Assembly (NCBI GenBank): GCA_965224345.1 | Contig: CBDCYU010000003.1 | Coordinates: 2,100,297-2,164,296, forward strand | DNA: 64,000 nucleotides | Source: Dehalococcoidia bacterium | GTDB taxonomy: Bacteria; Chloroflexota; Dehalococcoidia; Lucifugimonadales; CBDCYU01 | Direction: 5' to 3' | Part shown: one piece after another, positions 1 to 64,000 of the stretch | How positions within the stretch are numbered: the stretch's first letter is position 1 | Layout of the letters: each line of letters starts with the position of its first letter | Made by a program: the position numbers and the translations under genes | The notes under the pieces: model-generated | Told to the model about the DNA's origin: nothing | Seen by the model: only the letters and a program-made list of their open reading frames with translations | The model's database searches: none

Positions 1-1
1 A

Positions 2-544
2 ACCCCGGTCGCCATATCCGGCAAGCTCGCACAGATCGTCCGGGAGGAGACCGAAGACGGCAGAGTCGCCATCCGCTTCCTCGTCGACGTCATGTTGGGG
101 ACCCTCCAGGGCTTCAAGCCCCACCACAGGCTCGCCGCCGCCAGGGAGCTCCTACGCCGCGGCTTCGACAACGCCCCTGGCGACGGTCCCGGCCGGCCTC
201 CCGCCGTCCGGCAGCCCGTCGCCGAGCGTCAGCAGCAGCCCGTCGACCACAACAGCTACGCTCCCATGCCCGTCCGCCAGGAGCCCGTCGACGACCGGCG
301 GGACGCCGTTGACCACGACGACTACCCAGTCGACCATCGGCACGAAGACGAGTTCGACGACGAAGCCGCCGCCCCGTCCCACGACGACCCCGGCGACCCC
401 GATCACGACGACTTCCCGCGGACCGCACCCGGCCATCCCCGCCCGAAGGTCGCGGCGCCGGACCCCAAGACCTCCACCAACCGCGAGCCCCCGCCGGGCC
501 AGCGGAAGTCCGACACCCGAAACCCTCTCCGCATCTTCTTCTGA
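2..544 (+). CDS. hypothetical protein; 5' end lies outside the window; acidic/Pro/His-rich low-complexity C-terminus
   Basis: The frame of ORF 92..544 stays open back to nt 2 (TPVAISGKLAQIVREETEDGRVAIRFLVDVMLGTLQGFKPHHRLAAARELLRRGF...). A helical N-part is followed by a D/P/H-rich tail. No family recognised. Confidence 0.4.
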   Translation, partial: TPVAISGKLAQIVREETEDGRVAIRFLVDVMLGTLQGFKPHHRLAAARELLRRGFDNAPGDGPGRPPAVRQPVAERQQQPVDHNSYAPMPVRQEPVDDRRDAVDHDDYPVDHRHEDEFDDEAAAPSHDDPGDPDHDDFPRTAPGHPRPKVAAPDPKTSTNREPPPGQRKSDTRNPLRIFF

Positions 545-746
545 CCGACGCCCCCGCGCCGCTACCAGAGGGTCAGGGAGTCCAGGAAGAGCTGCCGCAG
601 GTCGGCCTCGTCCACGGGGCGGGGCGATAGCTTGATCACCCTGTCCTGGGGCAGAGCCCCGGCGACCAGGTCGTCCTCGGTGTACCCGACCATCCCCGGC
701 AGTCAAGGCGTCCAACAGAAAGTGCCAGGGGCCGCTCTCACATCAT

Positions 747-839
747 GTCATTCTGAAACGGAGCGCAGCGGAGTTGAAGAATCTAAGATGGTGGCACAAG
801 AGCATGGCTCCTTAGATTCCTCTCTGCCCTCGGAATGAC
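747..839. repeat. imperfect palindromic REP/MITE-like element (~93 bp)
   Basis: gtcattctga (747-756) pairs with tcggaatgac (830-839), and gaagaatctaag (777-788) pairs with cttagattcctc (811-822). The patch is AT-richer than its surroundings. It translates to the ...CHSE.ERSGVEES...DSSLPSE* type peptide typical of a widespread intergenic repeat. Only one copy occurs in this window. Confidence 0.5.
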
Positions 840-933
840 ATGGGGCGGCGGTGTATGATGCAACCGGTGGTGCCTATCCTCAGAAGGAGCGTCGAGCATG
901 GCGACACTGGACGAGCTGGGTACGCGAGTCACG

Positions 934-1469
934 TCAGATGTAGCGGGAGACCATCTCGATGGCCTGGGCGGCCCACACGTCGCTGATGGGGTTCGAGCCC
1001 TGATAGGACGGCCGCAGGCCGGGGTTGTCCGGCGCGGGCCGTCGGTGAAAGGGCAGCGCGGTGTACGACTCGAGGCCGTGGCTCAGGACGTCCAGGCCGC
1101 TGCAGGCCGTCACCATCTTGGGCAGCGTCCGCGTGTTCTCGCCGCCTTAGCCGTGTCGATGGTCGATCCCCCTCCCACCGCCACGTAGCCGTCGAACCCA
1201 CCCTCCGCCGCGAAGCGGGCCGCCTCCTGGAAGGAGACGTCGGTGGGCTCGACGCTCACCCCGTCGAACAGCACAGCGTCGACGGCCTCTCGGCGCAGCG
1301 ACGTCAGCGCCGCCCGGACCGGCTCGCTGTCGGACAGGCCGGGGTCGGTGAGCACCATCACCCTCCGCGCGCCGAGGCGCCGCATCTCGTACCCGACCTC
1401 GCGGGTCACCCCCGGCCCGTGCTTGATGCTGGAGGTATCGATGGTGAAGGCTGTCTCTAGGCTGCTCAT
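934..1469 (-). pseudogene. iron-containing alcohol dehydrogenase (hydroxyacid-oxoacid transhydrogenase-like) remnant with an internal deletion/frameshift and 3' truncation
   Basis: ORF 1110..1469 gives MSSLETAFTIDTSSIKHGPG...GYVAVGGGSTIDTAKAA. A second frame (ORF 934..1116 and upstream) then continues ENTRTLPKMVTACSGLDVLSHGLESYTALP...YQGSNPISDVWAAQAIEMVSRYI*. The block that normally separates the GGGS motif from this region is missing. The frame ends roughly mid-way through the family length, next to the palindromic element. Confidence 0.75.
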
Positions 1470-1472
1470 GTC

Positions 1473-2327
1473 TCACCCTATCTCTTCGCGGCGCTGTCCT
1501 CTGTCCTTGCTCCTGGAGATGGACGGTCGACCCGTCCCGTCCGGCTTCAACGCGAAAACTCTCAGCCGAACGTAGTCCGCCACCCACGTCCCATCGTAGA
1601 GCATCGTTGCCCGCAGGTCGTCCTCCGCCATGCCGCACACTCGGCTCCGTTCCGGCTCCGACAGGTCCGATAGCAGGGGCAGGGCGAACACCCTGAGCCA
1701 GGCTACCAGCACCCCGTCACCCTCTCCCAGCCGCGTGGGCCGGGGGAAGAGCTCGGCTGACCGGACCGTGAAGCCGAGCCGTTCCAGCAGCGCCGTGTAC
1801 TGAGCGGCGCTGGGGAAGTACCACGGCAGCCGGTCGATGGAGGGGGCTCCCACTCGCCCGCGGGCCCGATGGACCGCGGCTATGATGGCGCGGATGTTGC
1901 CCTCGCCTCCCAGCTCCGCCACGAACCGCCCTCCCTGTCTGAGGGCGTTGAAGATGCCGGCGGCGGCCGTCTCCGGCTCGGTGATCCAGTGGAGGGCGGC
2001 GTTGGAGAAGACCGCGTCGAAGCGGGGCGCCAGGCCCATGTCCAGGGCGTCGAGCACCTGGAAGTCCAGGTGCGGGTAGTTGGCGCGGGCCCGCTGGACC
2101 ATCGACTCCGAAGCGTCGATGCCCAGCGTGTTCGCGCCCGCCTCTGCGATCTTGGCGGTCAGGTGGCCCGTGCCGCAGCCCACGTCCAGTACCCGCTCCC
2201 CCGAACGCGGGCCCAGAAGCTCGATGAGGCTTGCGCCATACTCCCAGACGAAGGCGCCGCACGAGTCGTAGTCCGCGGCGTCCCACGCAGTGGAGGGAGC
2301 CGGTCTGTCCGACGGCGGCGGGCTCAT
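1473..2327 (-). CDS. class I SAM-dependent methyltransferase
   Basis: Motif I VLDVGCGTGHLT is present, with the overall Methyltransf_11/25-like layout (…LDFQVLDALDM…FDAVFSNAALHW…). Confidence 0.85.
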   Translation of the reverse strand: MSPPPSDRPAPSTAWDAADYDSCGAFVWEYGASLIELLGPRSGERVLDVGCGTGHLTAKIAEAGANTLGIDASESMVQRARANYPHLDFQVLDALDMGLAPRFDAVFSNAALHWITEPETAAAGIFNALRQGGRFVAELGGEGNIRAIIAAVHRARGRVGAPSIDRLPWYFPSAAQYTALLERLGFTVRSAELFPRPTRLGEGDGVLVAWLRVFALPLLSDLSEPERSRVCGMAEDDLRATMLYDGTWVADYVRLRVFALKPDGTGRPSISRSKDRGQRREEIG

Positions 2328-2335
2328 GCCAGCCC

Positions 2336-3322
2336 CTAGACCACCTGGTTGACGAGGTCGTGCTCGCCGCGCCAGAGGCGGTCCAGGTTCTCCAGGAGGA
2401 TGTCTATCACGTTCTCCTCGTACATGCGGGTCTCGCCGCCGGTGTGAGGGGTGATGATCACGTTGTCGATGTCCCAGAAGGGGCTGTCCTCCGGCAGCGG
2501 ATCGTCCAGGAAGTGATCGATGGCGGCGCCGGCGATCTCGCCGCTCTCCAGCGCGTCCAGCAGCGCGGGCTCGTCGACGCAGGCCCCCCGCGCCACGTTC
2601 ACCAGGTACGCCGACGGCTTCATCTGTGAGAAGGCCTCACGGTCGATGATGCCCCGGGTCTCCTCGGTGAGCGGGCAGTTCAACACGACGAAGTCCGACT
2701 GCCGCAGCAGGTCCGGCAGCCCGTCGGGCGTGTAGATCTCGTCAGCCGGCCCCTCCGCCGTACTGGGGTCCCGCTTGGTCGCCACCACCCGCATGTCGAA
2801 GGCCTTGGCCAGCCTCGCCACCCGGGAGCCTATGCTTCCGAGGCCCACTATGCCCAGCGTCTTGCCGGACAGCTCGTCCTCGCGGCTCGCTATCTCGGAG
2901 ATCATCCCCCTCCAGAAGCGCCTGCGCTGATTGTCGCGGCCAGTGTGTATGTGCCGGGAGAAGGCCAGGATCAGGGCGAAGGCGTGCTCGCTCACCGCGT
3001 TGCGGTTGACCCCGCTGGCGCTGGCAAGCCTGAGCCCGCGGGCGGCGAGCTCATCCAGGGGGAACTGGTCGTACCCCGCCCCGATGGACTGGATGAACCG
3101 CAGCCGGGGCGCCAGGTCCAGCAGCCGGTCGTCCCAGAATCCCGACACCACCAGGACGTCCGCCTCGCCAATCCTGGCGTCCAGATCCTCCGGCGTGCGC
3201 ACCTGGAAGTAGCCAAGGCCGGTCTCCCGTCTCTCGAAAATCTCGTCCATGGGATAGGCTATGTGGGCGAAGCAGATGTTGAGCTCTCCCCTGGAGGGGA
3301 AAGCCGGTGAGCTAATTGACAT
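2336..3322 (-). CDS. D-isomer-specific 2-hydroxyacid dehydrogenase, NAD-binding
   Basis: Rossmann motif GIVGLGSIGSRVARLA is present. The catalytic-region motifs are LVNVARGACVDEPAL and ITPHTGGET. Confidence 0.9.
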   Translation of the reverse strand: MSISSPAFPSRGELNICFAHIAYPMDEIFERRETGLGYFQVRTPEDLDARIGEADVLVVSGFWDDRLLDLAPRLRFIQSIGAGYDQFPLDELAARGLRLASASGVNRNAVSEHAFALILAFSRHIHTGRDNQRRRFWRGMISEIASREDELSGKTLGIVGLGSIGSRVARLAKAFDMRVVATKRDPSTAEGPADEIYTPDGLPDLLRQSDFVVLNCPLTEETRGIIDREAFSQMKPSAYLVNVARGACVDEPALLDALESGEIAGAAIDHFLDDPLPEDSPFWDIDNVIITPHTGGETRMYEENVIDILLENLDRLWRGEHDLVNQVV

Positions 3323-3367
3323 CCTTGAGTACCCTCCTCTGTCGTCTGCGCGGGCCGTCCCGCCGTG

Positions 3368-4573
3368 CTAGTAGAGCCTTCCGTATCGCGGCAGCGGAGC
3401 GCCTATCAGCGGCCGGGCGTAGCCGAGATACTCCTCCGTGACGAAGTACGAGGAGCGGTCCAGGTGACACTCGGGCATCGGCCTGACCCTCCCGGCCTGG
3501 CGCCCCAGGGGCGCCAGGCCGGTGGTGCATGAGTACTCCTCGTCGTCCCGTTGCCGGTCCGCTCCCTCCCGCACCAGCGTCACCATGCAGTCGCGGTGGC
3601 CGTCCAGCGCGTAGCGGACCGCCGCGCGGCCCACCATCTCGGCCTCCTGGGCGTCGGTCTCCGAGACGCAGGCCATCATCGAGCGCTGGATCGTCCCCGG
3701 TTTCTCGCAGCGGACGCGAACTCCCAGACGCCGGCTGACGAGGCCCGCCAGGTATCGAGCCGGCCCCTCGAAGTAGGCGTGGCCGAAGTCGTCGACGTAC
3801 CACGGCTCCTCCTGTCCCCCGATAACGCCGTCGACGCCGCGGGCATTCTCGGCGATCACGGCGACGGCGAAGCCGAAGCGCGCGTACGCACACTCCATGA
3901 CGGCCAGGAACCGCTCCTCGTCCACCGGGACCTCCGGTAGACAGAGCGCGTGGGGAGCGTCTCGCTCCTCTCGCTTCGCCAGGGCCGCCGCGGCAGCCAA
4001 CCAACCGGAGTCGCGCCCCATGACCTCGATCAGGGTGATGGGCGACTCCTGGCCCATGGCCTCCGCGTCCCTGCCGGCGCCCATCGTAGCCAGCGCCACG
4101 AACCGGGCGGCGCTGCCGTAGCCGGGCGTGTGGTCGGTCTCGACCAGGTCGTTGTCGATGGTCTTGGGGACCGCAGTCACCGTCAGATCGCAGCCCTGCT
4201 CGCGGGCTCCCATCCCCAGGCGGCGCCCGGTCTCGGCGGAGTCGTTGCCGCCGATGACGAACAGGTACCCGATACCGCGGGCCGAGAGCGCTTCCAGGGC
4301 GGCCGGCACGTCCTCCTCGACGAGCCTGCGCCGGGAAGAGCCCAGCGCGGCTCCGGGGGTATCGGCAACGCGCCTCCAGACGGCCTCCGAGGGGCCAGCA
4401 AGGTCCAGGAGTGAGCCTGACAGCAACCCGTCGAGGCCGTGCACGGCGCCATAGACGCAGCCGAGCTCCGGGTGCCTAGCCGCCTCCCTGACGATACCGA
4501 ACAGGCTCCGGTTCATCACCGGCGTGGGTCCGCCGGACTGTGCTATCAAGACGTTGTTTGGTCTATCCCGCAT
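3368..4573 (-). CDS. pfp: 6-phosphofructokinase, probably the pyrophosphate-dependent type
   Basis: PFK family motifs are SGGPTPVMN, VIGGNDS and VPKTIDNDL. Asp sits in GGNDS and Lys in PKTIDND at the two positions that are Gly/Gly in ATP-PFKs and Asp/Lys in PPi-PFKs. Confidence 0.85.
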   Translation of the reverse strand: MRDRPNNVLIAQSGGPTPVMNRSLFGIVREAARHPELGCVYGAVHGLDGLLSGSLLDLAGPSEAVWRRVADTPGAALGSSRRRLVEEDVPAALEALSARGIGYLFVIGGNDSAETGRRLGMGAREQGCDLTVTAVPKTIDNDLVETDHTPGYGSAARFVALATMGAGRDAEAMGQESPITLIEVMGRDSGWLAAAAALAKREERDAPHALCLPEVPVDEERFLAVMECAYARFGFAVAVIAENARGVDGVIGGQEEPWYVDDFGHAYFEGPARYLAGLVSRRLGVRVRCEKPGTIQRSMMACVSETDAQEAEMVGRAAVRYALDGHRDCMVTLVREGADRQRDDEEYSCTTGLAPLGRQAGRVRPMPECHLDRSSYFVTEEYLGYARPLIGAPLPRYGRLY

Positions 4574-4609
4574 GTGCCGAGGCCCCGGTCCCCTCCTCCA
4601 CCTTTGGGA

Positions 4610-5353
4610 CTAGGCGCCGGCCTTGGCGGCGAGGTCCTCGAAATCGGACGCGACGACGTCGATCCACTCCTCGGGCGCCGCGTCGACGTGCGCCCCGGGG
4701 CCTCTCTCCAGGGGCCTGGGGACGAAGCCCGTCTTCAGTCCCAGGACTCTCGCGGCTTTGAGGTCGCCCTTGTGGGCAGCGACCATCATCACCTCCTCCG
4801 GCCTCAGCCCCAGCATGTCCGCCGCCCCCAGGTAGACCTCCGGATCGGGCTTGTAGTGTTTGAAGATCTCGGCGGAGAGGATACAGTCCCAGGGGAGGCC
4901 CGCGTGCTTGGCCATGTTGGTCAGGAGGGCCACGTTCCCGTTGGAGAGCGTCGCTATCACAAAGCGGCTCTTCAGGCGGGCGAGGCCTCCGGGGGAGTCC
5001 GGCCACCCGTCCAGCCTGTGCCAGGCGCGGTTGAGATGATCGGTCTCGTCCTCCGAGAGACCGGTTATCCCCAGCTCCTCCAGCAGATCGTCCAGTATCA
5101 TGCGGTGCAGTGCGTCGATCTTGGTCCAGGGCAGCTCGCCGCCGCGGACCCGCTGCATCGAAGGGCCGTAGTCCCCTCGCCACCTGTCCGCGAACGCCTC
5201 CCAGTCGGCGCTGATGCCCTTGGCCTCCCCAAGTTGTCTAAGCTCGCGGATGATACTTCCGCGCCAGTCTACCACCGTACCGAACACGTCGAACGTCATC
5301 GCCTTGACCTTGGTGAAGTCCATAGCACTCCTACCTCTCGAATCACTCTCCAA
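4610..5353 (-). CDS. haloacid dehalogenase type II (HAD superfamily hydrolase)
   Basis: HAD motif I is FDVFGTVVDW. The protein also has the ...LSNGN... and MVAAHKGDLKAA motifs typical of L-2-haloacid dehalogenase-like enzymes. Confidence 0.85.
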   Translation of the reverse strand: MESDSRGRSAMDFTKVKAMTFDVFGTVVDWRGSIIRELRQLGEAKGISADWEAFADRWRGDYGPSMQRVRGGELPWTKIDALHRMILDDLLEELGITGLSEDETDHLNRAWHRLDGWPDSPGGLARLKSRFVIATLSNGNVALLTNMAKHAGLPWDCILSAEIFKHYKPDPEVYLGAADMLGLRPEEVMMVAAHKGDLKAARVLGLKTGFVPRPLERGPGAHVDAAPEEWIDVVASDFEDLAAKAGA

Positions 5354-5407
5354 CCGAACAGCACCCCGGTTCGCGCAGCCGCGAGACCCCTGCCAACGGA
5401 CAGACCG

Positions 5408-6436
5408 TCAGGGCCAGACCAGCTTGTCCCCGTCGTAGACCGCCTCCAGGAAGCGGTCGGTATAGGCGGTCCGGTAGTCGAAGGCCTTGGGAAGGGCGTC
5501 GAACTCGATGAACTGATCGTAGAACGCCTTCCACTGCGCGTCCGTCATCCAGCCCAGGCCGCGGCTCCGGGTGACCGCGCTGACCGCGTCGGCCAGCTCC
5601 GTCTCCAGCATGAACAGCTGGTGCTCCCTCTCCTCGTTGGGGGCGTACTTCAGGACGACGTCCACCGACTCCTCGGGGTTTTCCGCGATATAGTCGAGGG
5701 CCTTCAGGGTGGCCTTCAGGAACCTCTCGACCTTCTCGGGCTCCTGCTCTCCCAGCTCGCGGCGCGTGATATAGGTCAGGCCCATGCTGGGCAGTCCATA
5801 GTCGGAGGCCTGCCACTGGTTCACCTCGAATCCCAGGGTCCTCCTCACGGTGTCGGGCTCGTTGGAGTCGAAGACCGCCAGGACGTCGACCTCGCCGTCG
5901 GTCAACACCCTGGGATCGAAGCCGACCCGGACCTCCCGTATCTTCGACCTGTCGACGCCGTTCGCCTCCAGTATCGCCAGGTACTCGGGGGGCTGCGAGA
6001 TCTTGTAGCCGAAGGTCTTGCCCTCCCAGTCCTCGGGCGACTCGATGCCGCTGTCCCTCAGGGCGATGAACGCCTGCTGGCTGGCCTGGCCGAACAGTGC
6101 GATGGCGTAGATGGGAAGGTCCGGGTCCGACCTTCGACTCAGGACCGAGGCGGCCGAAGCCGTCGTGAAGTCGACGTCGCCGGCCATCAGAAGCTTCAGG
6201 TGCTCGCCGGTGGAGGCGTGAAGGATCTCCACCTCCAGGTCCTGGTCCGCAAAGTATCCCTTCTCCTGCGCCACGTAGGCGGCAGCGAAGGGAAGGTTGG
6301 CCTGCGGTTTGAATCCCGCCATGAAGACGACCCGCTCGGTCTCCAGTGGGTCCGAACAGGCGCCTCCCGTCAGCGTGGCGGCGGCCAGCGCCGCAGCCAG
6401 GATGAACGCCGCCATCAACCTGCTTCGTAGAGTCAT
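5408..6436 (-). CDS. ABC transporter substrate-binding protein, NMT1/THI5-like (nitrate/sulfonate/taurine family)
   Basis: A signal/lipoprotein-like N-terminus (MTLRSRLMAAFILAAALAAATLTGGACS) is followed by a periplasmic binding fold. I chose the second Met, which follows a GAAAGAG RBS. The track ORF extends to 6475. Confidence 0.85.
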   Translation of the reverse strand: MTLRSRLMAAFILAAALAAATLTGGACSDPLETERVVFMAGFKPQANLPFAAAYVAQEKGYFADQDLEVEILHASTGEHLKLLMAGDVDFTTASAASVLSRRSDPDLPIYAIALFGQASQQAFIALRDSGIESPEDWEGKTFGYKISQPPEYLAILEANGVDRSKIREVRVGFDPRVLTDGEVDVLAVFDSNEPDTVRRTLGFEVNQWQASDYGLPSMGLTYITRRELGEQEPEKVERFLKATLKALDYIAENPEESVDVVLKYAPNEEREHQLFMLETELADAVSAVTRSRGLGWMTDAQWKAFYDQFIEFDALPKAFDYRTAYTDRFLEAVYDGDKLVWP

Positions 6437-6452
6437 GCCCAGCTCTTTCGTT

Positions 6453-7304
6453 TCACCTGGATATCTCAGAGTCATGCCAGAACAGTACCAGCTTCTCGGT
6501 GTAGGATGTCAACATCGTGAGGGAGATTCCTATGAAAGCCAGCGCAAAGACCGCCGAGAACAGCGTTGGCATGTCCAGGTTGTTGTGGGCCACGATGATC
6601 ACGGCTCCAAGGCCCTGGTCGCCCGTAAACCACTCGCCGATAACCGCGCCGATAACCGAGAGAGGAATCGAGATGCGAAAGGCCGCGAACAGGTACGGGA
6701 GCGAGCTTGGAGCCCTCAGCTTGAAGAAGACCTCCCGCCTGGATGCGTGGAGAGAGGTGAAGAAGTCCAGGGCGCCCGGGTCTACGGAGCGCAGGCCCGT
6801 CAGCCCGTTGACCAGCACCGGAAAGAAGGTGATGAGGGCCGCGATCAGCACCTTGGGAAAGGAGCCGAAGCCGAACCAGATGACGAACAGCGGGGCGACC
6901 GCCACGATGGGCGTCACCTTGACCAAGACCGCCAGGGGAAAGAGGCTCCTCTCCAGGACCCTGGAGTGCGCCATGATGGTGGCCCCCGCCAGCGCCACCG
7001 CACACCCCAGGCCGAAGCCCGCCATAGCCTCCCACAGCGTCGTCCAGCCGTGGCCGGCGAAGTAGCCTATGTCGCCGAATAACCGCTCTAAGACCAGCGA
7101 CGGCCTTGGGAGGATGTACACCTTGACGTCCAACAGGCGGACCCAGACTTCCCAGGCGGCGGCCATTGCAGCCAGGGCCACGGCCGCGGGGACGACGTAG
7201 GCGGCAGCCTGCCCCCACGGTACGGAAGGACGCCGCAGCGCCTCGCCGCCGCGGCCGGCGTCGACGCCGGCCCCCGGGAGGCGCTCAGTGAACGGGTTGT
7301 CCAT
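6453..7304 (-). CDS. ABC transporter permease (SsuC/TauC-like)
   Basis: Multi-TM protein with a BPD_transp_1-type EAA loop region (…ASRREVFFKLRAPSSLPYLFAAFRISI…). It overlaps both neighbours in the operon. Confidence 0.9.
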   Translation of the reverse strand: MDNPFTERLPGAGVDAGRGGEALRRPSVPWGQAAAYVVPAAVALAAMAAAWEVWVRLLDVKVYILPRPSLVLERLFGDIGYFAGHGWTTLWEAMAGFGLGCAVALAGATIMAHSRVLERSLFPLAVLVKVTPIVAVAPLFVIWFGFGSFPKVLIAALITFFPVLVNGLTGLRSVDPGALDFFTSLHASRREVFFKLRAPSSLPYLFAAFRISIPLSVIGAVIGEWFTGDQGLGAVIIVAHNNLDMPTLFSAVFALAFIGISLTMLTSYTEKLVLFWHDSEISR

Positions 7305-8079
7305 CCTGTACTCCTGACGACAACGCCTCTTTGACCTCCAAGACGTAGTCGAGAAACAGGGCCGAATGCTCCAGCGACTCGGCCCTGGGCCGGGGCAGCT
7401 CTATCTTCACCCTCTTCAGGATGCGGCCGGGCCGCGACGACATCACCACGACCCAGTCGGACAGCGTCACCGCCTCGGGGATGCTGTGGGTCACCATGAG
7501 GACCGTCTTCGGCGACCGCTCCCACAGCTTCAGCACCTCGTAACGCATGGCGGTGCGGGTTATCTCGTCCAGGGCTCCCAGGGGCTCATCCATGAGGAGC
7601 ACGGCCGGATCGAAGACGAGGGCGCGAGCCAGGGACACCCTCTGAGCCATCCCACCGGAGATCTGGTGAGGGCTGTAGTTTCGAAAGTCGGCCAGCCCCA
7701 CCCCCTCCAGTGCCTGCTCCAACAGCCGAGTGTCGACGGCGGCGCCGTTGGCGTTCAACTCCAGGGGAAGGCGAATGTTCTGCTCCACCGTGCGCCACGG
7801 AAGGAGTGAAGCATCCTGAAAGACGAAGCCGATGGCCTTGCGGGCCTGGGCCTCCCTCGGAGACCTACCCTCCACCAGGATGGAGCCCGACGTGGGCGTC
7901 AGCAGCCCGCCGATAGCCTTGAGCAGCGTCGTCTTACCGCCGCCGCTGGGGCCCACTATAGACGCGAACGCTCCCTTCTCGATCTTCAAGTCTACGTCCT
8001 CGATGGCCGTGAGGGAAGATCGGCCGGAGCCGTACACGTGGGTAAGCGCTTTGACCTCTATGTGCCGCTGAGAACTCAA
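7285..8079 (-). CDS. ABC transporter ATP-binding protein (SsuB/TauB-like)
   Basis: Walker A is GPSGGGKTT, the signature is ISGGMAQRV and Walker B is LLMDEPLGALD. The track ORF runs to 8202. The TTG at 8079 (…SSQRHIEVKAL…) gives the usual family length and sits downstream of a TATAGT -10-like box. Confidence 0.9.
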   Translation of the reverse strand: MSSQRHIEVKALTHVYGSGRSSLTAIEDVDLKIEKGAFASIVGPSGGGKTTLLKAIGGLLTPTSGSILVEGRSPREAQARKAIGFVFQDASLLPWRTVEQNIRLPLELNANGAAVDTRLLEQALEGVGLADFRNYSPHQISGGMAQRVSLARALVFDPAVLLMDEPLGALDEITRTAMRYEVLKLWERSPKTVLMVTHSIPEAVTLSDWVVVMSSRPGRILKRVKIELPRPRAESLEHSALFLDYVLEVKEALSSGVQDGQPVH

Positions 8080-8625
8080 GGTGTCGATTGCCCTCGTCCA
8101 AGACCACACTATACCAGCACGGCGCCTGTGCGGGTAGCCGGGCGTGGAAGCACGGGCCCTACCCGCGGGTAGTGTCTCACTTTGACTTAGCGCCGCCTGC
8201 ACCTATTGACCACCGGCCCGCTCTGCCGGACGATGGCTCCTGGACTAGGGCGTGTTCACACTAACGTAGCGCATCGAAGATGAGGGCAAACAGGATGAAC
8301 CCGAGGAAGAGCGTGTCGAGCTTCTCAAAGCGAGAGAAGATGCGGCGAAACCCCTTCAACCGGCGGAACAACCGCTCGATTTCGTTCCGCCTCTTGTACA
8401 TCTCCCGATCGTACTCCCAAGGGTCAACTCGGGTGCTCAGGGGCGGAACAACCGGCGTGAACCCCAGCGCCAACGCCAGTTGGCGGGTCTCATTTCCCTC
8501 GTATGCCCGGTCCATTATCAGGAACGGCTTCCGGTTCTGTGACCCGAGGCGTGTCAACAACTTCCGCCCCTCTGGCGCGTCGTGGGCCTGTCCTGGAGAG
8601 AGGGAGAACGTTACGGCTGTTCTAG

Positions 8626-9824
8626 GGATACTCTGAACAAGTTCTGGTGTGTTGTGGCATAGTACTATGCCATACACAAAGCAGAGATGTTTGGGGTGAA
8701 GACACGATGGACCAGCCAACATTTGCCGACTTGGAGTACGAGAGCAAGAAGCGCAAGACCCGGCGGGAGATATTCCTGGAGCGCATGGACGGTCTGATCC
8801 CTTGGGAACAGCTCGTAGAACGCATCCGCCCGTTCTATCCCAAGGGCAGGCCGGGGCCGGCGACCCTATGAGTTGTCTGTGATGCTGCGGATTCACTGCG
8901 TGCAGATGTTCTACAACCTTAGTGATCCTGGTATGGAGGACATGCTCTACGAGGTCGAGTCGGTGAGACGGTTCGTAGGGTTGAGGCTGTCGGGCCCGCT
9001 CCCGGACGAGACGACGGTCCTGAACTTCCGCCATCTGCTGGAAGAGCACGAGTTGGGACAGGGTCTGTTCGAGGAGATCAACCGTCATCTGGAGTCCCAG
9101 GGGCTGCGGCTTCGGGAGGGAACGATCGTGGACGCGAGCATCATTGAGGCGCCATCGTCAACGAAGAATCGTGCAGGTAAGCGAGACCCTGAGATGCGTC
9201 AGACGAAGAAGGGGAATGAGTGGCACTTCGGGATGAAGGTACACGTCGGTGCGGACGCTGAGACGGGAGTAGTACATAGCGTAAGAACGACACCTGCGAA
9301 CGTTCATGACGTGACGGAGGCTCACCGGCTGCTGCACGGTGGAGAGAAACGGGTGTGGGGCGATGCGGGGTATCAGGGAGTCGACAAGCGATTGGAGAAT
9401 CGCGAGTTGGATGTGGACTGGCAGGTAGCGATGAGACCCGGGAGACGTCGGCAGCTGGAGCCGGGAAGCTATGAGGCGCTTATGGAGAAGCGCAAGGCGT
9501 CGACCAGGGCGAAGGTGGAGCATCCGTTCCTGTACGTGAAGCGGCACTTCGGATACGCCAAGGTGCGTTACCGAGGGTTGGCAAAGAACACGCAACGACT
9601 GATGTTGCTACTGGGGATGACGAACTTGATAAGGGCGGAGCAGTACTTGGCAGCCTGACGAGGGCGAAGTGCGCCCAAGCTGGACAAACGAACGTAGATA
9701 CGCCTTAGCAGAGCCGTTTCAGGACCACAAGACCTCATCGACACACGGTAGGAGGAAGAAACACCTCGGACAGTCCACTTACTGTCCATCACATACGAGA
9801 TACCCTCAGTTGTTCAGACCTTCC
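8626..9824 (+). mobile_element. IS5-family (IS5-group) insertion sequence, 1199 bp, nested in the IS427-like element
   Basis: The IRs are GGATACTCTGAACAAG (8626-) and the reverse complement of the right end, GGAAGGTCTGAACAAC (-9824), very close to the E. coli IS5 ends. A perfect 4-bp CTAG target duplication lies at 8622-8625 and 9825-9828. Removing the element restores the outer transposase frame (AADAR|TAVTF). Confidence 0.85.
8707..9658 (+). pseudogene. IS5-group DDE transposase carrying a frameshift near 8845-8870
   Basis: MDQPTFADLEYESKKRKTRREIFLERMDGLIPWEQLVERIRPFYPK is in one frame. (A)GRGRRPYELSVMLRIHCVQMFYNLSDPGMED...DAGYQG...KVEHPFLYVKRHFGYAKVRYRGLAKN is in the next frame. This group normally has a single ORF, so the cause is either a genuine frameshift or a sequence error. 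Confidence 0.65.
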
Positions 9825-10288
9825 CTAGCATCCGCGGCAACCATATGAATCTTGGTGGTCCAACCGCCACGGGACTTGCCGATGGCCTGGGGTCCGTTTT
9901 TTTAACGCACCCGTACCATCGGGATGGACCTTGACGATGGTGCTGTCCATCGAAACCGCCTCGAGCTTGATTCGCACTATCTGCTCCCGTTGCAGATATT
10001 CGAATACCCGGTCTAGCACCCCATTCTTTGACCAACGGTTCATCCGCATGTATACAGTGTGCCAGTTGCCAAATCGAGGCGGCAACCCCCGCCACTTGCA
10101 GCCCTGCTCGGCGACATACAAGATGGCGTTGAGAACTTGCAGGTTCGGCAACTTGACGTTGCCACGTTGAACGGGAAGGATTGGTGCAATAAGTTGGTAC
10201 TGAGCTTCTGTGATTTCCATTCCCGGATTGTAACATGATCTGGTTAATTAGTGTGAACAGGCCCTAATCGGAACAGGGGTACAGGACG

Positions 10289-11080
10289 ATGGCAGACTTA
10301 CGAGACGGGTTACCGTACACCTGGGTGACGTGGCTGGCCAAGATACTCGCGGGCGACTCTTCCTGCGAGTGGGCCGCATGGTTCAGGGCCCGGCACGACC
10401 CGAACAGTTGGCAGAGGGTCTCCAAGCCCTCGCTCGACGCTTGGCACATCCGACACGCCGCCCTGCTCAGTCAGATCCAGGACGAGTGGCGCCAGCGGAA
10501 GTTCAGCTTGTGGCTTGAGGGCCAGAACTACTTCAAGTTGCGGGGGAGCTGCGAGGTCCTGGCCGGCAAGCCCGACATGATCGCCGTCAGGGACAGGATC
10601 GGCGTGGTTGTGGACGCCAAGACGGGGCGACCCAGCCCGGCCCACATCGCCCAGGTCATGCTCTACATGTACGCGGTCCCGAGGGCCCTGCCCCTGCACC
10701 GGGACATCACGTTCGACGGCCTCATCGTCTACGAGGACCATGAGGTCTACATCCCAGCTGTGGACGTCGACGATGCCTTCATCGACCGTGCAGTCTCGCT
10801 GATCCGGAGACTGTCGGCTGATGAGCCGCCCAGCAAGGCCCCCAGCGCATCGGAGTGCCGCTCTGCGACATCACCGAGGCCGGATTGCCCAGAGCGGGTG
10901 TCTCAGGCCCCGTCAGAGGTTACGACGGGCGACTTCCAGACAGACCGTGTTAGTGTCGGAGGATCGGGGAGGGTCCAGAAGCTCACGACGAATCCCGGCG
11001 TCAATATCCCCGTGTCGCTAAGTGGTTTCGGGCATTTGGGTCTTGACCCCCTGGCCCGAATGTGTGTAAATACCGGTTGA
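10289..11080 (+). CDS. PD-(D/E)xK nuclease, Cas4/RecB-like family
   Basis: The motifs are GKPDMIAV (D), VVVDAKTG (DxK) and IAQVMLYMY (QxxxY). There is an N-terminal Cys (DSSCEW) and C-terminal Cys residues (ECR...DCPER). The C-terminal ~60 residues look non-native, so the true stop is uncertain. Confidence 0.7.
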   Translation: MADLRDGLPYTWVTWLAKILAGDSSCEWAAWFRARHDPNSWQRVSKPSLDAWHIRHAALLSQIQDEWRQRKFSLWLEGQNYFKLRGSCEVLAGKPDMIAVRDRIGVVVDAKTGRPSPAHIAQVMLYMYAVPRALPLHRDITFDGLIVYEDHEVYIPAVDVDDAFIDRAVSLIRRLSADEPPSKAPSASECRSATSPRPDCPERVSQAPSEVTTGDFQTDRVSVGGSGRVQKLTTNPGVNIPVSLSGFGHLGLDPLARMCVNTG

Positions 11081-11186
11081 CAGATGCCGCTCTCGTATGG
11101 TAGTGTGCCGCCCCACAGGAGTAGAACGTACATTCCATTCAGGAGGCGAGTTATTCGGACAGTGAAAGCTGGTCAGGAGGTACGCC

Positions 11187-11792
11187 ATGCTTGATTCTCG
11201 ACACGTTGCAAATGAGTTCATCCGGCTTTCAGAGGAGCGGGGCTCCTCACTCACACACATGCAGATCCAGAAGCTGGTCTACTTTGCTCATGCCCGCATG
11301 TTGAGCCTACATGGGGAGCCACTCTTAGCCCAGAAGTTTGAGGCGTGGAAGCTCGGGCCGGTGATCCGCACGTTGTATGATGCGCTCAAGGACAACGGCC
11401 CAATGCGGGTGAAGGCAGCCATCCCGATGGCTATGCCAGCCGGTCTGTCCACGAGGGAGAAAGACACTATCGCCTGGGCCTTTGCCAAGTACCGCCAATT
11501 GGGCGGTCAGGAGCTATCTAAACTGACTCACGCCCCAGACGCACCGTGGTATAACGCAAAGAATGAGAGCTCGCTCTCGAACCCCATCATCGATAATGAC
11601 CTTATCGGACAGTACTACTGGGCCGAGTGGCAGGAAGATCTTGAAGTGGAGCGGGAGCGACTACGCGATGACCCGGAGGTACAGGCTGCGATCGCCGAGG
11701 GGTTCACGCAACTTGACTGCGGCGAGAGCCACTCTGCAAGCTCGCCAGAGGAACTCCAGGAGTTAGTCGCCTCACGTGCAAGATCACGCTAG
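11187..11792 (+). CDS. Panacea-domain (DUF4065, SocA/GepA-like) protein, predicted antitoxin (PanA-like)
   Basis: THMQIQKLVYFAHARMLSLHGEPLLAQKFEAWKLGPVIRTLYDALK matches the DUF4065 core (KLxYf...AWxxGPV...Y). A GGAGG RBS precedes the start. The 3' end overlaps the next ORF by 17 nt. Confidence 0.8.
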   Translation: MLDSRHVANEFIRLSEERGSSLTHMQIQKLVYFAHARMLSLHGEPLLAQKFEAWKLGPVIRTLYDALKDNGPMRVKAAIPMAMPAGLSTREKDTIAWAFAKYRQLGGQELSKLTHAPDAPWYNAKNESSLSNPIIDNDLIGQYYWAEWQEDLEVERERLRDDPEVQAAIAEGFTQLDCGESHSASSPEELQELVASRARSR

Positions 11793-12048
11793 GCTTATAC
11801 TCTCAACCGGCGTTCAGTCCTTCTTGGCGTCATGTGGCGACTACATTGACGCCATAGCCGCGTTGTTTTCCCTACTCACTGACCCCGATGTAGACTATCA
11901 CATCAAGTTCCCTCTGGACGAACGCCACCCGTACGTACCAACGGGGACGAGGGAACTGATAGATGACAGCTGGCACATCCTCTATCGGGTCGACGGCGCT
12001 GGTAACGTCTTCGTAGCCTACATGAACCGTCGGACAGCCCCAGCTTAG
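11776..12048 (+). CDS. small RelE/ParE-fold-like protein, predicted toxin partner
   Basis: This 90-aa ORF has a GTG start overlapping the upstream stop. Its C-terminal pattern SWHILYRVDGAGNVFVAYMNRR resembles the RelE/ParE W.I.Y.V....V.V..I..R strand pair. The assignment rests on pattern only. Confidence 0.55.
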   Translation: MQDHARLILSTGVQSFLASCGDYIDAIAALFSLLTDPDVDYHIKFPLDERHPYVPTGTRELIDDSWHILYRVDGAGNVFVAYMNRRTAPA

Positions 12049-12317
12049 CGTCGGTCGACCAGCCCTTCCAGCCAGTTGATGTGAAGGCGGTCCGGTTTCA
12101 GTGTGGCCACTGCTAGGGCGAGGTCGTCCAGGCGCTCCCGCGATACAAGGTGCCCTAGGATTGCCGCTCTGTGGGGAGTCGTGGGAAGTCCTGATGCGCA
12201 ACGGCTTCATGGACCCCAATCGAGTGCTTTCCCGCGCCATCCAGGATGTACTTCAGAACCAGAGTCTCCCCATGACCATCCGGTTCGAGATCGACGGTGA
12301 GGAGGCAGGTGGCTAGG

Positions 12318-13058
12318 ATGGGCGACCAGGACCACGAGAAAGTTGACTGTTCGGTATGCAATGCCAGCGGGATTACCTGGCAGCGCCGCAAGCCGCGTCT
12401 GTGCTCCTTCTGCGAAGGCGCGAGACAGTTGACACCTGACGAGTTGGCCAGCCGACTCAATAGGCTGGCAGGTGAGGTGTCCAGCCTGCCGGGCGCTGTC
12501 CACGACGAGCTTGACCGGTTCCAGAAGGCAGTGGGCGAGCAGGCGATCGACGCGGAAGAGCTGGAGAGGCAGTTCCTACTAGAGCGTGGCATCAAGGCCA
12601 AGCCGGGCATCGAGGAGCAACACCTGCTGCCCTATCAGGGAGGCGAGCTCTCAGAGGAGCAAGAGGAGCTGCAGGCCATCCTGAAGGCCGGTGAAGAGCG
12701 GAGGGCGCGGAGGGCAGCCGCGATCTCTCAGCTTGACGAGCAGGCCCGGCACGACGAGGAGCTGAAGGAGCGCTATGGTCCAGACCTGTACCGTCTCTAC
12801 AGGTCCGGTCGGATAAGCGAAGCCAAGGCCCACCTGTTGGTGGGCCCGGAAGACCTGACCCTGTTTCAACAGTGCGTCGACCAGGGTAATCTTGCCATGG
12901 TCGACGTGGGCTATGATTGCCAAGTTACGGATATCGCTGTTCTGATGGTCACTCAAATTCATTGCCTTCAAATGCGATCGTATATCCGCGGATGGGTTTG
13001 CAATTTCAGTCCACTCGTCATAAAATGGCGCTTCCGGTACGATACCAGTACGCACTGA
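12318..13058 (+). CDS. zinc-ribbon / coiled-coil hypothetical protein with a chimeric 3' end
   Basis: [18 protein letters not shown]...LCSFCEG gives a CxxC...CxxC pattern, followed by an E/R/Q-rich coiled coil. From about 12831 the frame runs through the antisense of a typA fragment ([29 protein letters not shown]...), which is unlikely to be native sequence. Confidence 0.45.
12831..12982 (-). repeat. inverted duplicate of the typA 5' end (about 20 nt of leader plus codons 1-44)
   Basis: Hand alignment to the reverse complement of 37050..37201 gives 145/152 identical. It encodes [44 protein letters not shown] (the genuine gene has T where this has I, and P where this has A). Confidence 0.9.
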
Positions 13059-13067
13059 GGTCTGCCG

Positions 13068-14012
13068 ATGCCGAAGAGAAGGCGTGTTCGCCGATACGAC
13101 CTCTACGCTGACGGTCACGAAACCGTCAAAAGGCCCTCGTCTGTACGCGGGGCGAAGCCCCTGCACGACCCCCCGAGTATTGGCACGGAAAGCCGCATCA
13201 GGTACTTCCGGGAGAACCTCTACCCCTACCGCAACCGCATGAGCTACGACGAGTACTACGACCAGAAGTTCCCTCTACAGGTGGAGATGGTCAAGCTCCA
13301 GAACTGGATCAAAGACGCCGGGGAGCGGATGATCATACTGTTCGAGGGGCGCGACGCGGCTGGCAAAGGCGGCACCATCCGCCGCTTCATGGAGCACTGG
13401 AACCCTCGGAGCGCGCGCGTGGTCGCCTTGGACAAGCCTTCGGAAGTGGAGCAGGGACAGTGGTACTTCCAGCGCTACATCAGCCACTTCCCGTCGTCCG
13501 GCGAGATCGTCCTGTTCGACCGGTCCTGGTACAACCGCGCCGGTGTCGAGCGGGTGATGGGCTTCTCCACCGACAGAGAGTACAGGATGTTCATGCAGCA
13601 GGTGCCGGTCTTGGAGAGGATGGTCGTCGAAAGCGGCATCCACCTCATCAAGCTGTACTTCTCCGTCAGCCGGAAGGAGCAGCTCCGGCGTTTCAAGAAG
13701 CGCGCCAAGGACCCCCTCAAGCAGTGGAAGATCAGCCCCGTCGACCTGCTATCCAAGGACAAGTGGAGCGAGTACACGGAGGCGAAGGAGGCTATGTTCC
13801 TCCTGACCGACATCGCCGGAGCGCCGTGGACGATCATCAAGTCCGACGACAAGATGCGGGCGAGGATCAACGCCATGCGCCACGTTCTCAGCTTGATGGA
13901 CTACGAGGGGAAGGATACCTCGGTCGCTCACGCCCCGGACCCTTCCATCGTCGCCTACACGAGGGAGATATACACCGCGGGCTCCCCCCTGGTAGAGCCT
14001 GCCCTCGTCTAG
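13068..14012 (+). CDS. ppk2: polyphosphate kinase 2
   Basis: The PPK2 core is [18 protein letters not shown] (Walker A-like), followed by [36 protein letters not shown] and a lid region. The N-terminal ~50 residues may be an over-extension. Confidence 0.9.
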
Positions 14013-14287
14013 CCCGGAAGCACGCCCTCGCCGGTGAAGAGACGCTCGCCCTCCTCGAGGGTGATGTCAGGTTCGGGAAGCACCAGGTCCGACTCGACTA
14101 TCTCGTCGAGCGGGACCTCCGTCCCGTTCTCCCTCACCAGGTCCAGCATCTCCTTCAGGAGGCGGTCGAAACCCTCGCGGTCTCCGTCCTCGACGACCTC
14201 CACCAAACGGTTATCGATTTCGTTGAGCCGGTCGACGTAGGCGCCTGGAAGGTTGTACTGTCCCTCGGTGAGAATGCGAACGATCAT
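14009..14287 (-). CDS. PspA-associated protein PspAA
   Basis: MIVRILTEGQYNLPGAYVDRLNEIDNRLVEVVEDGD...[27 protein letters not shown] matches the family that sits immediately downstream of pspA in actinobacterial-type Psp loci. It shares a 4-nt overlap with pspA. Confidence 0.7.
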   Translation of the reverse strand: MIVRILTEGQYNLPGAYVDRLNEIDNRLVEVVEDGDREGFDRLLKEMLDLVRENGTEVPLDEIVESDLVLPEPDITLEEGERLFTGEGVLPG

Positions 14288-15096
14288 CGCCCGCCCTCCG
14301 AAGGTCCCCTGTTGCCCCCGGAAGGCGCCTGTGTCCTGAAGACCGCCAGCTCGTCTTCGACGCTCTGAGACCCGCCCGCCGGAAGCGCTTTTGGGGCCCC
14401 GGAAGGCGCCTGTGTCCTGAGGGCCGCCAACTCGTTTTCGACGTTCTGAGACGCGGCGATGGCCGCCAGCTCCTTGCCCAGGGGGTCGCTGCGTCCCGAG
14501 AAGTCATCCAGCATACCGAGCTCGGCCAGCTCGTCGATGGCGCCGGACTTGGCTCTCAGGGCCTCGGTCTTCTGCTCGGCCCGCTCGACTGCCAGGGAGA
14601 CGTCTCCCATCTCTTCCGAGATGCCGGAGAGGGCTCCGCCAATGCGCACCTGCGCTTGGGCCGCGCTGTACTGGGCCTTGATGACCTCTTTCTTGTTGCG
14701 GAACGCCTCTACCTTCACCTGGAGACGCCGCTCCGCGTTGGTCAGCTTCTCCTGCTCCAGCTCCATGTTGGCGATCTGGTCGTCCAGCCCTTCGAGCTCG
14801 AACACTGCGGTCTGCTTCCGCTGGAGGGCCAACCTCGCCAGGTCCTCCCGGCCGGCCGCCATCGCCTGCCTCGCCTGGTTATCCACCAGGTCGATATTGT
14901 CCTTGACCTTGGCCGCCTGCAGCTGCAGCCGACGCTTGGCAGTCACCATCTCGACCACGCCGCGCTTAACGTCTCGCAGCATCTCCCGCTGCTTCTCGTA
15001 GGCGTAGTCCAGGTTCTCCGCCGGATTCTCCGCATCGTCCACGATACGGTTCATCTTGGCTTTGACGACGGTGGACATCCTCGAAAGTATTCCCAT
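14284..15096 (-). CDS. pspA: PspA/IM30 family protein
   Basis: MGILSRMSTVVKAKMNRIVDDAENPAENLDYAYEKQREMLRDVKRGVVEMVTAKRRLQLQ... is the canonical PspA/Vipp1 coiled-coil N-terminus. The C-terminal tail is duplicated. Confidence 0.9.
   Translation of the reverse strand: MGILSRMSTVVKAKMNRIVDDAENPAENLDYAYEKQREMLRDVKRGVVEMVTAKRRLQLQAAKVKDNIDLVDNQARQAMAAGREDLARLALQRKQTAVFELEGLDDQIANMELEQEKLTNAERRLQVKVEAFRNKKEVIKAQYSAAQAQVRIGGALSGISEEMGDVSLAVERAEQKTEALRAKSGAIDELAELGMLDDFSGRSDPLGKELAAIAASQNVENELAALRTQAPSGAPKALPAGGSQSVEDELAVFRTQAPSGGNRGPSEGGR
14316..14452. repeat. 81-bp-period tandem duplication inside the pspA 3' end
   Basis: ccccggaaggcgcctgtgtcctga...ctcgt.ttcgacg.tctgagac occurs twice, starting at 14316 and 14397. 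It encodes ...E(N/D)ELA(A/V)(L/F)RTQAPSG... twice. Confidence 0.85.
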
Positions 15097-15147
15097 CTTG
15101 CTGCCCCCTCTCAGCTGAACGCCCCCCAGCAGGGAGCGCGCGTACGG

Positions 15148-15345
15148 CTAGAAGCCGTTTGATCTGCCTCGGTCGCCGCTAAACAGGGATATTAGCCCTA
15201 CGACCCCCAGAATCACCCCTAAAATGACCAAGATCCAGCCAATCACGTTCAGCAGCGCCGCCAAGAGGTCCCACTGTATGAGCAAACCGACGACTATCAG
15301 TAGTATCGCGGCAATGATGAGGCCACCGCCTCCTGCTCTCCTCAT
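15148..15345 (-). CDS. small integral membrane protein (two predicted TM helices)
   Basis: The 65-aa sequence is MRRAGGGGLIIAAILLIVVGLLIQWDLLAALLNVIGWILVILGVILGVVGLISLFSG. It lies upstream of and co-directional with pspA. Confidence 0.6.
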   Translation of the reverse strand: MRRAGGGGLIIAAILLIVVGLLIQWDLLAALLNVIGWILVILGVILGVVGLISLFSGDRGRSNGF

Positions 15346-15650
15346 GTCACCTCCTGCTCGATTCGCGGCTCCGCAGAGTACATTATCGCAGATGCGTCAA
15401 GAAAAAGCGCAGGGTAGATAGGTAGATAGAGACTCCAAACTACCTTTCGGCAGCCGCGCCGCGGCCCGGCGTGCCCCCCTTTCGTGGACACAGGGGCGAT
15501 GTTACACTCCCACCGTCACAGCAAATTGAAGCCACGGTGGGGTCGGCGCCCCGCTGCATCGTGAGGAGGCGCTTTGCGCGCACCCCTATCGGCCCAATTG
15601 TGGCTTGCTGCGGCAAGCAGTCACCTACGTGATGCCGTAAGGGGGCCTTC

Positions 15651-18035
15651 ATGAAGCGACTTATCGCCGCGTGCGTCCTCTTTTGCTTGGCCGCCTGCTC
15701 CACTCCCACTACTCCCACGCCCACAACATCGCCTCTTCCGTCACCCTTACCCACGGCGTCCCTCACTCCGACTCCCTCACCCACGGCGTCCCTCACCCAG
15801 ACCCCCTCGCCCACGGCGACCCTTACTCCGACTCCCTCGCCCACGGCGACCCTCACTCCGACTCCCTCGCCCACGGCGACCCTCACTCCGACCCCCTCGC
15901 CCACGGCGACCTTCACGCCGACGCCCTCGCCCACAGCGACCCTCACGCCGACGCCCTCGCCCACAGCGACCCTCACTCCAACCCCCTCGCCCACGGCGAC
16001 CCTCACCCCAACCCCCTTGCCCACGGCGACCCTCATTCCGACTCCGACGTTGACCCCAACCCCCGCGCCTACCTTCACGCCCACTCAGATACCTACGGCA
16101 ACTCTGACCCCGACGCCCCGGCCGACGGCGACGGCGACGCCCCCGCCGCAGCCAGGCAGCTTGCGGTGGCGATTCCGCACTCGAAGCTGGGTGGACGCGG
16201 CCCCGGTAATAGTCGACGGGACCGTCTACATCGGCTCCCAGGACGCGAACCTATACGCCCTCGACGAGAAGACGGGGCAGAGAAGGTGGTCTCACGAGGT
16301 GGGGGGTGGAATAACGGGTGAGGCCGTCGTGGTCGACAGCATCGCCTACGTGTCCTCGCTGGACCACAACCTCTACGCCATCGACACCCTCCGCCGAGAG
16401 GTCAAATGGACGTTTGAGACAGGTGACAAGCTGTGGCGCGGTCCCGTGGTGGCGGACGGGGTTGTCTACGTGGGTTCCAAGGACGCCAGCGTATACGCCG
16501 TGGACGCCGCAACCGGCGACCTCGTCTGGCAGTACGATACGGCCGATAGCATCATCGGCGGAGTGCGGCTCCACGGGGACACGCTGCTGTTCCCCTCATA
16601 CGACTATTCCCTCTACGCCCTGGACGCATCCGACGGTACACTGCTGTGGCGAGCGGCCATGGTAAGCGGTTCCGCGACTCGACCAAGTATCGGGGACGGC
16701 GCAGTGTACGTCGGAGCCTTCGACGGTCGGGTGTATGCCTTCGACGTGGAGACGGGCCGCTCCCTCTGGACCCAATGGCTTGGGGAGACCGCCATCTGGG
16801 CGTCTCCCGTCGTTCACGGAGACCTCGTCTTGGTGGGAGCTACCGATGGGCGTCTGTACGCCCTCGCCGCCGCCGACGGCTCCCTGCGGTGGAGCTTCGC
16901 CACGGAAGGCGAAATCAGGTCGACGCCGGCGGTAAGCGACGGGACGGCCTACTTCGGCTCCTACGACGACGGCGTCTACGCCGTGGATATAGCCACGGGC
17001 GGGTTGGCCTGGCGATTCGCCACTGAGGGCGACATAAGAGCAACGGTAGCGGTCTTGAACGGTACTGTGTACGCCGGGTCGCGGGACAACGCGCTCTACG
17101 CGATAGCGGCGGGCATCCCGCCGGGAACGGAGCTGAAGATGTCGGCAACCCTGGTCGCCTCCTCTACGCCGGACTTCATCCCCCTCAGCCCCGAAGAGGC
17201 GCGCGACCTGGTGGAAGAGTCGAGAAGGTGGAAGGCGCTGGGCGGCACCCGGTCGACCGCCGACGGAGGAGTGGAAAGAATCTCCACCATCGATGAGGTC
17301 TTCCAGCTGTACGAGCTTGCCCACTTCCTGCTCACGGGCGTACCCTCCCGTTGGATTCCCCTAGTGTTTCCTCGAGAGGAGTTCCAGCATCTGACCCGCG
17401 ACCCCGAATTGGCACGAGCGGCGGCCTGGTGCTGCCGACGCACCGAGGACGGAAATCTGGAGCTTATCATCAAGGGAAGCGAGCCTGCCCACTCGGTTGT
17501 CTCCTCCATCGGCCACGAGGCCGGCCATGCCCGACAGAGGTCACGTAACCCAGGTCAGCGCGGGCCGCGCGACTCCAACGTCGGGGCCCTCCACGAAGCC
17601 CAGGCGTTTGCGTTCCAGGCCGCTGTAATCCGCAAGCTGGGGGAGTACACGGGAGTGAACGCCGCCATCATCCCCAGCCAACACAACGTGGTACAACGGA
17701 TCAGCAATTGGATGTCCAGGCTCCAGGGTGACCTGCACGACGTGACGGAACAGCATCAACGAGGACGCGCCCTGCTGTGGAGCGCCGTGCTGAACGACCC
17801 TGCCCTGGCTGACCTGAAGAGTGAGCTGGAGAGGAACGGGCTTCTAACGGCGGACAGCCTGCTTCTCCTGCACGACCACCTGGTCGGGATCGAACGAGAC
17901 GAAGCGGACGACTACGTGGCCGGCCTCCTGGAGGTCTTTGATCCAACGCTGGTCAAGAAGACGGTCTTGAGGCGGAGCGGCGCTGCCGAGGACGGCTTCT
18001 TCGAGCACGTCTCGCGTATCTTCCTGATGCCCTAG
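15651..18035 (+). CDS. lipoprotein with a PT-rich linker, PQQ-like beta-propeller repeats and a C-terminal HExxH domain
   Basis: The lipobox is [16 protein letters not shown]|S. About 10 copies of [10 protein letters not shown] follow. Repeated Y(A/V)(L/I/V)D..TG...W blades (BamB/PQQ-like) come next. The C-terminal region has [12 protein letters not shown] plus a downstream ALHEAQAF, a possible gluzincin arrangement. An AAGGGGG RBS precedes the start. Confidence 0.85.
15751..16046 (+). repeat. 30-bp tandem repeat, about 10 copies, in-frame coding (PT-rich linker)
   Basis: The unit is ccacggcgaccctcactccgactccctcgc, starting at 15751 and recurring every 30 nt to about 16046 with point variants. 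Confidence 0.9.
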
Positions 18036-18106
18036 GGACGAATTGGGGACGAGTAGACCCCCTCTCGTGGCTCTGGTGTACTTCCCGTCTCCCGTTTCCA
18101 GGCCGA

Positions 18107-18135
18107 TTGACACCCGGCCGAGAGCCTGATATAAG
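18107..18135 (+). promoter_or_regulatory. candidate sigma-70-type promoter (TTGACA-17 nt-TATAAG)
   Basis: TTGACA is at 18107-18112 and TATAAG at 18130-18135, about 90 nt upstream of the TTG start at 18225. Confidence 0.35.
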
Positions 18136-18224
18136 CCATGTAGCCTGACTCCGATGCCCTTCCGATAGTACGTTCCCGCGCCGTCGCGCACCTGACGCCG
18201 CGTTCCCAACCGGAGGAGTGAACT

Positions 18225-18881
18225 TTGCTCTTAGTACAATGTGACTTCGACGATACGGTCACCGACGGCAACGTCAGCGAGGCGATCCGCGAGGTGTTCG
18301 CACTCGATGAGTGGCGCTCCATGGAACGCGAGTTCCTGGACGGCAAGCTCAGCGTAGAGGAGAGCAACACCAGGCAGTACCCGCTGGTGCGCGCCACCCG
18401 TAAGGAGATAGAGGACTTCGTCGTGGGCAACGTGGTGATGCGCTTCGGCTTCGAGCAGTTCGTGGAATACTGCTTGGCCGTGGAGATCAGGCTGGTCATC
18501 GTCAGCAGCGGCCTCGACATGTACATCGAGCCGGCCCTGGACTTGCTGGGCTACGACCACATCGAGGTGTACTCGGCCAAGGCAGAGGTCACCCAGAACG
18601 GGGTCGCCGTCAGCTACACCGACCCGGCGGGGAGGCCGCTCACCCGGGGCTTCAAGGAGTCGTACCTGCGGCACTTCAAGGAGCAGGGCCACACGGTGAT
18701 CTACGTCGGTGACGGGCAGTCGGATATCGCGGCCGCGACGGAGGCCGACTTCGCCATCGCCCGAGCCGTCCTGGAGACGCACCTACGCGAGGCGGGACTG
18801 CCCCACCAGAGCTTCGAGAGCTTCGAAGACATCGCCAAGCACGTGGACAAGATACGAGTGCTCGTCCAAGAGGACCAGTAG
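18225..18881 (+). CDS. HAD-IB family phosphatase, MtnX-like
   Basis: A TTG start follows a GGAGGAG RBS. HAD motif I is CDFDDTVT, motif II-like is IVSSG and motif IV is YVGDGQSDIAAA. Overall collinearity with 2-hydroxy-3-keto-5-methylthiopentenyl-1-phosphate phosphatase-type proteins. Confidence 0.75.
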   Translation: MLLVQCDFDDTVTDGNVSEAIREVFALDEWRSMEREFLDGKLSVEESNTRQYPLVRATRKEIEDFVVGNVVMRFGFEQFVEYCLAVEIRLVIVSSGLDMYIEPALDLLGYDHIEVYSAKAEVTQNGVAVSYTDPAGRPLTRGFKESYLRHFKEQGHTVIYVGDGQSDIAAATEADFAIARAVLETHLREAGLPHQSFESFEDIAKHVDKIRVLVQEDQ

Positions 18882-18901
18882 GGGCCGGGCCGGCGGCGGC
18901 G

Positions 18902-19609
18902 TCAGCGGCCGAACAGGCTCAGGAACCGGTCTTCGTAGAACCCGAACAGGCCCCAGCGGTCCAGCTCCCGCTTGAGCAGCTCGGGGTCGCCGCCGGCCCT
19001 CACCTGCCGGAAGAGCTGCTCTATCTGGTCTACCGCGGCCCTGGGCACTCCACCCAAGCCGGGTTGGGGGTCCAACATCCCCCTGGAGCGGAGCTCTTGG
19101 ATGTTGTGCCTGGCGGAGTTGGCGGTGAACTCGTAGATGAACTTGAACAGCGCGACGTCCCAGAGCTCGTCCACGCCCACCATCACCACCGCCAGGTTCT
19201 CGTTGCGCCGGTCCAGGTCGTCGCTGATGTTGTGGGCTATCTCCCGGGGAGCGCCGCTGACTATGTTGGACTTCTCCGCCTGGTTTCTGTACTGGTACAG
19301 TATCCCGGCGCTGTTTGGCCCATAGGTCCGGGCGGTGTACTGGAGATACTCGAAGGCCTCGTCGCTGAAGCCCTGGAGGTTCATCGCGTAGGTGGGCGTG
19401 ACCACGGCGGGCCGCTCGGCGATCACCCGGCCCGTTCGGACGACCCCCTCTTCACCCTCGGAGCCGCCCGGGACCAGGTCGTTGTAGATCGGCTCCGTGA
19501 CGACGTAGTAGGCGATGTTGGTAAGCCCGAAGGTGGTCAGATGCACCTTGGGGAACCGCACCACCCAGCTCTGCTCGATGGCCCTCTTCCACGCGTGTTC
19601 AGGGTCCAT
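18902..19609 (-). CDS. hypothetical protein (235 aa), no family recognised
   Basis: A clean ORF with normal composition. It overlaps the upstream peptidase gene by 11 nt, so the two are co-transcribed. Confidence 0.65.
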   Translation of the reverse strand: MDPEHAWKRAIEQSWVVRFPKVHLTTFGLTNIAYYVVTEPIYNDLVPGGSEGEEGVVRTGRVIAERPAVVTPTYAMNLQGFSDEAFEYLQYTARTYGPNSAGILYQYRNQAEKSNIVSGAPREIAHNISDDLDRRNENLAVVMVGVDELWDVALFKFIYEFTANSARHNIQELRSRGMLDPQPGLGGVPRAAVDQIEQLFRQVRAGGDPELLKRELDRWGLFGFYEDRFLSLFGR

Positions 19610-21101
19610 TCTTCACTCTCAGGCGCCGGGCCGCCAGCCAAGCCAGCCCCGCGGTGAGCATCAGCAGCGACGCGTCCATGGTCATTGAGCCGCCGCCGGA
19701 GCCGGTACAGGGGCCTCCCCCCTCTGCGCCTACTGGCGGCTGGGAGCCCGTGGCCGGCCCGACGGTGGGCTGCAGGGACGCCGCAGGCTCCGGCGTAGGG
19801 GGAGTCGTGGGGGCCGGAGCCGGCTCCACGGGCTCCGGCGTGGATACCTGGGGCACGCCCTCAGCCACAAGAGCCGAGGGCGTCAGGCCGAAGGGTACAA
19901 TCTCCAGACGAGGGATCGGCGTGGGCAAGGCTCGGCCCCGGGCCGGCGGGATGTGCGGCGGCGCTCCCACAAAGGACCTCCACTGATTCTCCAGGGTCAG
20001 CCGGTCCAGCCCATATATCTGGTTGAGGGCAACGTCAACGCTGTTGCCCTGCTTCATGACTGCCATGAGGTCTCGCATCTTCTCCGGCCCGAAACGGCCT
20101 ACCATGTACTCGACGAGGCTGCGCGCCTGACCGTAGAAGATGATCACCTGCTCGGGATTCCCCGGAAGGGTGCGCATCTGCGTTATGGGAAGCATACGGT
20201 CCGTGGCTATGGCAAAGTCCAGCGCTACCCCATAGGTGAATCCGGGCTCCACGTTTCCAAACTCGGCCAAGCCCTCGTCGAGCCAGGAGGGCACTCTCCC
20301 AATGGAGCTGTCTCCGGCGCGGTGGTTGAGGATATGGGTAACCTCGTGGGATGCCGTGCCCCTGGCCAGCCTGCCGTTGCCCAGCACCAGCAGCGTTCCG
20401 ATGTCCGTGAAGGCCTGGCCCTCTGTGATCAGCTCTCGCCGGATAGTGGAGCTCCCCGGCGGGAGAGCCTCCAGCATCTCCTTGACGTTATTGTACATGG
20501 TGACTCGGATGGGTATGGTGATGTCGACGCCCAGGATCGGACCCAACTGGTTGAGGGTATCCACAATCGCTTCGAGGATGATCTCGGCGCGCCGGCCAAC
20601 GGGACCATGGTAGGCCACCAAGACCGGTCCGTCCTCTACCTCGTTCCACTCGAAACGGACGTCCTCGTAGACAAACTCCTGGGGCTCGGTATCCACGCGA
20701 GTCCCTTCCCCTTCCATCTCGAAGTTGTAGGTGATCACGGTACCGGGCGGTATGTACCTCGCCGAAGTGTTCGTCCGCCAGAGCAGCTGGAAATCGTCAG
20801 CTCCTTCTGTCTCGGCGGTCAGATAGTCGTACGAGCCCACCGTCGCCTGGCCTATGCGGAAACGGATCGCGATCGACTCCAGCGCAGCCGCCCCTTCGAC
20901 TTGGGCGGTGAACCGGATGGCGTCGGGGAAGTGGCTGGTAACCGAGGACGAGACCAACTTGAAGGGGCTCTGTGCCTCGGCGGGCCCAGCCGACAAGAGC
21001 AGCAGGGGCATCACCGCTATGAGCGCTAAGGATCTTATGCCAAGTCTGACGAGTCTCACTTTCACGTGTCCCTGCCCCATCCAGCCGGAGGGCTCGCTCA
21101 C
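19599..21101 (-). CDS. secreted peptidase MA (gluzincin)-like protein with a C-terminal membrane anchor
   Basis: A signal peptide (…LLLLSAGPAEAQ) is followed by HExxH (ASHEVTHILNH) and a downstream SWLDEGLAEF (third Zn ligand Glu). A PTPEP-rich linker and a terminal hydrophobic helix follow (LLMLTAGLAWLAARRL). Confidence 0.8.
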   Translation of the reverse strand: MSEPSGWMGQGHVKVRLVRLGIRSLALIAVMPLLLLSAGPAEAQSPFKLVSSSVTSHFPDAIRFTAQVEGAAALESIAIRFRIGQATVGSYDYLTAETEGADDFQLLWRTNTSARYIPPGTVITYNFEMEGEGTRVDTEPQEFVYEDVRFEWNEVEDGPVLVAYHGPVGRRAEIILEAIVDTLNQLGPILGVDITIPIRVTMYNNVKEMLEALPPGSSTIRRELITEGQAFTDIGTLLVLGNGRLARGTASHEVTHILNHRAGDSSIGRVPSWLDEGLAEFGNVEPGFTYGVALDFAIATDRMLPITQMRTLPGNPEQVIIFYGQARSLVEYMVGRFGPEKMRDLMAVMKQGNSVDVALNQIYGLDRLTLENQWRSFVGAPPHIPPARGRALPTPIPRLEIVPFGLTPSALVAEGVPQVSTPEPVEPAPAPTTPPTPEPAASLQPTVGPATGSQPPVGAEGGGPCTGSGGGSMTMDASLLMLTAGLAWLAARRLRVKNGP

Positions 21102-21820
21102 GATATCCGGGTGGCCCGGTCCGAGGCCGGCTCGCCTGCGTCAGTCTCGGAATCTCCTTCGCCCGCGGCCTCCAGGACTCGCTTCAGGAGCTCCTCTTCG
21201 GTGACAGCGCCCATGATCTGAACCGTGTCGTTGATTACAGTCTTCGGTACACTCATGACGCGGTACGCTTGCGCCAGGTGAGAGAACTCCTGCACCTCCA
21301 CCACGTCGGCGACCACCTTGGGAGACTCCAGGGCCATCGCGTGGGCCACACGGGCCACCTCGGGGCAGTACTGTCAGCTGGGAGTCACGAACACCTGGAT
21401 GTGTACCTCCTCCTTGAGTCTCCTCAAACGCTTCCGCGTCGCCCGGTCGAGGGAGCTCCCGTTGCTGGAGGCTTCGACGATGGTGTCCACGAGTACGGAG
21501 AATTCGTACCCGCCGGGAAGACCGTAGAACCGTGCGCCGCCCGCACCGACGATAAGCGCCGGTATCTTGTCAACACCCAGGTCCTCGGCAGTCCGGGGAC
21601 TGCCGTAGAAGTCTATGACTTCCAGGTCTATCTTGGGCGAGAGAGCGCTCACCTCCTTCAGCATTCGCTCCGTATCCCCGCAGGAGGCGCACTCTCGACC
21701 GGGTATGTAGAGGCCGCCGGCGTTACGCTGGGTAACCAGCCTCAGCTTGACGTTCCGATGGAGACCCTTCTCGAATCTCTCGCGGACCACGTCCTGCGCC
21801 CTCTGCTCTAGGATCGGCAT
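21098..21820 (-). CDS. two-domain thioredoxin-fold protein (PDO / glutaredoxin-like) with an in-frame TGA at the second redox motif (Sec candidate or pseudogene)
   Basis: Track ORFs 21374..21820 and 21098..21358 are in the same frame, separated only by TGA (21374-21376). The combined sequence is ...GRECASCGD... (first CxxC) ... HIQVFVTPS-[TGA]-QYCPEVARVAHAMALESPKVVADVVEVQEFSHLAQAYRVMSVPKTVIN. The TGA aligns with the first Cys of the FVTPTCPYCP motif of this family. Confidence 0.6.
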
Positions 21821-21916
21821 CCTCGTCCTGTCTTCCCCATATCTTCCGCGAATACGGTCTGCCGGACTCTGGCACGGCAGACTACATCAATTGTACCGTA
21901 GCTTCTTGGAGCGAAT

Positions 21917-22519
21917 CTACTCCCGGTCCCTGAGCACGCCGTGGGAGTGGACCACCCTCTGGATGGTGGTGACGAGGGCCAGCCCCGCCAACACTCCCAG
22001 GATGACGAGGAGCCCCGTAGACCACCAGTGGCCAAGGACGAGACCTCCGCCCAGCAGGGCCACTCGCTCGGGACGTGTCATGACGCCCACCTCGCATTCG
22101 ATCTCGAGGCCCTCCGCCCTGGCTCGCACATAGCTCACCATCAACGACGCCGCCAGGGCCAGATATACCAGGACCGACCCCTCCACGGACGAGCGGTCCA
22201 GGTAGTAGACCAGCAGGCCCAGCAGGACCACGACCTCCGCAAACCGGTCTACCACCGAGTCCAGCAGAGCGCCAAAGGGAGTCGCGCGGCCGGTCTCCCT
22301 GGCGAGGGCACCATCGAAGAGATCGAACACCCCCGATACGAGAACGACCACGCCGCCGGCCCACAGGTTCCCCAGGGCAAGAAGCAGTGCGCTCACCCCC
22401 GCGACGAGGAGGCCGAAGAGGGTAACCGCGTTTGGAGAGACCCCGCCTCTCGCCAGGAGCCTGGCTACGGGCCTTCCAAGGTAGGTTGTGAGAGCCCTGC
22501 GGGTGGCCGCCCTGTTCAT
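21917..22519 (-). CDS. CDP-alcohol phosphatidyltransferase (phosphatidylinositol-phosphate synthase-like)
   Basis: The full signature D-x2-D-G-x2-A-R-x8-G-x3-D-x3-D is present in DLFDGALARETGRATPFGALLDSVVD. The protein is multi-TM. Confidence 0.9.
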   Translation of the reverse strand: MNRAATRRALTTYLGRPVARLLARGGVSPNAVTLFGLLVAGVSALLLALGNLWAGGVVVLVSGVFDLFDGALARETGRATPFGALLDSVVDRFAEVVVLLGLLVYYLDRSSVEGSVLVYLALAASLMVSYVRARAEGLEIECEVGVMTRPERVALLGGGLVLGHWWSTGLLVILGVLAGLALVTTIQRVVHSHGVLRDRE

Positions 22520-22526
22520 GCGCCGT

Positions 22527-23678
22527 TCACGCGATGGCGATCAGACGCGCGTCTATGAGACTTGCGTAGTAGTCGCCAACCTGCGCCGCGACCCTCTGCC
22601 AGCGGAACCTCTCGACTCTCCGCCGGCCGTTGGCAGCCATGCGCGCCCGCAGCTCCGGGTCCCTCAGCAGTGTGGAGACCGCCCTGGCGATCTCCACGTC
22701 GCTCCGGGGAGGGACCAGGATGCCCTCTTGCCCGTTCTCTATGACGCTGGAGTATCCATCGACGTCGCTTGCCACAATCGGCGTACCCGCTGCCATCGCC
22801 TCCGCCAGCACGATGCCGAAGCTCTCCCTGCCCGTCGTCGGCGAACAGAAGATATCCGCCGTCTTGAAGTACCTGGCCTTGTCCTCATCCGAGACGTTTC
22901 CCGCAAAGACGACGTCCTGCAGGTTTCGCTCGCTCATTATGCGGTAGGAGTCGTCGTCGGGCTTGCCCGGCCCGACGACGATGAGCCGCAGATTCGGCCA
23001 GTCCCACTTCAGCATGCTGTAGGCGCCCAGCAGGTACTTCAGACCCTTCTTCTTCTCGATTCGCCCCACGAAGAGAAGGTTGATCATCCCGTCCTGCAGA
23101 TGGGGAAACGGGACCGCATTCGTGAAGTCGTCCACCTCGATACCGTTGGGGATAACCTCGTACCGCCCGTGGAGGTTGCGGGTGGCGAACCTCCTGGCGG
23201 CCTTGGACACGGCGATACGTCCGTCCAGCCTCTCGCAGTAGCGCCTGGCGAGTCTCCCCACGCCTGTCTTGTACAGGCGAGTCCCGTTGTTGGAGTGGAA
23301 GGTGCCGACCTTGACGGCGTCGATGGACTTCGATTCGGCCAGGACGCAGAAGGTGGTGAACCCGGCGAAAGGCTCATGCAGGTGGACTACGTCGAAGGCC
23401 TCCCGCCGCAGCAGCTCCTTGATCCGCGGACGCAGCCAGACCGAGAGGGACACGCGGGCGATGGAGCCGCCCGCAGGCAGCGCTACCGACCGCCCCATGG
23501 GGATGAAGTCGGGGTCGGTGGCCGCCTCCGGGTTCGAGCAGGGCGCTATGACGCGTACGGTGTTGCCCCAAGCCCTGAACTGAGAGGCCAGGTTGTTGAT
23601 GTGGTCGGTGACGCCGCCTCGAAACGCATGGTCGTAGGGCGACACCAGCGCTATCTTGATGGGGCTGTCCATGTGCAA
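22527..23678 (-). CDS. GT4-family glycosyltransferase, PimA-like
   Basis: The N-terminus IKIALVSPYDHAFRGGVTDHINNLASQFRAWGNTVRVIAP matches the family, and the C-terminal half carries the GT-B E-x7-E region (FCSPTTGRESFGIVLAEAMAAGTPIVASD). Confidence 0.9.
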   Translation of the reverse strand: MHMDSPIKIALVSPYDHAFRGGVTDHINNLASQFRAWGNTVRVIAPCSNPEAATDPDFIPMGRSVALPAGGSIARVSLSVWLRPRIKELLRREAFDVVHLHEPFAGFTTFCVLAESKSIDAVKVGTFHSNNGTRLYKTGVGRLARRYCERLDGRIAVSKAARRFATRNLHGRYEVIPNGIEVDDFTNAVPFPHLQDGMINLLFVGRIEKKKGLKYLLGAYSMLKWDWPNLRLIVVGPGKPDDDSYRIMSERNLQDVVFAGNVSDEDKARYFKTADIFCSPTTGRESFGIVLAEAMAAGTPIVASDVDGYSSVIENGQEGILVPPRSDVEIARAVSTLLRDPELRARMAANGRRRVERFRWQRVAAQVGDYYASLIDARLIAIA

Positions 23679-23779
23679 GTATCTCGGCTGCTATACCCGT
23701 CTCCGCAGGGAGAGAGGATTTCCTGACCTGCCGATTCGAGCTGTTCGTGCGCTAACCCCTCCCCACGCGTAGAGAAGCC

Positions 23780-24889
23780 TCACGCATCCCCAAAGTCCAC
23801 TTCCAGATGTCCGTCCTGTCCTGCGATGAAGTCCTCGACCATCTGCCTGGCAACGTCGTCGGTGAACTGCCGGTTGGGGGACTTCATGAAGTAGGCGGAG
23901 GGTCCCGGTATCGGGCCGCCCATGCCTCTGTCCTTGGCAATCTTGCAGCAGCGGATGGCGTCGATCACCACGCCTGCGGAGTTGGGGCTGTCCCAGACCT
24001 CCAGCTTCAGCTCCAGGTTGATGGGGGCATCCCCGAAGCTCGTGCCCTCCATGCGTATGTGGCACCACTTCCGGTCGTTGAGCCAGGCGATGTGATCGCT
24101 GGGCCCCACGTGGATGCGCGTCTCTTCGATCTCCTCGTCCATCTGGGAGGTCACCGCCTGGGTCTTGGATATCTTCTTCGACTTTAGCCGGTCCCTCTCC
24201 AGCATATTCAGAAAATCGGTGTTGCCGCCGAAGTTCAGCTGGTACATTCGGTCCAGATGGACCCCGCGGTCCTCGAACAGGCGGGTGAGCACCCTGTGCA
24301 CGATGGTCGCACCCACCTGCGACTTGATGTCATCCCCGATGATCGGGGCGCCCGCGGCCTTGAACCGGCGCTGCCAGTAGCCGCCCTCTCCGCTGGCGAT
24401 GAAGACGGGAATGCAGTTGACGAAGCCGGTGCCGGCGTCCAGTACCTGCTCGACGTACCACCGCGTCGCCTCTTCGGAGCCCACGGGCAGGTAGTTGACC
24501 ACGACGTCGACCTCGCGCTCCTTGAGGATGCCGGCGACGTCGTCCGTCGGCCCGGGAGCCTTCTCCACGATCTGCGACACGTAGCTTCCCAGTCCATCGT
24601 GGATCATACCGCGCTGTACCGTCACATCCATGTGGGGCACTTCGGCGAAGCGTATCGTGTTGTTCGGCTCGGTAATCAGCGCCTCGGACAGGTCTTTGCC
24701 CACCTTGTCGGCATCTACGTCGAAGGCGGCCACCACCTTGATGTCGCCGACGCCGTACTCTCCCAAGACCGGATGCATCAGACCGGGCACGGTATCGCCG
24801 CTGCCGACGTCGCGGTACTTGGTAAGCCCCTGCACCAGGGCCGACGCGCAGTTCCCCGCTCCTATAATGGCGACCTTTATATCTGACAA
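23780..24889 (-). CDS. ino1: myo-inositol-1-phosphate synthase
   Basis: [21 protein letters not shown] is the NAD-binding region, followed by the conserved core (…[14 protein letters not shown]…[12 protein letters not shown]…). The start is placed at the TTG at 24889, after GAGGGGGG. The track ORF extends to 25027. Confidence 0.9.
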
Positions 24890-25043
24890 ATTAAGCTTCC
24901 CCCCCTCACATGCCCCCCGAATGGGGGGCGCTTCAAGCAGCGCTGGGTACCGGATATACCGAGAGCTGCAGTTTGGAATCGCCTCTCCCTGCGAATCGAT
25001 TCTAGCATTGTCGTCCGTCCGGGGCAAACGCCGGAGCTATCCT

Positions 25044-25247
25044 ATGAAGTACGCAGTAGTGATTGAGAAGGGACCGAACAGCTACGGGGCGCATGTGCCC
25101 GATCTACCCGGATGCGTGGCCGCCGCTGAGACAAGGGAGGAAGTGTACACGCTCATTCGGGAGGCAATCGCGCTCTACGTCGAGGCGCTGAAGGAAGAGG
25201 GCCTTCCGGTACCGGAGCCCCAGTCCTACGAGCTGGTCGAGGCGTAA
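25044..25247 (+). CDS. hicB: HicB-family antitoxin-like protein (UPF0150), no adjacent HicA
   Basis: MKYAVVIEKGPNSYGAHVPDLPGCVAAAETREEVYTLIREAIALYVEALKEEGLPVPEP is the typical HicB N-domain. It is the internal Met of track ORF 24630..25247. Confidence 0.8.
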   Translation: MKYAVVIEKGPNSYGAHVPDLPGCVAAAETREEVYTLIREAIALYVEALKEEGLPVPEPQSYELVEA

Positions 25248-25316
25248 CGGTTACGGTCGGCACGACGACGAAGCCGCCGTGCCACGTACCACCAGACCTG
25301 AACAGTTACCGATAGA

Positions 25317-26348
25317 TTAGGTTGCCGGGCCTCTCTCCATGGAGTAGGGCTGCCACCGCCTCAGGTCTGTCTTCTCCAGCACCGACGGGTTAACGCAGGC
25401 CTTGGGCCAGCGCCCGGTGAGCACCAGGGCAATCTCCTGACCCACATGTCTGCGAGCCTCCGGCCTCATTCTGGAAGAGGCCGATGCGACGTGGGGTGTC
25501 AGAATCACGTTGTCCATGTGCAGGATGGGGTTCTCGGGATCGGGCGGCTCCTGTTCCAGGACGTCCAGCCCCGCAGCCGCGATCCAACCCTCTTGAAGGG
25601 CCTTGGTCAGGGCCTCCTCATTCACGGTCGCGCCCCGGCCGTTGTTGATGAAGAGGGCTTCCGGCTTCATCATACGGAAGTGCTCCTCCCTGAGCATCCT
25701 GTTGGCCTCGATCGTACCCGGCGCGTGCATTGAGACGATGTCCGACCGCTGGAGCAGCTCGCTCAGTCCGACGGGCTCCACGCCGTACTGGCTCATCACC
25801 AGCTCCTCTATGTAGGGGTCGTAGGCGATCATTCGCACGCCGAAGGCTCTCGCGCGCATCGCCACGGCCCTTGCCACGTGTCCGAAGGAGATGAGCCCCA
25901 GGGTCTGGCCCATGAGCCTCGGAAATTCGTTCAGCAGCGGCCTGCCCTCGCCCCACCTGCTCTCCCTGACGAACCGGTCCATTGTCAATAGCCGCCGGTA
26001 GGTGGCCAGAATCAGCATCATGGTGTGATCGGCGACCTCCTCTATGAACGTGTCCGGCACGTTGGTCACGGGAATGTTGCGCTCGGTGGCGGCGGCGACG
26101 TCCACGGCATCCGAGCCGACGCTTCCCAGGGAAATCACCCTGCAGTTCTCCAGGCTGTCTATGATGCCCTTGCTGAGTCGGATCCCCGAGGCGACCAACG
26201 CGTCGGCATCCCGTGCTCCCGCTATGAACTCCTCCTCGGTCTCGGCCTCCACCTGGACCACCTCGGCATCGATGGGCCCCAAGGCTTCCATCTCCAGGTC
26301 GTAGGAGTCTCCGCCCGCCCCCTGTACCGCTACTTTGTACTTCGCCAT
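25317..26348 (-). CDS. D-isomer-specific 2-hydroxyacid dehydrogenase (CtBP/glyoxylate reductase-like)
   Basis: The NAD motif is GLISFGHVARAVAMRA. The protein also has FINNGRGATVNEEAL and LTPHVASAS. Confidence 0.9.
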   Translation of the reverse strand: MAKYKVAVQGAGGDSYDLEMEALGPIDAEVVQVEAETEEEFIAGARDADALVASGIRLSKGIIDSLENCRVISLGSVGSDAVDVAAATERNIPVTNVPDTFIEEVADHTMMLILATYRRLLTMDRFVRESRWGEGRPLLNEFPRLMGQTLGLISFGHVARAVAMRARAFGVRMIAYDPYIEELVMSQYGVEPVGLSELLQRSDIVSMHAPGTIEANRMLREEHFRMMKPEALFINNGRGATVNEEALTKALQEGWIAAAGLDVLEQEPPDPENPILHMDNVILTPHVASASSRMRPEARRHVGQEIALVLTGRWPKACVNPSVLEKTDLRRWQPYSMERGPAT

Positions 26349-26646
26349 ATGGTCTCCTCTCTCAATCTACTCCGGATAGACGGCACTAGAATACGTCAGC
26401 CCAGCTATGTGTGTCCAGAGCGAGGTCATCTCAATCTCCCAGTGAAGACCCCCTCAGGGGGAGAGGCAGGTTTGCTCCTCAGGTCCGAACAGTTGCCGTC
26501 GAACGTCTTGATTGACCGGAAAGTTTCGATTCTGGTAGCATGAACGGCGAAGTGGACGAATCCCCTGGTGAGAGACCCTCTACCATACGCCTAGCGCTGG
26601 GCTGCCGAGTCCAGCGATAGGCCGCCCCTGACCTCGTACCCATCCC

Positions 26647-28020
26647 ATGAGCACCCAGGCGGCCGTAGTGCTGGCAGCGGGTAGAGGTACCCGCATGAAG
26701 TCACAGACCCCCAAGGTACTCCATCGTGTCTGTGGCCTGGAGATGGTGCGGCTCGTGGTCGACGCAGCCCGCGCAGCCCGCCTGGACCCCATCGTCGTAG
26801 TGGTGCCTCGGGACGGGGCGCATATCCGCAGCGCCCTCAAGAGCGGGGTGTCGTACGCGGTGCAGCCGGAGGCGATGGGGACCGGTCACGCCCTGCTCCA
26901 AGCAGAGCCCTCCCTGGGCAGCGCGGACCAGGTGACAGTGCTCAACGGGGACGTCCCTCTGATTAGCTCGGTCACCCTCAGCAAGCTTTCGGAGCACCAC
27001 CGTCGGAGCGGGGCGTGTGTTGCCCTAATGGTTTCGACAGGGGCCAACCCCGCTGGCATGGGGCGTATAGTGAGGTCGGCTACGGGTGCGATAGTGAACG
27101 TCGTCGAGGATGAGGACACAGACGAAGAGAGCCGGCCTATCGAGGAGGTGAACGGTGGAGTCTACTGCTTCGAGGCTGGTTGGCTCTGGAGCAACCTGGG
27201 CTCGATGCCGCCGTCTCCCTCCGGAGAGGTGCGTATTACCGACCTCGTAGCCTTGGCCGCTGGGCAGGGTATGGCCATCGAGTCGGTCAGACCGGAGTCC
27301 GAGATCGAGGCGCTGGGTGTGAATACGCGAGTTGCCCTTGCCCAAGCGGAGGCGTTCTGCCGAGAACGCATAAGAGAGCGATGGATGCTTGGCGGGGTGA
27401 CGCTATCCGATCCGTCGTCGGTCTACATCGACGCGGAGGCCGAGATAGGTCAAGACACCATCGTTCTCCCGAACACTCACCTTTTGGGCGCTACACGCAT
27501 AGGGCAGCGGTGCACGGTCGGACCGAACTCCATAGTCGACGGTTCCCGCGTGGGGGACGAATGCAGTATCGTCTCCTCGGTGATCGAGCACTCTACCATC
27601 GACGACCGCGTCAGCGTTGGCCCCTTCAGCCGTATCCGCGGAGGCGCCCGCTTGGAGTCGGACGTGTACGTCGGGACCCACGCCGAGGTGAAGGGCAGCC
27701 GCCTTGGGCCGGGTACGAAGTCTTCCCACTTCAGCTACATAGGAGACGCGGACGTGGGCGCCAACGTGAACATAGGTGCGGGCGCCGTTACGTGCAACTA
27801 CGACGGCGAACGGAAGAACAGGACGACCATCGGCGACGACGCCTTCATCGGCTCCGACACCATGCTGGTGGCGCCGGTAAAAGTGGGAGCCCGTTCCTCG
27901 ACGGGCGCGGGCGCGGTAGTGACCCGCGACGTTCCCGAAGACTCGCTGGCCGTCGGCGTACCGGCTAGGGTTTCGCCCAAGAAGCAAGGCCTAGCCTCTG
28001 ACCTGCGTGAAGGGCTGTAA
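26647..28020 (+). CDS. glmU: bifunctional UDP-N-acetylglucosamine pyrophosphorylase / glucosamine-1-phosphate N-acetyltransferase
   Basis: VVLAAGRGTRMKSQTPKVLH is the N-terminal nucleotidyltransferase motif. The C-terminal left-handed beta-helix hexapeptide repeats include NYDGERKNRTTIGD. Confidence 0.9.
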   Translation: MSTQAAVVLAAGRGTRMKSQTPKVLHRVCGLEMVRLVVDAARAARLDPIVVVVPRDGAHIRSALKSGVSYAVQPEAMGTGHALLQAEPSLGSADQVTVLNGDVPLISSVTLSKLSEHHRRSGACVALMVSTGANPAGMGRIVRSATGAIVNVVEDEDTDEESRPIEEVNGGVYCFEAGWLWSNLGSMPPSPSGEVRITDLVALAAGQGMAIESVRPESEIEALGVNTRVALAQAEAFCRERIRERWMLGGVTLSDPSSVYIDAEAEIGQDTIVLPNTHLLGATRIGQRCTVGPNSIVDGSRVGDECSIVSSVIEHSTIDDRVSVGPFSRIRGGARLESDVYVGTHAEVKGSRLGPGTKSSHFSYIGDADVGANVNIGAGAVTCNYDGERKNRTTIGDDAFIGSDTMLVAPVKVGARSSTGAGAVVTRDVPEDSLAVGVPARVSPKKQGLASDLREGL

Positions 28021-28023
28021 TCA

Positions 28024-29289
28024 GTGGAAAGCGACACTTGGTTATCGATTTTGGCCCTGGCTGTGTCGACCGCCTGCTTCGCCATTACGTCAATCGTTGA
28101 CGCGAGCCTGCGGTCGGTCCGCCGAGAGCGGTTGCAACGTCTGATAGCCGAGGGACGGCCAGGAGCGGCCAAGGTCGAGCGCCTCCATTCCCTGCCAATG
28201 GGGCCGGCAGGCTCCACGTCTCTGACGAGGCTCTTGGCGCTGGTTGCAGCCGTCATATCCTCCGTCGCCGTCCTCATCGTCTTCAAAGGCGTCAGCTGGC
28301 CGGGCATCGCTCTCTCCTCCATCGCCGCCCTGGCTCTCCTCGGCTTGATCCACACCCTCTCATCGGTGGCAGCAGCAACCTTCGGGGAGCGGATCGCCCT
28401 GGGAACGTCCTTCTATCCCCGCACCCTCGCCTGGATACTGAACCCGGTCCTAGCCGTCCACTCCCTCCTGGCCCGGCGCCGAGGGGTCAACGACCCGCTG
28501 GACGCTGCCTCCGAGCTGGTTCCCACCGAGATTGAGCTTCCAGCCGAGTCCGCCGGAGAGCCCCTGGACGAGCGAGAGGTCCGGATGATCCACGCGGTGG
28601 TCCAACAAGACAAGACCGTGGCAAGGGAGATTATGGTCCCCCGCGTGGACATGGTGACGGCAGAGCTGGGCTCGCCAATCAACGAGCTGGCCGAGCAGAT
28701 GGTGGCGGGAGGACACAGCAGAATCCCCGTGTTCAACGGAGACCTCGACCACATAGAGGGCGTCGTTCACGCTCGCGACCTCCTGGAGCACATGGTGCGT
28801 GGAGATCCGAGCAAGCTGCTCCAAAAGGAATTGATGCGCGCCACCCTCTTCATCCCGGAGTCCAAGACCCTGGAAGAGCTGCTCAAAGAGTTTCAAGGGC
28901 TAAGGGTCCACATGGCCATCGTCATCGACGAGTACGGCGGGGTCTCGGGACTCGTAACCATCGAGGACCTGCTGGAGGAGATCGTGGGGGAGATCCAGGA
29001 CGAGTTCGACGTGGGAGAGCCCAACGTCGAGCTCGTCGACGACTCCCACTACGCCATGGACGCCAAGGTCAGCATCGACCAGCTCAACGACCTGTTGAAC
29101 GTATCGGTAGAGGGCGACGGGTTCGACACCCTGGGAGGGTTCGTATACCAGCGCCTGGGGAGGATCCCCAGCGCCGGCGATACCGTGGAGTACGACGGTC
29201 TGGTGGTAAAGGTGATCACCACAATCGGACGGCGCCCGAAGCAGCTGCACGTGTGGAGAAGCACAGCCTCCTCGGAAGAGTCGTCCTGA
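28024..29289 (+). CDS. hemolysin-family protein (CNNM/DUF21 TM domain + CBS pair + CorC_HlyC)
   Basis: Four N-terminal TM helices are followed by a CBS-pair region ([11 protein letters not shown]…HSRIPVF…) and a C-terminal CorC/HlyC domain (…[13 protein letters not shown]). The GTG start is 4 nt after the glmU stop. Confidence 0.9.
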
Positions 29290-29314
29290 TTGCTGCGTGG
29301 ACGTGGACAGTAAT

Positions 29315-29347
29315 GAAAGAGCCCTCGCCAGTGGCGAGGGCTCTTTC
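29315..29347. terminator. 15-bp perfect hairpin between convergent genes (bidirectional terminator candidate)
   Basis: gaaagagccctcgcc-agt-ggcgagggctctttc lies 26 nt after the stop at 29289. Confidence 0.6.
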
Positions 29348-29409
29348 TCATAGGCCGGCTAGGCCCCCATCCTAACCCTCCCCCTTGCGGGGAAGGGGCT
29401 TTGAGATAG

Positions 29410-30351
29410 TTACTTAGCCTCGGACACCCACAATGGGGCGGTCGCCTCAGAGCCCATGGTCCCAACCGCCTTTACGGTGTATATTCCGACGGCCAGCTCG
29501 ATTTCCGCATTCACGGTGAACGCTCCCGAGCTGTTGCTGGGAGTAGCTATGATGATCGTGTCCTGGCCCTGGCTGGCTGCCAGCGCCGTGAGGGTCACCG
29601 TCTCGTCGGCGTGGAATCCGGCTCCCCAGAATGTGGTTGTCCCGCCTGGCTCCACCGCGTTGGCCACGAGGCTCGACCCCGGCATGGGCGGTATCGGCGG
29701 CTCAGGCGGCGGGGGAGCGATCACAATCGGCTGGCTGGCGACGCTGCCGTCGGAGCCCTCCGCCATAAGGGTATGGACACCTTCGGACGCAGAGCCGCCG
29801 ATGGCGGCGACGTCCAGGACGAAAGCCCCCGCGCCGTTGGCGGTTACCTGGCTTCCGGAGCCGCCGCCTATGATGATCTTGGTCGCCGGTGTAACGAGCA
29901 CCAGGGTTATCGCCTCCGAGGGCCGGAATCCGGAGCCGGCAATGGCCAAGGGCTCATCCAGCGCAACCGTGGACTTGCTGGTCATCAGAGCGGCCTGAGG
30001 TGAAACGGCCGGATCCCCGGGAGAACCCTGTGGTCCCGGCGAGCCCACAGCTCCGGGGGCGCCTGGTGTGCCCCTGGGCCCGACGGGGCCCTGTACCCCG
30101 GGAGAACCTTGCTCGCCCGGCTCTCCCCTAAGTCCCTGGAGGCCCTGCTGGCCGCGGAGCCCCTGCGCCCCATCGGCGCCCGGAGCACCATCGACGGCAT
30201 CGATGGCATCGATGCCGTCGATGCCGGGCTCTCCCTGGGGCCCTGTGGGCCCGGCTGAACCCGCAGAGCCTACGTCGCCCGTACAGGCCAGCATCGCAAC
30301 CGAGAGCAGCAGAGCAAGCGCCAGTAACCTTGGAAGTGCACTCTTATTCAC
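29410..30351 (-). CDS. collagen-like triple-helix-repeat lipoprotein with two Ig-like beta-rich repeats
   Basis: The lipobox is LSVAMLAC|TGD. A long G-X-Y run follows (GPTGPQGEPG…GLRGEPGEQGSPGVQGPVGPRGTPGAPG…). The C-terminal part has two related modules (…AIAGSGFRPSEAITLVL… and …FWGAGFHADETVTLTAL…). Confidence 0.8.
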   Translation of the reverse strand: MNKSALPRLLALALLLSVAMLACTGDVGSAGSAGPTGPQGEPGIDGIDAIDAVDGAPGADGAQGLRGQQGLQGLRGEPGEQGSPGVQGPVGPRGTPGAPGAVGSPGPQGSPGDPAVSPQAALMTSKSTVALDEPLAIAGSGFRPSEAITLVLVTPATKIIIGGGSGSQVTANGAGAFVLDVAAIGGSASEGVHTLMAEGSDGSVASQPIVIAPPPPEPPIPPMPGSSLVANAVEPGGTTTFWGAGFHADETVTLTALAASQGQDTIIIATPSNSSGAFTVNAEIELAVGIYTVKAVGTMGSEATAPLWVSEAK

Positions 30352-30573
30352 CTGATCCCTCCGATACGCATTGAGTACTTACGTGTTAACGGCCAAAGAC
30401 ACACGGGCGCCTATCCGACAGCAGGGCGATTGCCGCGGGCGCTAGAGAGACCATTCGGAGCACCGTTACGGGTACGGTGCGGGACCCTGTAAACCGTCTT
30501 CACAAAAGAAACGACCGGGAACATAATTAGAAGCTATCTTCCCTACTTCCAACTGGTCCCGGCCGCAACATTG

Positions 30574-30613
30574 ATAGGTGCTTCAGCTCGACGACACTCG
30601 CTGAAGCACCTAT
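30574..30613. other. 14-bp perfect inverted repeat with a 12-nt loop, in the intergenic region between the collagen-like paralogues
   Basis: ataggtgcttcagc-tcgacgacactc-gctgaagcacctat is followed on the + strand by ttgattttcttc. It lies about 50 nt downstream of the stop of the 30661 gene (minus strand). Confidence 0.4.
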
Positions 30614-30660
30614 TTGATTTTCTTCAGACTGTTGATCGTGCGCGCACCTCGCGCCGCCGG

Positions 30661-31347
30661 CTACTTTTCTTCCACCACCAGCAGCGGTGCGGTTACCCCG
30701 GGGGAACCCGAGGACCGGGTAGCCGCCAGGGTGTACAGACCTGGATCAAGGGTTACCTCAGCTTCGACCATGAAAGTCATAGCACCGTCTGCAGTGGCGG
30801 AGGCCAGGATCACGTCCGCGCCACCCCCCTGCATGACGGTCAAGGTCACTTCCTCGTCCGCCGTGAACCCTGAACCGTAGACCATCGTCATCCCGCCCGT
30901 CTCCACGGCATTCGCTACCAGGCTCGGTGCGGGCATCGCGGGCATAGGCGCAGGAGCAGCCTCACCTGGGTCACCTTTGGGCCCAGCAGGACCCTGCGGA
31001 CCCCGTGTGCCTGAGGCGCCTTGGGCGCCCTGGGCGCCGGCCAATCCGGACGATCCAGAAGGACCTGGAGGGCCCGGAGGACCCGACGGCCCGGCAGAAC
31101 CCGCGTCGCCCTTCGAACCCTGTTGACCCCCTGGTCCCTGCACCCCCTGTGAACCGACGATGCCCTGTGCGCCAGTCCCCCCGGGAGCCCCGTCGATGCC
31201 GTCCACCCCTCGAGCTCCCTGGCTACCCGTGGGGCCCGGAGGCCCTGCGGATCCTACATCGCCCTGACACCCTATGAGAGCGACAACCGAGAGAATCGAG
31301 ATTAGCAGGATTGGGACCAAGCCCCCTGACAGAATACTCTTTCTCAT
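30661..31347 (-). CDS. collagen-like triple-helix-repeat lipoprotein (paralogue of 29410..30351, one Ig-like module)
   Basis: The start is at MRKSILSGG, preceded by GAAGGGGG. The lipobox is VVALIGC|QGD. The same CxGDVGSAGPxGP entry into G-X-Y repeats is present, and the C-terminus is SLVANAVETGGMTMVYGSGFTADEEVTLTV…APLLVVEEK. Confidence 0.8.
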   Translation of the reverse strand: MRKSILSGGLVPILLISILSVVALIGCQGDVGSAGPPGPTGSQGARGVDGIDGAPGGTGAQGIVGSQGVQGPGGQQGSKGDAGSAGPSGPPGPPGPSGSSGLAGAQGAQGASGTRGPQGPAGPKGDPGEAAPAPMPAMPAPSLVANAVETGGMTMVYGSGFTADEEVTLTVMQGGGADVILASATADGAMTFMVEAEVTLDPGLYTLAATRSSGSPGVTAPLLVVEEK

Positions 31348-31646
31348 CTGACCCCCTTCACAATCATGGATATGAACAGACCTATTTCTCCGTAAGTACA
31401 CCTTCAAACGGCGCGTTAATCATATTAACAGCGCCCCTGTATGTCAAGTGTTTCTCCGACATGTCTGCAGGTAAGTTGCCCCTTCCCTCCAGCCAGCCTC
31501 TCTGAGCCTGCCGGACAGCCATTAGAGGAGCCCCCATAGCATAGGGCGGCGAGCGTGGTTTCGCAATGTCGAATCGGGCGACGGAGCTCGGGCGCCGCCA
31601 ACGCCTTGTCGTCCGGGTTTCGTACCTGGTATAGTTTGGTTTCCGT

Positions 31647-31721
31647 GCCCCCGTAGCTCAGTGGATAGAGCACTGGCCTCCGGAGCCAGGAGCGTGGGTT
31701 CGAATCCCGCCGGGGGTACCA
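31647..31721 (+). tRNA. tRNA-Arg (anticodon CCG), CCA encoded
   Basis: GCCCCCGTAGCTCAGTGGATAGAGCACTGGCCTCCGGAGCCAGGAGCGTGGGTTCGAATCCCGCCGGGGGTACCA has a 7-bp acceptor stem, a GTTCGAATC T-loop and the anticodon loop CTCCGGA. Confidence 0.9.
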
Positions 31722-31839
31722 TCTACGGCCTACCTGTACTGTCTCCACAACTAATCGACAGCAGCCGCTGTTGCCCTGGGCGGAGCTCATGGCCAAGGGG
31801 CCAGTGAAACCTAAGTGCCGCAGCCGCAGCCCGCTACCA

Positions 31840-31879
31840 CGTCCCTGTTCCAGTAGGCGTGTAGCCTGGAACAGGGACG
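31840..31879. other. 14-bp perfect inverted repeat with a 12-nt loop
   Basis: cgtccctgttccag-taggcgtgtagc-ctggaacagggacg lies 119 nt downstream of tRNA-Arg. Confidence 0.5.
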
Positions 31880-32092
31880 GAGGAGCAGGCAGGCGCGGAG
31901 CGCTGAGCGGAAAGACACAGCGATAGGCGCGGTGAATCATAGACTCGCTGTACCCCGCAAAAGAGTTGCTCTTGGAAGGCTGCGGAAGATCTTCCGTAGA
32001 TGGGATTGCACCGCAGGGATGGAGTGGGTTGATCCCCATGCGGGGAACATCGTAAGGCCAGGCAACGATGCCAAAGAGGGGGATATCGTGTC

Positions 32093-32881
32093 GTGTCACT
32101 GAAGCTGGTCAACTGGAATGTCGAATGGGTGACGCCCAGGTCGCCGCGCCGCGATGAGGTCCTGCACCGCATCCATGGACATGCCCCCGAGATCGTCTGT
32201 CTCACCGAGACGCACGACGGGCTGCTGTCTCAAGATGGGCACACGATCTGCTCGCAGCCCGACTACGGATACGCCATCAGAGAGGGTCGGCGGAAGGTGC
32301 TGCTGTGGTCGAGGCAGCCGTGGGAGCAGGTCGATGACGTGGGAATCGGTTCGATGCCGCCCGGACGATTTGTGTCCGGCGTCACACAGACCTCGGTGGG
32401 CGAGGTGACGGTTATCGGGGTCTGTATCCCTTGGTTCGGATCACGGACTGAAGCCAAACGAACGCAGGAACGCAAGATGCAGTGGGAAGACCATGAACAG
32501 TATCTGACCGGTCTCACTGAAGTTCTTGGACAGGCGTCAGCTAGGCGCCTGATCGTGATGGGGGACTTCAATCAGCGGATCGGGCCGGACAGCCGTGCGC
32601 GCCGTGAACTTCGATTGGCGCTTCAGAGTGCCTTCCCGCCGGCCATGATGATCGCTACCTCGGCGCTTGGTTTCCGAGGCCGCAGAGCCATCGACCACAT
32701 CGTATTGAGTGAGGACCTGACAGCCGAGTCTCTGGGTGTGATCAGCAACATCTACGACGGGAGAAAACTGTCAGACCACTTCGGAGTCGTTGCCGATCTG
32801 TCTGCCCGACACTCCCCGGTAGCGTCGGTGGTCGGTGTATGCGAGGGCAAGGTGAGTGGGGCAGAGGCGGCCGAGGAGTGA
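32093..32881 (+). CDS. endonuclease/exonuclease/phosphatase (EEP) family protein
   Basis: A GTG start gives LKLVNWNVEW, with EIVCLTE, LIVMGDFNQ and a terminal LSDHFGVVADL (the catalytic DH). These are the typical EEP motifs. Confidence 0.8.
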   Translation: MSLKLVNWNVEWVTPRSPRRDEVLHRIHGHAPEIVCLTETHDGLLSQDGHTICSQPDYGYAIREGRRKVLLWSRQPWEQVDDVGIGSMPPGRFVSGVTQTSVGEVTVIGVCIPWFGSRTEAKRTQERKMQWEDHEQYLTGLTEVLGQASARRLIVMGDFNQRIGPDSRARRELRLALQSAFPPAMMIATSALGFRGRRAIDHIVLSEDLTAESLGVISNIYDGRKLSDHFGVVADLSARHSPVASVVGVCEGKVSGAEAAEE

Positions 32882-32935
32882 GCGCCATTTGTGGCGACTA
32901 CTCCTCTTGCGAGTCCGTCCGGCGGGTTGAGAGGG

Positions 32936-34213
32936 TTACGGGGTGGGAGCGGGTCCCAGCACGCGGTAACCCAGATTGTCCTCAGTCCGCTCGGCGGTGG
33001 GCAGGACCTCGATCACCACGTTGGACAGTCCGATCACGTCACCGCTTTCGTCGAAGCTGTAGTTGTCACCGATGGCTCCACTCCAGGTAAGGCCGTACAG
33101 ACAGTCCCGGAAGCCCGCGGCGTCCTGGTCATCGTTGGTCCGCTTCAGGCACTCGGCGGCGATGTAGACGTCGTCGTAAGCGGAACCCTGGAACCAGGGC
33201 AATGAGGCAACGGCGCCGTAGCGGGCCTTGAAGTTCTTCAGGAACTCCTTGCCGGAGGCGCTGGTCAGGTCAGGGTTGGGTACGATGGCCTTCAGGCCGG
33301 TGGCGGCGTCACCGGCGATGCTGAGGGCATCGGGGGCCGTGGGGACGATTTCGGAAAAGATCAGGCCATCGTATCCCAGTTCCCGGGCCTGCTTGATGAT
33401 GGTGCCGCCGGAGGCCTCGCCCTGGGCGGCCAAGAGCAACGCGTCGGGGTTCTCGCTGAACAGTTTGGTCAACTGGCTGCGAAAGTCGATAACGTCGGAA
33501 GAGTAGCCTTCCGCCGCTACCACGGAGCCGCCCAGCTCCTCGAATCGCGCGACCGCAGCTCGGCGCGTGCCCTCCGCGTAGTCCGTGGACTCGGTGATAG
33601 TGGCGATGCTGCGCACTCCGTCAACCCAGAGGGTGTTGCCCATGTCGATGCCCAGCCGGAGATCGTTGATCGCGGTACGGAAGATATAGTCGCCGGCGGA
33701 GGCGATGTCAGGGCTGGTGGCGGACGCGGAAAAGAGGATGACGCCGTCCTTTTCGGCCAGAGGGGCCGCGCCGAGCATCGAGCCGCTGCAAGTGGTACCC
33801 AGGATGATCTTGACGCCGTCCACATCGGTCAGCTTGTTGTAGGCGGTAATGGCATCCTGCGCGGCGCATTTGGAGTCCTCTACTATGAGCTCCAGCATCC
33901 GGCCGTTGATTCCGCCAGCAGCGTTGATCTCCTCCACGGCCAGCAGTCTGGCTTGGTGCAGGGGGTTGCCGTAGGATTCGGCAACCCCGGTAAGAGCGTC
34001 CATTGCGCCAATCACGAAAGGCTCGTCCGCGGCCATCGCCATGCCCGTTGGAGGGGGCTCGGCCGTGGCCGCCGCGGTGATGGCCTCAGGCGCGGCGACA
34101 GGGGTTGGCGTTGGGTCTGAACCGCAGCCAAGAATCAGAAACACCGGCAGCCCAAGCAAGACAATCGTTTTCCAGGATATGGGTCGCAACTTACGCTCCT
34201 TAGCGGAGGGCAT
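32936..34213 (-). CDS. ABC transporter substrate-binding lipoprotein, branched-chain amino acid (LivJ/K, Peripla_BP_6)-like; no cognate permease nearby
   Basis: The lipobox is FLILGC|GS. The type I periplasmic binding fold pattern is present (…FVIGAMDALTGVAESYGNP…INAAGGINGRMLELIVEDSKC…). Confidence 0.85.
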   Translation of the reverse strand: MPSAKERKLRPISWKTIVLLGLPVFLILGCGSDPTPTPVAAPEAITAAATAEPPPTGMAMAADEPFVIGAMDALTGVAESYGNPLHQARLLAVEEINAAGGINGRMLELIVEDSKCAAQDAITAYNKLTDVDGVKIILGTTCSGSMLGAAPLAEKDGVILFSASATSPDIASAGDYIFRTAINDLRLGIDMGNTLWVDGVRSIATITESTDYAEGTRRAAVARFEELGGSVVAAEGYSSDVIDFRSQLTKLFSENPDALLLAAQGEASGGTIIKQARELGYDGLIFSEIVPTAPDALSIAGDAATGLKAIVPNPDLTSASGKEFLKNFKARYGAVASLPWFQGSAYDDVYIAAECLKRTNDDQDAAGFRDCLYGLTWSGAIGDNYSFDESGDVIGLSNVVIEVLPTAERTEDNLGYRVLGPAPTP

Positions 34214-34346
34214 TTGGCTCGTGGCTTCCCACAGGAAGCGTACTCGGGTTCAGTAGAGCAGCCAAACGAGATGGCTGCATCGTATATGGTATTCCGATGT
34301 CGGTCAATCTCTGGTAACTCCAACAGTTGACGCGAGACGCTGGTGA

Positions 34347-34720
34347 GTGCAGGATTGCCTTCCAAGTGCCCAATCGTGGTATTCTGCCTTTGGCTTGCCA
34401 CTCTATCCGGGCTGGGAGACGATCCTGTCAGCAGCTTCTCGAAACCCCCGTTACGAGGCGCACGAGAACCCATCCCTGCCGGCTTCTCTGGGTTTCGCCG
34501 CGCAGTTCAGCGTGGTCGCATCCGTCACCCTGCTGGCAACGCCGGTTGTCGTAGCCAAGGCGTCGGGGCGGGACGACTCCTACCTGGTGTGGATGGTCTT
34601 CGCCTCTCTGCTGGTCGCTGGCGTGTCCACGCTGGTGCAGGTGCGGCGGGTGGGGCCGGTGGGGGCCGGCGCCCTACTCCCCATGTTCACGGCGGCCTTC
34701 TCGATTCCCTTTTGCAGTCA
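34347..34720 (+). pseudogene. N-terminal remnant of a nucleobase:cation symporter-2 (xanthine/uracil permease)-like gene
   Basis: NPSLPASLGFAAQFSVVASVTLLATPVVVAKASGRDDSYLVWMVFASLLVAGVSTLVQVRRVGPVGAGALLPMFTAAFSIPF matches the first TM helices of NCS2 permeases. Similarity stops where the convergent amidase gene ends (34734). The rest of the track ORF is antisense read-through. Confidence 0.45.
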
Positions 34721-34733
34721 TGCGCGTTCCCCA

Positions 34734-36158
34734 TCACGACACCGGCGGCCTGTGTCCGATCCACGGGCGCGCTCGCTCGAACGCCGCGGATGCGGCAAGC
34801 ACACTCTCTTCGTCATACCTGCGGCCAATAATCTGAAGGCCGATGGGCAGACCGTCCGGTGAGAATCCTGCGGGTACGGAGGCGGCAGGGTGGCCGATGG
34901 CGTTGCCGTGCATCGTGAACGCCCCGTTCCAGTACTGCACGGGATACGACGAGCTTCCCGTGATGCTGCCCGGGAAGGTCTCATTCGGAAAGGCGGGGAA
35001 TGACGACACGGGCGACATGATGAGATCGTACGTCTCGAACGCGTCGTCGAACGTTGCCTTCAGCTCCGCTATACGTCCCTCGGCGCGCATGTAGTCGCCG
35101 GTAGTGACCCGCGACCCCATCTCGATGAAGAAGCGCGCGAACTCCGTCATCCGGTCGCCGTACTCGTCGAGGTACTGCCCCAAGCTGTCGTACGCGCCCG
35201 CCGACTGGATAGGGCCGAACGAGTCGTACGGCTCAGGGAGCACCATGTTCACCTCCTCGACCACGCAGCCCAACTCCTCGAAGACCATCGCGGCCTTGTA
35301 GGTAACGTCCACGACCTCGGGGAGGACCGGGGCGAACCCGAAATCGGCGCTCCATCCGATCCGAAGTCCGTCGATGTCCCGCTCCGTCGCCGCCATGAAG
35401 TCGGGCGGCGTTTGCCGGATGGACGCTTGGTCTCGACGATCGAAGCCCGCCATGACCTGAAGAAGCAGCGCGGCGTCGCGCACCGTCCGCGCCAAGGGGC
35501 CTGGCTGCGAGAAGATGTTCGGCATCGGAGGCCCGTCGAGCCCGCTGTAGCCAGATACGCGGCCCTGCGTCGGTTTAATGGTGTAAATGCCGCAGAAGTT
35601 GGCAGGTATCCGCAGCGATCCGCCGCCGTCGCTTCCGGTTGCCACGGGGCACAGGTACGCCGCCACGGCCGCCGCCGCGCCACCACTCGATCCTCCGGGC
35701 GTCCGGTCGGTATTCCACGGGTTGTGTCCCAGAATCCCCAGGGAGTTTTCACACGTGCCCACCATGCCGAACTCCGGCACGTTGGTCTTCCCCAGCATTA
35801 CCGCCCCGGCGTTCAAGACCCGCTCGACGAAGGCAGCGTTCCGCTCCGGCACCCGGTTCTCGTACACGACGGACCCCATGGTCGTCCGAACACCCGCGGT
35901 CATCTGGGTGTCCTTGACGGGTACGGGGAGGCCGTGCAGCGCACCCAGCTTGTCGCCCCGCATCACGGCGTCCTCCGCCGCGCGCGCCCGCTCCATCGCC
36001 AAGTCGCGCGTCAGCAGGATAAAGGAATTGAGCTGCGGATCGAGTCGATCGATGCGCTCGAAGAACATCTCCGCCAGCTCCACCGGCGAGACCTGCTTCG
36101 TCGCAATCAGCTCCAGCAACTCAGTCGCCGGTTCGTATGCCAGCCGCTCGTCTGCCAT
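34734..36158 (-). CDS. amidase-signature family amidase (GatA-like)
   Basis: GGSSGGAAAAVAA is present, with conserved K and S-cis-S context (…PVPVKDT…GSDGGGSLRIPA…). The start is at MADERLAY after a GGAGG RBS. The track ORF starts 36 nt further upstream. Confidence 0.9.
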   Translation of the reverse strand: MADERLAYEPATELLELIATKQVSPVELAEMFFERIDRLDPQLNSFILLTRDLAMERARAAEDAVMRGDKLGALHGLPVPVKDTQMTAGVRTTMGSVVYENRVPERNAAFVERVLNAGAVMLGKTNVPEFGMVGTCENSLGILGHNPWNTDRTPGGSSGGAAAAVAAYLCPVATGSDGGGSLRIPANFCGIYTIKPTQGRVSGYSGLDGPPMPNIFSQPGPLARTVRDAALLLQVMAGFDRRDQASIRQTPPDFMAATERDIDGLRIGWSADFGFAPVLPEVVDVTYKAAMVFEELGCVVEEVNMVLPEPYDSFGPIQSAGAYDSLGQYLDEYGDRMTEFARFFIEMGSRVTTGDYMRAEGRIAELKATFDDAFETYDLIMSPVSSFPAFPNETFPGSITGSSSYPVQYWNGAFTMHGNAIGHPAASVPAGFSPDGLPIGLQIIGRRYDEESVLAASAAFERARPWIGHRPPVS

Positions 36159-36218
36159 AACTCTGCCTCCACCCCATCTCTCTGCCCTTGACACACACGC
36201 TAGTCCAACAGCCTAATC

Positions 36219-36821
36219 CTAACCTTCCTCGGGCGGGAACGGGTCCTGCTCACTAACCAACGCCTGCGACTCCCGGATCGACAAACCCCTTTTCCTCTTG
36301 TCTCCCCAGAGGCCTTTGATGTATGTGAGCACCCCGACTATCTCTTCGTGGCTTAGTCGGTCCCCGAATGCCGGCATGGCACTCTTGAAGTCCGAATAGC
36401 GAGGGTCCTCCAGCATCTTTCCACCCTGGCTCACAATTCGGTACAAGAGGCCGTCCGCATGGTGCCACGTATGCCCATCGCCATTGAGGGGAGGCGGCGG
36501 CAGTGTGCCATCGGCCTTCCCAATATGCCAGTCCGGTTGACCCTCGCCAGCAACTCCGTGACAGCCAGCACAATTTGAGGCGAATATCTCTCGACCCGTT
36601 GGAGGCTCCTGAACAGCGGGGACGCTGCCCGGTGTCGGGATATCTTCGCCAGGAGAAGACGAGCAAGCAGTCAAGAAGACCCAGGCGAGCATCAATATGG
36701 CGAAGGCGGCAGCGCAACCGGCGGCTCTCACAGCGATGGAGCGGACGCAGCGAACTGTTAGCAAGGCTCCTCCTGGTGCATCGGTGTCTGACTCGCCGCC
36801 GAAGTGAATTCCGCTCAGCAC
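36219..36821 (-). CDS. membrane-anchored/lipoprotein c-type cytochrome
   Basis: There is a single CAGCH heme-binding site and a distal SAMPAF Met ligand. An N-terminal hydrophobic segment ends in LTAC|SS. Confidence 0.8.
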   Translation of the reverse strand: MLSGIHFGGESDTDAPGGALLTVRCVRSIAVRAAGCAAAFAILMLAWVFLTACSSSPGEDIPTPGSVPAVQEPPTGREIFASNCAGCHGVAGEGQPDWHIGKADGTLPPPPLNGDGHTWHHADGLLYRIVSQGGKMLEDPRYSDFKSAMPAFGDRLSHEEIVGVLTYIKGLWGDKRKRGLSIRESQALVSEQDPFPPEEG

Positions 36822-37049
36822 GTAGTTGAAGTAGCGTCACCTTCAGAAATGCCGTCGGCGCGCTGCATCTCCCGAACGTAACAGATGATCTTCTCCACAG
36901 AATACGTCAGCGAATATCGTTATGCCAGTGGAAGCTGGCATCCAGGCATCGACGACCTTGAAAGCGTCAGACTCTGAGACAGGCTCTACTGCGAACTTTC
37001 CAGTGGGTGGCCACGCGGTAGCAGGGGGTGACCTCTTAGTAGAGTGTTC

Positions 37050-37201
37050 TATGATAGCATTTGAGGGCAATGAATTTGAGTGACCATCAGAACAGCGATA
37101 TCCGTAACTTGGCCATCATAGCCCACGTCGACCATGGCAAGACTACCCTGGTCGACGCGCTGTTGAAACAGGGTCAGGTCTTCCGGCCCCACCAACAGGT
37201 G
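37050..37201 (+). repeat. parental copy of the duplicated typA 5' segment
   Basis: It is the partner of 12831..12982 (inverted, 145/152 identical by hand alignment). It covers the TATGAT -10-like box, the GAGGG RBS, the ATG and 44 codons. Confidence 0.9.
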
Positions 37202-38914
37202 GGAGCCTTGATTATGGACACCAACCCATTGGAGCGAGAACGCGGCATCACGATTCTGTCCAAGAACGCCTCGGTCTCCTATGGGGGAATCAGGATCAAC
37301 ATCATCGACACGCCGGGCCACGCGGACTTCGGCGGCGAGGTGGAGCGTGTCATGAATATGGCCGACGGCTGTCTGTTGCTGGTCGACGCCGTGGACGGAC
37401 CCATGCCCCAGACCACTTACGTGCTGCGCCAAGCGCTCCAGCAGAACGTCACCCCCATGGTGGTCATCAACAAGATAGACCGACCTGAGGCCCGGGTGCC
37501 TGAGGTAGTAGAGATGGTCCAGGATCTGTTCCTGGAGGTGGCTACGAATGCAGAGCAGCTGGATTTCCCCGTGCTCTATGCATCTGCCCGGGAGGGCTAC
37601 GCCACAACGAGCCCGGATGAGCCTGGGGCGGACATGCAACCCCTCTTTGAAGCTATCGTCGACTCCGTGCCGCCGCCGACCGGGGACCCCGGCGCCCCGC
37701 TGCAAATGCTTGTTGCGGCTCTCGACCATGACAGCTACCTCGGACAAGTGTCTGTCGGCCGGATCACCAACGGCACACTCAGGCTGCGCGACGAAGTGGC
37801 CCTGCTGGGCCGCTACGCTGAGCCCACCTCCCATCTCGTCGAGCGCATATTCGTGTTTCGTGGGACGGAGCGGGTTGCAGTCTCCGAAGCCCATACAGGG
37901 GACATCGTGGCCGTCACCGGCCCTGAGGGCGTGTCCATAGGCGACACCATCGCCTCTGTCGAAAGCCCGAAGGCTCTACCGTCCATCGACATCAACGAAC
38001 CCACTGTGCGCATGACCTTTGGCGTCAGCACCTCCCCTTTCATGGGCAGAGAGGGAGACCACTGCACCTCCCGCAATCTCTACGGACGGCTGACGAGAGA
38101 GCTGCGGACCAACGTCAGCCTGCAGGTGGAGACCACGTCCAGCCCCGACGTGTTCGTGGTCTCCGGACGGGGAGAGCTGCACCTGTCCATCTTGGTCGAG
38201 ACCATGCGCCGTGAACAGTTCGAGTTCCAGGTGTCCCGCCCCGCGCCCGTCACCAAGATCATCGCAGGCAAAGTACACGAGCCCTGCGAGATTTTGAACA
38301 TCACCACGCACGAAGAGTACGTGGGCGTGCTGACCAAACACCTATCCGCCAACTTGGGCCAGCTGCGAGACATACGGTACGGCGAGGACAGTCACGTCTA
38401 CCTGGAGTACAAGATTCCCACACGAGGGCTCATCGGATTCAACGCTTTCTTCCTCCGCACAACCCGCGGCGACGGGGTGAAGAGCAGTATCTTCACCTCG
38501 TACGAACCGATGGAAGGAGAAATTCAGACCCTGCGCAGCGGCGTGCTTGTGGCATCCGAGGACGGCGTCGCCGTCACCTATGGTCTGCTCAACGCCCAGG
38601 GCAGAGGCGATACGTTCATCGACCCCGGCACCAAGATCTACGCCGGCATGATCGTAGGCTCCCACTCCCGCGGGGGCGACATCGAGATCAACGTCTGCAA
38701 GGAGAAGAAGCTGACCAACATTCGTTCGTCAACGGCCGACGTGGCGAAGCGCCTAAAGGCCACGATGAGGATGAGCCTCGAGGAAGCGCTGGCGTTCATT
38801 TCTGATGACGAGCTCGTGGAGGTCACTCCCCAGAACTTGCGACTACGCAAGATGGAGCTCTCCGCCGTGGACCGCAAGCGTAAGCGCCGCGACGGAGCCC
38901 GAGCCCGAGAGTAG
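37070..38914 (+). CDS. typA: translational GTPase TypA/BipA
   Basis: [32 protein letters not shown] is G1, DTPGHADF is G3 and NKID is G4. The BipA-specific C-terminal domain is present (…[16 protein letters not shown]…). Confidence 0.95.
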
Positions 38915-39118
38915 GCGGCCCCCGCTGCCGATGATATTGCGGCGGCGCAAGCAGGCGAGGAGACGTTCACGGAGTTTCTGCTAAAATAGATCAACGCACG
39001 TGACCAGCGCACCCGGGCTTATGCGGAAGTGGGCTATCATCTGTCCCACTGTCTCGTCTTCTCCAATCCGCGCTGGCTCATTGTTCCAATCCACTAGAAA
39101 GAGGTACTTTTCCCCCGT

Positions 39119-40507
39119 ATGCCATCCATACCCATGACAACCCGCACCCGTCGGTCCGACCGTACGAAGCGCCACCCCGTGATATGTACCGCCTGTAATG
39201 CGTCCACGTCCGTCCCCTTCCTACCAAATCCTGACAGGCCCGTGTACTGCGGCCCGTGCCATCAATCCCGTCGTCACTGCCCTCCAGCCGCGGTCAAATC
39301 ACCCGTCAACGAGCCGGTGACGGGCCATGACTCCCGCGATGATACCGCCAACGCCGTGGATCCCGTATTTCCCGGAATGGCCCTGAAGGCCACTACCAGG
39401 CAGGCGATTGCACGGATGGACATATCCGAACCCACACCCATTCAAGAGAAGACCATTCCGCACCTGCTGGCGGGCCGTGACCTGATAGGTCAGGCACGCA
39501 CTGGGTCCGGTAAAACGCTCGCGTTCGCCGTCCCCATGGTGGAGCAGTGCGACCCGTCGGTCCGGCGGATTCAGGCGCTTGTGCTGGTGCCCACGCGGGA
39601 GCTGGCCATTCAGGTGGCCGAAGTCACAGAGGTCTTGGCATCATCGCAGCGCCTCCGCGTGACGTTACTGTACGGCGGCCGGTCGTTGAGGCCAGAGCAT
39701 GCAGCGTTGAGGAGCGGCGCTCAGATCATCATTGGCACGCCGGGCCGGACGCTGGACCATTTGCGCCAAGGCACCCTCGACCTGCGATCAGTACGATTCA
39801 TGGTGCTGGATGAAGCCGACGAGATGCTGGACAGAGGCTTCGCCCACGATGTCGAGGCGATCCTTGGCGAGACTCCCTCGGAACGCCAGACGGCGCTCCT
39901 GTCCGCCACGATGCCTGAGTGGGTTGCCAAGACCGCGGCTAAGCACCTGAAAGACCCCGTAACGGTCGAAGTGGACCCAGACCTGCAATCCCTGCCCACG
40001 GTGGACCACCTCGTGTATACCATCCGCAAGAGCGACAAGATCGAGGTCCTACAAGACCTGCTGAACGAGCGTTGCGGCGAACTGGTTATTGTCTTCGGCA
40101 AGACCAAGCACGGTGTCAAGAGGCTGGCGAAACAGCTCGACAACATGGGCTATCCCGTTGGGGCGCTTCAGGGCAACCTCAGTCAGAACGCCCGCGAGCG
40201 TGTGATGAAGGACTTCCGTTCCGGCGACGCCCCAATCCTGGTTGCAACGAATGTCGCTGCCAGAGGCCTGGACGTCGAGGGTATCGAACAGGTCATCAAC
40301 TATGACCTGCCGGACACAGAGCTGCTCTTCACACACCGGGTCGGACGAACTGGCCGTATGGGCCGCTCCGGCGAGGCGGTGACGTTCATCACTCCGGATG
40401 AAGAGCAGAAGTGGCGGGAGATCGAGCGGGGCCTCGGCCGCCGGTTCAAACGCATGCCCTGGAGTGTCGCCCGTCAGAAAGCGCAGTCTCGAGAGAGCTA
40501 CGCGTAG
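39119..40507 (+). CDS. DEAD-box ATP-dependent RNA helicase with an N-terminal CxxC...CxxC zinc ribbon
   Basis: The motifs are Q (PTPIQ), I (AQTGSGKT as ARTGSGKT), II (DEAD), III (SAT) and VI (HRVGRTGR). The N-terminus is CTACNASTSVPFLPNPDRPVYCGPCH. Confidence 0.9.
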   Translation: MPSIPMTTRTRRSDRTKRHPVICTACNASTSVPFLPNPDRPVYCGPCHQSRRHCPPAAVKSPVNEPVTGHDSRDDTANAVDPVFPGMALKATTRQAIARMDISEPTPIQEKTIPHLLAGRDLIGQARTGSGKTLAFAVPMVEQCDPSVRRIQALVLVPTRELAIQVAEVTEVLASSQRLRVTLLYGGRSLRPEHAALRSGAQIIIGTPGRTLDHLRQGTLDLRSVRFMVLDEADEMLDRGFAHDVEAILGETPSERQTALLSATMPEWVAKTAAKHLKDPVTVEVDPDLQSLPTVDHLVYTIRKSDKIEVLQDLLNERCGELVIVFGKTKHGVKRLAKQLDNMGYPVGALQGNLSQNARERVMKDFRSGDAPILVATNVAARGLDVEGIEQVINYDLPDTELLFTHRVGRTGRMGRSGEAVTFITPDEEQKWREIERGLGRRFKRMPWSVARQKAQSRESYA

Positions 40508-40726
40508 GGGCATCTTCACCCTCAAAGAGGGGACTCTCTCGGAAACGGCGAGTCTTCATGCGAAACTTCGCAAAGGGCATCGAAATCGCTGGGAACGATG
40601 CCTCCCTCCACGTATACAATGCCCATGCCGCCCAAGGGGATTGCCAGCGAGGCAGCATCGGTTCTCGATTTTGTACAGTCAGCGTACCATGCCGTGCCAT
40701 TCCCATCCCGAGCACGGCAGCATACT

Positions 40727-41338
40727 ATGAAGGGCACATTCCAGCTAGTCCTGATAGCCGCCATAGCCCTGACGGTCGTCGGGGCTATGGTCCTCCTGTT
40801 CCGTACATCTTCGCCAGGCGGCGTGGAGGTCATCCTGCCTGCGGCCACCGCGACGCCCAAGCTTGATATCCGTATCCACGTGAAGGGCGAAGTAAGACAT
40901 CCGGGCGTCTACGCCCTAAACGACGGCGACCGGCTGGAGCAAGCCATCGAGGCCGCGGGCGGCCTGACATCCGACGCCGACCTGATGGCGATCAACCTCG
41001 CTCGCCGCGTCAGGGACGAGGACGAGTGGTACATCCCCAAGGTGGGTGAGAGCACGGTCTCCGCGACGGTCCAGAGCCCCTCCGATACAGCCAGACCCGA
41101 CGACAACCCCGCGCCGTCCGCACAGGCTCCACCCTCCGTGGACAAGATCGATATCAACTCTGCGACCGTAGCGCAGCTCAGGGATGGACTGCCCGGCATC
41201 GGAGACGTCCGGGCCCAGGCCATCGTCAGCTATCGAGAGGCCAATGGCAGGTTCTCCAGCGTTGCCGAGCTGCTGGATGTCCACGGTATCGGCCCCAAGA
41301 CCCTGGAGCAGGTCCGCGATCTGGTCGAGGCCCGCTGA
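40727..41338 (+). CDS. comEA: ComEA family DNA-binding protein (SLBB + tandem helix-hairpin-helix)
   Basis: The start is at MKGTFQLVLIAAIALTVVGAMVLL (TM anchor). The SLBB-like region is HVKGEVRHPGVYAL and the HhH region is IDINSATVAQLRDGLPGIGDVRAQAIVSYREANGRFSSVAELLDVHGIGPKTLE. Confidence 0.85.
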   Translation: MKGTFQLVLIAAIALTVVGAMVLLFRTSSPGGVEVILPAATATPKLDIRIHVKGEVRHPGVYALNDGDRLEQAIEAAGGLTSDADLMAINLARRVRDEDEWYIPKVGESTVSATVQSPSDTARPDDNPAPSAQAPPSVDKIDINSATVAQLRDGLPGIGDVRAQAIVSYREANGRFSSVAELLDVHGIGPKTLEQVRDLVEAR

Positions 41339-41356
41339 GCCCCCCTAACGCCCCAC

Positions 41357-43786
41357 GTGACCCTGCTCATCATAGCCGCCTCCTTCGTCTTCGGCGTCCT
41401 CCTCGCCTCCCAGGTCGACGTGCGGGACTCCGTCCTGTTGCTCCTGCTGCTGGCGGGCCTCTTGGCCGTGCCTCTGCTAATCAGCATGCGGCGGAGCCCT
41501 CTTGCGGCCGTTGCGACGGTGGCGCTGGTCCTGGGCGTCATGCGGGTCGACCTAGCCTGGGAAGACCCCACCATCGCGCTCAAGGCGTATCACGGCTCCT
41601 CCGTACAGGTCGAGGGGACCGTTTCCGAGGAGCCCAGCGTGGACCACACGGTCGCCCGATTCCCTCTGCGGGTGGATAGGATCAGGACAGAAGGTGCGTG
41701 GGAAGAGACCGCCGGGGTGGTGCTGGTCACCCATAGCCGGTTCGCCCTTCTTGGGGTCGAGGAGGGGCGAGACATCCAATACGGCGACCGGCTGAAGCTG
41801 GAGGGGAGACTCGAGCCGCCTCCGAAGTGGGAGGGGTTTGACTACCCCGCCTTCCTGGCGCGGCAGGGTATCGGCACGGTGGTCTCCTTCCCTGACATTA
41901 CCGTCGATCCGGAGAGGGCCCTACACCCCCTTACACTCCTCCATGACTACCGTCGCGACTTCGCCGCTTCCCTGGAGCGAGTCGTGCCGGAGCCGCAGGC
42001 GTCGATGGGCAAGGCGCTGCTCCTGGGCATCAGGGACAGCCTCCCGGAAGAGCTCGTGGAGAGCTTTCGTGAGACGGGCGCCTCCCACATCCTGGCCATC
42101 TCAGGGCTGCACGTCGGCATCCTGCTGGCGATGAGCTTGGCCCTGAGCACCTGGGCGCTGGGAAGACGCCGACACCTGTACCTGCTGGTCCCCCTGCTCC
42201 TGATCTGGCTCTACGCTGTCGTCTCGGGCATGTCCCCGTCGGCCATCAGGGCGTCCATCATGGGGAGCGTCTACCTGGCCGCAATGCTCCTGGGTAGGCC
42301 CCGCAGCGTACTGCCGGCCCTGGGGCTGGCGGCGGCTGTCATGGTGGCGGTGAGCCCGGAGGTGGTCTGGAGCGTCTCGTTCCAGCTCAGCTTCGCCGCC
42401 ATGGGGGGAATCGCGCTACTGGCGGAGCCGATGGACGAGTGGATGCGGCGCATGTCCGCAGACCGGCTGGACCGGTCGAAGCTCCTGGCGCCGGCCCTGA
42501 GGGCGTTGTCGTCCACGACGGCAATGACGGTCGCAGCGACCGTCGCCACGCTGCCCCTGATCGCCTTCTACTTTCAGCGAGTGTCGCTGGTGGGGCTGCC
42601 GACCACGGCCCTGGTGCTGCCCGCGGTACCGGGCGTCCTTGTGACGCAGGCCGCGGCGGGCGCCGTCGGGATGATCGACACGACCATTGCCAAGCCGCTG
42701 GGCTGGCTCGCGTGGCTGCCCACCGTGTACGTCACACAGGTGGCCCACGCCATGGCGCGTCTGCCCGTCGCCTCTGTCGAGACCGGCAGGGTCGCCCACG
42801 CCCTCGTCTTTGCATACTACGGCGCCCTGGCTGCGGTGTACGCCACCGTCGTACACCGCCAACGGCTGGTGCGCTGGACGCGCGGTCTCAGGAACCTGGA
42901 GATGCCCCTGCCCCGCGCAGTCGATAGAGACGTAAGGTGGCTGCTGCTGCCCGTCATATCCGCAGGGGCTCTGGTGTGGGCGGCGGCGCTGACGCTCCCC
43001 GGCGATAATCTACAGGTGACCTTCCTGGACGTCGGCCAGGGAGACGCGGCCTTTATCGAGACCCCCGGCGGACGCCAGATCCTCGTGGACGGCGGCCCGG
43101 ACAGCGATCGTCTGATGCACCTGCTGGGCGAGAGGATGCCCTTCATGGACCGCACCATCGAGCTGGTGGTGCTGACCCACGGGCACGCGGACCACGTCAG
43201 CGGCTTGACCGAGGCGCTCCGCCGCTTCGAGGTCAAGCGAATCTTGCAACGGGAAACCGAGCTCGACAGCCCCTCGTACCAAGCGTGGCGCAGCGCGGTG
43301 GAGCTGGAGGGCGCCGAGGTGATCGAGGCGCGCCGAGGTCAGATGATCACGACCGACGACGGCTTGCTCATTCAAGTGGTCGGCCCGCCGGAGACCCTCC
43401 TTCGAGGCACCCGGTCCGACGTGGACAACGCCTCCGTCGTCATCAGGCTGGTCTACGGAGACATCAGCTTCCTGTTGACCGGAGACATGTTCGCCGAGGC
43501 CGAGAGGGCGCTGGTCTCCGCCGGGGCCGGCGTCGACAGCGACGTCCTGAAGGTCGGCCACCACGGAAGCCGGAGCTCTTCGTCGGACGCATTCCTCGCC
43601 GCCGTCAGCCCGGCCATCGCCGTGGTCCCCGCCGGGAAGGACAACAGCTTCGGCCATCCCCACGGGGAGACGCTGGAGGCGCTGCAGCCCTGGGTCCCCG
43701 ACGCGGGGCTGTTTGTTACCAGCGACAGCGGCGCCGTCGAGATAACCACCGACGGCGAGAATCTGTGGGTCGACACAGAGCGCTGA
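41357..43786 (+). CDS. comEC: DNA internalization competence protein ComEC/Rec2 (DUF4131 + competence channel + metallo-beta-lactamase domain)
   Basis: A multi-TM competence domain (…[18 protein letters not shown]…) is followed by the C-terminal MBL motif [12 protein letters not shown] and KVGHHGS. Confidence 0.9.
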
Positions 43787-43842
43787 TCTGTCAACGCCCT
43801 ATGCTATACTCGTCCCCCCACTCTCCATCCGGAGGTCAGCCC

Positions 43843-44556
43843 TTGAAACGCACCGACGGCCGCGCGGCCAACCAGCTGAGGCCATTGCGCATAGAGCTCG
43901 GCGCCCAGGAGTTCGCCGAAGGGTCGGTCCTGATCGAGACGGGAAAGACCAAGGTGCTGTGCGCCGTCAGCATCGAGGAGCGTGTCCCCGGGTTCCTCAG
44001 GGGCTCCGGCCAGGGATGGATCACAGCCGAGTACTCGATGCTTCCCCGCTCGACCACGACCCGCACACCGAGGGAGTCCCGGGAGGGAGGAAGGGTCCGC
44101 GAGATCCAGCGCCTGATCGGACGGTCTCTCAGGGCGGCCGTGAACCTGCGGCGCCTGGGAGAGCGCACCCTCACCGTGGACTGCGACGTCCTGCAGGCCG
44201 ACGGGGGCACGCGTACCGCGGCGATCACCGGGGCGTACGTGGCGCTGCGCCAAGCGCTGGACGGACTGGTCCGGCGGGAGGCCGTCTCGGAGCTGCCCCT
44301 CAGGAGCGCCGTGGCCGCCGTGAGCGTGGGCATCGTCGACGGCGGCGTTCTGCTGGACCTCTGCTATGAGGAGGACGTCCGGGCCGACGCGGACTTCAAC
44401 GTGGTGATGACCGACCGGGCCGAGTTCGTGGAGGTGCAGGGCACCGCCGAGGGCCAGACCTTCTCCAAGGCCACCCTCGACGAGGTGCTGAGGCTGGCGG
44501 AACAGGGTGTGGGAGACCTGCTGCAGGCCCAGCGGCAGGCCATCGGCGACCTCTGA
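43843..44556 (+). CDS. rph: ribonuclease PH
   Basis: A TTG start lies 7 nt after [37 protein letters not shown]…[23 protein letters not shown] matches RNase PH. The upstream part of track ORF 43285..44556 is out-of-frame overlap with comEC. Confidence 0.9.
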
Positions 44557-44627
44557 CGTCTCTTTTCATCACCCAGGGTCGACCACTCTGGGGCAGGCCA
44601 TCTCCGGCCGCCGCGGAAACTCCCCGC

Positions 44628-45242
44628 CTACTGCATCGGCGAGAAGCTCAGCGGCAGGAGCAGCTTGGTCTCCTGTCGCACCGGCACTACGTCCGACTTC
44701 GGCGGCCAGACGCCGCTATCCATCGCCCTCTGCCTGATGCGGCTCCGCTCATCGGCGCTGCGGTAGGCCCACATGTGTATGAACCTGTTGAGGCCGCCGA
44801 TCTCCGAGTACCAGCAGCCAGCCAGGGGCGACAGCTTCTCCCGCTCCTCGATGGCATTTCCCCAGTCCTCCAAGACCTGGGGTATGGTCTCGTTGGGGTA
44901 GGTGTATATCCTCATCTCGTATAGCGGGCCGATGCTGCACTCGGTAAGAGGCCTCATAAAGGGCGCGGGGTGGAATATCTCCGACCGCATGTCGAGGGTG
45001 AACTCCGCGTTGTTCGGGGGCCAGATGCCGTCGGCAATGACCGTGGAGCGTATCTCGAGCCGCTGGTTCAGGTCCTCGTAAGGCCATATGTGGACCACCT
45101 GGTTGAGGGGGCCGATCTCGGTCCTCCAGAAGCCGCCCAGTTGGGAGTACTTGACCCTGTTGCCGATCTTTTCGGCGGTCCGCCTCTCGTACTCCGGCAA
45201 ACTGCGCGGCTTCAGGTCGTAGGTGCGTATCTCGTGGATCAT
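44628..45242 (-). CDS. NIPSNAP family protein (two NIPSNAP repeats)
   Basis: MIHEIRTYDLKPRSLPEYE… and a second …YEMRIYTYPNETIPQVLEDW… repeat are present, each followed by (H)(I/M)W.Y…R. Confidence 0.85.
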   Translation of the reverse strand: MIHEIRTYDLKPRSLPEYERRTAEKIGNRVKYSQLGGFWRTEIGPLNQVVHIWPYEDLNQRLEIRSTVIADGIWPPNNAEFTLDMRSEIFHPAPFMRPLTECSIGPLYEMRIYTYPNETIPQVLEDWGNAIEEREKLSPLAGCWYSEIGGLNRFIHMWAYRSADERSRIRQRAMDSGVWPPKSDVVPVRQETKLLLPLSFSPMQ

Positions 45243-45409
45243 CTAAGGGAACCTCCTGCCAAGTATGCGAGTCACACGTCACATCGAAAATAGCCTACTC
45301 ATGGACGGCGCCCGCGTCAAGACATACTGGTTCATGTTGCCCCATCCGTAGGACGATTCACGCAGGTACCGGCGACTTCTCTAGACAGCGCTTGTCGGGT
45401 CGGCGTGAT

Positions 45410-45438
45410 TTGACCGACATGATGGGCGTCCGTACAAT
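45410..45438 (+). promoter_or_regulatory. candidate sigma-70-type promoter (TTGACC-17 nt-TACAAT)
   Basis: TTGACC is at 45410-45415 and TACAAT at 45433-45438, about 34 nt upstream of the ATG at 45472. Confidence 0.45.
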
Positions 45439-45471
45439 GGCTCGCACGAAGTAACCAAAGTGAGGTGCCGC

Positions 45472-46476
45472 ATGGCTAATGACCGATTGACAGACAAGAT
45501 ATATGGGTGCCTTACGGCAGGTCTCATCGGAGACGCGATGGGAGCTCCTACGGAGGGCATGCACTACAAAAAGATCATAGAGGAGTTTGGCCCCAACGGC
45601 GTGACCGACTTCGAGGGTGTCGGTACGGACGACACCGCGATCCGGGAGCAGCTGATCGACGCCATCTTCAAGAGCGACGGGCGCCCGACGGTCGACCACT
45701 TCGGCCAGTCGTTCTTGGACTTCAAGGAGCGTAACCGGCACCTGTGGTTCGTCCCCGTGCGCAACGCCTTCTACAAGCTGGAACAGGGGCTGGAGCTTCC
45801 CGCCTATGCCGGAATCGGCAACATGCAAAGCTCTTCGACGGCGATGGCCATATCTCCCATGGGAATCATCAACGCCTGCAATCCCCGCCAGGCCGTGCTG
45901 GAGACGATGGACGTTGCGTCCTTCATTCACAACGGCCCGTCGTCGGGCTACTGCCGGGACGCCGCCTGCGCGATGGCGGCTGCGATCGCGGCCTGCTTCG
46001 AGGCCGATGCGACCATCGAAACAGTGGTCGCCGCCGCGACGCGGCACCTTCTGCCCGTGAGCGCGGGCGAGATTAGGCAGACCATCGCCGCCGCGCTGGA
46101 GCTGGCCGCAGAGGCGGGATCGTACGAGCGGTTTCGCGAAGGGTTCTACTCCAAGTTCCTAAGGTCGCTCACGGCGGACTCGATGGAGACGATCCCGGCC
46201 ACCCTCGCCTTACTGACCCTCGCCCAGGGCGATCCAGAGCGTTCGATACTGTGGGGCGCCAACTTCGGCCGCGACGCCGACACGATCACGACGATGATCG
46301 GCGGCGTCGTGGGCGCGTTGCACGGCGCCTCCGGCCTTCCGTCGTCCTGGGTTGCCAAGGTGGAGGCCAATCCCAACGTGACCTACCGAGAGACGGCAGA
46401 TCGGCTTGCGATGATAGTCCGAGGACGACTCGAAGAGTCAAAGGAGAGAATAGCAGCGGTCGAGGCCCTGGCGTAG
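45472..46476 (+). CDS. ADP-ribosylglycohydrolase family protein
   Basis: MANDRLTDKIYGCLTAGLIGDAMGAPTEG matches the family N-terminal motif, and the C-terminal GRDADTITTMIGGVVGALHG is the metal-binding D-x-D-T region. Confidence 0.85.
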   Translation: MANDRLTDKIYGCLTAGLIGDAMGAPTEGMHYKKIIEEFGPNGVTDFEGVGTDDTAIREQLIDAIFKSDGRPTVDHFGQSFLDFKERNRHLWFVPVRNAFYKLEQGLELPAYAGIGNMQSSSTAMAISPMGIINACNPRQAVLETMDVASFIHNGPSSGYCRDAACAMAAAIAACFEADATIETVVAAATRHLLPVSAGEIRQTIAAALELAAEAGSYERFREGFYSKFLRSLTADSMETIPATLALLTLAQGDPERSILWGANFGRDADTITTMIGGVVGALHGASGLPSSWVAKVEANPNVTYRETADRLAMIVRGRLEESKERIAAVEALA

Positions 46477-46754
46477 GCCCCTCTATAGCAGCAGCTAGCC
46501 GTTGACGACTACACCAAGGGCTGCCGCTCCCTACACATCGGGCGCCGAGAAGACCGCCCTCGGATCGACGTACGCGGCGCAGAACGCGCTTGCAATGACC
46601 AGCGCGGCGAATAGGAGCTTGAACGACCCGGCGGCTACCTCCGCTCGGCTGCGGCGGAAGTAGCCAACGAGCGGAGACAATAACGACAGGGATTGGTCGA
46701 TCATCGTCTATGTGGATATCCCCAATACGAAAGGGAATTATAACCGTGAGTGAA

Positions 46755-46778
46755 ACGGCGGGCCAGTTGGCCCGCCGT
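46755..46778 (-). terminator. 10-bp GC-rich hairpin directly after the small-protein operon
   Basis: acggcgggcc-agtt-ggcccgccgt is followed on the minus strand by a short TTTC tract. It begins 4 nt after the stop at 46782. Confidence 0.5.
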
Positions 46779-46781
46779 CCG

Positions 46782-46928
46782 TCAGTGCTGGCGCTTTGCG
46801 TACTTCCACTCGTCGGGCTTCTTCGGCGGCGTGTTCATGAAGGCGCGAGCCACCTCCTCAGGCGGAGCGTCAATCTGTTCGGGCATCTTGAGCTCTGGGC
46901 GTCCGCGCTTCCGTTTCTCCTCCGCCAT
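46782..46928 (-). CDS. small basic protein (48 aa) with a KRKRGRP AT-hook-like N-terminus; not in the ORF track (<60 aa)
   Basis: The sequence is MAEEKRKRGRPELKMPEQIDAPPEEVARAFMNTPPKKPDEWKYAKRQH*. GGGAGG lies 6 nt upstream of the ATG. It starts 4 nt after the stop of the 88-aa gene. Confidence 0.5.
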   Translation of the reverse strand: MAEEKRKRGRPELKMPEQIDAPPEEVARAFMNTPPKKPDEWKYAKRQH

Positions 46929-46931
46929 CGT

Positions 46932-47198
46932 CTACCTCCCCGCCTGTACGTCCTCGTCGTCGAGCCACCCGTACTTCCGGCAAAGATGGAGCCACAGCCG
47001 TCGGGTCTGGGCATTATCGCGCCGTAGCTCCGCCAGAATGTCGTCATGGTGGGCGATCCGCTCGTCATGGCGGGCGATCATGCTCACCAGCTTGTCCAGC
47101 GTCTTGGTCTGCATGTGAGCGATGTCGGTCAGTTGGTCGATGCCAACGTCCACCCGGTCGAACCGCTCGTCCATCTCCTCCTTCGTCACAGTAGCCAT
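46932..47198 (-). CDS. hypothetical 88-aa helical protein
   Basis: The sequence is MATVTKEEMDERFDRVDVGIDQLTDIAHMQTKTLDKLVSMIARHDERIAHHDDILAELRRDNAQTRRLWLHLCRKYGWLDDEDV. A strong GGGGAGG RBS lies 7 nt upstream. Confidence 0.6.
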   Translation of the reverse strand: MATVTKEEMDERFDRVDVGIDQLTDIAHMQTKTLDKLVSMIARHDERIAHHDDILAELRRDNAQTRRLWLHLCRKYGWLDDEDVQAGR

Positions 47199-47275
47199 CG
47201 CGTTTACCTCCCCTGTTCACGGTATGATTTTACGGTAAAGTCACCGCACCACATTGTCAAGATGGTGGGCGCGTC

Positions 47276-48523
47276 TTAGGGTGTTGGCGTGCTGGTGGGG
47301 ACAACCGTATCACGGTCGCCCACCTCGCGTTGGAACGCTTCCATGCGGGCGTTGATCGCCGTGACGGTCTGGTCGAACGTGGTCTGAATCCTGGCTATCG
47401 ACGACTTGGCCGCCTCGATCTCTCCCTCGTTGATGTTGATCTCGATCCACACCTGATCGGCGAGTCCCTCGAACGTCTCCCACGAGTCCAGCTCCTCCTG
47501 GTACCAATCGTTCAGGAGGTTGACCCGGTTCTGCGTCTCCGTCAGGCGCAGTGTGGCGATGGCGATGTACTCGTCCTTGATGGTGCGCGCCGACTCGATG
47601 GACGCAAGTGTCCGCTGGTTGAGGTCGGCCTGGATAGCCACCTCGAGCGCCTTGATCTCGGACAGCTCCGAGATCCACGCCTGGTTGGACGCGTCGATCT
47701 CGGAGGAGATTTCCTGTGTGACGCGGAGACGCTCGGCGGTGTTCCTCTTCTCCTGTGCGATCCTGGCGTTGTTGGCGTCCAGCCTAGCCTGCTCTTCAGC
47801 CTGGAGAACGACCAGTGCCTGGTCGTCGGCTGCCTTCTGTGCCTCCACCGCTGCCAGGTCCTCCCGCCTCTGCTTCTCGATCCTGATCTGCTGGTGGCAG
47901 GAGTAGGTCAGCGCCTTGTGGACGGCGAGGTTGTCTATTGCCGGCAGGTCGGCCAGGGTCACTGAGTAAGAACCCGTACCGTCTCGATTTGCCACCCACC
48001 CTTTCACGTGGAGCCGGCCCAGCGGCCGTGAGGTGGCGTCGTGGCGAGGGATAAGTGTCTGGAACTTTGGCGTGTTATCCGTCACGCTGAAGCTGTAGGT
48101 CGACTGGTACTCCTGAGGGTCGACGTTAATGCGCACGGACCCGGCCACGACTTCCCAGTTGTAGTCACGGCCAGACCCCGGTTCTCCGATACTTTCCCAG
48201 TCGTAGTGGAGGCGCTTGCCGTGGATGTCCCATGCCCGCCAACTACCTGAATGTCCGGGCGGCAGCTCAGACATTCCACGGAGATAGAGGTGGTGCAGGC
48301 AGAGCGGATACTCCATCTCCACCATGTACTCTGCGGAGGTTGCGACACTCTCCGTCTCCCACTTACAGGGGGAGAACGGGTTGTCGGGTGTCTCCCGTTC
48401 CTCTGCGGCGCACTCTGTTGGATAGTCGGCGTAGGCCGTCCACCTGGTCAAGCCGATAGCCATGCTGAGGGCCACCAGGACGAGGAACGACAGGAGCAAC
48501 ACTTTACGGTTCATAGATTCCAT
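47276..48523 (-). CDS. membrane-anchored protein with a Cys-containing beta-rich domain and a long C-terminal coiled coil; no family recognised
   Basis: A signal anchor (MESMNRKVLLLSFLVLVALSMAIGL) is followed by a globular ~200-aa part. A heptad-rich region follows (…EKQRREDLAAVEAQKAADDQALVVLQAEEQARLDANNARIAQEKRNTAERLRV…). The local GC looks lower than the window average. Confidence 0.75.
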   Translation of the reverse strand: MESMNRKVLLLSFLVLVALSMAIGLTRWTAYADYPTECAAEERETPDNPFSPCKWETESVATSAEYMVEMEYPLCLHHLYLRGMSELPPGHSGSWRAWDIHGKRLHYDWESIGEPGSGRDYNWEVVAGSVRINVDPQEYQSTYSFSVTDNTPKFQTLIPRHDATSRPLGRLHVKGWVANRDGTGSYSVTLADLPAIDNLAVHKALTYSCHQQIRIEKQRREDLAAVEAQKAADDQALVVLQAEEQARLDANNARIAQEKRNTAERLRVTQEISSEIDASNQAWISELSEIKALEVAIQADLNQRTLASIESARTIKDEYIAIATLRLTETQNRVNLLNDWYQEELDSWETFEGLADQVWIEININEGEIEAAKSSIARIQTTFDQTVTAINARMEAFQREVGDRDTVVPTSTPTP

Positions 48524-48823
48524 CCTCTCACCTCAGCCCTTGAGGAAGTACCAGAGTGGGGGGCCACGAGGCCGGCGAGCACGAGTGCAATTATGGCGAT
48601 CCTCCGTGTCGTAGTCGGGTCTGGCTCTATGTCAAGGCGATGGGCGGCGCGCTTCGCCCAGGGGGCGCTTGGCAAGGTCTCCCCCGGCAATGCCGCAGCT
48701 TGCCAAGTTCAAGGTGACGATCCGCATTGACGTGGAGCGCCAGAAGAAGGAGCGACCGACCAGCGTCGACTACGGCGAGCTGATCAAGATGCAGCGGCGC
48801 GTCCATCTCCAGAAGGCACTCGC

Positions 48824-48879
48824 TCAGGCCACGAGGTCCTGGTAGCGGAGGCGCTTGCCGTTCATCGCGCGGACGAGAT
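48824..48879 (-). repeat. remnant of the 3' end of a second IS1595-type transposase gene
   Basis: Hand alignment gives 51/56 identical to 49247..49302. It encodes LVRAMNGKRLRYQDLVA*, against DLVRAMNGKRLRYVDLTA* in the intact copy. Similarity ends abruptly at 48879. Confidence 0.75.
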
Positions 48880-48917
48880 TTGACATTATTACAGAAACTC
48901 ATATAATTGCTGGCCAT

Positions 48918-49006
48918 AGGGGGCGGTGGGATTCGAACCCACGGGAGTGCTGTGGCACCCCACTCGGTTTTAAGTCGAGCACAATAATCCACTCTGACAC
49001 GCCCCC
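48918..49006 (-). tRNA. tRNA-Leu (anticodon UAA), type II with a long variable arm, no encoded CCA
   Basis: The reverse complement is GGGGGCGTGTCAGAGTGGATTATTGTGCTCGACTTAAAACCGAGTGGGGTGCCACAGCACTCCCGTGGGTTCGAATCCCACCGCCCCCT. It has a 7-bp acceptor stem, the T-arm GTGGG-TTCGAAT-CCCAC and the anticodon loop CTTAAAA. There is an A-C mismatch at the base of the anticodon stem, and the discriminator is U, which is unusual. Confidence 0.8.
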
Positions 49007-49016
49007 TTGCCCTATG

Positions 49017-49052
49017 CAGGAACGCCGACGAGCATGCTCGTCGGCGTTCCTG
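49017..49052. other. perfect 36-bp palindrome 10 nt upstream of tRNA-Leu
   Basis: caggaacgccgacgagc|atgc... reads identically on both strands (caggaacgccgacgagcatgctcgtcggcgttcctg). Confidence 0.8.
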
Positions 49053-49131
49053 CTCGGTGGCTATCATCCCACACGGTGGGGGCTAGGTCAACCCCCTCGG
49101 ACGTAACTCGTTGGAAAATCGCTGTCTAACC

Positions 49132-50205
49132 CCTACATGTAGGTGAAGGGGTGAGCGTTATCCACAGACATCCACCATATATGGGACACCGCTATATATG
49201 GTGGGTTGCCGTCAGTTATCCACTGAGACACCCCATATATGGGGTGTCAGGCCGTGAGGTCGACGTAGCGGAGGCGCTTGCCGTTCATCGCGCGGACGAG
49301 ATCGGCCATCTGGTCGACCGTGTCCTTGAGCCGTCCGTTGTGGCGTCCAGCGAACTCCGTCGCATAGCGCGCAGTGTGCTTTCGGCTGATCCAGTGGTAC
49401 GTCCCGATGATGCCGCGTTTGAGCACCGCCCAAAAGCTCTCGATTCCGTTGGAGTGAATCTCACCGTCGACGTACTGGCCGGCGCTGTGCCGGACGACCG
49501 CGTGGTTCGGCAGGCCGCGATACGCGTAGGCCTCGTCGGTGTAGACCGTCGTGCTGGCGGTGGTGCGCTCCCGAACGAAGCCCTGGAGCGTGGCGCTGTT
49601 GACCTGTTCGACCACCGCGACCGAGACTGCGCCAGACTCGCGGTGCTTGACCCCGACCACCGGCGTCTTGCCGACGGCGCCGCGGCCGGCTCGGAGCTTC
49701 TTGCTGGCGTGCTTGTTCTTCTCCAGGCCGCCGATGTACGTCTCGTCGACCTCCACGTGGCCGGAGAACACTGGGGGCCGCTCGACCCACGCCTCGCGGA
49801 TGCGGTGCGCCATGTGCCACGCGGTTTTCTGCGAGACGCCGATGTACTGACCGAGCCGGACGCTGGAGATACCCTTGACGCTGGTGGTCACGAGGTAGAT
49901 CGCCAGCGCCCACTTGCGATAGCCGATCTTCGAGCTCTGCATGGGCGTCCCGATCTTGACGCTGAAGAACCGAAGGCAATCTCGGCACCAGTACGGCATG
50001 GTCGCGTGGCGGGTGCGCTCCGAGACGTTAAGACTGCCGCAACGCGGGCACGCCATGCCAGTGGGCCACCTGGACGCGACGAGCCACTGCTCGGCAGTGG
50101 CGTCATCGGGGAACATTCGAATAGGGTCGGGAGCGTCAGCGTAGCCATAGTGTCACCTCTTGCGAGGTCACGTTACTGGGGGTACGCGTCTCACCTCAAG
50201 GTAGG
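49132..50205 (-). mobile_element. IS1595-family insertion sequence (boundaries tentative)
   Basis: It carries a single transposase gene. The candidate IRs are CCTACATGTAGGTGAAG (49132-49148) and the reverse complement of 50189-50205, CCTACCTTGAGGTGAGA (13/17). No clear target duplication was found. Subterminal GTTATCCAC...CCATATATGGG motifs lie at 49157 and 49215. Confidence 0.55.
49247..50116 (-). CDS. IS1595-family transposase (N-terminal zinc ribbon + DDE domain)
   Basis: MFPDDATAEQWLVASRWPTGMACPRCGSLNVSERTRHATMPYWCRDCLRFFSVKIGTPMQSSKIGYRKWALAIYL…VEVDETYIGG…YTDEAYAYRGL… matches the ISXO2-like layout. Confidence 0.9.
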   Translation of the reverse strand: MFPDDATAEQWLVASRWPTGMACPRCGSLNVSERTRHATMPYWCRDCLRFFSVKIGTPMQSSKIGYRKWALAIYLVTTSVKGISSVRLGQYIGVSQKTAWHMAHRIREAWVERPPVFSGHVEVDETYIGGLEKNKHASKKLRAGRGAVGKTPVVGVKHRESGAVSVAVVEQVNSATLQGFVRERTTASTTVYTDEAYAYRGLPNHAVVRHSAGQYVDGEIHSNGIESFWAVLKRGIIGTYHWISRKHTARYATEFAGRHNGRLKDTVDQMADLVRAMNGKRLRYVDLTA

Positions 50206-50235
50206 CGGCCTCACTTTGGTAACAAAATCCCATAC

Positions 50236-50272
50236 GAAAGAGGGGCCCGGATTCGGTCCGGGCCCCTCTTTC
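50236..50272 (-). terminator. 15-bp perfect hairpin 17 nt downstream of the oxidoreductase beta-subunit stop
   Basis: gaaagaggggcccgg-attcggt-ccgggcccctctttc has a T-rich stretch (gattttgtt) further downstream on the minus strand. Confidence 0.6.
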
Positions 50273-50288
50273 CGGCGTCGGCTGTATG

Positions 50289-51287
50289 TTACGCCTTGGC
50301 CTTGTTTGGGTCCTGCACTGGGATGACTCCCGGGAGCCACCACTTCTCCCACATCTCGTCGGTCCTGGACTGGAAGTAGTCGACGTCCTCGTCGATAAAG
50401 TGGGCGAAGCGCCCCTGGCGCTTTAGGAACTCGACCACCGGCTTGCGCTTGCGGCGGCCTTCGGCGATCATCCGAGAAGGCCCGTTGAGGCTCAGCACGC
50501 CATCCTCCACCTCGTACTGCACCCAGATACCGGTCTCGACCATCAGCATCCCCAGCTCGTGGGAGTACATCGGGTCGTAGTCCCACCCCTTGGGGCACGG
50601 GTCGATGGTGTGGAGGAAGGTCGGGCCGCCTATGGTGAGGCCCTTTCGGACCTTGTTCATCATGTCGACGGCGTATGACGCACAGCCCGTGGCCACGTAC
50701 CTGACGCCCGGATGGCCCACTGCCAACATGGCCGCCGTGTTCTTCTTCCACCTGGAGTTCATGATCCTGTGGACTTTGCCGGGGGGCGAGAAGGTGGAGT
50801 TGGCGCCCCAAGGAGACGAGCCCGAGACCTGTATGTCTGTGTTCGCGTAGGACTCGTTGTCGTACAGAAGTACCAGGTGGTTGTACTCAGGATGGGTGAG
50901 GGAGGCGGATATCGCGGACAGGCCCATGTCTGCGCCTCCACCATCGCCGCAGAAGGATATGACGTTGATGGGCTCATCCTTGATCTTGCCCTTGGACATC
51001 AGCGCCTTCAGCCCCGCGGCGGTCCCCGTCGCGGCAGACCCTGAGGAGCCCAGCTGCGTGTGCATCCACGGCACCACCCACGGCGTCGAGTAGTAGGTAG
51101 TGTTGGCCACGTACATGCAGCCCGTGCTGCCCAGCACGATGGTTCTGGGGCCCGCGGCCTTTATCATCAGCTTCATCACGAGCGCGGACTCGCAGCCTTG
51201 GCAGGTGCGGTGCCCGGAGGTGAAGTACTCCTCGAGGGGTGAGTTGTGGACCCCCTTGATCATGGGAAGTGTGCTTGCGGTAGTCAT
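50289..51287 (-). CDS. 2-oxoacid:ferredoxin oxidoreductase beta subunit (TPP-binding, PorB-like)
   Basis: CQGCESAL is the Cys cluster region, and GDGGGADMGLSAI is the TPP-binding GDG motif. Confidence 0.9.
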   Translation of the reverse strand: MTTASTLPMIKGVHNSPLEEYFTSGHRTCQGCESALVMKLMIKAAGPRTIVLGSTGCMYVANTTYYSTPWVVPWMHTQLGSSGSAATGTAAGLKALMSKGKIKDEPINVISFCGDGGGADMGLSAISASLTHPEYNHLVLLYDNESYANTDIQVSGSSPWGANSTFSPPGKVHRIMNSRWKKNTAAMLAVGHPGVRYVATGCASYAVDMMNKVRKGLTIGGPTFLHTIDPCPKGWDYDPMYSHELGMLMVETGIWVQYEVEDGVLSLNGPSRMIAEGRRKRKPVVEFLKRQGRFAHFIDEDVDYFQSRTDEMWEKWWLPGVIPVQDPNKAKA

Positions 51288-51324
51288 TGGCTCTGCTCCT
51301 TTAGGCTAACTCGTCGACTCCTCG

Positions 51325-52551
51325 TTACCTTACACCCACCCAGCGAAGGGGCTCTTCGATCTGGCCGGTCTCGGCTACCTTCTCAACGTCGTCGAACATC
51401 TCCGTGACCATAGGCACCGTGATCTCGCGGCCGCCGAGCCCCGCGATGAAACCTATGATGGGGACGCGCTTGTCGGCATCGTACAGGGCCGATCGGATCT
51501 CATTATACAGCACGCCTCCGTTGTCCGGCGCGCCCAGCGAGTAGTCTCTATCGATGACGCCGACCGCCTTGAATCTGCCCAGCGTCTCTCGAAGCTCATC
51601 GTCGGGGAAGGGGCGGAACCACCTGACCCTGACGAATCCGACCTTCCTGCCCTGCTCTCTCAACCTTCTCACGACCACTCTCAAGGGGAGCGCCAAGGTC
51701 CCCATACCGACCAGGACCACGTCGGCGTCCTCAGTCATGTACTCCTCGATGAAGGGGTTGTCGCCGCCTCGCCCGAAGACACGCTTCAGGTCTTCGTGGG
51801 CCTCGGTTATCACGCCCTTGGCCCGCCTCATGGCGGCGTCGGTCTGCCTGCGTATCTCCATCAGCCAGTCCTCGTTGACCTGGGGGGCGATGGTGATGGG
51901 GTTGTCGGGATGGAGCTGGAACTCGCCCCGATCGTAGGGGGGCAGGTACTCGTCCACCAGCTTCTGGTCCGGCACCTTGACGATCTGCTGGGAGTGGGTG
52001 AGGAAGGCGCCGTCGGTGCTGATGGCGCAGGGGAGGAACACCCTCGGGTCTTCGGCCACGCGCCAAGCCATGAACGCGGCGTCCATCGCCTCCTGCGCCG
52101 TATCGACCCACCGGAGCATCCACCCCAGGTCGCGTACGGCCAGCGCGTCGTTGTGCTCACAGCCGAAGGCCCCGGGATCGTCCAGCGCGCGGTTCCCCAC
52201 CATGGCGACCATCGGAAGGCGCAGGCCGCAGGTGACCGCCAGGGCCTCGAAGGCGTAGAACCAGCCCACGCCGCTGGAGCCGGAGAAGACCCTGGCCCCC
52301 ACCGCCGAGGCGTGTTTGACGATCTCGAACTGGGAGTGCTCGCTCTCGGCGACGATGTACTCGCACTTGAGGTCCCCATCGGCGATCAGCTTCGATACGA
52401 ACTGCATCACCGTGTCGTAGGGACGGATCGGGTACGCCGTTATTACGTCCACGTCCGCCAGGGCGCAGGCTATCGCGATAGCCTCGGAGCCGCTGATCAG
52501 CTCCTCCCTCTCCAGATCGGGTTGCGTAGTCGTCTCAATCGTCATCGCCAA
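51325..52551 (-). CDS. 2-oxoacid:ferredoxin oxidoreductase alpha subunit (PorA-like)
   Basis: ELISGSEAIAIACALADVDVITAYPIRPYDTV…SGSSGVGWFYAFEAL… is the typical domain I/II layout of POR/VOR alpha subunits. Confidence 0.9.
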   Translation of the reverse strand: MAMTIETTTQPDLEREELISGSEAIAIACALADVDVITAYPIRPYDTVMQFVSKLIADGDLKCEYIVAESEHSQFEIVKHASAVGARVFSGSSGVGWFYAFEALAVTCGLRLPMVAMVGNRALDDPGAFGCEHNDALAVRDLGWMLRWVDTAQEAMDAAFMAWRVAEDPRVFLPCAISTDGAFLTHSQQIVKVPDQKLVDEYLPPYDRGEFQLHPDNPITIAPQVNEDWLMEIRRQTDAAMRRAKGVITEAHEDLKRVFGRGGDNPFIEEYMTEDADVVLVGMGTLALPLRVVVRRLREQGRKVGFVRVRWFRPFPDDELRETLGRFKAVGVIDRDYSLGAPDNGGVLYNEIRSALYDADKRVPIIGFIAGLGGREITVPMVTEMFDDVEKVAETGQIEEPLRWVGVR

Positions 52552-53713
52552 CTCCCATCATTTCAACTTGCTCTTCGTAGGTCCCCCACGAGTGGAAGCC
52601 GTGGGAGCGGCCAACGTCGCCCTTCTCCGCCTTGGCCACGGCTATCTTCTCCTCCAGCCACTCCATGTAGCCGTCCCTGTCGCGCTTCCAGTGGTCGTAC
52701 TGGCTGGCGTTGTCGTTGAAGGACTCCTCGTTCACCATTGTGATGCAGTCGGGGACGGGACAGACCTCCTCGCACACGCCGCAGCCGCAGCACGACTCCA
52801 TGTCCGAGTCGTAGAGCTCCTCTGGCGTGACATCGAAACAGGAGTCCGGGCACTGCAGCCAGCAGAGGGTGCACTTTGTGCAGGTCTCGAAGTTGACCAC
52901 CGGCCTCATCGTCCGGGTGGACCACTTCTTGAACACCTCGTTGCGCTCCGGCTGGAACCCCTCATCGCCGCCCCGGAAGCCGCCGCCGACTCCGATGCCC
53001 TCTATCACGATGGCCTCTTTCATCTCGGTCCAACCGGGCTTGTCGAACCTGAACGGCTCCTCGGAATTGCCCTGCCCGGGCTCGATGGGGTACTCGGTGA
53101 CCGAGCGGTAGGAGCGCTCCGCCGATCCCACCTTCAGCTCGTCGCCCCACTGCTGGGAGATGGCGTCCTTGTAGGCGTCCAGGCCCACCAGCTTCGGGCA
53201 GACCTTTGCCAGGGCGCCCAGGATCCGCACGTCGGTGTGGTCGTCCTTGTACACCCAGAGGCCGGAGAAGCTCTTGGCTCCCTTGACGATGGCCAGGTTG
53301 TAGGGCACGTCCTTTACGTGGATGTCCTCCACCAGGTCGTCGTTGGACTGTATGGAGGTGACGAGGACCGTGCCGCCCTCCACGGTAAGCTCGTTGATGG
53401 GCTGCAGGCCGTACCACGCCCAAGACTCGACGCCCTTGCAGAGGGTGTCGTCGACGACGATGGATACGTCGACCTCCGTGGGCTCGTACTTGGCCAGGCT
53501 CTCCTCCAGCTCTATCGGGTCGTCGGCAACCACGGCGAAGTACTTGGCCGGGATGCCGTTGCGCTCTGGGGAGTCGCCGTAACGGCCAAAGGCCGTTCCG
53601 ATCTTGCCCTCCTTGCGAGCGGCGAGAACGATAGTACGACAGATATTCCTGGACAACGACTTCTGAAATATGCCTCTATAGACTACTTCTACTGCTGATA
53701 CCGCCATGCGCAC
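52535..53713 (-). CDS. fused gamma + delta (2x[4Fe-4S] ferredoxin) subunit of 2-oxoacid:ferredoxin oxidoreductase, with a C-terminal extension
   Basis: The N-terminal POR gamma-type domain is followed by CTKCTLCWLQCP and CCGCGVCEEVCP cluster motifs. About 70 further residues follow. Confidence 0.85.
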   Translation of the reverse strand: MRMAVSAVEVVYRGIFQKSLSRNICRTIVLAARKEGKIGTAFGRYGDSPERNGIPAKYFAVVADDPIELEESLAKYEPTEVDVSIVVDDTLCKGVESWAWYGLQPINELTVEGGTVLVTSIQSNDDLVEDIHVKDVPYNLAIVKGAKSFSGLWVYKDDHTDVRILGALAKVCPKLVGLDAYKDAISQQWGDELKVGSAERSYRSVTEYPIEPGQGNSEEPFRFDKPGWTEMKEAIVIEGIGVGGGFRGGDEGFQPERNEVFKKWSTRTMRPVVNFETCTKCTLCWLQCPDSCFDVTPEELYDSDMESCCGCGVCEEVCPVPDCITMVNEESFNDNASQYDHWKRDRDGYMEWLEEKIAVAKAEKGDVGRSHGFHSWGTYEEQVEMMGVGDDD

Positions 53714-53786
53714 GCCTCCTACACTATTTGCCTGATCAATGCTTCCCGGTCGTTACCTAGTATCTCACATCCTGGCGCCGCTGCGG

Positions 53787-54488
53787 TTAGAAAGACGCCC
53801 CCGGCGACAGGTTGTGTATCTCCTTGTCGATGTCCGCGATGTGCCTGCGCATCGCCAGGGCTGCTTCAGGCGGCTCCTCCCGCTGGATGGCGCCGAGGAT
53901 CTCCCGGTGGGACTGAAGAGAGAGTCTCGAGCGCTCAAGGGAGAGCAGGGAGTCCTCCCGGCTCTGGCTCAGAATGTCCGAGATGGCCCGCGTCACGGCT
54001 ATCAGGGCGGCGTTCTTGGTCGCCTCGGCGATGGCGAAATGGAACCGGGCGTCGTCCTCGACGCCCGTGCCGCCGGCGGCGATGTCGGCCTCCTGGTGGA
54101 CCAGGTGCTCGTCCATCAGCCTGAGGTCCGCCTCGGTGGCGCGCTGGGCCGCAAGAGATACGACGTGGGGCTCCAGGAGCAGCCGCATCTCGAAGACGTC
54201 GCTCGCCGCGCTGTCGTCGTCCAGAAGAGACGAAAACGCCTGCACGATGGCCTCCATCGCGTCCTCCGTGATGAAGGTCCCCGCGCCGGGGCGGATCACC
54301 ACCAGCCCCTTCATGTCCAAGAGTCGCATCGCCTCTCGGACCGAGGCGCGGCTCACGCCCAGCATCTGCGCCAGCTCCCGCTCGGGTGGCAGTCGATCAC
54401 CCGGATTCAGCTCACCCTTCCTGATGAGCTCATAGATCTGCCCTACGATCTCCTCGGGGATGCGAGTCTTCTTTACGGCTCTGAGCAG
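53787..54488 (-). CDS. GntR/FadR-family transcriptional regulator; start apparently non-canonical (CTG)
   Basis: The wHTH region (L)LRAVKKTRIPEEIVGQIYELIRKGELNPGDRLPPERELAQMLGVSRASVREAMRLL is followed by an FCD-type C-domain. The first ATG (track start 54365) would delete the HTH. The frame is closed by TGA just upstream of an AAGGAGG RBS, and no ATG/GTG/TTG lies between them. Confidence 0.8.
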   Translation of the reverse strand: MLRAVKKTRIPEEIVGQIYELIRKGELNPGDRLPPERELAQMLGVSRASVREAMRLLDMKGLVVIRPGAGTFITEDAMEAIVQAFSSLLDDDSAASDVFEMRLLLEPHVVSLAAQRATEADLRLMDEHLVHQEADIAAGGTGVEDDARFHFAIAEATKNAALIAVTRAISDILSQSREDSLLSLERSRLSLQSHREILGAIQREEPPEAALAMRRHIADIDKEIHNLSPGASF

Positions 54489-54592
54489 CTCCAGCCTCCT
54501 TGCGGTATGAGCATCAGGTGGTCAGACCAAAATGGACGATACCACCCAGCGCCGCGGTTGTCAAATCGCCCGGCGGCTAAGAGCCCCAGCAC

Positions 54593-55090
54593 TCACGCTG
54601 CGCTGAACCGGACGAGCCTGGTATCTCCCCTGACGTAGAGGGGATGGCGCGGGTGCCCCTGCAAGGTGACTCCCAGCGCGTGGGTCTCGACGCCCCTCTC
54701 TTGGAGGACAGCGAGGGTCCTCCGAGCCCTGCCCTCCAACTCGCCGCTATTGCCGTAGGCGAGCACGACGAGGCGCGACCTCGACGCCGCCTCGAGCGTC
54801 TCCGCCAGGTTCCTCCGCGCCACGGCGTCGGGCTCCGGGCCGTGCTCCAGCAGGTCCCTGGGGCGGGCGGCCCTGAAGGGAGAGAGGTTGGTCACCAGCA
54901 GCCAGGCGAACCCCCACATGCGGGCGAACCCCGCGCAACGGCTTATGGTGGGGTCGTTACACTCCTCGTCCGCGGTGGAGGGATTCAGCATCAGAAAGTT
55001 GACTGCCCTCTCTCCGGGCCCGACCCTTCGAGTAAGCAGGAACCTGTACTTCCTGTCCGGGGAGAACAGCGCGGGCGGCATCTTGCTCAT
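54593..55090 (-). CDS. DUF1643 family protein
   Basis: ALFSPDRKYRFLLTRRVGPGERAVNFLMLNPSTADEECNDPTISRC…LVVLAYGN…GHPRHPLYV matches the DUF1643 pattern. It shares a 4-nt ATGA overlap with the upstream gene. Confidence 0.75.
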   Translation of the reverse strand: MSKMPPALFSPDRKYRFLLTRRVGPGERAVNFLMLNPSTADEECNDPTISRCAGFARMWGFAWLLVTNLSPFRAARPRDLLEHGPEPDAVARRNLAETLEAASRSRLVVLAYGNSGELEGRARRTLAVLQERGVETHALGVTLQGHPRHPLYVRGDTRLVRFSAA

Positions 55091-55779
55091 GCTACGGCCC
55101 GGTTCGCTCCTCGAGCTCCTCTATCCACCTGCTTGAAAAGGGGACATTGGCCGCGAATGGCGCTGAGACCTATCTCCTCCACTGCGAGGACGCCCATCAA
55201 GGGCTTCTGGTAGCCTTCGTACAGGTCGCGAACACGCTTGGAGGGGGCCGTGTCCGGCGAGTCGTTGATCTCCTCAGGGGTCCCGAATTCGGCGCGGACC
55301 GCCTGAAGCTCCGCCGATAGGTTGGGTCGCCCAATTCCTCGGGCGAAGCGTTCCGGGTCGCTGAACAGAAGCCCCTCGAACTCATGCATCACCACGTAAG
55401 GGATGAAGCGCCGGCGGTCGAAAGCGCCGCCCAGGGAGCTCGAAACATCTTCCAGGAGGGCCTGCTGGACGGAGGCCGCTCGCTCCTTCAAGGTCTCCTT
55501 ACGTGCGGCCCGCTCCCGTCCCGGCCACGTGAATGGCAGCCCGTAGTAGTCCACCATGGTCGTCGCAAACGTATCCCGGTCCGATGTCAGGTGATTCAAG
55601 ATGTCGTTGCGCACCGAATCCCATGGTCTGATGCCGCCGCGCCGGCTCCGTTGACGAGCATTACCGATCAGGCGGGCGCTGACATTCGTATATCCAAGAC
55701 TGTACAGGTACGGGGCCAGGACTCCATTCACGAAGCTCTCCTCCGTCTGGCCCTCGACGTGTACGAGTAACCGGGGCAT
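55087..55779 (-). CDS. DUF4276 family protein (Toprim-like N-terminal motif)
   Basis: MPRLLVHVEGQTEESFVN… and …FIPYVVMHEFEGLLFSDPE… match my recollection of the DUF4276 conserved blocks. It starts 4 nt after the ATPase stop. Confidence 0.75.
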   Translation of the reverse strand: MPRLLVHVEGQTEESFVNGVLAPYLYSLGYTNVSARLIGNARQRSRRGGIRPWDSVRNDILNHLTSDRDTFATTMVDYYGLPFTWPGRERAARKETLKERAASVQQALLEDVSSSLGGAFDRRRFIPYVVMHEFEGLLFSDPERFARGIGRPNLSAELQAVRAEFGTPEEINDSPDTAPSKRVRDLYEGYQKPLMGVLAVEEIGLSAIRGQCPLFKQVDRGARGANRAVA

Positions 55780-55783
55780 CCCG

Positions 55784-56890
55784 CTACTCCCGCCTCGGCC
55801 GTCCGCCCAGCTCGTTCTTCTCCCAAAGCTGGCCCAAGCTGTAGCTCTCCAACCAGGGCTCCAACTCGGACGATTCGAGCCGATTGAGCTGCGTTTTGCC
55901 GTCGACGCGCTCCGCCACGAGCACCTCCTCCGACTCGAAGTGGTCCAACAGGAGGGACGACTGGGTCGAGACGATCACCTGCGACTCGATTGACGCCTGC
56001 CTCATCAGCGACGCCAGCAGGGTGATGGCGTACGGGTGCATCCCCAGCTCCGGCTCGTCTACCAGGATTACCGACGGCCTGAACTTCACCGGCTGGAGGA
56101 ACAGCGTAGCCAGGGCCATGAAGCGCAGCGTCCCGTCCGATAACGATGAAGCGTCGAAATAGGCGTCCGTTCCTTCATGTCTCCACTCGAGCCTGATCTT
56201 GTCAGGGTTCAGCCCCTGGGGATTGAGCTCGAAGTCCTCGAAGAACGGCGCTGCCAGCCGGACCGTCCGCGCGATGGAGCGATACGAATCTTCGTGCTTC
56301 TCACGGAGGAGATAGAGAAGGGCCGCCAGATTCGTTCCGTCGGTGCGGAGATAGCGGTTGTCGTTCACGTCAGCCGTCTTTTTCATGGGAGAGCTGGCAC
56401 TGGTGTCGTGGAAGTGATAGAGGCGCCACCTATCTAGACGCTGCCTGACATATCCTCCAACTCTCACTAAGAACCGGTTGCTGATCCCGGCTTCTCCTTC
56501 GGCGCTCCTAAGCTGCACCATGTAAGGATTGGAATTCGGCTTGTTCCGGAAGCATGCGGTTTCATCCCATGGAACCAGCTCGTCAAGACCAGTCGGCTCA
56601 AGAGTGAGATCATATTCGTTTTTCCCCTCTTCGAAGGAGAGGCGAATATGCAGCTGCTTGGTAACTCGTGAGCCGAAGTGCAGCACCTTGTCGGCGCCGC
56701 CTGCCTTGATCACATACTCCCGCAAACGGCCCTCCCGGATGGCATTCAGGAAAGAGAACACGCCAAGAAAGTTCGACTTGCCGGAGCCGTTGGGGCCGAT
56801 GAGCACCGTCAGCGGTCCGATCTCCAGCTCCTCGATGGACTCGATGCTCTTGAAGCCCCGTACGGTTATGTAGTCCAGCTCGCTCATCAC
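55784..56890 (-). CDS. AAA_15/AAA_21-type (ABC/SMC-like) ATPase
   Basis: Walker A is GPNGSGKSN, the signature-like motif is LSDGTLRFMAL, Walker B is VILVDEPELGMHP and the H-loop region is IVSTQS. It shares a 4-nt ATGA overlap with the upstream MTase gene. Confidence 0.85.
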   Translation of the reverse strand: MMSELDYITVRGFKSIESIEELEIGPLTVLIGPNGSGKSNFLGVFSFLNAIREGRLREYVIKAGGADKVLHFGSRVTKQLHIRLSFEEGKNEYDLTLEPTGLDELVPWDETACFRNKPNSNPYMVQLRSAEGEAGISNRFLVRVGGYVRQRLDRWRLYHFHDTSASSPMKKTADVNDNRYLRTDGTNLAALLYLLREKHEDSYRSIARTVRLAAPFFEDFELNPQGLNPDKIRLEWRHEGTDAYFDASSLSDGTLRFMALATLFLQPVKFRPSVILVDEPELGMHPYAITLLASLMRQASIESQVIVSTQSSLLLDHFESEEVLVAERVDGKTQLNRLESSELEPWLESYSLGQLWEKNELGGRPRRE

Positions 56891-58524
56891 ACCGTCTCGC
56901 CCATTCTACCCTGCCGGCCCTCGGCGCGCCTCACTCGCTGGGCGGCCTGGTACATGGACGGGTGAGGCGGCAGATCGAAGGTCTTGCCCTCCAGCAGCTC
57001 GGCTATGGTGCGCAGCTGTATTTTCGGGTAGTCCCTCTGCCACACGTCCGAGTGGTAGAAACCCGCGCTGACGGCCTCGGTGCGCATGGCGCTCGTCGGC
57101 TCCTCCAGGGTGATGAAGAGGCCCATCGCCGCCTTCTCGCGCTGGACGGTGCCCTTCAGATCGCGGATGAGGGGCGACGAGACCCTGCCGCTCTTGACCT
57201 GCACGATGGCCTTCCGCGGCGAGCGCCGGGGGCCGTCGATGAAGTAGACGATACCGTCGATGCCCCTATCCGCGCCGCGCCTGCTCTGCTCCCGGGGGGA
57301 CGCCTCCAGCAGGGACATGGCCCAGAACTGGAACTGGTACCTGTCCTGCTCCGCCAGGGCGCGGGCGCCGCCGACGTCCGCCGGCTCGCCGACGACCTCG
57401 TAGTCCCTGCCGGGCACGATGTCGAAGGCGGTCTTGAGGCGGTTCTTCATCAGCGCGACTGCTAGATGGGTGACGTCGATGCCCATCCACCGGCGCTTCA
57501 GCTTCTCCGCGGCGGCCACCGCCGTGCCGCACCCGCAGAAGGGGTCCAGCACCACGTCGCCCTCGTTGGATGAGGCCTCTATGATGCGCTCCAAGAGGGC
57601 CTGCGGCTTCTGGGTTGGGTAGCCGAGACGTTCCTTATTGGAGCCGGACAATGAGTATATGTCTGCCCACACATCTTGCATGGGGACCCCCCGAGACTCG
57701 TCGAGGTAAGTTTTCCTGCTAGGATACCCAGTCCTCGAGTAGTACAGGCGGCCTTCTTCGTGTAGGCGCTGCATGGTAGCCTGGCTGTACCTCCATGCTC
57801 TCGTATGTCCATTCCACTCATATACAGGATTGCCCTTCTCTGCACCACCTGGTCCCGTCAGCGGAGTGGTCCTGAATCTTCTTCCAGTCTCCTCGTCAAC
57901 ATATCTGTACGTACTCCTGACATAGCTTTCATCCAGTGGAACGAATCCTTGATGCCAGGTAACAGATGCGCTCTTGCCATACAACAGGATGATGTCATGC
58001 ACTCGTCCAAATCGAGTAGACCCCTGACCCACATCGTTGTGAGCACCGTAACGCTTCCATGTGATTTCATTTCGAAAGTTCTCAGCCCCAAACACCGCAT
58101 CCATCAGCAGCTTCAAGTAGTGGCTCGCTGTCGGGTCGCAGTGCAGGTATATGGAGCCGGTGGGCTTCAGCACCCGGCGAAGCTGCACCAGCCGCGGCGT
58201 CATCATGACAAGGTACGCCATCATGGCGTTGCTGCCGATGAACTGGCGGAAGCCGGAGACCATCTCCTTGACGTTGGGCGGCGTCTCCGGGTTCAGTACG
58301 ATCTCCTGCTCGAACGTCCGCTCCGACTCCTGCGTCCACTCCCACGTGTCGGTGAACGCCTTGATCTGGGCGGGCGACTCCTCGCCGGACCTCTCCTTGA
58401 ACAGCACGTTGTACGACGCGTTGGAGTTGAAGGGCGGGTCGAGGTAGACGAGGTCCACCGACTCGTCGGGGACGTACCGGCGCAGCACGTCCAGGTTGTC
58501 GCCGTAGTACAGGGTGTTAGTCAT
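56887..58524 (-). CDS. beta-class N6/N4 DNA methyltransferase fused to a C-terminal Mrr-type restriction endonuclease-like domain
   Basis: The start is at MTNTLYYGDNLDVL. Motif IV is VDLVYLDPPFNS and motif I is VVLDPFCGCGT. The C-terminal PD-(D/E)xK motif is RGIDGIVYF…KAIVQVKSG. The track ORF extends to 58749 but would then overlap vapC. Confidence 0.85.
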   Translation of the reverse strand: MTNTLYYGDNLDVLRRYVPDESVDLVYLDPPFNSNASYNVLFKERSGEESPAQIKAFTDTWEWTQESERTFEQEIVLNPETPPNVKEMVSGFRQFIGSNAMMAYLVMMTPRLVQLRRVLKPTGSIYLHCDPTASHYLKLLMDAVFGAENFRNEITWKRYGAHNDVGQGSTRFGRVHDIILLYGKSASVTWHQGFVPLDESYVRSTYRYVDEETGRRFRTTPLTGPGGAEKGNPVYEWNGHTRAWRYSQATMQRLHEEGRLYYSRTGYPSRKTYLDESRGVPMQDVWADIYSLSGSNKERLGYPTQKPQALLERIIEASSNEGDVVLDPFCGCGTAVAAAEKLKRRWMGIDVTHLAVALMKNRLKTAFDIVPGRDYEVVGEPADVGGARALAEQDRYQFQFWAMSLLEASPREQSRRGADRGIDGIVYFIDGPRRSPRKAIVQVKSGRVSSPLIRDLKGTVQREKAAMGLFITLEEPTSAMRTEAVSAGFYHSDVWQRDYPKIQLRTIAELLEGKTFDLPPHPSMYQAAQRVRRAEGRQGRMGETV

Positions 58525-58594
58525 AATGTTCGAGGGCTCTTGAAATCGACGCGCTGTCCTCGACACGCAACCCTGAGGCGCAGCAGATATCGGA

Positions 58595-58975
58595 TCAGAT
58601 ACGGAATCCGAGGGTTGCGGCCACGGCCCGCTGACGGTCGTCGAGAGTGACGAAGGAGATGTCGCTGGGCTCCGGGGCGGCGTAGAGGGCCGTCGCGATA
58701 TGCCACAGATCGGCTCCCCCGAGGTATCCGGCCTGCAGGATGGACGCAATCTCCGTGGTCAACGGACGGTCCGGGAGGACCCACCTGACGCCGGAGAGGA
58801 CACGGACGTCAAAAGCCCTTCTCTCCCGTCCGTACGCGGCCCGGACCTCGGCTTCGAGCAGATTCGACGACCAGAGGCTGGAGAACCGACCGAGGCGCCG
58901 CTCCACGGCGGTCCATCCGTTATCTTGGAACGCAATGCCGACGATGGCGGAAGAGTCGACGTAGGCGATGCTCAC
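58595..58975 (-). CDS. vapC: PIN-domain ribonuclease toxin VapC
   Basis: The acidic quartet context is MSIAYVDSS (D), LLEAEV (E), GADLWHIA (D) and TLDDRQ (D). It shares a 4-nt overlap with the upstream antitoxin gene. Confidence 0.85.
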   Translation of the reverse strand: MSIAYVDSSAIVGIAFQDNGWTAVERRLGRFSSLWSSNLLEAEVRAAYGRERRAFDVRVLSGVRWVLPDRPLTTEIASILQAGYLGGADLWHIATALYAAPEPSDISFVTLDDRQRAVAATLGFRI

Positions 58976-59259
58976 CGGTCGCGCTCTTCGAGGAACCTCT
59001 TCAGAGCGCCCGGCACGTGGACACCCCCTTTAAAGGCCACTCTGGGCCCGCGAGGGGCAGACAGGGCCCCTCGGCGCTCCAACTCTTGGGTCCGCTGCTC
59101 TATCGCCGTCTTCGCCTTTTCCACCGGACGGATCTCGGCAACCGGCTCACCTCGGTAGGACACGGTCACGGTCCTCCCCTCACGGATATGGCGTATGACC
59201 TCGGAGAACCGGGCCTTGGCCTCGTACGTCGAATAGGTAATGTCCATGCCCGATAGCAT
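58972..59259 (-). CDS. Phd/YefM-family antitoxin
   Basis: TYSTYEAKARFSEVIRHIREGRTVTVSYRGEPVAEIRPV is the typical Phd/YefM N-terminal fold sequence. The alternative start at 59247 (MDITY) is equally possible. Confidence 0.8.
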   Translation of the reverse strand: MLSGMDITYSTYEAKARFSEVIRHIREGRTVTVSYRGEPVAEIRPVEKAKTAIEQRTQELERRGALSAPRGPRVAFKGGVHVPGALKRFLEERDR

Positions 59260-59380
59260 AACCGGTCAGACTGGTCAGATCAAGCTGGGACCCGGAAGTA
59301 GCAACTACGCAGCACGTCCAGGTTATCGCGTATTGCAGGGTCTTGGGCATCGTGAGGCACCGTTGATCTTTGCGTTGCGC

Positions 59381-60100
59381 TTACGCGTCCCCGCTGTGAG
59401 GCATCTCGTCCCACGTACGGTCATCCAGGACGCGGCCGGTTCGTTTCTTGAACACGCCTCCCCACTGCTTGAAGAAGAACGGGACTTTATTTCTTACGCA
59501 ATGGTCCCGTATCTCCCTCGCCCAATCGGCTTTCATGGGCCTCGCTCCCGGCCCCGATTCACCTCCCACGATGACCCACTGGATACCGGAAAGTTCCAGG
59601 TTGGGCATCGGTCCCAGCAGCGGCTCCAAGGAGAGAAACTTGGTGTGAGCGTCGGTGGCCTTTAGCAAGTCCAGGCGGTGCAGCCACCTTTCGGACTCTA
59701 TGCTCGTGCCCAGCCAGATGTTTGGCGTCCAGTCGAGCTTGGCATTGAGTTGCTTGACGCGGCCGGGGCGCTTAGTAAGAACCTGGAATGTGTGCTGAGA
59801 CGCCTGGTTCATAACGTCGAAGACCGACTGAACGTACTCAGAAGACACGGCCTTGTGAAATAGGTCGCTCATCGAATTCACAAAGACGAGGCTCGGCTTT
59901 TTCCACTTCAGGGGCTCTCGAAGCACTGATTCGTGGACGACGACCTCGAATCCCCGGCGATACTTCTCCACTCCCATTGCCTGGAGGCGTTTGGCCATGC
60001 GTTCCGCATAGCAAAGCTTGCAGCCGTGGCTGATCTTGGTGCAGCCGGTGACCGGGTTCCAGGTGGTTTCAGTCCATTCGATCTTGGAGAGTGTGGACAC
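59381..60100 (-). CDS. phage Gp37/Gp68 family protein (DUF5131, three-Cys-motif protein)
   Basis: MSTLSKIEWTETTWNPVTGCTKISHGCKLCYAERMAKRL is the hallmark N-terminus with C-x6-C-x2-C. …VIVGGESGPGARPM…FFFKQWGG also matches the family. Confidence 0.85.
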   Translation of the reverse strand: MSTLSKIEWTETTWNPVTGCTKISHGCKLCYAERMAKRLQAMGVEKYRRGFEVVVHESVLREPLKWKKPSLVFVNSMSDLFHKAVSSEYVQSVFDVMNQASQHTFQVLTKRPGRVKQLNAKLDWTPNIWLGTSIESERWLHRLDLLKATDAHTKFLSLEPLLGPMPNLELSGIQWVIVGGESGPGARPMKADWAREIRDHCVRNKVPFFFKQWGGVFKKRTGRVLDDRTWDEMPHSGDA

Positions 60101-60104
60101 GAGA

Positions 60105-60950
60105 TCACCCGCTTGCGTTGAGGATGTACTTGGCTATTCTCTTGGCAACAGCCGCTCCGTTCGGGTTGCCGACACAGAACACAAACTCAAATAAGGGTGA
60201 GTTCTTCGAGTTCATAAGGGTCTTGGATGTCTCCATGAATCTCTGACCGAACAGGGCTTTCAGCTTGGCCTTGTATATCTTCCTGATTCCCTCAACGCCG
60301 GGATCCCTCTGGTACATTTGATCGCCGAATAGGGACTGTTGGGGATTGGCGTAATATAGCTCTCTCCAGCTTTCATCGCCAAAGATTTTGGTCAGCCTGT
60401 CGGCCCAGGCGTCAGAGATATCGTCCGGGTTCCTCGAGACAGGCAGCATTCTGGCGATCGCGGATATTGGAAAGAGTATCCAAGTGTCGAGGGCGTTGAA
60501 GCCCGCTATCCTTTCGATTGTAGTCCATTCAACCTCAGTAGCAAACGGATCGAGAAAGAGGACGCCTCGCCATACCCTCCAATCTTCTTGCAGCTTGCTC
60601 AAGAAAGTGTTGGCGTCGGAGTTCTCAGTTCTGATGTCCCGCCCGGGATTTTTTTTGCGTAGGGTTGCCAGTTGATTATATCGTTGAGTGTCCTTCTCAA
60701 CGAAGATCAGTCGGTCGAACGCCTTGTCGTCAATACCAATCGCCAGCTTTGACGAGCCGTCTATGAAAGCTCGTGCATCATCATCTGCCAGACGCGGGCT
60801 AACGCTACCTGTACCGGCAAAAGCATCTACGTACATCAACTTGAAGGACTGATTCTTCAGTGCGGTAGTGTAGGCATTCAGGATGGATAGCTTGTCGACA
60901 GTCCATTGTCCTCCAAAGCCGTCAGGCGTTGTTTCGGACGTTCCGGCCAT
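60105..60950 (-). CDS. tcmP: three-Cys-motif partner protein TcmP
   Basis: …QWTVDKLSILNAYTTALKNQSFKLMYVDAFAGTG…LFLDPFATEVEWTTIERIA…DTWILFP… is as I recall for the TcmP family. It sits 4 nt upstream of the Gp37/Gp68 gene. Confidence 0.75.
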   Translation of the reverse strand: MAGTSETTPDGFGGQWTVDKLSILNAYTTALKNQSFKLMYVDAFAGTGSVSPRLADDDARAFIDGSSKLAIGIDDKAFDRLIFVEKDTQRYNQLATLRKKNPGRDIRTENSDANTFLSKLQEDWRVWRGVLFLDPFATEVEWTTIERIAGFNALDTWILFPISAIARMLPVSRNPDDISDAWADRLTKIFGDESWRELYYANPQQSLFGDQMYQRDPGVEGIRKIYKAKLKALFGQRFMETSKTLMNSKNSPLFEFVFCVGNPNGAAVAKRIAKYILNASG

Positions 60951-61295
60951 AATCGCACCTCAGTAGTTGGCATCCCTTGGCTACCAACTATCCCTCTCTG
61001 GGATTGGTCAAGGCATGCGAGATTGCTCTGTTCGGCAAGATGATAGCACCCCTGTTCTCATAGGGCAAGGGAAAAGCCGAGAGTGTGAGTTAGGCGGTCA
61101 GCATATCACCCGGCAGGCTGCGGCAACACTCTTTCGCGCATAGGCCAAGCCGCCCTCCCGGCGAGAAAGGGGGAGAGAATCGCCAGGCCGCATCCTCCGG
61201 CGCACTTGACGCGCCTCGACGAATTGGTATGCTTACGGTGCTTCTATTCGGGCATGTTACTTCCCAGAGCCTCAGTACCTATCAAGGAGCTAGAG

Positions 61296-61871
61296 ATGAT
61301 CCATGCAGAGAGGGTAGCCAGCCACCTGACGACGGAGCAGCTCGAAACCGGGATGGAGCACATCCTGCGGTCTCCGGCAGACAGGGGGCCCCTGGTGAAG
61401 ATCGTCCGGCGGCCCGGCATGGACCAGCGGGAGGTCCTGGCGGAGGGTCAGCTGGACGTCGACATTGGCCTCGTCGGGGACAACTGGAAGACGCGGGGGA
61501 GCACCGGCACCCCCGACGGCAGCGCAAATCCGGTCGCGCAGATCACGATGATCAACGCGCGCTTCCTCTCGCTGATAGCGCAGTCGGAGAAGCGATGGCA
61601 GCTGTCCGGCGATCAGCTCCTCGTGGACCTAGACCTGAGCATCGAGAACCTGCCTCCTGGAACGCAGCTGTCCATCGGCTCGGCGGTGATCGAGGTCTCG
61701 GCGAAGCCGCACACGGGCTGCGCCAAGTTCTCCGCGCGCTTCGGCCGGGACGCCCTGCGGATCACGGCCACGCCGAAGGGGACGGACCTGAGGCTCCGGG
61801 GCGTCAACACCAGGGTGGTACGGTCGGGCACGATCCGGGTCGGGGACGTGGCGGCCAAGATTTCCGTGTAG
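61296..61871 (+). CDS. MOSC domain-containing protein
   Basis: The start is at MIHAERVAS after AAGGAG. …GLVGDNW…AQITMINARFL…QLLVDLDLSIENLPPGTQLSIGSAVIEVSAKPHTGCAKF… is the MOSC beta-barrel with its conserved Cys. Confidence 0.8.
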   Translation: MIHAERVASHLTTEQLETGMEHILRSPADRGPLVKIVRRPGMDQREVLAEGQLDVDIGLVGDNWKTRGSTGTPDGSANPVAQITMINARFLSLIAQSEKRWQLSGDQLLVDLDLSIENLPPGTQLSIGSAVIEVSAKPHTGCAKFSARFGRDALRITATPKGTDLRLRGVNTRVVRSGTIRVGDVAAKISV

Positions 61872-61956
61872 TGCCTCCCGGACATCCCCCTACCGGCACC
61901 GTCGCATGGAGCCAGGACGGCTGACGCTTCGCGCCCGTGGGAGCCGCAGCGGGGCG

Positions 61957-62475
61957 TTACTCGGCGGTATCTCCGGCGGCCGGCTCAGCGGTACGCGCCG
62001 CCAGCCGCGAGTCCAGGATGAGGAGACCGGTCCCGTCGTCCCCCACGAGCTTCAGGTGATCGACGATCTCGGTGACGGACTTCTCCTCCTCGACCTGCTC
62101 CTCGATGAACCACTCCAGCAGTACCTGGGTGGCGTAGTCGTTCTCGGAGTCGGCCTCCCGGTAGAGCTCCTCGATCATCGCGGTTACTTCCCTCTCGTGC
62201 TCCAGGGTCATCTCGATCACGGACCGCACCGACTCGAACTCGGTCGGCGGCTGTCCGATGGCCTGCATGACCGCACGACCGTTCCGGTCGACGATGTAGT
62301 CGAAGAGGCGCATCGCGTGGGAGACCTCCTCGTCGTGCTGCATCCTCATCCAGTGCGCGAACCCCCTCAGGTGCTCGGCCTCGAAGTAGGCAGCCATGGA
62401 CAGGTAGAGATGGGCCGAGTACAGCTCGCTGTTCAGCTGGTCGTTGATAGCGTTTTGGAGCCTGCTGCTTAGCAT
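61957..62475 (-). CDS. ferritin (non-heme, Ftn-like)
   Basis: LNSELYSAHLYLSMAAYFEAEHLRGFAHWMRMQHDEEVSHAMRLFDYI carries the ferroxidase-centre E/ExxH ligands. An AAGGAGG RBS precedes the start. Confidence 0.9.
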   Translation of the reverse strand: MLSSRLQNAINDQLNSELYSAHLYLSMAAYFEAEHLRGFAHWMRMQHDEEVSHAMRLFDYIVDRNGRAVMQAIGQPPTEFESVRSVIEMTLEHEREVTAMIEELYREADSENDYATQVLLEWFIEEQVEEEKSVTEIVDHLKLVGDDGTGLLILDSRLAARTAEPAAGDTAE

Positions 62476-62646
62476 CGCTCTTCCTCCTTGTCATCGAATA
62501 CGGCGCGGCGGCCGGGAGCGAGCCGCCGCACACAGTGGGACAGCCGCTCCCGGCGCGTGATTCCCACGTACAGTATAGCGGGATGCGGTCCCCGGTGGAC
62601 AGGCTCCCCCTCGCAGGTGGAGATTGAGAGCGGGTCGCGGGCGGCC

Positions 62647-63789
62647 TCAGCGCGCGACGGAGTAGGGGTCGGCGGCATCCCTCAGGCCGTCGCCCATGAA
62701 GTTGAAGCTGAGGACCACTACGATCACCAGCAGAGCCGGCATGAGGAGCCATGGCGCGGCGGCAACCGAGTATATGTTCTGGGCCTCGAACAGCAGCACG
62801 CCCCAGCTGATAGTGGGGGGCCTCAGCCCGAGATTCAGGAAGCTGAGGGACGTCTCGGCGATGATCATGGCGGGTATCGCCAGCGTGGTGGAGGCGATCA
62901 GGTGGCTCAGGAACGAGGGCACCATATGGTGGAAGATCACCCTGAGCTCCGAAGACCCGTAGAGCCTGGCGGCAACGACAAAGTCCTCCTCCCTCATGAC
63001 CAGGAACCGCCCGCGGACCTCTCGCGCCAGGCCGGTCCAGCCGATGATGGAGAGGATTATCGTTATCGCGAAGTAGACGCGTATGTTGGACCAGTCCGCG
63101 GGTATCGCGGCGGCCAGCGACAGCCACAGGGGAATCGTGGGCATGGACCTTAGGAACTCTATCAGGCGTTGAATAACCAGGTCCGACAGGCCGCTCCGGT
63201 AGCCGGAGATGCCGCCCAACAGCACGCCCAAGAAGAGGCTCATGCTGACGCCCACCAACCCGATGCTCATCGATATGCGGGTGCCGTACATCAGCCTCGA
63301 CCACATGTCCCTGCCGAAGCGGTCGGTCCCAAGCGGGTGTAAGTCCGCTCGCGAGCCGTCCTCCTTCCTCGCACCCATCACGTGAATATCCGTGGTGAAG
63401 AGCCGCAGGAGCTTGTACTCATGCTGGGGGTCGCGGACGAAGAATGCGATGGGGTACTTCTTGGTGCGGTCCTCGACGTGCTCCATCTTCAGAGTGTAGG
63501 GATTCCGCTGTGTGTCTATCGCGTAGACGAAGGGACCGATGTCCCAACCGTCCCAGAGCCGTATCATCTGCGGCGGGATGAACGCCCTCCGCGAGAGCTG
63601 GTCGTGGGGGTCCTGGATCGCCAGGGTCTCCGCAAAGACCGTGACGAGATAGAGGCAGACGATAACCGCCAGGGCGGGCAGGGCGATACGGTGCCGCTTG
63701 AAGCGCCACCACACCAGCCGCCACTGGGAGGTTACGAATACGCGCTCCTCGTGCGTGGATGGGACAGATTCCCTTGCGGCTGCTGCCAT
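62647..63789 (-). CDS. ABC transporter permease, OppC/DppC-like with a long N-terminal domain
   Basis: PLGTDRFGRDMWSRLMYGTRISMSIGLVG is the OppC N-motif, and the EAA loop is …AARLYGSSELRVIFHHMVPS…. Confidence 0.9.
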   Translation of the reverse strand: MAAAARESVPSTHEERVFVTSQWRLVWWRFKRHRIALPALAVIVCLYLVTVFAETLAIQDPHDQLSRRAFIPPQMIRLWDGWDIGPFVYAIDTQRNPYTLKMEHVEDRTKKYPIAFFVRDPQHEYKLLRLFTTDIHVMGARKEDGSRADLHPLGTDRFGRDMWSRLMYGTRISMSIGLVGVSMSLFLGVLLGGISGYRSGLSDLVIQRLIEFLRSMPTIPLWLSLAAAIPADWSNIRVYFAITIILSIIGWTGLAREVRGRFLVMREEDFVVAARLYGSSELRVIFHHMVPSFLSHLIASTTLAIPAMIIAETSLSFLNLGLRPPTISWGVLLFEAQNIYSVAAAPWLLMPALLVIVVVLSFNFMGDGLRDAADPYSVAR

Positions 63790-63790
63790 G

Positions 63791-64000
63791 TCACATTGCC
63801 AATCGGATGCGGGGGTCCAGCCATCCCAGCAGGATGTCCGATATCAGGGTGCCCAGCAACGTCAGGGCGGTCAATATGAACAGTATGGAGCCCGCCATGT
63901 ACATGTCCTGGGACCACAGGGCCCTCAGCAGGAGGGGCCCGACGGTGGGAAGGCTCATCACGGTGGCGACGATCAGGCTGCCGGAGAAGAGCTGGGGCAG
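63791..64000 (-). CDS. ABC transporter permease, OppB/DppB-like, C-terminal 69 codons only (5' part outside the window)
   Basis: The minus-strand translation is LPQLFSGSLIVATVMSLPTVGPLLLRALWSQDMYMAGSILFILTALTLLGTLISDILLGWLDPRIRLAM*. The stop lies 1 nt before the next gene's ATG. Confidence 0.85.
   Translation of the reverse strand: MPQLFSGSLIVATVMSLPTVGPLLLRALWSQDMYMAGSILFILTALTLLGTLISDILLGWLDPRIRLAM

Follow-up and report, generated by a model that had tools for sequence, protein, structure and literature searches.

The inverted repeat at typA

The stretch of DNA analysed here (the window, 64,000 nucleotides) carries typA on the + strand at 37070-38914 (Pfam GTP_EFTU and BipA_C) and, far upstream of it, a second, partial copy of its 5' end in the opposite orientation. 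A repeat search of the whole window returned two inverted arms, 12829-12982 and 37050-37203, each of 154 nt, 95% complementary and 24,067 nt apart, and no second long inverted repeat in the 64 kb. In a direct comparison, 12829-12982 was the reverse complement of 37050-37203 at 147 of the 154 positions. The 7 mismatches lie at left-arm positions 12845, 12873, 12889, 12918, 12967, 12976 and 12980 and leave perfect runs of 16, 27, 15, 28, 48, 8, 3 and 2 nt; a match of this length and identity within 64 kb far exceeds chance. A sequence-only reading of the window had placed the arms at 12831-12982 and 37050-37201, with 145/152 identities, which is correct to within 2 nt. Direct comparison found no similarity in the 14 nt beyond either arm end, so that the ends are sharp, as the same reading had described them. 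On typA, the arms span positions -20 to +134, that is, from a TATGAT hexamer at position -20 (37050-37055) through a GAGGG ribosome-binding site, the ATG and 44 2/3 codons into codon 45, including the P-loop AHVDHGKT. The earlier list of contents (-10-like box, ribosome-binding site, ATG, 44 codons and P-loop) agrees with this sequence.

The right arm (37050-37203, + strand) is the 5' end of the functional typA. The segment immediately upstream, 37000-37049, is orthologous to the typA upstream region of relatives, from which it follows that the right arm is the original. The cytochrome c gene adjoins it, and sister strains share the order cytochrome c-amidase-SBP, typA-DEAD-comEA-comEC; the real typA is, judging from these comparisons, in its ancestral position beside cytochrome c. 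The left arm, typA' (12829-12982, - strand), is a dead copy of typA -20 to +134. A functional paralogue would have an intact frame and GTPase motifs; typA' has only 44 2/3 codons before its frame enters unrelated sequence, and its translation carries T25I at the Walker-A Ser/Thr position, within the P-loop. It shares lineage-specific (species-specific) bases with this species' own typA, which identifies that gene as its source.

The island upstream of ppk2

The typA' scrap forms the right terminus of a larger segment. The homology of six aligned conspecific contigs halts at 8166-8168 and restarts exactly at 12983, and window 8169-12982 is evidently a strain-specific insertion of 4,814 bp, with the gene of an ABC-transporter ATPase on its left and the ppk2 promoter on its right. 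Copies of a 9-bp direct repeat, TAYCCGCGG, lie on either side of it. The left copy, TACCCGCGG (8160-8168), was placed from the empty site of contig L087 and from the end of sister homology at 8166-8168, and the right copy, TATCCGCGG (12983-12991), by comparison with the same empty site, GGGCCCTATCCGCGGAGGGGTTTGCAA, which holds a single copy of the repeat, TATCCGCGG. An empty site in close relatives and a target-site duplication are both present, as for a transposon-type insertion. The left end of the island (8169-8188, + strand; GTAGTGTCTCACTTTGAC...) resembles a terminal inverted repeat: no other stretch of the window, on either strand, comes as close to the perfect 18-nt terminal inverted repeats that bound an element at the same insertion site in L096, and its score is equalled by only 5 of 50,000 random 20-mers. 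A similar end lies upstream of a PD-(D/E)XK+orfJ pair in L099. Only the left end has such a repeat; no right terminal inverted repeat was found at the island's right end or elsewhere in the window, and the typA scrap lies there instead.

Within the island are two nested IS5-family elements. IS#1 (8243-10269, - strand) is bounded by 22-nt inverted repeats at 8243-8264 and 10248-10269 (91%), and IS#2 (about 8622-9828, + strand), which lies inside IS#1, by 34-nt inverted repeats at 8622-8655 and 9795-9828; domains in this region are Pfam DUF4096, DDE_Tnp_1_2, DUF772 and DDE_Tnp_1 and NCBIfam IS5 transposases. The transposases of these elements, each with its own repeats, are the only ones in the island, and the GTAGTG-ended family could be assigned no transposase or recombinase of its own. 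Next comes a Cas4-like PD-(D/E)XK nuclease gene (10289-11080, + strand; Pfam PDDEXK_1 and Cas_Cas4, with PADLOC and NCBIfam Cas4 below cut-off), a homologue of which adjoins orfJ in L099; this nuclease and orfJ accompany the end in L099, and L096 carries neither. A SocA/Panacea antitoxin gene (11187-11792, + strand; Pfam SocA_Panacea 8e-19, NCBIfam SocA_antitoxin) is overlapped by a 90-aa ORF (11776-12048, + strand) which, by position only, is possibly its toxin partner. The last gene, orfJ (12297-12828, + strand), encodes a zinc-ribbon/repeat protein whose 3' coding end is missing, cut off where the typA scrap joins it. At the switch of the window sequence to antisense typA, the longer homologues of orfJ, P0122-P0133, run on with ...SGRxSxSEADGLASRY... 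for about another 15-20 residues, so that orfJ is short of about 15-20 C-terminal codons and the annotated product, P0121 (246 aa), is a chimeric read-through ORF. The GC content of the island is low, 0.56-0.61, versus 0.63-0.70 in the flank on the ABC-transporter side. Beyond the right repeat copy, the native ppk2 promoter predicted by a promoter scan, TTGCAA-17-TAAAAT (12998-13026, + strand), is intact, followed by ppk2 (13068-14012, + strand; Pfam PPK2), and the region upstream of ppk2 is conserved in L081, L082 and all sister strains.

The site is a recurrent one. Ten contigs show four different cargos plus empty and footprint alleles. The alternative cargos, at the same site and with the same flanking repeat, are a cadherin-like gene, a 1.1-kb remnant, and a MADS-like methyltransferase with an S subunit, the last bounded by the perfect 18-nt terminal repeats. 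Defence-type genes at the site are the MADS-like MAD2/MAD5 (below cut-off), the SocA antitoxin and the Cas4-like nuclease. The spacer thus has what defines a defence-island hotspot, namely alternative cargos between conserved core genes with enrichment in defence genes. That one 9-bp site receives various cargos could mean site-specific recombination instead of transposition. Of more interest than the scrap is its neighbour, one 9-bp site ahead of ppk2 that has taken up different cargos time after time in this uncultured Dehalococcoidia species, some of them with common terminal repeats and anti-phage-type genes.

Distribution and erosion of the typA scrap

Nine long conspecific contigs, 96-98% identical, are without the fragment; six of these are long-read contigs that were aligned base by base, and three were assessed via called genes only. 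The scrap is absent from all six aligned contigs, and there is no typA fragment among the called genes of the other three, which have the same gene order. Likewise, no second typA piece was found within 10 kb either side of typA in 80 related genomes. The window is the only long contig with island and scrap; the other carriers are short-read contigs. Of these, L083 and L084 have the same junction of typA', target repeat and ppk2 as the window. In the sister strains the scrap is longer, at 84 codons or 272 nt in L084, and is accompanied by an extra 313-nt piece, X. The layout in L084 is the 272-nt scrap, then X, then orfJ codons 1-88, and the difference between this inner junction and that of the window implies independent deletions from a larger ancestor. 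The greater length in the sister strains shows that the scrap is eroding by deletions, and substitutions are accumulating in it in both lineages. Between the arms, perfect identity extends over at most 48 nt in the window; the sister allele with the 272-nt scrap reaches about 84 nt.

The sequence-only reading had judged the event to be not very recent. This holds insofar as capture came before the window strain parted from the L083 and L084 strains, but absence from most conspecifics and from all 80 related genomes (10 kb around typA) makes capture young on the scale of the species. The scrap is thereby a dated marker, eroded from 84 to 44 codons between strains about 2% diverged. It is a non-functional relic with no function of its own and looks like an ordinary by-product of mobile-element traffic.

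Origin of the scrap

The segment between the arms is in place. Window 1-46000 has a collinear counterpart in a sister chromosome that lacks the fragment, in the same orientation and all on the + strand. On this sister contig, ctg245827, ppk2 (755,265, +) and typA (775,343, +) are about 20 kb apart with the same genes between them. The order and orientation ABC(-), ppk2(+) are the same in nine of nine conspecific long contigs. From the collinear sister chromosome and the fragment-free conspecifics, the 24-kb block is in its ancestral orientation. The expectation of the sequence-only reading that one side of the block would prove non-ancestral was not borne out over window 1-46000, and the comparison of synteny that it had proposed gave no break among conspecifics.

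We consider it probable that a transposon-like island of 4,814 bp, at a recurrent hotspot, ends in a scrap of the resident typA, the left arm, as its final 154 nt, and that the 24 kb is core genome. The 24 kb seems bracketed because the hotspot lies 24 kb from typA, a caution that an inverted duplicate need not bracket anything. The element would have lost its natural right end and gained typA DNA, for which three routes may be considered. In route (a), a break at the right end, for example from a failed excision cut at the boundary of end and target, would have been resected into the island and then repaired by the joining or copying of unrelated pieces, namely typA from 24 kb away, and X. 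In route (b), the element would once have been in or beside a typA copy and left by a cut at typA -20 instead of at its own end, after the models of ISEcp1-type units or of aberrant excision of the λ gal/bio type. Route (c) would be some other illegitimate event. In a rough estimate, route (a) is somewhat favoured, though short of an even chance, and routes (b) and (c) are a little less probable and equal to each other. The typA -20 region scored no better than chance against the terminal repeat, its score being equalled by 32-49% of random 20-mers, so that a version in which typA -20 acted as a surrogate end is without direct support. Nor did the surroundings of typA, in the window and at 80 related loci, yield any terminal-repeat-like sequence, which leaves an earlier residence of the element beside typA undocumented.

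Alternative explanations

It is possible, though we think it unlikely, that the arms are an active substrate, such that homologous recombination between typA' and typA flips the 20-24-kb block and moves the typA body beside the ppk2 spacer. Such inversion is physically plausible and would need no recombinase. Its main evidence is L095, a 2,581-nt short-read contig from sample ERZ6104093, which reads from the island through X and typA codons 84 to 1 into the genuine typA upstream region and cytochrome c, as far as window position 36660, the junction expected after a flip. L095 is identical to L084 over the island, X and the first 84 nt of the scrap, and the two differ at 6 positions, all of them in the last 187 nt, as a crossover within the repeat would leave them. 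However, coverage of L095 is 2.9x, an 84-nt block identical in both copies prompts assembler jumps, and the reciprocal junction was not found, so that L095 may be an assembly chimera. Further, L084 and the window are both unflipped, and the scrap-specific residues I25 or K78 occur in none of 15 conspecific TypA variants. A flip in the window strain could install T25I and would remove the native upstream region, and would probably be harmful. Only the ambiguous L095 suggests the other orientation of the block among the relatives, no site-specific invertase or recombinase was found among the Pfam hits of the island or flank proteins, and no recombinase figures among the precomputed Pfam labels of the 24-kb block in sister strains. 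A consequence of the scrap is nevertheless 154 nt of inverted homology (272 nt in sister strains) that could occasionally flip the 20-24-kb block; should the L095 flip prove genuine, it would illustrate from nature how the capture of a gene scrap can give rise to a new inversion substrate.

Much less probable is an attachment-site relic, in which the duplicate would stem from an integrative element that targets the typA 5' end and supplies a substitute for it, in the manner of SXT/R391 at prfC. The scrap has the hexamer, ribosome-binding site, start codon and N-terminus that such an element must supply, and it directly abuts the short repeat flanking the island. Such elements, however, leave direct repeats at the target gene and encode an integrase, whereas these repeats are inverted and 24 kb apart with core genes between, and there is no integrase gene in the island or among the Pfam labels of the sister-strain 24-kb blocks. 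Moreover, the island is at the ppk2 spacer, where typA-free cargos use the same site, the length of the scrap differs between strains, and none of the 80 related typA loci (10 kb either side) has a second typA piece as a sign of an element integrated at typA.

Equally improbable is a functional antisense, in which a predicted orfJ read-through RNA, antisense to typA mRNA over its ribosome-binding site and first 44 codons, would damp the host translation GTPase. If so, a mobile defence island would tune a host translation-GTPase gene in trans by a captured piece. The + strand does lead directly from orfJ into the reverse-complemented typA start, no terminator-like site intervenes, and an open frame extends to 13058. 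In the sister allele, however, orfJ is cut at codon 88 and the unrelated 313-nt piece is interposed, and the erosion and substitutions of the scrap in both lineages likewise argue against a role for it.

The sequence-only reading took the repeat for the footprint of a rearrangement, either a duplicative inversion or an illegitimate recombination junction. The second part stands, since orfJ is truncated and the target-site duplication abutted; the first does not, given the collinear sister. A duplicative inversion, in which the block from ppk2 through cytochrome c was flipped and the typA 5' end duplicated at the far breakpoint, is very hard to sustain. It would account for two copies that are inverted and sharply bounded, and more distant relatives differ in the gene order upstream of typA, but fragment-free conspecifics keep the order ABC(-), ppk2(+) ... 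SBP(-), amidase(-), cytochrome c(-), typA(+). The fragment, further, has non-typA DNA on both sides, within a 4.8-kb insertion with its own target duplication, and the real typA still has its native upstream region, intact and with orthologues in relatives. The scrap does not mark a chromosomal inversion.

An assembly artefact, in which the 12.8-kb copy is a mis-join, is barely credible: repeats can mislead assemblers, and L095 may be an example, but it is contradicted by the 7 substitutions against the real gene, which a mis-join of identical reads would not give, and by independent recovery of the junction of typA' with ppk2 in short-read contigs L083 and L084 from two other samples, and the junction matches, to the base, the homology boundary of six long-read contigs and the target duplication.

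Comparison with known systems

Units of the ISEcp1/IS1380 type, and those made by other one-ended or 'end-skipping' transpositions, have one genuine element end, host DNA at the other end and a single target-site duplication around the whole. The island is like them in its genuine left end, host-DNA right end and one target-site duplication. It differs in that no IS lies at its genuine end, the two IS5 elements being internal with their own repeats, in that no transposase is assigned to its family, in a duplication of 9 bp rather than 5 bp, and in a host-DNA end without significant likeness to the terminal repeat. One-ended transposition is mentioned in PMC3575428.

Filler or templated DNA is captured at repaired double-strand breaks in yeast (PMC1976456) and at transposon excision sites (PMC1978519). 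The short unrelated pieces at the island junction, typA scrap and X, are like such filler, as is a junction with one side exact, at the boundary of element and target, and the other ragged inside a gene. Break-repair filler is, unlike the island, known mainly from eukaryotes, and no microhomology was found at the junction of typA and target.

The specialised transducing genomes λ gal and bio arise by aberrant excision of an integrated element. As in these, host DNA lies beside the attachment or target core and is illegitimately joined on its other side to element DNA. In contrast to λ, the island has no integrase and no evidence of a past position beside typA, its target copies resemble a staggered-cut duplication, and empty alleles carry tandem footprints. 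SXT/R391 integrates into the 5' end of prfC, another translational GTPase gene, and is alike in tying a mobile element to a duplicate of the 5' end of such a gene; its integrase, however, produces direct duplicates at the target gene, whereas these are inverted, 24 kb apart and without an integrase.

Pan-genome studies of E. coli and Pseudomonas describe defence-island and integration hotspots between conserved core genes. The ppk2 spacer is similar in being one spacer between conserved genes with alternative cargos by strain and anti-phage-type genes. It is unlike them in that each of its cargos lies between copies of one 9-10-bp direct repeat and terminal repeats are common to at least two of them, which points to one targeting mechanism rather than to flank-homology exchange alone. 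Chromosomal inversions, finally, occur between inverted repeats such as rrn operons and IS copies, and here too two inverted homologous segments flank a chromosomal block, but the arms are only 154-272 nt, there is no invertase, and the putative flip comes from L095 alone. The finding itself matters very little, a decaying pseudogene scrap at a mobile-element junction being common in variable regions. In sum, the feature is real, an ordinary relic at the junction of a mobile element.

The inverted typA duplicate

The inverted duplicate of the typA 5' end described in the sequence-only reading is present. In a repeat search of the window, 12829-12982 and 37050-37203 were the only long inverted pair, 154 nt in length and 95% complementary. 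Base-by-base comparison gave seven mismatches between perfect runs of 16, 27, 15, 28, 48, 8, 3 and 2 nt and no similarity past either arm end, so that the sharp ends claimed earlier also held. The right arm is the start of typA/bipA (37070-38914), a normal gene encoding GTP_EFTU, EFG_C and BipA_C domains. The arm starts with a TATGAT hexamer (37050-37055) at typA position -20, spans the GAGGG ribosome-binding site and ATG, and terminates within codon 45, in agreement with the content first assigned to it. The left arm, here typA', encodes 45 typA-like residues on the minus strand, followed by unrelated sequence; because its T25I change replaces the Walker-A threonine, this copy is dead.

The organism is an uncultured member of the Dehalococcoidia (Chloroflexota) whose TypA is at most 94% identical to that of any of 80 genome loci. 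At the 80 related typA loci the typA-DEAD helicase order is conserved and the upstream side is not; none had a second typA piece within 10 kb of typA, and none had ppk2 or the cytochrome c gene near typA. These genomes are too distant to decide the matter, and conspecific contigs were then found via ppk2 and TypA protein clusters. Over 50-80 nt, the DNA preceding the real typA is orthologous to the typA upstream region of several relatives; that beyond the left arm shows no such orthology, and bases specific to this species' typA are also present in typA'. The resident gene, in the ancestral position, is therefore the one at the right arm, and the left arm was copied from the typA of this species. 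An ancestral ppk2-typA adjacency is rejected, given the orthologous upstream region of the real typA and the native ppk2 promoter. In one related genome (L007), typA is flanked by two like-oriented copies of a tRNA-Glu/tRNA-Gln pair (5043-5221 and 13888-14066, 8.8 kb apart), possibly as a result of tandem duplication or of an integrated element.

typA' is the end of a strain-specific insertion

Six conspecific long contigs from other samples match the window at 96-98% identity as far as 8166-8168 and pick up the match again at exactly 12983. All six, aligned base by base, lack typA', and three further conspecific contigs of the same gene order had no typA fragment among their called genes. Thus 8169-12982 is a 4,814-bp insertion, hereafter the island, and typA' is its last 154 nt. 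In a 1.8-Mb conspecific contig, ppk2 (at 755,265) and typA (at 775,343) are both on the + strand, and typA is preceded by periplasmic binding protein, amidase and cytochrome c genes, as in the window. The two loci of this contig, stitched together, are collinear with window positions 1-46000, with all blocks in + orientation and gaps only at strain-specific indels. The duplicative inversion proposed in the sequence-only reading is thus contradicted by a sister contig that lacks typA', and the synteny comparison suggested there returned the window's order and orientation in the conspecifics: the 24-kb block is not inverted. One strain-variable indel is the PQQ/beta-propeller lipoprotein gene (15418-18091; 30-nt tandem repeats encoding TPTPSPTA units, 15648-16144), present in contigs L087 and L089 and missing in L085, L086 and L088; in L086 a DDE_Tnp_1_4 insertion sequence occupies its spot.

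The ABC transporter operon to the left of the island genes ends at 8202; to the right are a promoter-like TTGCAA-17-TAAAAT (12998-13026), ppk2 (13068-14012), PspAA and then PspA, whose gene carries an 81-nt tandem duplication (80% identical; 14290-14451) at its 3' end. GC content to the left of typA' is low, 0.56-0.61 versus 0.63-0.70 further left. The island contains an IS5-family element (inverted repeats 8243-8264 and 10248-10269) split by a second one (about 8622-9828), a Cas4-like PD-(D/E)XK nuclease gene (10289-11080), a SocA/Panacea antitoxin gene (11187-11792) overlapped by a 90-aa ORF, and, from 12297, the zinc-ribbon/repeat gene orfJ. Homologues of orfJ extend about 15-20 residues (...SEADGLASRY...) beyond the switch to antisense typA, so orfJ is truncated there. 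The annotated protein P0121 (246 aa; 12297-13058) fuses truncated orfJ with antisense typA' and the ppk2 spacer, and this chimeric read-through ORF is likely an annotation artefact. No structured RNA or tRNA was found at the junctions, the window's only two tRNAs being elsewhere. One of these, tRNA-Leu(taa) at 48917-49007, lies between copies of a 63-nt direct repeat (87%; 48824-48886 and 49247-49309), which may represent the ends of paralogous genes or a pair of attachment sites.

The ABC/ppk2 spacer is an insertion hotspot

The island is flanked by a 9-mer, TACCCGCGG at 8160-8168 and TATCCGCGG at 12983-12991. The 9-10-bp site, (C)TATCCGCGG (target also written CTATCCGCGG), is just upstream of the ppk2 -35 box, and the empty site in L087 reads ...GGGCCCTATCCGCGGAGGGGTTTGCAA... 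Different contents occupy the site in other conspecific contigs: four have a 2.48-kb cadherin-like gene, one has a 1.14-kb piece, a remnant, and contig L096 has a 3.73-kb element with genes for a MADS-like methyltransferase and S subunit. Contigs L097 and L098 have no insert and a tandemly duplicated target, the left copy being the TAC variant as in the window; this looks like an excision footprint. The flanking direct repeat is the same in every allele seen in the window and in contigs L085-L090 and L096-L098, i.e., empty, footprint, cadherin-like, remnant, MADS-like and window island. The site is an insertion hotspot in this species. Ligation at CCGCGG restriction sites was rejected, since the duplicated stretch is 9-10 nt rather than 6 and the window contains 51 CCGCGG sites. 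The target motif was absent from other strain-variable indels, namely the PQQ gene and an indel at 25037.

The L096 element (6189-9914) has perfect 18-nt terminal inverted repeats, GTGCATCAGTTTGAGCGC, and shares 164 nt with the 1.14-kb piece. The window-wide best match to this repeat is the island's left end, GTAGTGTCTCACTTTGAC (8169-8188), and only 5 of 50,000 random 20-mers scored as well. A similar end is found in L099, an unrelated contig with a different flank, at 8529-8548, 255 nt upstream of a PD-(D/E)XK and orfJ gene pair. These matches make the island a member of a transposon-like family. Judged from the ends in L096, the island and L099, this is possibly an undescribed family of non-autonomous elements with terminal repeats GTAGTG(N2)TCA(N)TTTGA. 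Two of the three members have the Cas4-like gene adjoining the left end together with zinc-ribbon orfJ, and no transposase for the family was identified among the three. The island has a proper left end and is missing its right end, typA' directly abutting the right target copy. In sum, typA' is genuine but unremarkable, a pseudogene relic terminating a strain-specific mobile island, and the hotspot and the GTAGTG-ended family are a more interesting by-product than the relic.

Variants and age of typA'

Two short-read contigs from other samples, L083 and L084, have the same typA'|TATCCGCGG|ppk2 junction as the window. In L084, typA' is 272 nt long, reaches codon 84 and has an intact P-loop; beyond it come an unrelated 313-nt piece, X, and codons 1-88 only of orfJ. 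L083 starts at typA codon 46, and its match to the real typA runs 5 nt past the end of the window arm, which assigns it to the longer form. The window and L084 forms cannot be derived one from the other; on comparison of the two, both could have arisen by separate deletions from an ancestor in which orfJ (178 codons or more), X and typA' (84 codons or more) followed in that order. In X (L084 455-766; L095 1612-1923) an ORF for a small, secreted-like protein begins (MFATKKRKIIAAILLVLFAA...); X had no match in the window or the fetched loci. Metagenome scans gave no match for the typA'|ppk2 junction or for orfJ relatives, and a viral collection had no orfJ relatives.

Site by site, one or two changes are common to both typA' forms, four are private to the window's and two or three to L084's. 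The relic is eroding. The shared and private changes place its capture just before these strains diverged, which is recent at the level of the species. The window's real typA has a private A40P change (37187, codon 40), residue 40 being Ala in all 14 other conspecific TypA variants, in all related genomes and in typA'. As A40P falls inside the repeated stretch, there has been no gene conversion from typA'.

Capture of typA' and possible recombination between the arms

On the target-copy side the boundary is exact, inside an island gene it is ragged, and unrelated filler pieces are present. Two families of events would fit this anatomy. In the first, the element would have been broken at its right end, resection would have proceeded into the island, and repair would have brought in typA DNA from 24 kb away, by joining or copying, together with X. 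In the second, the element would earlier have resided in or beside a typA copy and moved on via a cut at typA -20 instead of at its own end. The typA -20 region resembles the terminal repeat no more than random sequence does, and terminal-repeat-like sequence near typA was absent in the window and in 80 relatives. Since nothing was found to support prior residence, we lean towards break repair with captured typA and X. Two related proposals, the typA leader as a surrogate transposon end and the typA upstream region as a second hotspot of the same element, were rejected on the same two observations, respectively.

A further short-read contig, L095 (2,581 nt, 2.9x coverage; sample ERZ6104093), reads from the island through X and typA codons 84 to 1 into the genuine typA upstream region and cytochrome c. 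L095 is identical to L084 across the island, X and the first 84 nt of typA', and all six differences in the 1,027 nt compared fall in the next 187 nt, a clustering expected with a probability of about 4e-5 under uniform divergence. This clustering rejects L095 as the donor or ancestral state, with the island inside typA, and points to either a crossover or a chimera. The pattern would be produced by a crossover inside the repeat that inverted the block between typA' and typA, and equally well by an assembler jump between copies with an 84-nt identical stretch. Neither the reciprocal junction nor a hybrid TypA protein was found (the latter among 15 conspecific TypA variants). We regard a real flip as rather unlikely. 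If the window strain flipped, typA would be separated from its native upstream region and T25I could enter the gene, so that the flip would probably be selected against.

Comparison with known systems

Invertible segments are defined by features that differ here, as no alternative orientation was shown and an invertase is absent. Likewise, the attachment duplicates of SXT/prfC-type elements are direct repeats accompanied by an integrase, whereas the typA copies are inverted and there is no integrase. In ISEcp1-type units an insertion sequence sits at the genuine end; here it is absent, and the surrogate end is unlike the terminal repeat. The anatomy of the island and typA' works as in a transposition unit bounded by a genuine end on one side and host DNA on the other, or as in filler capture at a repaired break. 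The ABC/ppk2 site behaves like the defence-island hotspots of other bacteria, but adds a constant 9-10-bp flanking repeat.

Follow-up and report, generated by a model that had tools for sequence, protein, structure and literature searches.

Does the in-frame TGA in a gene for a two-domain thioredoxin-fold protein interrupt this gene, or does it encode selenocysteine (Sec)? The window, i.e., the whole stretch of DNA that was analyzed (64 kb of a ~3 Mb genome), contains on its minus strand a single reading frame from 21820 to 21098, which comprises 240 codons and the terminal TGA stop (21100..21098). Its sole internal stop is the TGA at 21376..21374, codon 149. A first-pass annotation had described one frame split by nothing but this TGA, with the strand left unstated, and translation of the minus strand yielded exactly the joined protein that it had given, VHIQVFVTPS*QYCPEVARVAHAMALES...VMSVPKTVIN. 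The N-terminus reads MPILEQR, and homologues have MPILQQR or MPILQPR at the same place. The N-terminal half indeed carries the C-A-S-C motif that had been reported for it (residues 44-47, 21691..21680), and both Cys columns of this motif are kept in at least 80% of the Sec forms. The TGA is position 1 of the C-terminal active-site motif U-Q-Y-C (residues 149-152, 21365..21376, minus strand), which lies in a Sec-bearing thioredoxin-fold domain (residues 140-216, 21173..21403, minus strand; Pfam Thioredoxin_3, E = 9.4e-26). Very probably, UGA codon 149 is read as Sec, and the product is one 240-residue glutaredoxin-like disulfide oxidoreductase (PDO) with a C-terminal U-Q-Y-C. The single frame, the family match, the mixed Sec/Cys column, the conserved sequence under purifying selection past the UGA, and a conserved hairpin under synonymous constraint all support the candidate selenoprotein that the first-pass annotation had proposed.

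The family of the protein could be assigned clearly. When Cys was put in place of Sec, it scored 224.9 bits with the NCBIfam equivalog TIGR02187.2, PDO_seleno_TRX (cutoff 185), and positions 3-209 of the 209 profile positions were covered. In a phmmer comparison, PDB entries 1J08 and 1A8L matched residues 38-218, i.e., both halves, at E ~3e-30. Both active sites aligned with those of 1J08, C-A-S-C with CQYC and U-Q-Y-C with CPYC, and ILIFVTPTCPYCPLAVRMAH was placed opposite IQVFVTPSCQYCPEVARVAH. This is in agreement with two earlier statements, namely, that PDOs have FVTPTCPYCP at the site of the TGA, and that the Pyrococcus protein contains a CQYC and a CPYC site. Judged by its sequence, the protein is a PfPDO-type disulfide oxidoreductase with two thioredoxin folds and a C/UxxC motif in each of them. 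It shares with the PDOs of Pyrococcus furiosus and P. horikoshii (1A8L; 1J08) the two thioredoxin folds, a length of about 226-240 amino acids, one CxxC per half, and the conserved FVTP(S/T)-C-x-Y-CP. However, overall identity is low, and both archaeal sites contain only Cys (CQYC and CPYC), whereas the window protein has Sec in its C-terminal site and C-A-S-C as its N-terminal one. The N-terminal domain of AhpF contains a homologous double-thioredoxin module (TIGR03140 match of residues 48-227, E = 1.2e-23; PDB 1ZYN and 1HYU), but the PDO lacks the FAD/NAD(P)H reductase portion. An identity as AhpF was rejected, as the TIGR03140 score is 83.4 bits with a cutoff of 502.9 and the N-terminal module alone is present.

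PDO is tabulated as a bacterial selenoprotein family (PMC13188914, PMC9312934, PMC1794560). The locus thus adds a member to the already catalogued family PDO_seleno_TRX, and a new kind of selenoprotein is not claimed. It shares with the known Sec-PDOs the same HMM, Sec at the same UxxC position, and the same two-domain layout, a likeness that was judged at the level of the HMM. It differs from them in its host, an uncultured Dehalococcoidia-like Chloroflexota in place of Firmicutes or Actinobacteria. The motif here is U-Q-Y-C, while most of the Sec forms compared in the present analysis have U-P-H-C.

The column that contains the TGA, the catalytic first Cys of the CxxC motif, was compared among 48 related GTDB species genomes. 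Of these genomes, 21 have TGA as the aligned codon, 22 have TGC or TGT, and five have GAC, so that the column is a Cys/Sec mix, a pattern for which an orthologue alignment had been suggested before. A chance in-frame TGA is unlikely, because the TGA coincides with the catalytic Cys column and recurs in 21 of the 48 genomes. The tblastn alignments pass through the TGA without interruption, and the reading frame past it remains intact and conserved. Among the TGA forms are two from Myxococcota, with just 34-35% identity. Four further metagenome contigs have the same TGA within the motif TGA-CAG-TAC-TGY, followed by an intact C-terminal domain. Two of them (L050 and L051) are 95.5% identical to the window at the nucleotide level, and the other two (L055 from ENA and L056 from JGI) encode proteins with 64-68% amino acid identity to the window protein. 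Contigs of relatives that were found are 95-99% identical to the window. From the pattern of substitutions, purifying selection acts after the TGA: across codons 150-218, the window and L050 differ by nine synonymous and four non-synonymous changes, with no indels. The base that follows the codon is C in all 26 Sec forms examined for it, as in the window, compared to 10 of 22 Cys forms.

A candidate bacterial SECIS hairpin, GUGGCC-CGUGU-GGCC(C)AC, is located at 21358..21341 on the minus strand and starts 15 nt past the A of the UGA; both the sequence and the offset had been given before and were confirmed directly. Its core is GGCC/CGUGU/GGCC (21356..21344), and an alternative register, GUGG.CC/GUGU/GG.CCAC, fits equally well. 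Published criteria for bacterial SECIS elements concern the loop length, a G within the first two loop positions, a spacing of 16-37 nt, and a minimum free energy (MFE) of -7.5 kcal/mol or lower (PMC13188914). The hairpin has an apical loop of 4-5 nt (CGUGU or GUGU) with a G followed by a U, a stem of 4-6 bp, a distance of 21-22 nt between UGA and loop, and a local MFE of -7.9 kcal/mol (nt 16-39) or -9.4 kcal/mol (nt 13-42). Folding of the downstream region had been suggested as a check, and the hairpin lies within these limits, which were applied by hand and not with bSECISearch; its sequence is kept in all Sec forms. RNAalifold predicted a consensus hairpin for 22 Sec forms, with about 84-85% of the cells paired in either register, and the spacing between UGA and hairpin is constant in all Sec forms. 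Three variants (L028, L037 and L047) retain the hairpin with the loops GG(A/U) or GGUU.

The pairs are essentially invariant, and neither RNAalifold nor pair counts revealed compensatory changes in the 22 Sec forms. As covariation is absent and the two registers are tied, synonymous-site constraint was used as evidence for the hairpin. The hairpin overlaps the conserved peptide A-R-V-A-H. Among 56 conserved columns with at least fourfold degeneracy in the Sec forms, its codons rank first, second and fifth for synonymous invariance, while the median invariance is 0.58. In the Sec forms, Ala(+7) is encoded by GCC in 21/21, Ala(+10) by GCC in 21/22, and Arg(+8) by CGT in 18/22 cases. The ranking is the same in a subset of 15 sequences with less than 80% nucleotide identity, and the constraint is confined to the Sec (TGA) forms. 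The loop base at the third position of the Arg codon is G or U in 26 of 26 Sec forms, whereas it is C or A in 11 of 22 Cys forms (Fisher p = 3e-5, uncorrected for phylogeny). In some Cys forms, the same Ala-Arg-x-Ala codons can pair into a comparable hairpin, GCGC/GCGC. The folding energy of the 81 nt after the UGA is no better than that of shuffled sequences (z = +0.41), and therefore stability alone is no evidence here. In 9 of the 22 Sec forms the local MFE lies above -7.5 kcal/mol. No SECIS-type match to Rfam was obtained for the whole window at the gathering threshold or for 21050-21900 at E<=10. These scans returned nothing beyond two tRNAs and two matches to lncRNAs that are due to chance. 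Like the fdhF-type element of Escherichia coli and the bacterial consensus, the candidate is a stem-loop in the coding region just past the UGA; its apical loop is small and contains G-U, and its spacing and energy are within the ranges of the model. In contrast to the fdhF SECIS, it has a very short conserved core of 4 bp (GGCC), which can grow to 6 bp if a bulge or mismatch is allowed, and it has no sequence similarity to the fdhF element and shows no covariation.

Several explanations without Sec have to be weighed. A TGC>TGA nonsense mutation might have killed an ordinary Cys-type PDO gene, as had been considered in the first-pass annotation. The TGA is indeed one base away from TGC, the full-length homologues closest to this PDO in the database (58-63% identity) have Cys, in CQYC or CQFC, and no Sec machinery was seen within the window. 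ARAGORN and Rfam found no tRNA-Sec in the 64 kb, only a tRNA-Arg and a tRNA-Leu, and ARAGORN found none in 51 related loci. No SelA, SelB or SelD scored above the cutoff when the 60 window ORFs were compared with NCBIfam, and the SelB model matched only the GTPase domain of TypA, with a score far under the cutoff. Tblastn gave no selA or selD match in ~470 kb of related loci, a weak test with E. coli SelA and SelD as queries, and no Sel Pfam domains occur in the ~10 kb past the right window end in related strains. However, a pseudogene would not be expected to share its TGA column with 21 species-level genomes and four assemblies, in all of which the downstream frame is intact, nor to show the substitution pattern described above or a downstream hairpin with synonymous constraint in TGA forms only. 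Gene death is therefore very unlikely. The second alternative raised earlier, a sequencing or assembly error at 21374, would fit a low-coverage long-read metagenome assembly, and related contigs are labelled with 3x and 6x coverage. But the identical TGA is present in five independent assemblies (the window and the four contigs, the latter from different samples and sources, ENA and JGI) as well as in the 21 GTDB genomes, which makes an error practically negligible.

The UGA could also be decoded in another way, either as Trp or Gly, if the codon is reassigned throughout the genome, or by near-cognate read-through with Cys or Trp. The UGA-C context is leaky, and the Sec machinery of the host genome is still putative. 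Yet TGA is the ordinary stop of 10 of the 23 confident window genes, which have family-typical lengths, and a codon-usage and coding-potential scan of the window found no other in-frame TGA that looks internal to a single gene; the only other strong signal, at 41336, falls between comEA and comEC, which are separate genes. In addition, the codon coincides exactly with a catalytic Cys column, and the family is one in which the use of Sec is known, so that a non-Sec decoding is highly improbable. Pseudogene, sequencing error and codon reassignment were thus rejected, because the TGA recurs, the frame is conserved, the hairpin is constrained, and TGA is a normal stop in the window. A somewhat less remote, though still improbable, explanation is that the UGA mainly acts as a stop, yielding a 148-residue N-terminal protein with or without a separate C-terminal fragment starting at GTG 21358. 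Gene callers split the locus in this way in all four related contigs (148 aa and 83-86 aa), and some truncated product is to be expected, as bacterial Sec insertion always competes with RF2. However, the 86-aa product from GTG 21358 would lack the entire U/CxxC active site, QYCPE between the TGA and this GTG is conserved, including the resolving Cys, and the Cys orthologues are single proteins of 240-246 aa.

The reading of the UGA as Sec leads to a possible mechanism. The bacterial Sec pathway is well established, and taking it as a model we infer Sec insertion, SelB binding, a reductase partner and substrates for the protein. When a ribosome nears the UGA, the hairpin that follows in the mRNA at 15-33 nt would bind SelB-GTP-Sec-tRNASec. 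SelB would compete with RF2 and bring Sec into the A site, and the C right after the UGA probably makes the context for termination a weak one. In the UxxC motif, the selenolate would occupy the N-terminal (attacking) position and be the nucleophile in thiol-disulfide exchange, and the resulting selenenylsulfide with Cys152 would presumably be re-reduced by a partner of the thioredoxin reductase type, by analogy to archaeal PDOs.

Annotation of the locus as a single selenoprotein corrects a split gene. The products of the gene callers are a 148-aa "DUF7088" fragment and an 83-86-aa "Thioredoxin_3" fragment, and therefore the protein that bears the active site is lost from the catalogues of these uncultured Chloroflexota. 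The Sec reading would also imply that the organism is selenium-dependent and has its Sec machinery elsewhere in the genome. Dehalococcoidia MAGs with 46-49 selenoprotein genes have been reported (PMC13326102). Earlier work already documents the family, its UxxC motif and the abundance of selenoproteins in Dehalococcoidia, and no new question is opened by the locus.

Two wider readings, both of which draw their support from conservation, are tentative and in our opinion rather unlikely. GG-CC-CGU-GU-GGCC might represent a family-specific minimal class of SECIS elements. If so, an element in Ala-Arg-Val-Ala codons would have stayed nearly unchanged from Chloroflexota to Myxococcota, and SelB would read sequence beyond shape. 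Separately, Sec-PDO might be functionally tied to a cluster of INO1, a GT4 glycosyltransferase and phosphatidylinositol-phosphate (PIP) synthase, which precedes its gene in the same orientation in roughly half of the related genomes; such a link would suggest a selenoprotein for inositol-lipid or cell-envelope biogenesis. In the window, the upstream neighbour is the PIP synthase gene (21917..22519, minus strand; NF045883/NF040950). Of 50 loci, 28 have a homologue of it upstream in the same orientation, and it is a conserved synteny partner outside of the Sec mechanism. The downstream neighbour, from the ORF list, encodes a Peptidase_MA_2-like protein (19599..21101, minus strand; PF13485 on the L050 and L051 orthologues), and in the longest-ORF reading it starts with a GTG that shares bases with the stop codon of the PDO gene (GTGA).

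The gene for the protein disulfide oxidoreductase (PDO) on the minus strand forms a single frame of 240 codons (21820..21098), and its translation is interrupted by just one internal stop, a TGA at codon 149 (21376..21374), before the terminal TGA at 21100..21098. The protein reads ...VHIQVFVTPS-[UGA]-QYCPEVARVAHAMALES..., and its N-terminal half contains a C-A-S-C motif (residues 44-47). The mechanical ORF list presents the locus as two pieces of 148 aa and 86 aa; the translation agrees with the first-pass annotation, which had joined them into one frame broken by TGA alone and had noted the CASC site. When the UGA is read as Cys, the translated product scores 224.9 bits against TIGR02187.2 of NCBIfam ("PDO_seleno_TRX, protein disulfide oxidoreductase"; curated cutoff 185), covering the whole profile, and Pfam assigns residues 140-216 to a Thioredoxin_3 domain. 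The sequence also matches the solved Pyrococcus PDO/glutaredoxin-like proteins 1J08 and 1A8L (E about 3e-30). Their N-terminal CQYC is aligned with CASC, and their C-terminal active site T-C-PYCP with S-U-QYCP, in line with the first-pass annotation, which had put the TGA at the first Cys of a CxxC motif. Models of AhpF match far under cutoff and only via the N-terminal module common to both proteins, and this identity was rejected.

Scanning GTDB with a single genome for each species yielded 49 related loci, mainly from Dehalococcoidia/Chloroflexota MAGs, with a few from Myxococcota and archaea. The codon aligned with codon 149 was taken from 48 of them: it is TGA in 21 loci (Sec forms), TGC/TGT in 22 (Cys forms), and GAC in five, and the mixed Cys/Sec column that had been proposed as a check was thus found. 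At every TGA locus the tblastn alignment runs on in frame into the conserved x-x-C-P...ARVAH...VPKTVIN domain, including two Myxococcota with just 34-35% identity. The nearest homologues of full length (58-63% identity) have Cys at the Sec/Cys column, in CQYC or CQFC, and therefore the clade itself is a Sec/Cys mix. The GAC codons of five Dehalococcoidia genomes (L038:3445, L039:3445, L040:3448, L041:3448, L048:3452) extend the column to Sec/Cys/Asp; these D-x-x-C forms of the same family, e.g., VTPTDTSCP, may be monothiol or redox-inactive paralogues.

Four N-terminal fragments in the protein database (P0005, P0105, P0111, P0119) stop exactly at ...VHIQVFVTP(S/G/N), and their metagenome contigs (L050, L051, L055, L056) were fetched. 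The DNA of L050 and L051 (both ENA) is about 95.5% identical to the window, while the proteins of L055 (ENA, different study) and L056 (JGI) are 64-68% identical to the PDO. All four read TGA-CAG-TAC-TGY and continue through a complete C-terminal domain. The strains recovered share 95-99% identity with the window, and the contig of one of them measures 3.05 Mb. A comparison of codons 150-218 in the window and L050 gives nine synonymous and four non-synonymous differences and no indel, which indicates purifying selection on the part after the UGA and, therefore, its translation.

These comparative results, together with the use of TGA as a terminator, exclude the competing explanations. A sequencing error, one of two alternatives raised by the first-pass annotation, would not place the same TGA in four additional contigs and 21 loci; the other, a private TGC>TGA nonsense mutation, is ruled out by the recurrence of the TGA and the conservation of the frame downstream. 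A reassignment of TGA is incompatible with its role as the normal terminator of 10 of the 23 confident genes in the window. A coding-potential scan revealed no further in-frame TGA that looks gene-internal; the only other strong match, at 41336, lies between the separate genes comEA and comEC.

The hairpin GUGGCC-CGUGU-GGCC(C)AC, which had been proposed from the sequence, was located at 21358..21341 on the minus strand (nt 19-36, numbered from the U of UGA). For 22 Sec forms, RNAalifold returned the consensus core GGCC/CGUGU/GGCC, and a second register, GUGG.CC/GUGU/GG.CCAC, is equally good (84-85% of cells paired in either). As the pairs hardly vary, these 22 forms show no covariation, the 81-nt region folds no better than shuffled sequence, and Rfam has no match to the hairpin region; structure-based statistics thus give no proof of the hairpin. 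The candidate element is supported by constraint at synonymous sites. Among 56 conserved amino-acid columns with at least 4-fold degeneracy across Sec forms (median top-codon share 0.58), the two stem Ala codons vary least in the entire gene (GCC in 21/21 and 21/22, ranks 1 and 2). The Arg codon of the loop ranks fifth, being CGT in 18 of 22 Sec forms, while the usual Arg codon elsewhere is CGC. This ranking is unchanged in 15 sequences with <80% nucleotide identity. The third position of this Arg codon supplies a base of the loop: 26/26 Sec forms have G or U there, in agreement with the published bSECIS consensus, which has a G-[G/U] dinucleotide, whereas 11/22 Cys forms have C or A (Fisher p = 3e-5, without correction for phylogeny). 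The divergent Sec forms L028, L037 and L047 have an altered sequence and retain a hairpin whose loop is GGA, GGU or GGUU. A C directly follows the UGA in all Sec forms, compared to 10/22 Cys forms; termination by RF2 is weakest in the UGA-C context. One Cys form, L014:3162 (Baikal-deep-G112; TGC-GAG-TAC-TGC), contains the exact hairpin codons of the Sec forms (ATG GCC CGT GTG GCC CAT), which would fit a recent change from Sec to Cys or the ancestral state.

The candidate hairpin agrees with all five bSECIS criteria quoted in a 2026 review (PMC13188914): an apical loop of 4-5 nt (required 3-9 nt), a G within the first two nucleotides of the loop, a stem of 4-6 bp (at least 4 bp), a UGA-to-loop spacing of 21-22 nt (16-37 nt), and an MFE of -7.9 kcal/mol for nt 16-39 and -9.4 kcal/mol for nt 13-42 (at or below -7.5 kcal/mol).

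The original selenoprotein reading is supported, and the PDO gene is very probably a real selenoprotein gene. A PDO selenoprotein family with the motif UxxC has been tabulated (example ABB15282.1; PMC13188914, PMC9312934), such a protein was reported earlier in Carboxydothermus hydrogenoformans and Symbiobacterium thermophilum (PMC1794560), and "seleno" is already part of the NCBIfam model name; the PDO described here thus adds one more member to a known family. Its host lineage is already known for heavy Sec use, and Dehalococcoidia MAGs, with 46-49 genes, rank with the bacteria richest in selenoproteins (PMC13326102). No tRNA-Sec is encoded in the window, and SelA, SelB and SelD are absent from its 60 ORFs scanned with NCBIfam; we infer the Sec-decoding capacity of the organism from the PDO gene itself, its relatives and the literature. 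Sec insertion would follow the standard bacterial route, in which the hairpin, 15-33 nt downstream of the UGA, would tether SelB-GTP-Sec-tRNASec, enabling it to outcompete RF2. The selenolate of U149 would be the attacking nucleophile, with Cys152 resolving, and re-reduction would presumably be performed by a thioredoxin-reductase-like enzyme, as for archaeal PDOs; no such partner adjoins the gene in the window. Gene callers cut the PDO into two ORFs in L050, L051, L055 and L056, and the practical value of the result is thus a correction of annotation.

Upstream of the PDO gene, on the same strand, lie genes for phosphatidylinositol-phosphate synthase (21917-22519), a GT4 glycosyltransferase (22527-23678) and inositol-3-phosphate synthase (23780-25027), with same-strand upstream homologues at 28, 27 and 23 of 50 loci (L001-L051, L055 set), respectively. 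If the longest ORF is taken, a downstream 500-aa Peptidase_MA_2-like gene has a GTG start that overlaps the stop codon of the PDO gene (GTGA, 21098-21101), which would suggest translational coupling; L051 has an equivalent overlapping 500-aa call, and in L050 the gene caller picked a later start.

Elsewhere in the window, transposase genes of the IS5 and IS1595 families are present at 8261-9088 (-) and 49247-50116 (-), and the GC content between 8 and 12 kb (0.585) is below that of the rest. Oddities at 60105-60950 (-), 11187-11792 (+) and 39119-40507 (+) include a three-Cys-motif partner protein TcmP, a SocA-like antitoxin, and a DEAD-box helicase with an N-terminal CxxC-x17-CxxC domain. A defence-island-like cluster at 55784-58749 (-), with 54593-55779, comprises an N6/N4 DNA methyltransferase of 620 aa, relatives of which have Mrr/REase domains, and an AAA ATPase similar to MAD3 from methylation-associated defence systems. 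In related strains DUF4276 and DUF1643 genes adjoin this cluster, and strain-to-strain alignments break there.

Follow-up and report, generated by a model that had tools for sequence, protein, structure and literature searches.

The HEC-01 pair, an ABC-type ATPase with a DUF4276 protein, gave no protection in E. coli against any tested phage in the only published assay (bioRxiv 10.1101/2024.01.29.577857). DUF4276 has been assigned to the Toprim superfamily (PMC12065111). The pairing of an ATPase with a Toprim-like protein resembles OLD, PARIS and Gabija. DUF5131 is placed in the radical-SAM superfamily by RadicalSAM.org (PMC9477430). Together with TcmP it makes up PDC-M41, which is only a PADLOC candidate, nominated by guilt-by-embedding.

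We analysed a 64,000-nucleotide stretch (the window) from the genome of an uncultured Dehalococcoidia bacterium, in which eight adjacent genes (54593-60950) run in one direction on the minus strand. By coordinate, these encode DUF1643, DUF4276, the ABC ATPase, a fusion of an N6_N4 methyltransferase (MTase) with an Mrr domain, a PIN/VapC protein, Phd, DUF5131 and TcmP (Table 1). The locus is very probably a composite defence island, in which autonomous modules with functions predicted from sequence are stacked and exchanged by recombination and not by a site-specific integrase. It is a well-documented case of a known phenomenon and not a new type of system: near-identical strains swap, add or break parts of this predicted anti-virus patchwork.

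Table 1. Features of the island and its boundaries (positions in the window)
Feature	Position	Strand	Evidence and remarks
GntR/FCD regulator gene	53787..54488	-	boundary flank
DUF1643, 165 aa	54593..55090	-	Pfam PF07799 7.5e-34; last gene of core operon
DUF4276 / HEC-01B, 230 aa	55087..55779	-	Pfam 8.8e-49; PADLOC HEC-01B 2.7e-72
ABC-type ATPase / HEC-01A, 367-368 aa	55784..56890	-	AAA_21 4.7e-31; SMC_N 6.6e-13; PADLOC HEC-01A 2.1e-137
ATPase hypervariable segment, aa 75-170	56378..56665	-	between Walker A and conserved HFHDTS motif
MTase-Mrr fusion, 545 aa	56887..58524	-	Pfam and PADLOC matches
Target recognition segment (TRD) of the MTase, aa 157-296	57637..58056	-	allelic between strains
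VapC-like PIN toxin, 126 aa	58595..58975	-	PIN 2.4e-10
Phd/YefM-family antitoxin, 95 aa	58972..59259	-	PhdYeFM_antitox 2.3e-7; TIGR01552 25.9 bits, cut-off 20.8
Strain-specific insertion, 1,896 bp	59301..61196		TcmP, DUF5131, 246 bp unique upstream DNA, MTase relic
MTase-Mrr 5'-end relic, 45 bp	59305..59350	-	ATG and ~15 codons, 1-bp deletion, then stop
DUF5131 (phage Gp37/Gp68 family), PDC-M41B, 239 aa	59381..60100	-	Pfam 2.4e-99; PADLOC 2.9e-117
TcmP (three-Cys-motif partner protein), PDC-M41A, 281 aa	60105..60950	-	TIGR04474 4.1e-44; PADLOC 4.2e-71
Promoter-like site before TcmP, TTGCCC-17-TATCAT	61040..61068	-	consensus scan only; no pointer to function
MOSC-domain gene, 191 aa as called in sister strains	61296..61871	+	boundary flank; Pfam MOSC 1.7e-6

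Gene layout, flanks and base composition

The original prediction described eight minus-strand genes of conflict-system type between ordinary metabolic flanks. All eight open reading frames and their domain calls stood, with the reservation that the conflict-type label of DUF1643 would derive from its neighbours alone. The flanks are indeed metabolic: the GntR/FCD regulator with a three-gene 2-oxoacid:ferredoxin oxidoreductase operon on one side, MOSC and ferritin genes on the other, with proteins 97-100% identical between sister strains. The GntR/FCD gene probably starts at a CTG (54488), which in our reading of the sequence is preceded by an AAGGAGG ribosome-binding site; the resulting 233 amino acids align with relatives over their full length, and one of these relatives (L013) has an ATG at the equivalent position. 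A promoter scan placed one promoter-like site for GntR at 54536-54564, 29 bp from the DUF1643 stop, and one for MOSC at 61206-61233, starting 10 bp from the insertion breakpoint. The island occupies the entire interval between these two predicted promoters.

The genes are laid out as an operon, with start and stop codons overlapping or 4 nt apart. DUF1643 (ATG) and the PIN gene (GTG) each begin in a 4-nt overlap with the stop of the gene before them, DUF4276 and Phd respectively, and the likely ATPase start (ATG 56887) shares bases with the stop of the MTase (TGATG). The MTase starts at ATG 58524, as called for a 100%-identical protein (P0001) and for the sister strains; a start at 58749 was rejected on the basis of these gene calls, so the gene does not overlap the PIN gene.

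As predicted, the island and its immediate surroundings contain no integrase. The nearest tRNA, a tRNA-Leu at 48917-49007, is more than 5 kb away, and a repeat search found no direct repeats at the island edges. Genes for structural, replication or conjugation functions were likewise absent from the ORF and Pfam annotation of the island and its immediate surroundings. An IS1595 transposase (49247-50116) is located outside the island, about 4.5 kb beyond its edge.

The predicted AT-richness of the upstream third was confirmed by windowed GC: the 500-bp minimum of the full window (0.508, against a mean of 0.632 and sd of 0.039) falls at 60201-60700, within the strain-specific insertion, whose overall GC is 0.549. 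GC at third codon positions (GC3) is 0.61 in TcmP and 0.75 in DUF5131, compared with 0.86-0.90 in the flank genes, and is lowered in seven of the eight island genes; DUF1643 has a native composition (0.87). A second trough (57640-58100, GC 0.52) coincides with the TRD of the MTase-Mrr gene, which is otherwise near-native, and a third (56150-56900, GC 0.57) with the hypervariable segment of the ATPase. The comparison with other strains supports the reading as a defence island beyond what composition alone could show.

The TcmP-DUF5131 insertion and recombination at the MTase gene

We compared the locus with 16 sister-strain contigs from metagenomes, of which 13 span the MOSC-side junction. None of these 13 carries TcmP-DUF5131, which among the strains compared was found only in this genome; the junction instead holds 34 bp (four contigs), a DUF433 gene (eight) or a thiolase (one). 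Homology to every sister strain ends at 61197 and restarts at 59300-59341, and only 59365-60960 of the insertion matches other TcmP cassettes, with about 80% identity. In other Dehalococcoidia the same cassette is solitary amid housekeeping genes, at about 80% DNA identity and likewise with lower GC than its surroundings. At the same breakpoints, sister strains have DUF433, thiolase or TIR-like genes as cargo, or no insert. The original suggestion that two or more pieces were acquired separately thus holds and can be refined: the island consists of at least four independent modules and is not a single system.

TcmP scores 151.5 bits with TIGR04474 (cut-off 53). Its AlphaFold2 model (pLDDT 80) has the fold of a class I SAM-methyltransferase, with RlmJ/DUF519 as best matches (E 5e-7 to 1e-6), and in a sequence profile its invariant LDPF aligns with the DPPY of an RsmD-like methylase. 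The invariant residues are D42-A-F-A-G-x-G48 and D134-P-F136. DUF5131 possesses a three-Cys motif (C20-x6-C27-x2-C30) and has homologs in 178 phage records. From sequence, we picture a recently gained two-gene cassette of a SAM methyltransferase-fold protein and a radical-SAM-superfamily protein, which most likely would modify nucleic acid.

The insertion also contains a relic of an MTase-Mrr 5' end, which aligns with the intact MTase 5' end, a relic in L009 and a fragment in L194; a 22-nt direct repeat (59308-59329 and 58481-58502) is 95% identical. In L194, which has the closest related cassette, what comes directly after DUF5131 is a piece of MTase-Mrr, 66 aa long and 88% identical. L009 retains DUF433, PIN_10 and the relic, the same order as the DUF433-PIN_10-MTase of L093 and L101. 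The relic and the abutting fragment suggest that the island was assembled through recombination at the MTase gene, not through an integrase, and this footprint explains why no integrase is present. The relic shows recombination at the MTase 5' end and not the order of events. New cargo would enter upstream of the MTase gene, with its conserved 5' end as a possible recombination anchor.

The core: MTase-Mrr and HEC-01

The fusion protein is a beta-class N6_N4 DNA methyltransferase (Pfam 1.9e-43) that has the TRD at its centre and ends in an Mrr-type PD-(D/E)xK nuclease domain. In the latter, NA-iREase1 (2.3e-11), a family named for 'inactive' restriction endonucleases, outscores Mrr_cat (2.8e-8), and the D...QxK motif is intact. 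In the PDB, the fusion protein has CcrM, Type III Mod and RsrI as relatives. The DPPF, DPFCGCGT and GxDxGIDG...VQVK motifs are conserved across 94 homologs, and all of the 120 best homologs share the fusion architecture. The protein may act as a single-chain restriction-modification (R-M) enzyme: the methyltransferase, probably making N6-methyladenine as judged from its DPPF motif, would mark host DNA at a site dictated by the swappable TRD, and the fused nuclease domain would cleave unmarked incoming DNA.

The TRD is about 45-50% identical in DNA to L001, L003, L007 and L010 and 99-100% identical to L002, L004, L005 and L006. At least five TRD types (100, 52, 45, 43 and 37% identity) occur on backbones at least 95.5% identical, and the TRD of the window recurs at 86-92% identity on backbones of only 75-84% identity.

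The ATPase has recognisable Walker A (GPNGSGKSN) and Walker B (ILVDEPE) motifs and an LSDGTLR signature; its MAD3 score of 112.9 bits falls well short of the cut-off (420). Its hypervariable segment has at least four alleles among strains, with 57-89% DNA identity compared with 95-100% around it. In this segment dS is 0.32-0.75 and dN 0.18-0.37 (dN/dS about 0.5), whereas dS in flank genes is 0.01-0.09, so synonymous divergence is about 10-fold higher. The range of TRD alleles and the divergence of the ATPase insert read as sequence signatures of an arms race. Two HEC-01 subtypes segregate at this locus among strains, and E9, E14, E133 and E135 are invariant in both HEC-01B subtypes. DUF4276 is the predicted Toprim-superfamily nuclease partner of the ATPase. 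The ATPase could be the sensor, via its hypervariable insert, and license the Toprim-like nuclease; HEC-01 would probably be a second defence line or a guard that shares a transcript with the R-M enzyme.

It is possible, although we think it unlikely, that MTase-Mrr, ATPase, DUF4276 and DUF1643 form one integrated system with self discrimination by methylation, in which the ATPase-Toprim pair is an effector or guard dependent on the R-M enzyme, comparable to a minimal MADS or to the way PrrC is embedded in R-M systems. Translational coupling links all four genes, the identical four-gene order recurs at a different genomic site with the other HEC-01 subtype (L101), ABC-ATPase/DUF4276 pairs recur beside methylases (MAD3/MAD4 in MADS, HEC-01 embedded in Hma), and HEC-01 by itself was inactive in E. 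coli. However, MTase-Mrr is solitary, without HEC-01, in 80 of 80 sampled metagenome loci (nine were checked by Pfam and have unrelated neighbours), and two further contigs (L092 and L093) have it with neither HEC-01 nor DUF1643. HEC-01 subtypes are exchanged while MTase and DUF1643 keep their position, recombination breakpoints lie between MTase and ATPase, and our TRD is 100% identical to that of L005, yet the ATPase insert is highly diverged.

Slightly less probable still, MTase-Mrr could be no restriction enzyme but a methyltransferase of solitary, regulatory or epigenetic type, with its nuclease-like domain as a dead DNA-binding module, which would leave an island mostly of toxin-antitoxin and accessory genes. 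The top C-terminal match to an 'inactive' family, the wide and mostly solitary distribution of the gene and its near-native GC outside the TRD are consistent with this, but the Mrr catalytic signature GIDG...VQVK is kept across the 94 homologs, TRD allele turnover in near-identical strains is typical of selected restriction specificity, and defence and toxin-antitoxin genes repeatedly cluster around MTase-Mrr.

Age of the island and its accessory genes

The core (MTase-Mrr, HEC-01 and DUF1643) is kept at least partly in 16 of 16 sister-strain contigs, with broken copies in a few (L184, L010). Since no sampled strain of the species is without it, the core is resident and not recent. A MOSC-GntR site without the island was not found among the strains and species compared, so the boundary on the GntR side is provisional, as is any age for the core. 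An ancient origin of these genes as part of the lineage's core genome is very improbable and already largely refuted: the presence of the core in every sampled strain and the native codon composition of DUF1643 would fit, but other Dehalococcoidia species conserve the GntR-oxidoreductase operon with neither island nor MOSC adjoining, as the proposed synteny comparison revealed, the module occupies different loci in other genomes, GC3 is lowered in most of the genes and gene content differs between strains. A decayed prophage or integrative element is just as improbable, given that the phage homologs of DUF5131 and DUF1643 and the transposase and tRNA-Leu 4.5-5.6 kb away are set against the missing integrase, structural, replication and conjugation genes, the lack of att-like repeats at the edges and the conserved four-gene GntR-oxidoreductase operon separating the transposase from the island.

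DUF1643 is present in 13 of 13 sister-strain contigs spanning its position and is solitary in L099 and L100. Its AlphaFold2 model (pLDDT 92.8) has no significant match in the PDB, and phage DUF1643 proteins were the sole matches; we take it as a putative accessory protein.

Phd-VapC, carried by most sister strains, would be a type II toxin-antitoxin pair by its sequence and may stabilise the locus or abort infection. The PIN gene is missing or truncated in some strains (L005, L187, L010 and L003).

Gene content and composition of the island

Eight tightly packed ORFs on the minus strand fill positions 54593-60950, and the family calls from Pfam, NCBIfam and PADLOC agree with the original prediction of a single-strand island of conflict-type genes between metabolic flanks. 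On one side lie a gene for a GntR/FCD regulator and a three-gene 2-oxoacid:ferredoxin oxidoreductase operon, on the other side the MOSC and ferritin genes. The source genome is a Dehalococcoidia (Chloroflexota) MAG, and its nearest species representative is 85% identical in an oxidoreductase subunit. We know of no published work on the anti-virus repertoire of Dehalococcoidia, an uncultured and ecologically important group.

Features of the island and of other regions of the window, with GC content and GC at third codon positions (GC3)
Feature	Coordinates	Strand	GC	GC3
DUF1643	54593-55090	minus		0.87
DUF4276	55087-55779	minus		0.74
AAA_21/SMC_N-type ABC ATPase	55784-56890	minus		0.78
N6_N4 DNA methyltransferase fused to Mrr_cat / NA-iREase1 nuclease domain (MTase-Mrr)	56887-58524	minus		0.82
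PIN	58595-58975	minus		0.80
Phd/YefM	58972-59259	minus		0.76
Tandem repeat upstream of Phd	59262-59300	minus
Relic of MTase-Mrr 5' end	59350-59305
DUF5131 (phage Gp37/Gp68 family)	59381-60100	minus		0.75
TcmP	60105-60950	minus		0.61
Flank genes				0.86-0.90
GC minimum of the window	60201-60700		0.508
GC trough	57640-58100		0.52
GC trough	56150-56900		0.57
Low-GC patch	8261-13100		0.53-0.57
DDE_Tnp_1 transposase ORF	8261-9088	minus
DDE_Tnp_1 transposase ORF	8873-9658	plus
PD-(D/E)XK nuclease ORF	10289-11080
SocA/Panacea antitoxin-domain ORF	11187-11792
Cytochrome c gene	36219-36821
Short GC dip	36600-37000		0.536
Second strain-variable region	46500-50290
415-aa ORF	47276-48523
tRNA-Leu	48917-49007
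IS1595 transposase	49247-50116	minus

Neighbouring genes overlap at the MTase/ATPase (TGATG), DUF4276/DUF1643 (ATGA) and Phd/PIN (GTGA) junctions; 4 nt lie between the ATPase stop and the DUF4276 start, and 4 nt separate the co-directional TcmP and DUF5131 genes. The MTase-Mrr gene starts with the ATG at 58524, giving a protein of 545 aa, a start that gene callers also choose in the sister strains and in P0001, a protein of 100% identity. A longer, TTG-initiated ORF is an artefact. In the adjacent GntR/FCD gene, no ATG, GTG or TTG start at 54365-54494 would take in the helix-turn-helix, and the reading frame stays open as far back as 54509. At 54488, 6 nt past a perfect AAGGAGG ribosome-binding site, there is a CTG, which in alignment coincides with the ATG that starts the ortholog on contig L013; the gene callers cut the protein to 192 aa.

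The mean GC content of the window is 0.632 (sd 0.039, 500-bp windows). Its minimum falls within TcmP, which also has the lowest GC3 of the island genes, so the AT-rich upstream third seen in the original prediction is real. Two more GC troughs, which that prediction did not include, coincide exactly with the strain-variable segments of the MTase and the ATPase. Elsewhere in the window, a low-GC patch with two transposase ORFs, a nuclease ORF and an antitoxin-domain ORF could mark a further mobile or conflict region. There is also a short GC dip over a cytochrome c gene and the following spacer, where nothing else notable was seen.

The Phd (PhdYeFM, 2.3e-7) and PIN (2.4e-10) genes, as matched by Pfam, are predicted to form an ordinary type II toxin-antitoxin pair: the small antitoxin gene comes first and overlaps the downstream PIN toxin gene by 4 nt, and the products have typical sizes of 95 and 126 aa. 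In contrast to canonical VapBC, a Phd-family antitoxin takes the place of VapB, which is a known hybrid pairing. Upstream of Phd there is a tandem CTGACC..CTGACC repeat, conserved in all strains and flanked by weak -35 (TTGATC) and -10 (TATGCT) like hexamers below the scan threshold. It is plausible that this stretch is an autoregulatory operator and promoter of a transcript reading through Phd-PIN and possibly into MTase-Mrr and beyond.

DUF1643 gave a confident structure model, whose fold had no PDB match better than E 0.02; its likeness to nucleoside deoxyribosyltransferase, TIR or UDG folds is weak and not significant. Its homologs at about 55% identity stand alone, and longer ones showed no informative domain fusions. 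A literature search on TcmP, DUF5131, DUF1643 and the MTase-Mrr fusion found nothing functional.

Variation between sister strains and assembly of the island

Exact look-up of the ferritin and GntR proteins gave 16 distinct conspecific metagenome contigs, with which we compared the window; 13 of the 16 span the MOSC-side junction. On either side, the housekeeping proteins share 97-100% identity with those of the window, and the core next to GntR, comprising MTase-Mrr, the HEC-01 pair (ABC ATPase and DUF4276) and DUF1643, is kept at least partly in all 16. TcmP or DUF5131 was found in none of them. The homology to the sister strains ends at 61197 and restarts at 59300-59341, therefore the window carries a private insertion of 1,896 bp. 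Between the same breakpoints four sister strains have only 34 bp, eight have a segment of about 1 kb with a MerR/DUF433 gene and one has a thiolase but lacks Phd-PIN. The island was thus put together from separately acquired pieces, as originally proposed, and its gene content varies between near-identical strains.

Further differences affect the core and the genes beside it. The HEC-01 ATPase and its partner are swapped for the other HEC-01 subtype (PDLC04180 / PDLC04194) in one strain group. On contigs L002 (12143-13192), L006 and L007 an insertion of about 1.1 kb places a gene of 349 aa exactly between PIN and MTase; its product resembles, by sequence, a nucleoside-deoxyribosyltransferase or a TIR effector, with a weak Nuc_deoxyrib_tr Pfam match and a PADLOC TIR effector match at 6.5e-13. 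The MTase and ATPase genes are split on L184 (4843-7581), the ATPase is broken into fragments on L010 (4496-7692), and on L005 and L187 only 103 aa or 55 aa of the PIN toxin are left. The core module and the PIN toxin are in decay in some sister strains.

The original prediction had also asked whether the FadR-type GntR gene and MOSC are adjacent elsewhere. MOSC adjoined GntR in none of the 16 sister contigs, and an empty MOSC-GntR site was found neither there nor in the GTDB species genomes scanned by the oxidoreductase subunit. In those other species the GntR-oxidoreductase operon itself is conserved, whereas MOSC/ferritin is never within 10 kb of it, and therefore no empty site can be defined.

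A second strain-variable region lies beyond the oxidoreductase operon, with an IS1595 transposase, a tRNA-Leu and a 415-aa ORF that has no Pfam match. At the equivalent position the sister strains have a sulfatase-like gene and unknown genes, or nothing (L187), and L188 has a SLFN_AlbA_2/nSTAND-NTPase gene (13457-15649).

With variable content between conserved flanks and a deviant composition, the whole locus belongs to the known type of chromosomal defence hotspots, in an uncultured lineage. Such hotspots between conserved core genes are known from Pseudomonas, E. coli and Vibrio, and the locus shares with them the fixed core-gene flanks, the differing strain cargo and the lack of an obvious mobility gene. 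It differs in belonging to an uncultured Dehalococcoidia lineage and in a footprint that suggests homologous recombination at the resident MTase gene as the entry route.

The genes of the island appear to be independent modules and not one system. A conserved eight- or four-gene system as a general rule was rejected, as no other island gene matched near MTase-Mrr in 80 metagenome loci (51-66% identity), whose sampled neighbours were housekeeping or unrelated genes. The fusion itself occurs in great numbers, with E <= 1e-20 for each of the 8,000 candidates that were scored, and the architecture is common to all 120 best homologs. Among Dehalococcoidia genomes, MTase-Mrr stands alone in locus L092, is preceded by DUF433-PIN_10 in L093, is accompanied by the other HEC-01 subtype in L091 and by that subtype together with DUF1643 in L101. 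The four-gene block is therefore restricted to this clade, where it occupies different chromosomal sites.

How the cargo may have entered is suggested by a relic of the MTase-Mrr 5' end just downstream of DUF5131. It consists of the ATG and about 15 codons, has a 1-bp deletion and then runs into a stop; the intact MTase start and part of the relic form a 22-nt direct repeat (95% identical). On L194, whose cassette is the nearest relative (82% DNA identity), DUF5131 is directly followed by a fragment of MTase-Mrr (66 aa, 88% identical). On sister contig L009, DUF433-PIN_10 is followed by the same relic, in the order of DUF433-PIN_10-MTase-Mrr in L093 and L101. An identity of 79-83% to the L093 arrangement is also seen in L001, for its DUF433 segment, and in L003, for its thiolase. 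From these footprints we infer that cargo would enter by recombination, with the conserved 5' end of MTase-Mrr as one anchor, and that toxin-antitoxin pairs and other cassettes would thereby be stacked upstream of it. The locus would then offer a concrete integrase-free route for the build-up of defence cargo.

Recombination at the MTase-Mrr 5' end would also account for the missing integrase, tRNA and edge repeats; scans of both island edges gave none of these, in line with the first reading of the sequence. No target-site duplication was found at the 1,896-bp insertion, where the only shared sequence is a 4-bp CCGG microhomology that is not significant. By consensus matches only, the outer breakpoint is 10 bp from a promoter-like -35 element of MOSC and the DUF1643 stop is 29 bp from a GntR promoter-like site, thus the island fills the whole space between the two. 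Rfam gave no match in 53.5-62 kb, and terminator-like sites were no commoner than in shuffled sequence.

The MTase-Mrr enzyme and the hypervariable segments

MTase-Mrr combines N6_N4_Mtase and Mrr_cat domains in one polypeptide. The motifs DPPF and DPFCGCGT and the Mrr signature GxDxGIDG...VQVK are conserved in 94 homologs, so the catalytic motifs are intact, and DPPF would point to N6-adenine methylation. Between DPPF (motif IV) and DPFCGCGT (motif I) lies the segment aa 157-296, which has about 45-50% DNA identity to four strains and 99-100% to four others, whereas the DNA around it is 95-100% identical across strains. By analogy with Type III Mod, the closest full-length PDB relative, this segment is probably the target-recognition domain (TRD). 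The database homologs contain at least five TRD types (100, 52, 45, 43 and 37% identity) on backbones that are at least 95.5% identical, and the TRD of the window is seen again, at 86-92% identity, in proteins whose backbones share only 75-84%. The TRD alleles are typified by those of the window, L001, L003/L007, L010 and P0023. Domain shuffling of this sort is what one would expect of restriction specificity.

A single-chain restriction-modification enzyme is the most economical reading of the motifs and the TRD turnover. The fusion of MTase and nuclease in one polypeptide is reminiscent of Type IIG/IIC. In classical Type IIG enzymes the nuclease is N-terminal and the MTase of the gamma class, in contrast to the C-terminal, Mrr-type nuclease of the island enzyme. 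The beta-class MTase with a central TRD resembles Type III Mod (PDB 6k0w, 4zcf), and TRD alleles are shuffled between strains as in mod alleles. There is no helicase gene within the island that could be a Res helicase-nuclease subunit, so MTase-Mrr is not Type III despite this resemblance.

The second variable segment is an insert after Walker A of the ATPase (aa 75-170), with at least four alleles. In this insert dS is 0.32-0.75 and dN 0.18-0.37, compared to a dS of 0.01-0.09 in the flank genes, and dN/dS is about 0.5 versus about 0.1. In-situ hypermutation of the DGR type was rejected: a reverse transcriptase is absent, and dS is as strongly raised as dN. Because dS rises along with dN, the alleles are old and were moved in by recombination. 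The window and L005 have an identical TRD and very different ATPase inserts, therefore breakpoints lie between the two genes.

The novelty of the locus is modest. Its value lies in the recombination footprint, in a testable idea on HEC-01 dependence and in a natural allelic series within one population: at least five methyltransferase specificity domains, at least four alleles of the putative ATPase sensor insert, two HEC-01 subtypes and four alternative cargo states at one junction. The alleles could be linked to methylation motifs in the same data sets, which to judge from their contig names (ERZ2506xxxx-ERZ2876xxxx) are presumably long-read, and the series gives testable hypotheses for the candidate systems HEC-01 and PDC-M41.

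The HEC-01 pair and the TcmP-DUF5131 cassette

The ATPase matches HEC-01A (PADLOC PDLC04175, 2.1e-137) over its full length (3-365 of 368), and Walker A, signature motif and Walker B are readable in its translation. The adjacent DUF4276 protein matches HEC-01B (PDLC04188, 2.7e-72), and its acidic Toprim-type residues E9, E14, E133 and E135 are invariant across both HEC-01 subtypes at the locus. HEC-01 (Hma-embedded candidate 01) was described as an ABC ATPase with a Toprim-like partner that shares the OLD metal site, and its representative gave no protection against any phage tested in E. coli (Payne et al., bioRxiv 10.1101/2024.01.29.577857). Like the published pair, the one in the island adjoins a methylase-based system. 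It differs in following a fused MTase-Mrr gene instead of lying inside Hma, in being followed by DUF1643, and in the alternation of two subtypes at one locus within one species.

Related systems fit less well. OLD-family defences (P2 Old, Gabija GajA, PARIS AriA-AriB) share the logic of an ABC ATPase sensor with a Toprim nuclease, and the ATPase has weaker PADLOC matches to AriA (secondary, 1.9e-29), Old and GajA. However, the island nuclease is DUF4276 and not DUF4435 or Toprim_Old; PARIS is excluded, as the partner has no DUF4435 match, and the UvrD-like partner of Gabija (GajB) is absent from the island. MADS (methylation-associated defence system, mad1-8) also combines a DNA methyltransferase with a MAD3-like ABC ATPase and DUF4276, which is placed in the Toprim superfamily and is MAD4 of MADS (PMC12065111). 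In contrast to MADS, the MTase of the island carries its own nuclease domain. MAD6, MAD7 and MAD8 are mandatory in the authors' MacSyFinder model (bioRxiv 10.1101/2023.03.30.534895) and are absent from the island, where no large genes exist beyond the eight. The ATPase reaches 112.9 bits, far below the NCBIfam MAD3 equivalog cut-off of 420, and MADS membership is rejected.

We propose that HEC-01 is an OLD/PARIS/Gabija-like nuclease licensed by a sensor, whose sensing surface would be the hypervariable ATPase insert, and that it serves, in one transcript with the restriction-modification enzyme, as a second line of defence. A bolder and rather unlikely idea is that HEC-01 pairs are guards or effectors reliant on the adjoining methylation-based enzyme (here MTase-Mrr, possibly with DUF1643) and do not stand alone. 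Such a dependence would explain the inactivity of HEC-01 when assayed alone and, if true, the four-gene operon would be a minimal methylation-coupled OLD-like system. In a distant Dehalococcoidia (L050, OZ244879.1) a HEC-01-like ATPase and DUF4276 pair (8030-9825, 35-39% identity) lies directly upstream of the same oxidoreductase operon, replacing the GntR gene.

TcmP and DUF5131 match the PADLOC multi-gene candidate PDC-M41 at 4.2e-71 and 2.9e-117, respectively, and form the expected adjacent, co-directional pair embedded beside a restriction-modification gene. Beyond the description of PDC-M41, the pair is a solitary mobile two-gene cassette in Dehalococcoidia, which twice abuts MTase-Mrr 5' fragments. 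Cassettes of about 80% DNA identity stand by themselves among housekeeping genes in three further genomic contexts, always 5-10 GC points under their own flanks.

TcmP exceeds the TIGR04474 cut-off. Its structure model suggests a class I SAM methyltransferase fold, with RlmJ/DUF519 as the nearest match, and the invariant motifs DAFAGxG and LDPF correspond in alignment to motifs I and IV (DPPY) of amino-methyltransferases. DUF5131 is classed in the radical-SAM superfamily by RadicalSAM.org (PMC9477430). Its Cys triad C20-x6-C27-x2-C30 differs from the canonical CX3CX2C, and it scores 73.7 bits against TIGR04471 (cut-off 355). No nuclease or other effector domain is recognisable in TcmP or DUF5131, therefore a role as a nucleic-acid modification cassette is favoured. 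An equally doubtful part of the HEC-01-dependence idea, to be judged jointly with it, is that this cassette might be radical-SAM-based and ride on restriction-modification genes. Homologs of DUF5131 are found in 178 phage records, some of them beside a methyltransferase or TcmP-like gene.
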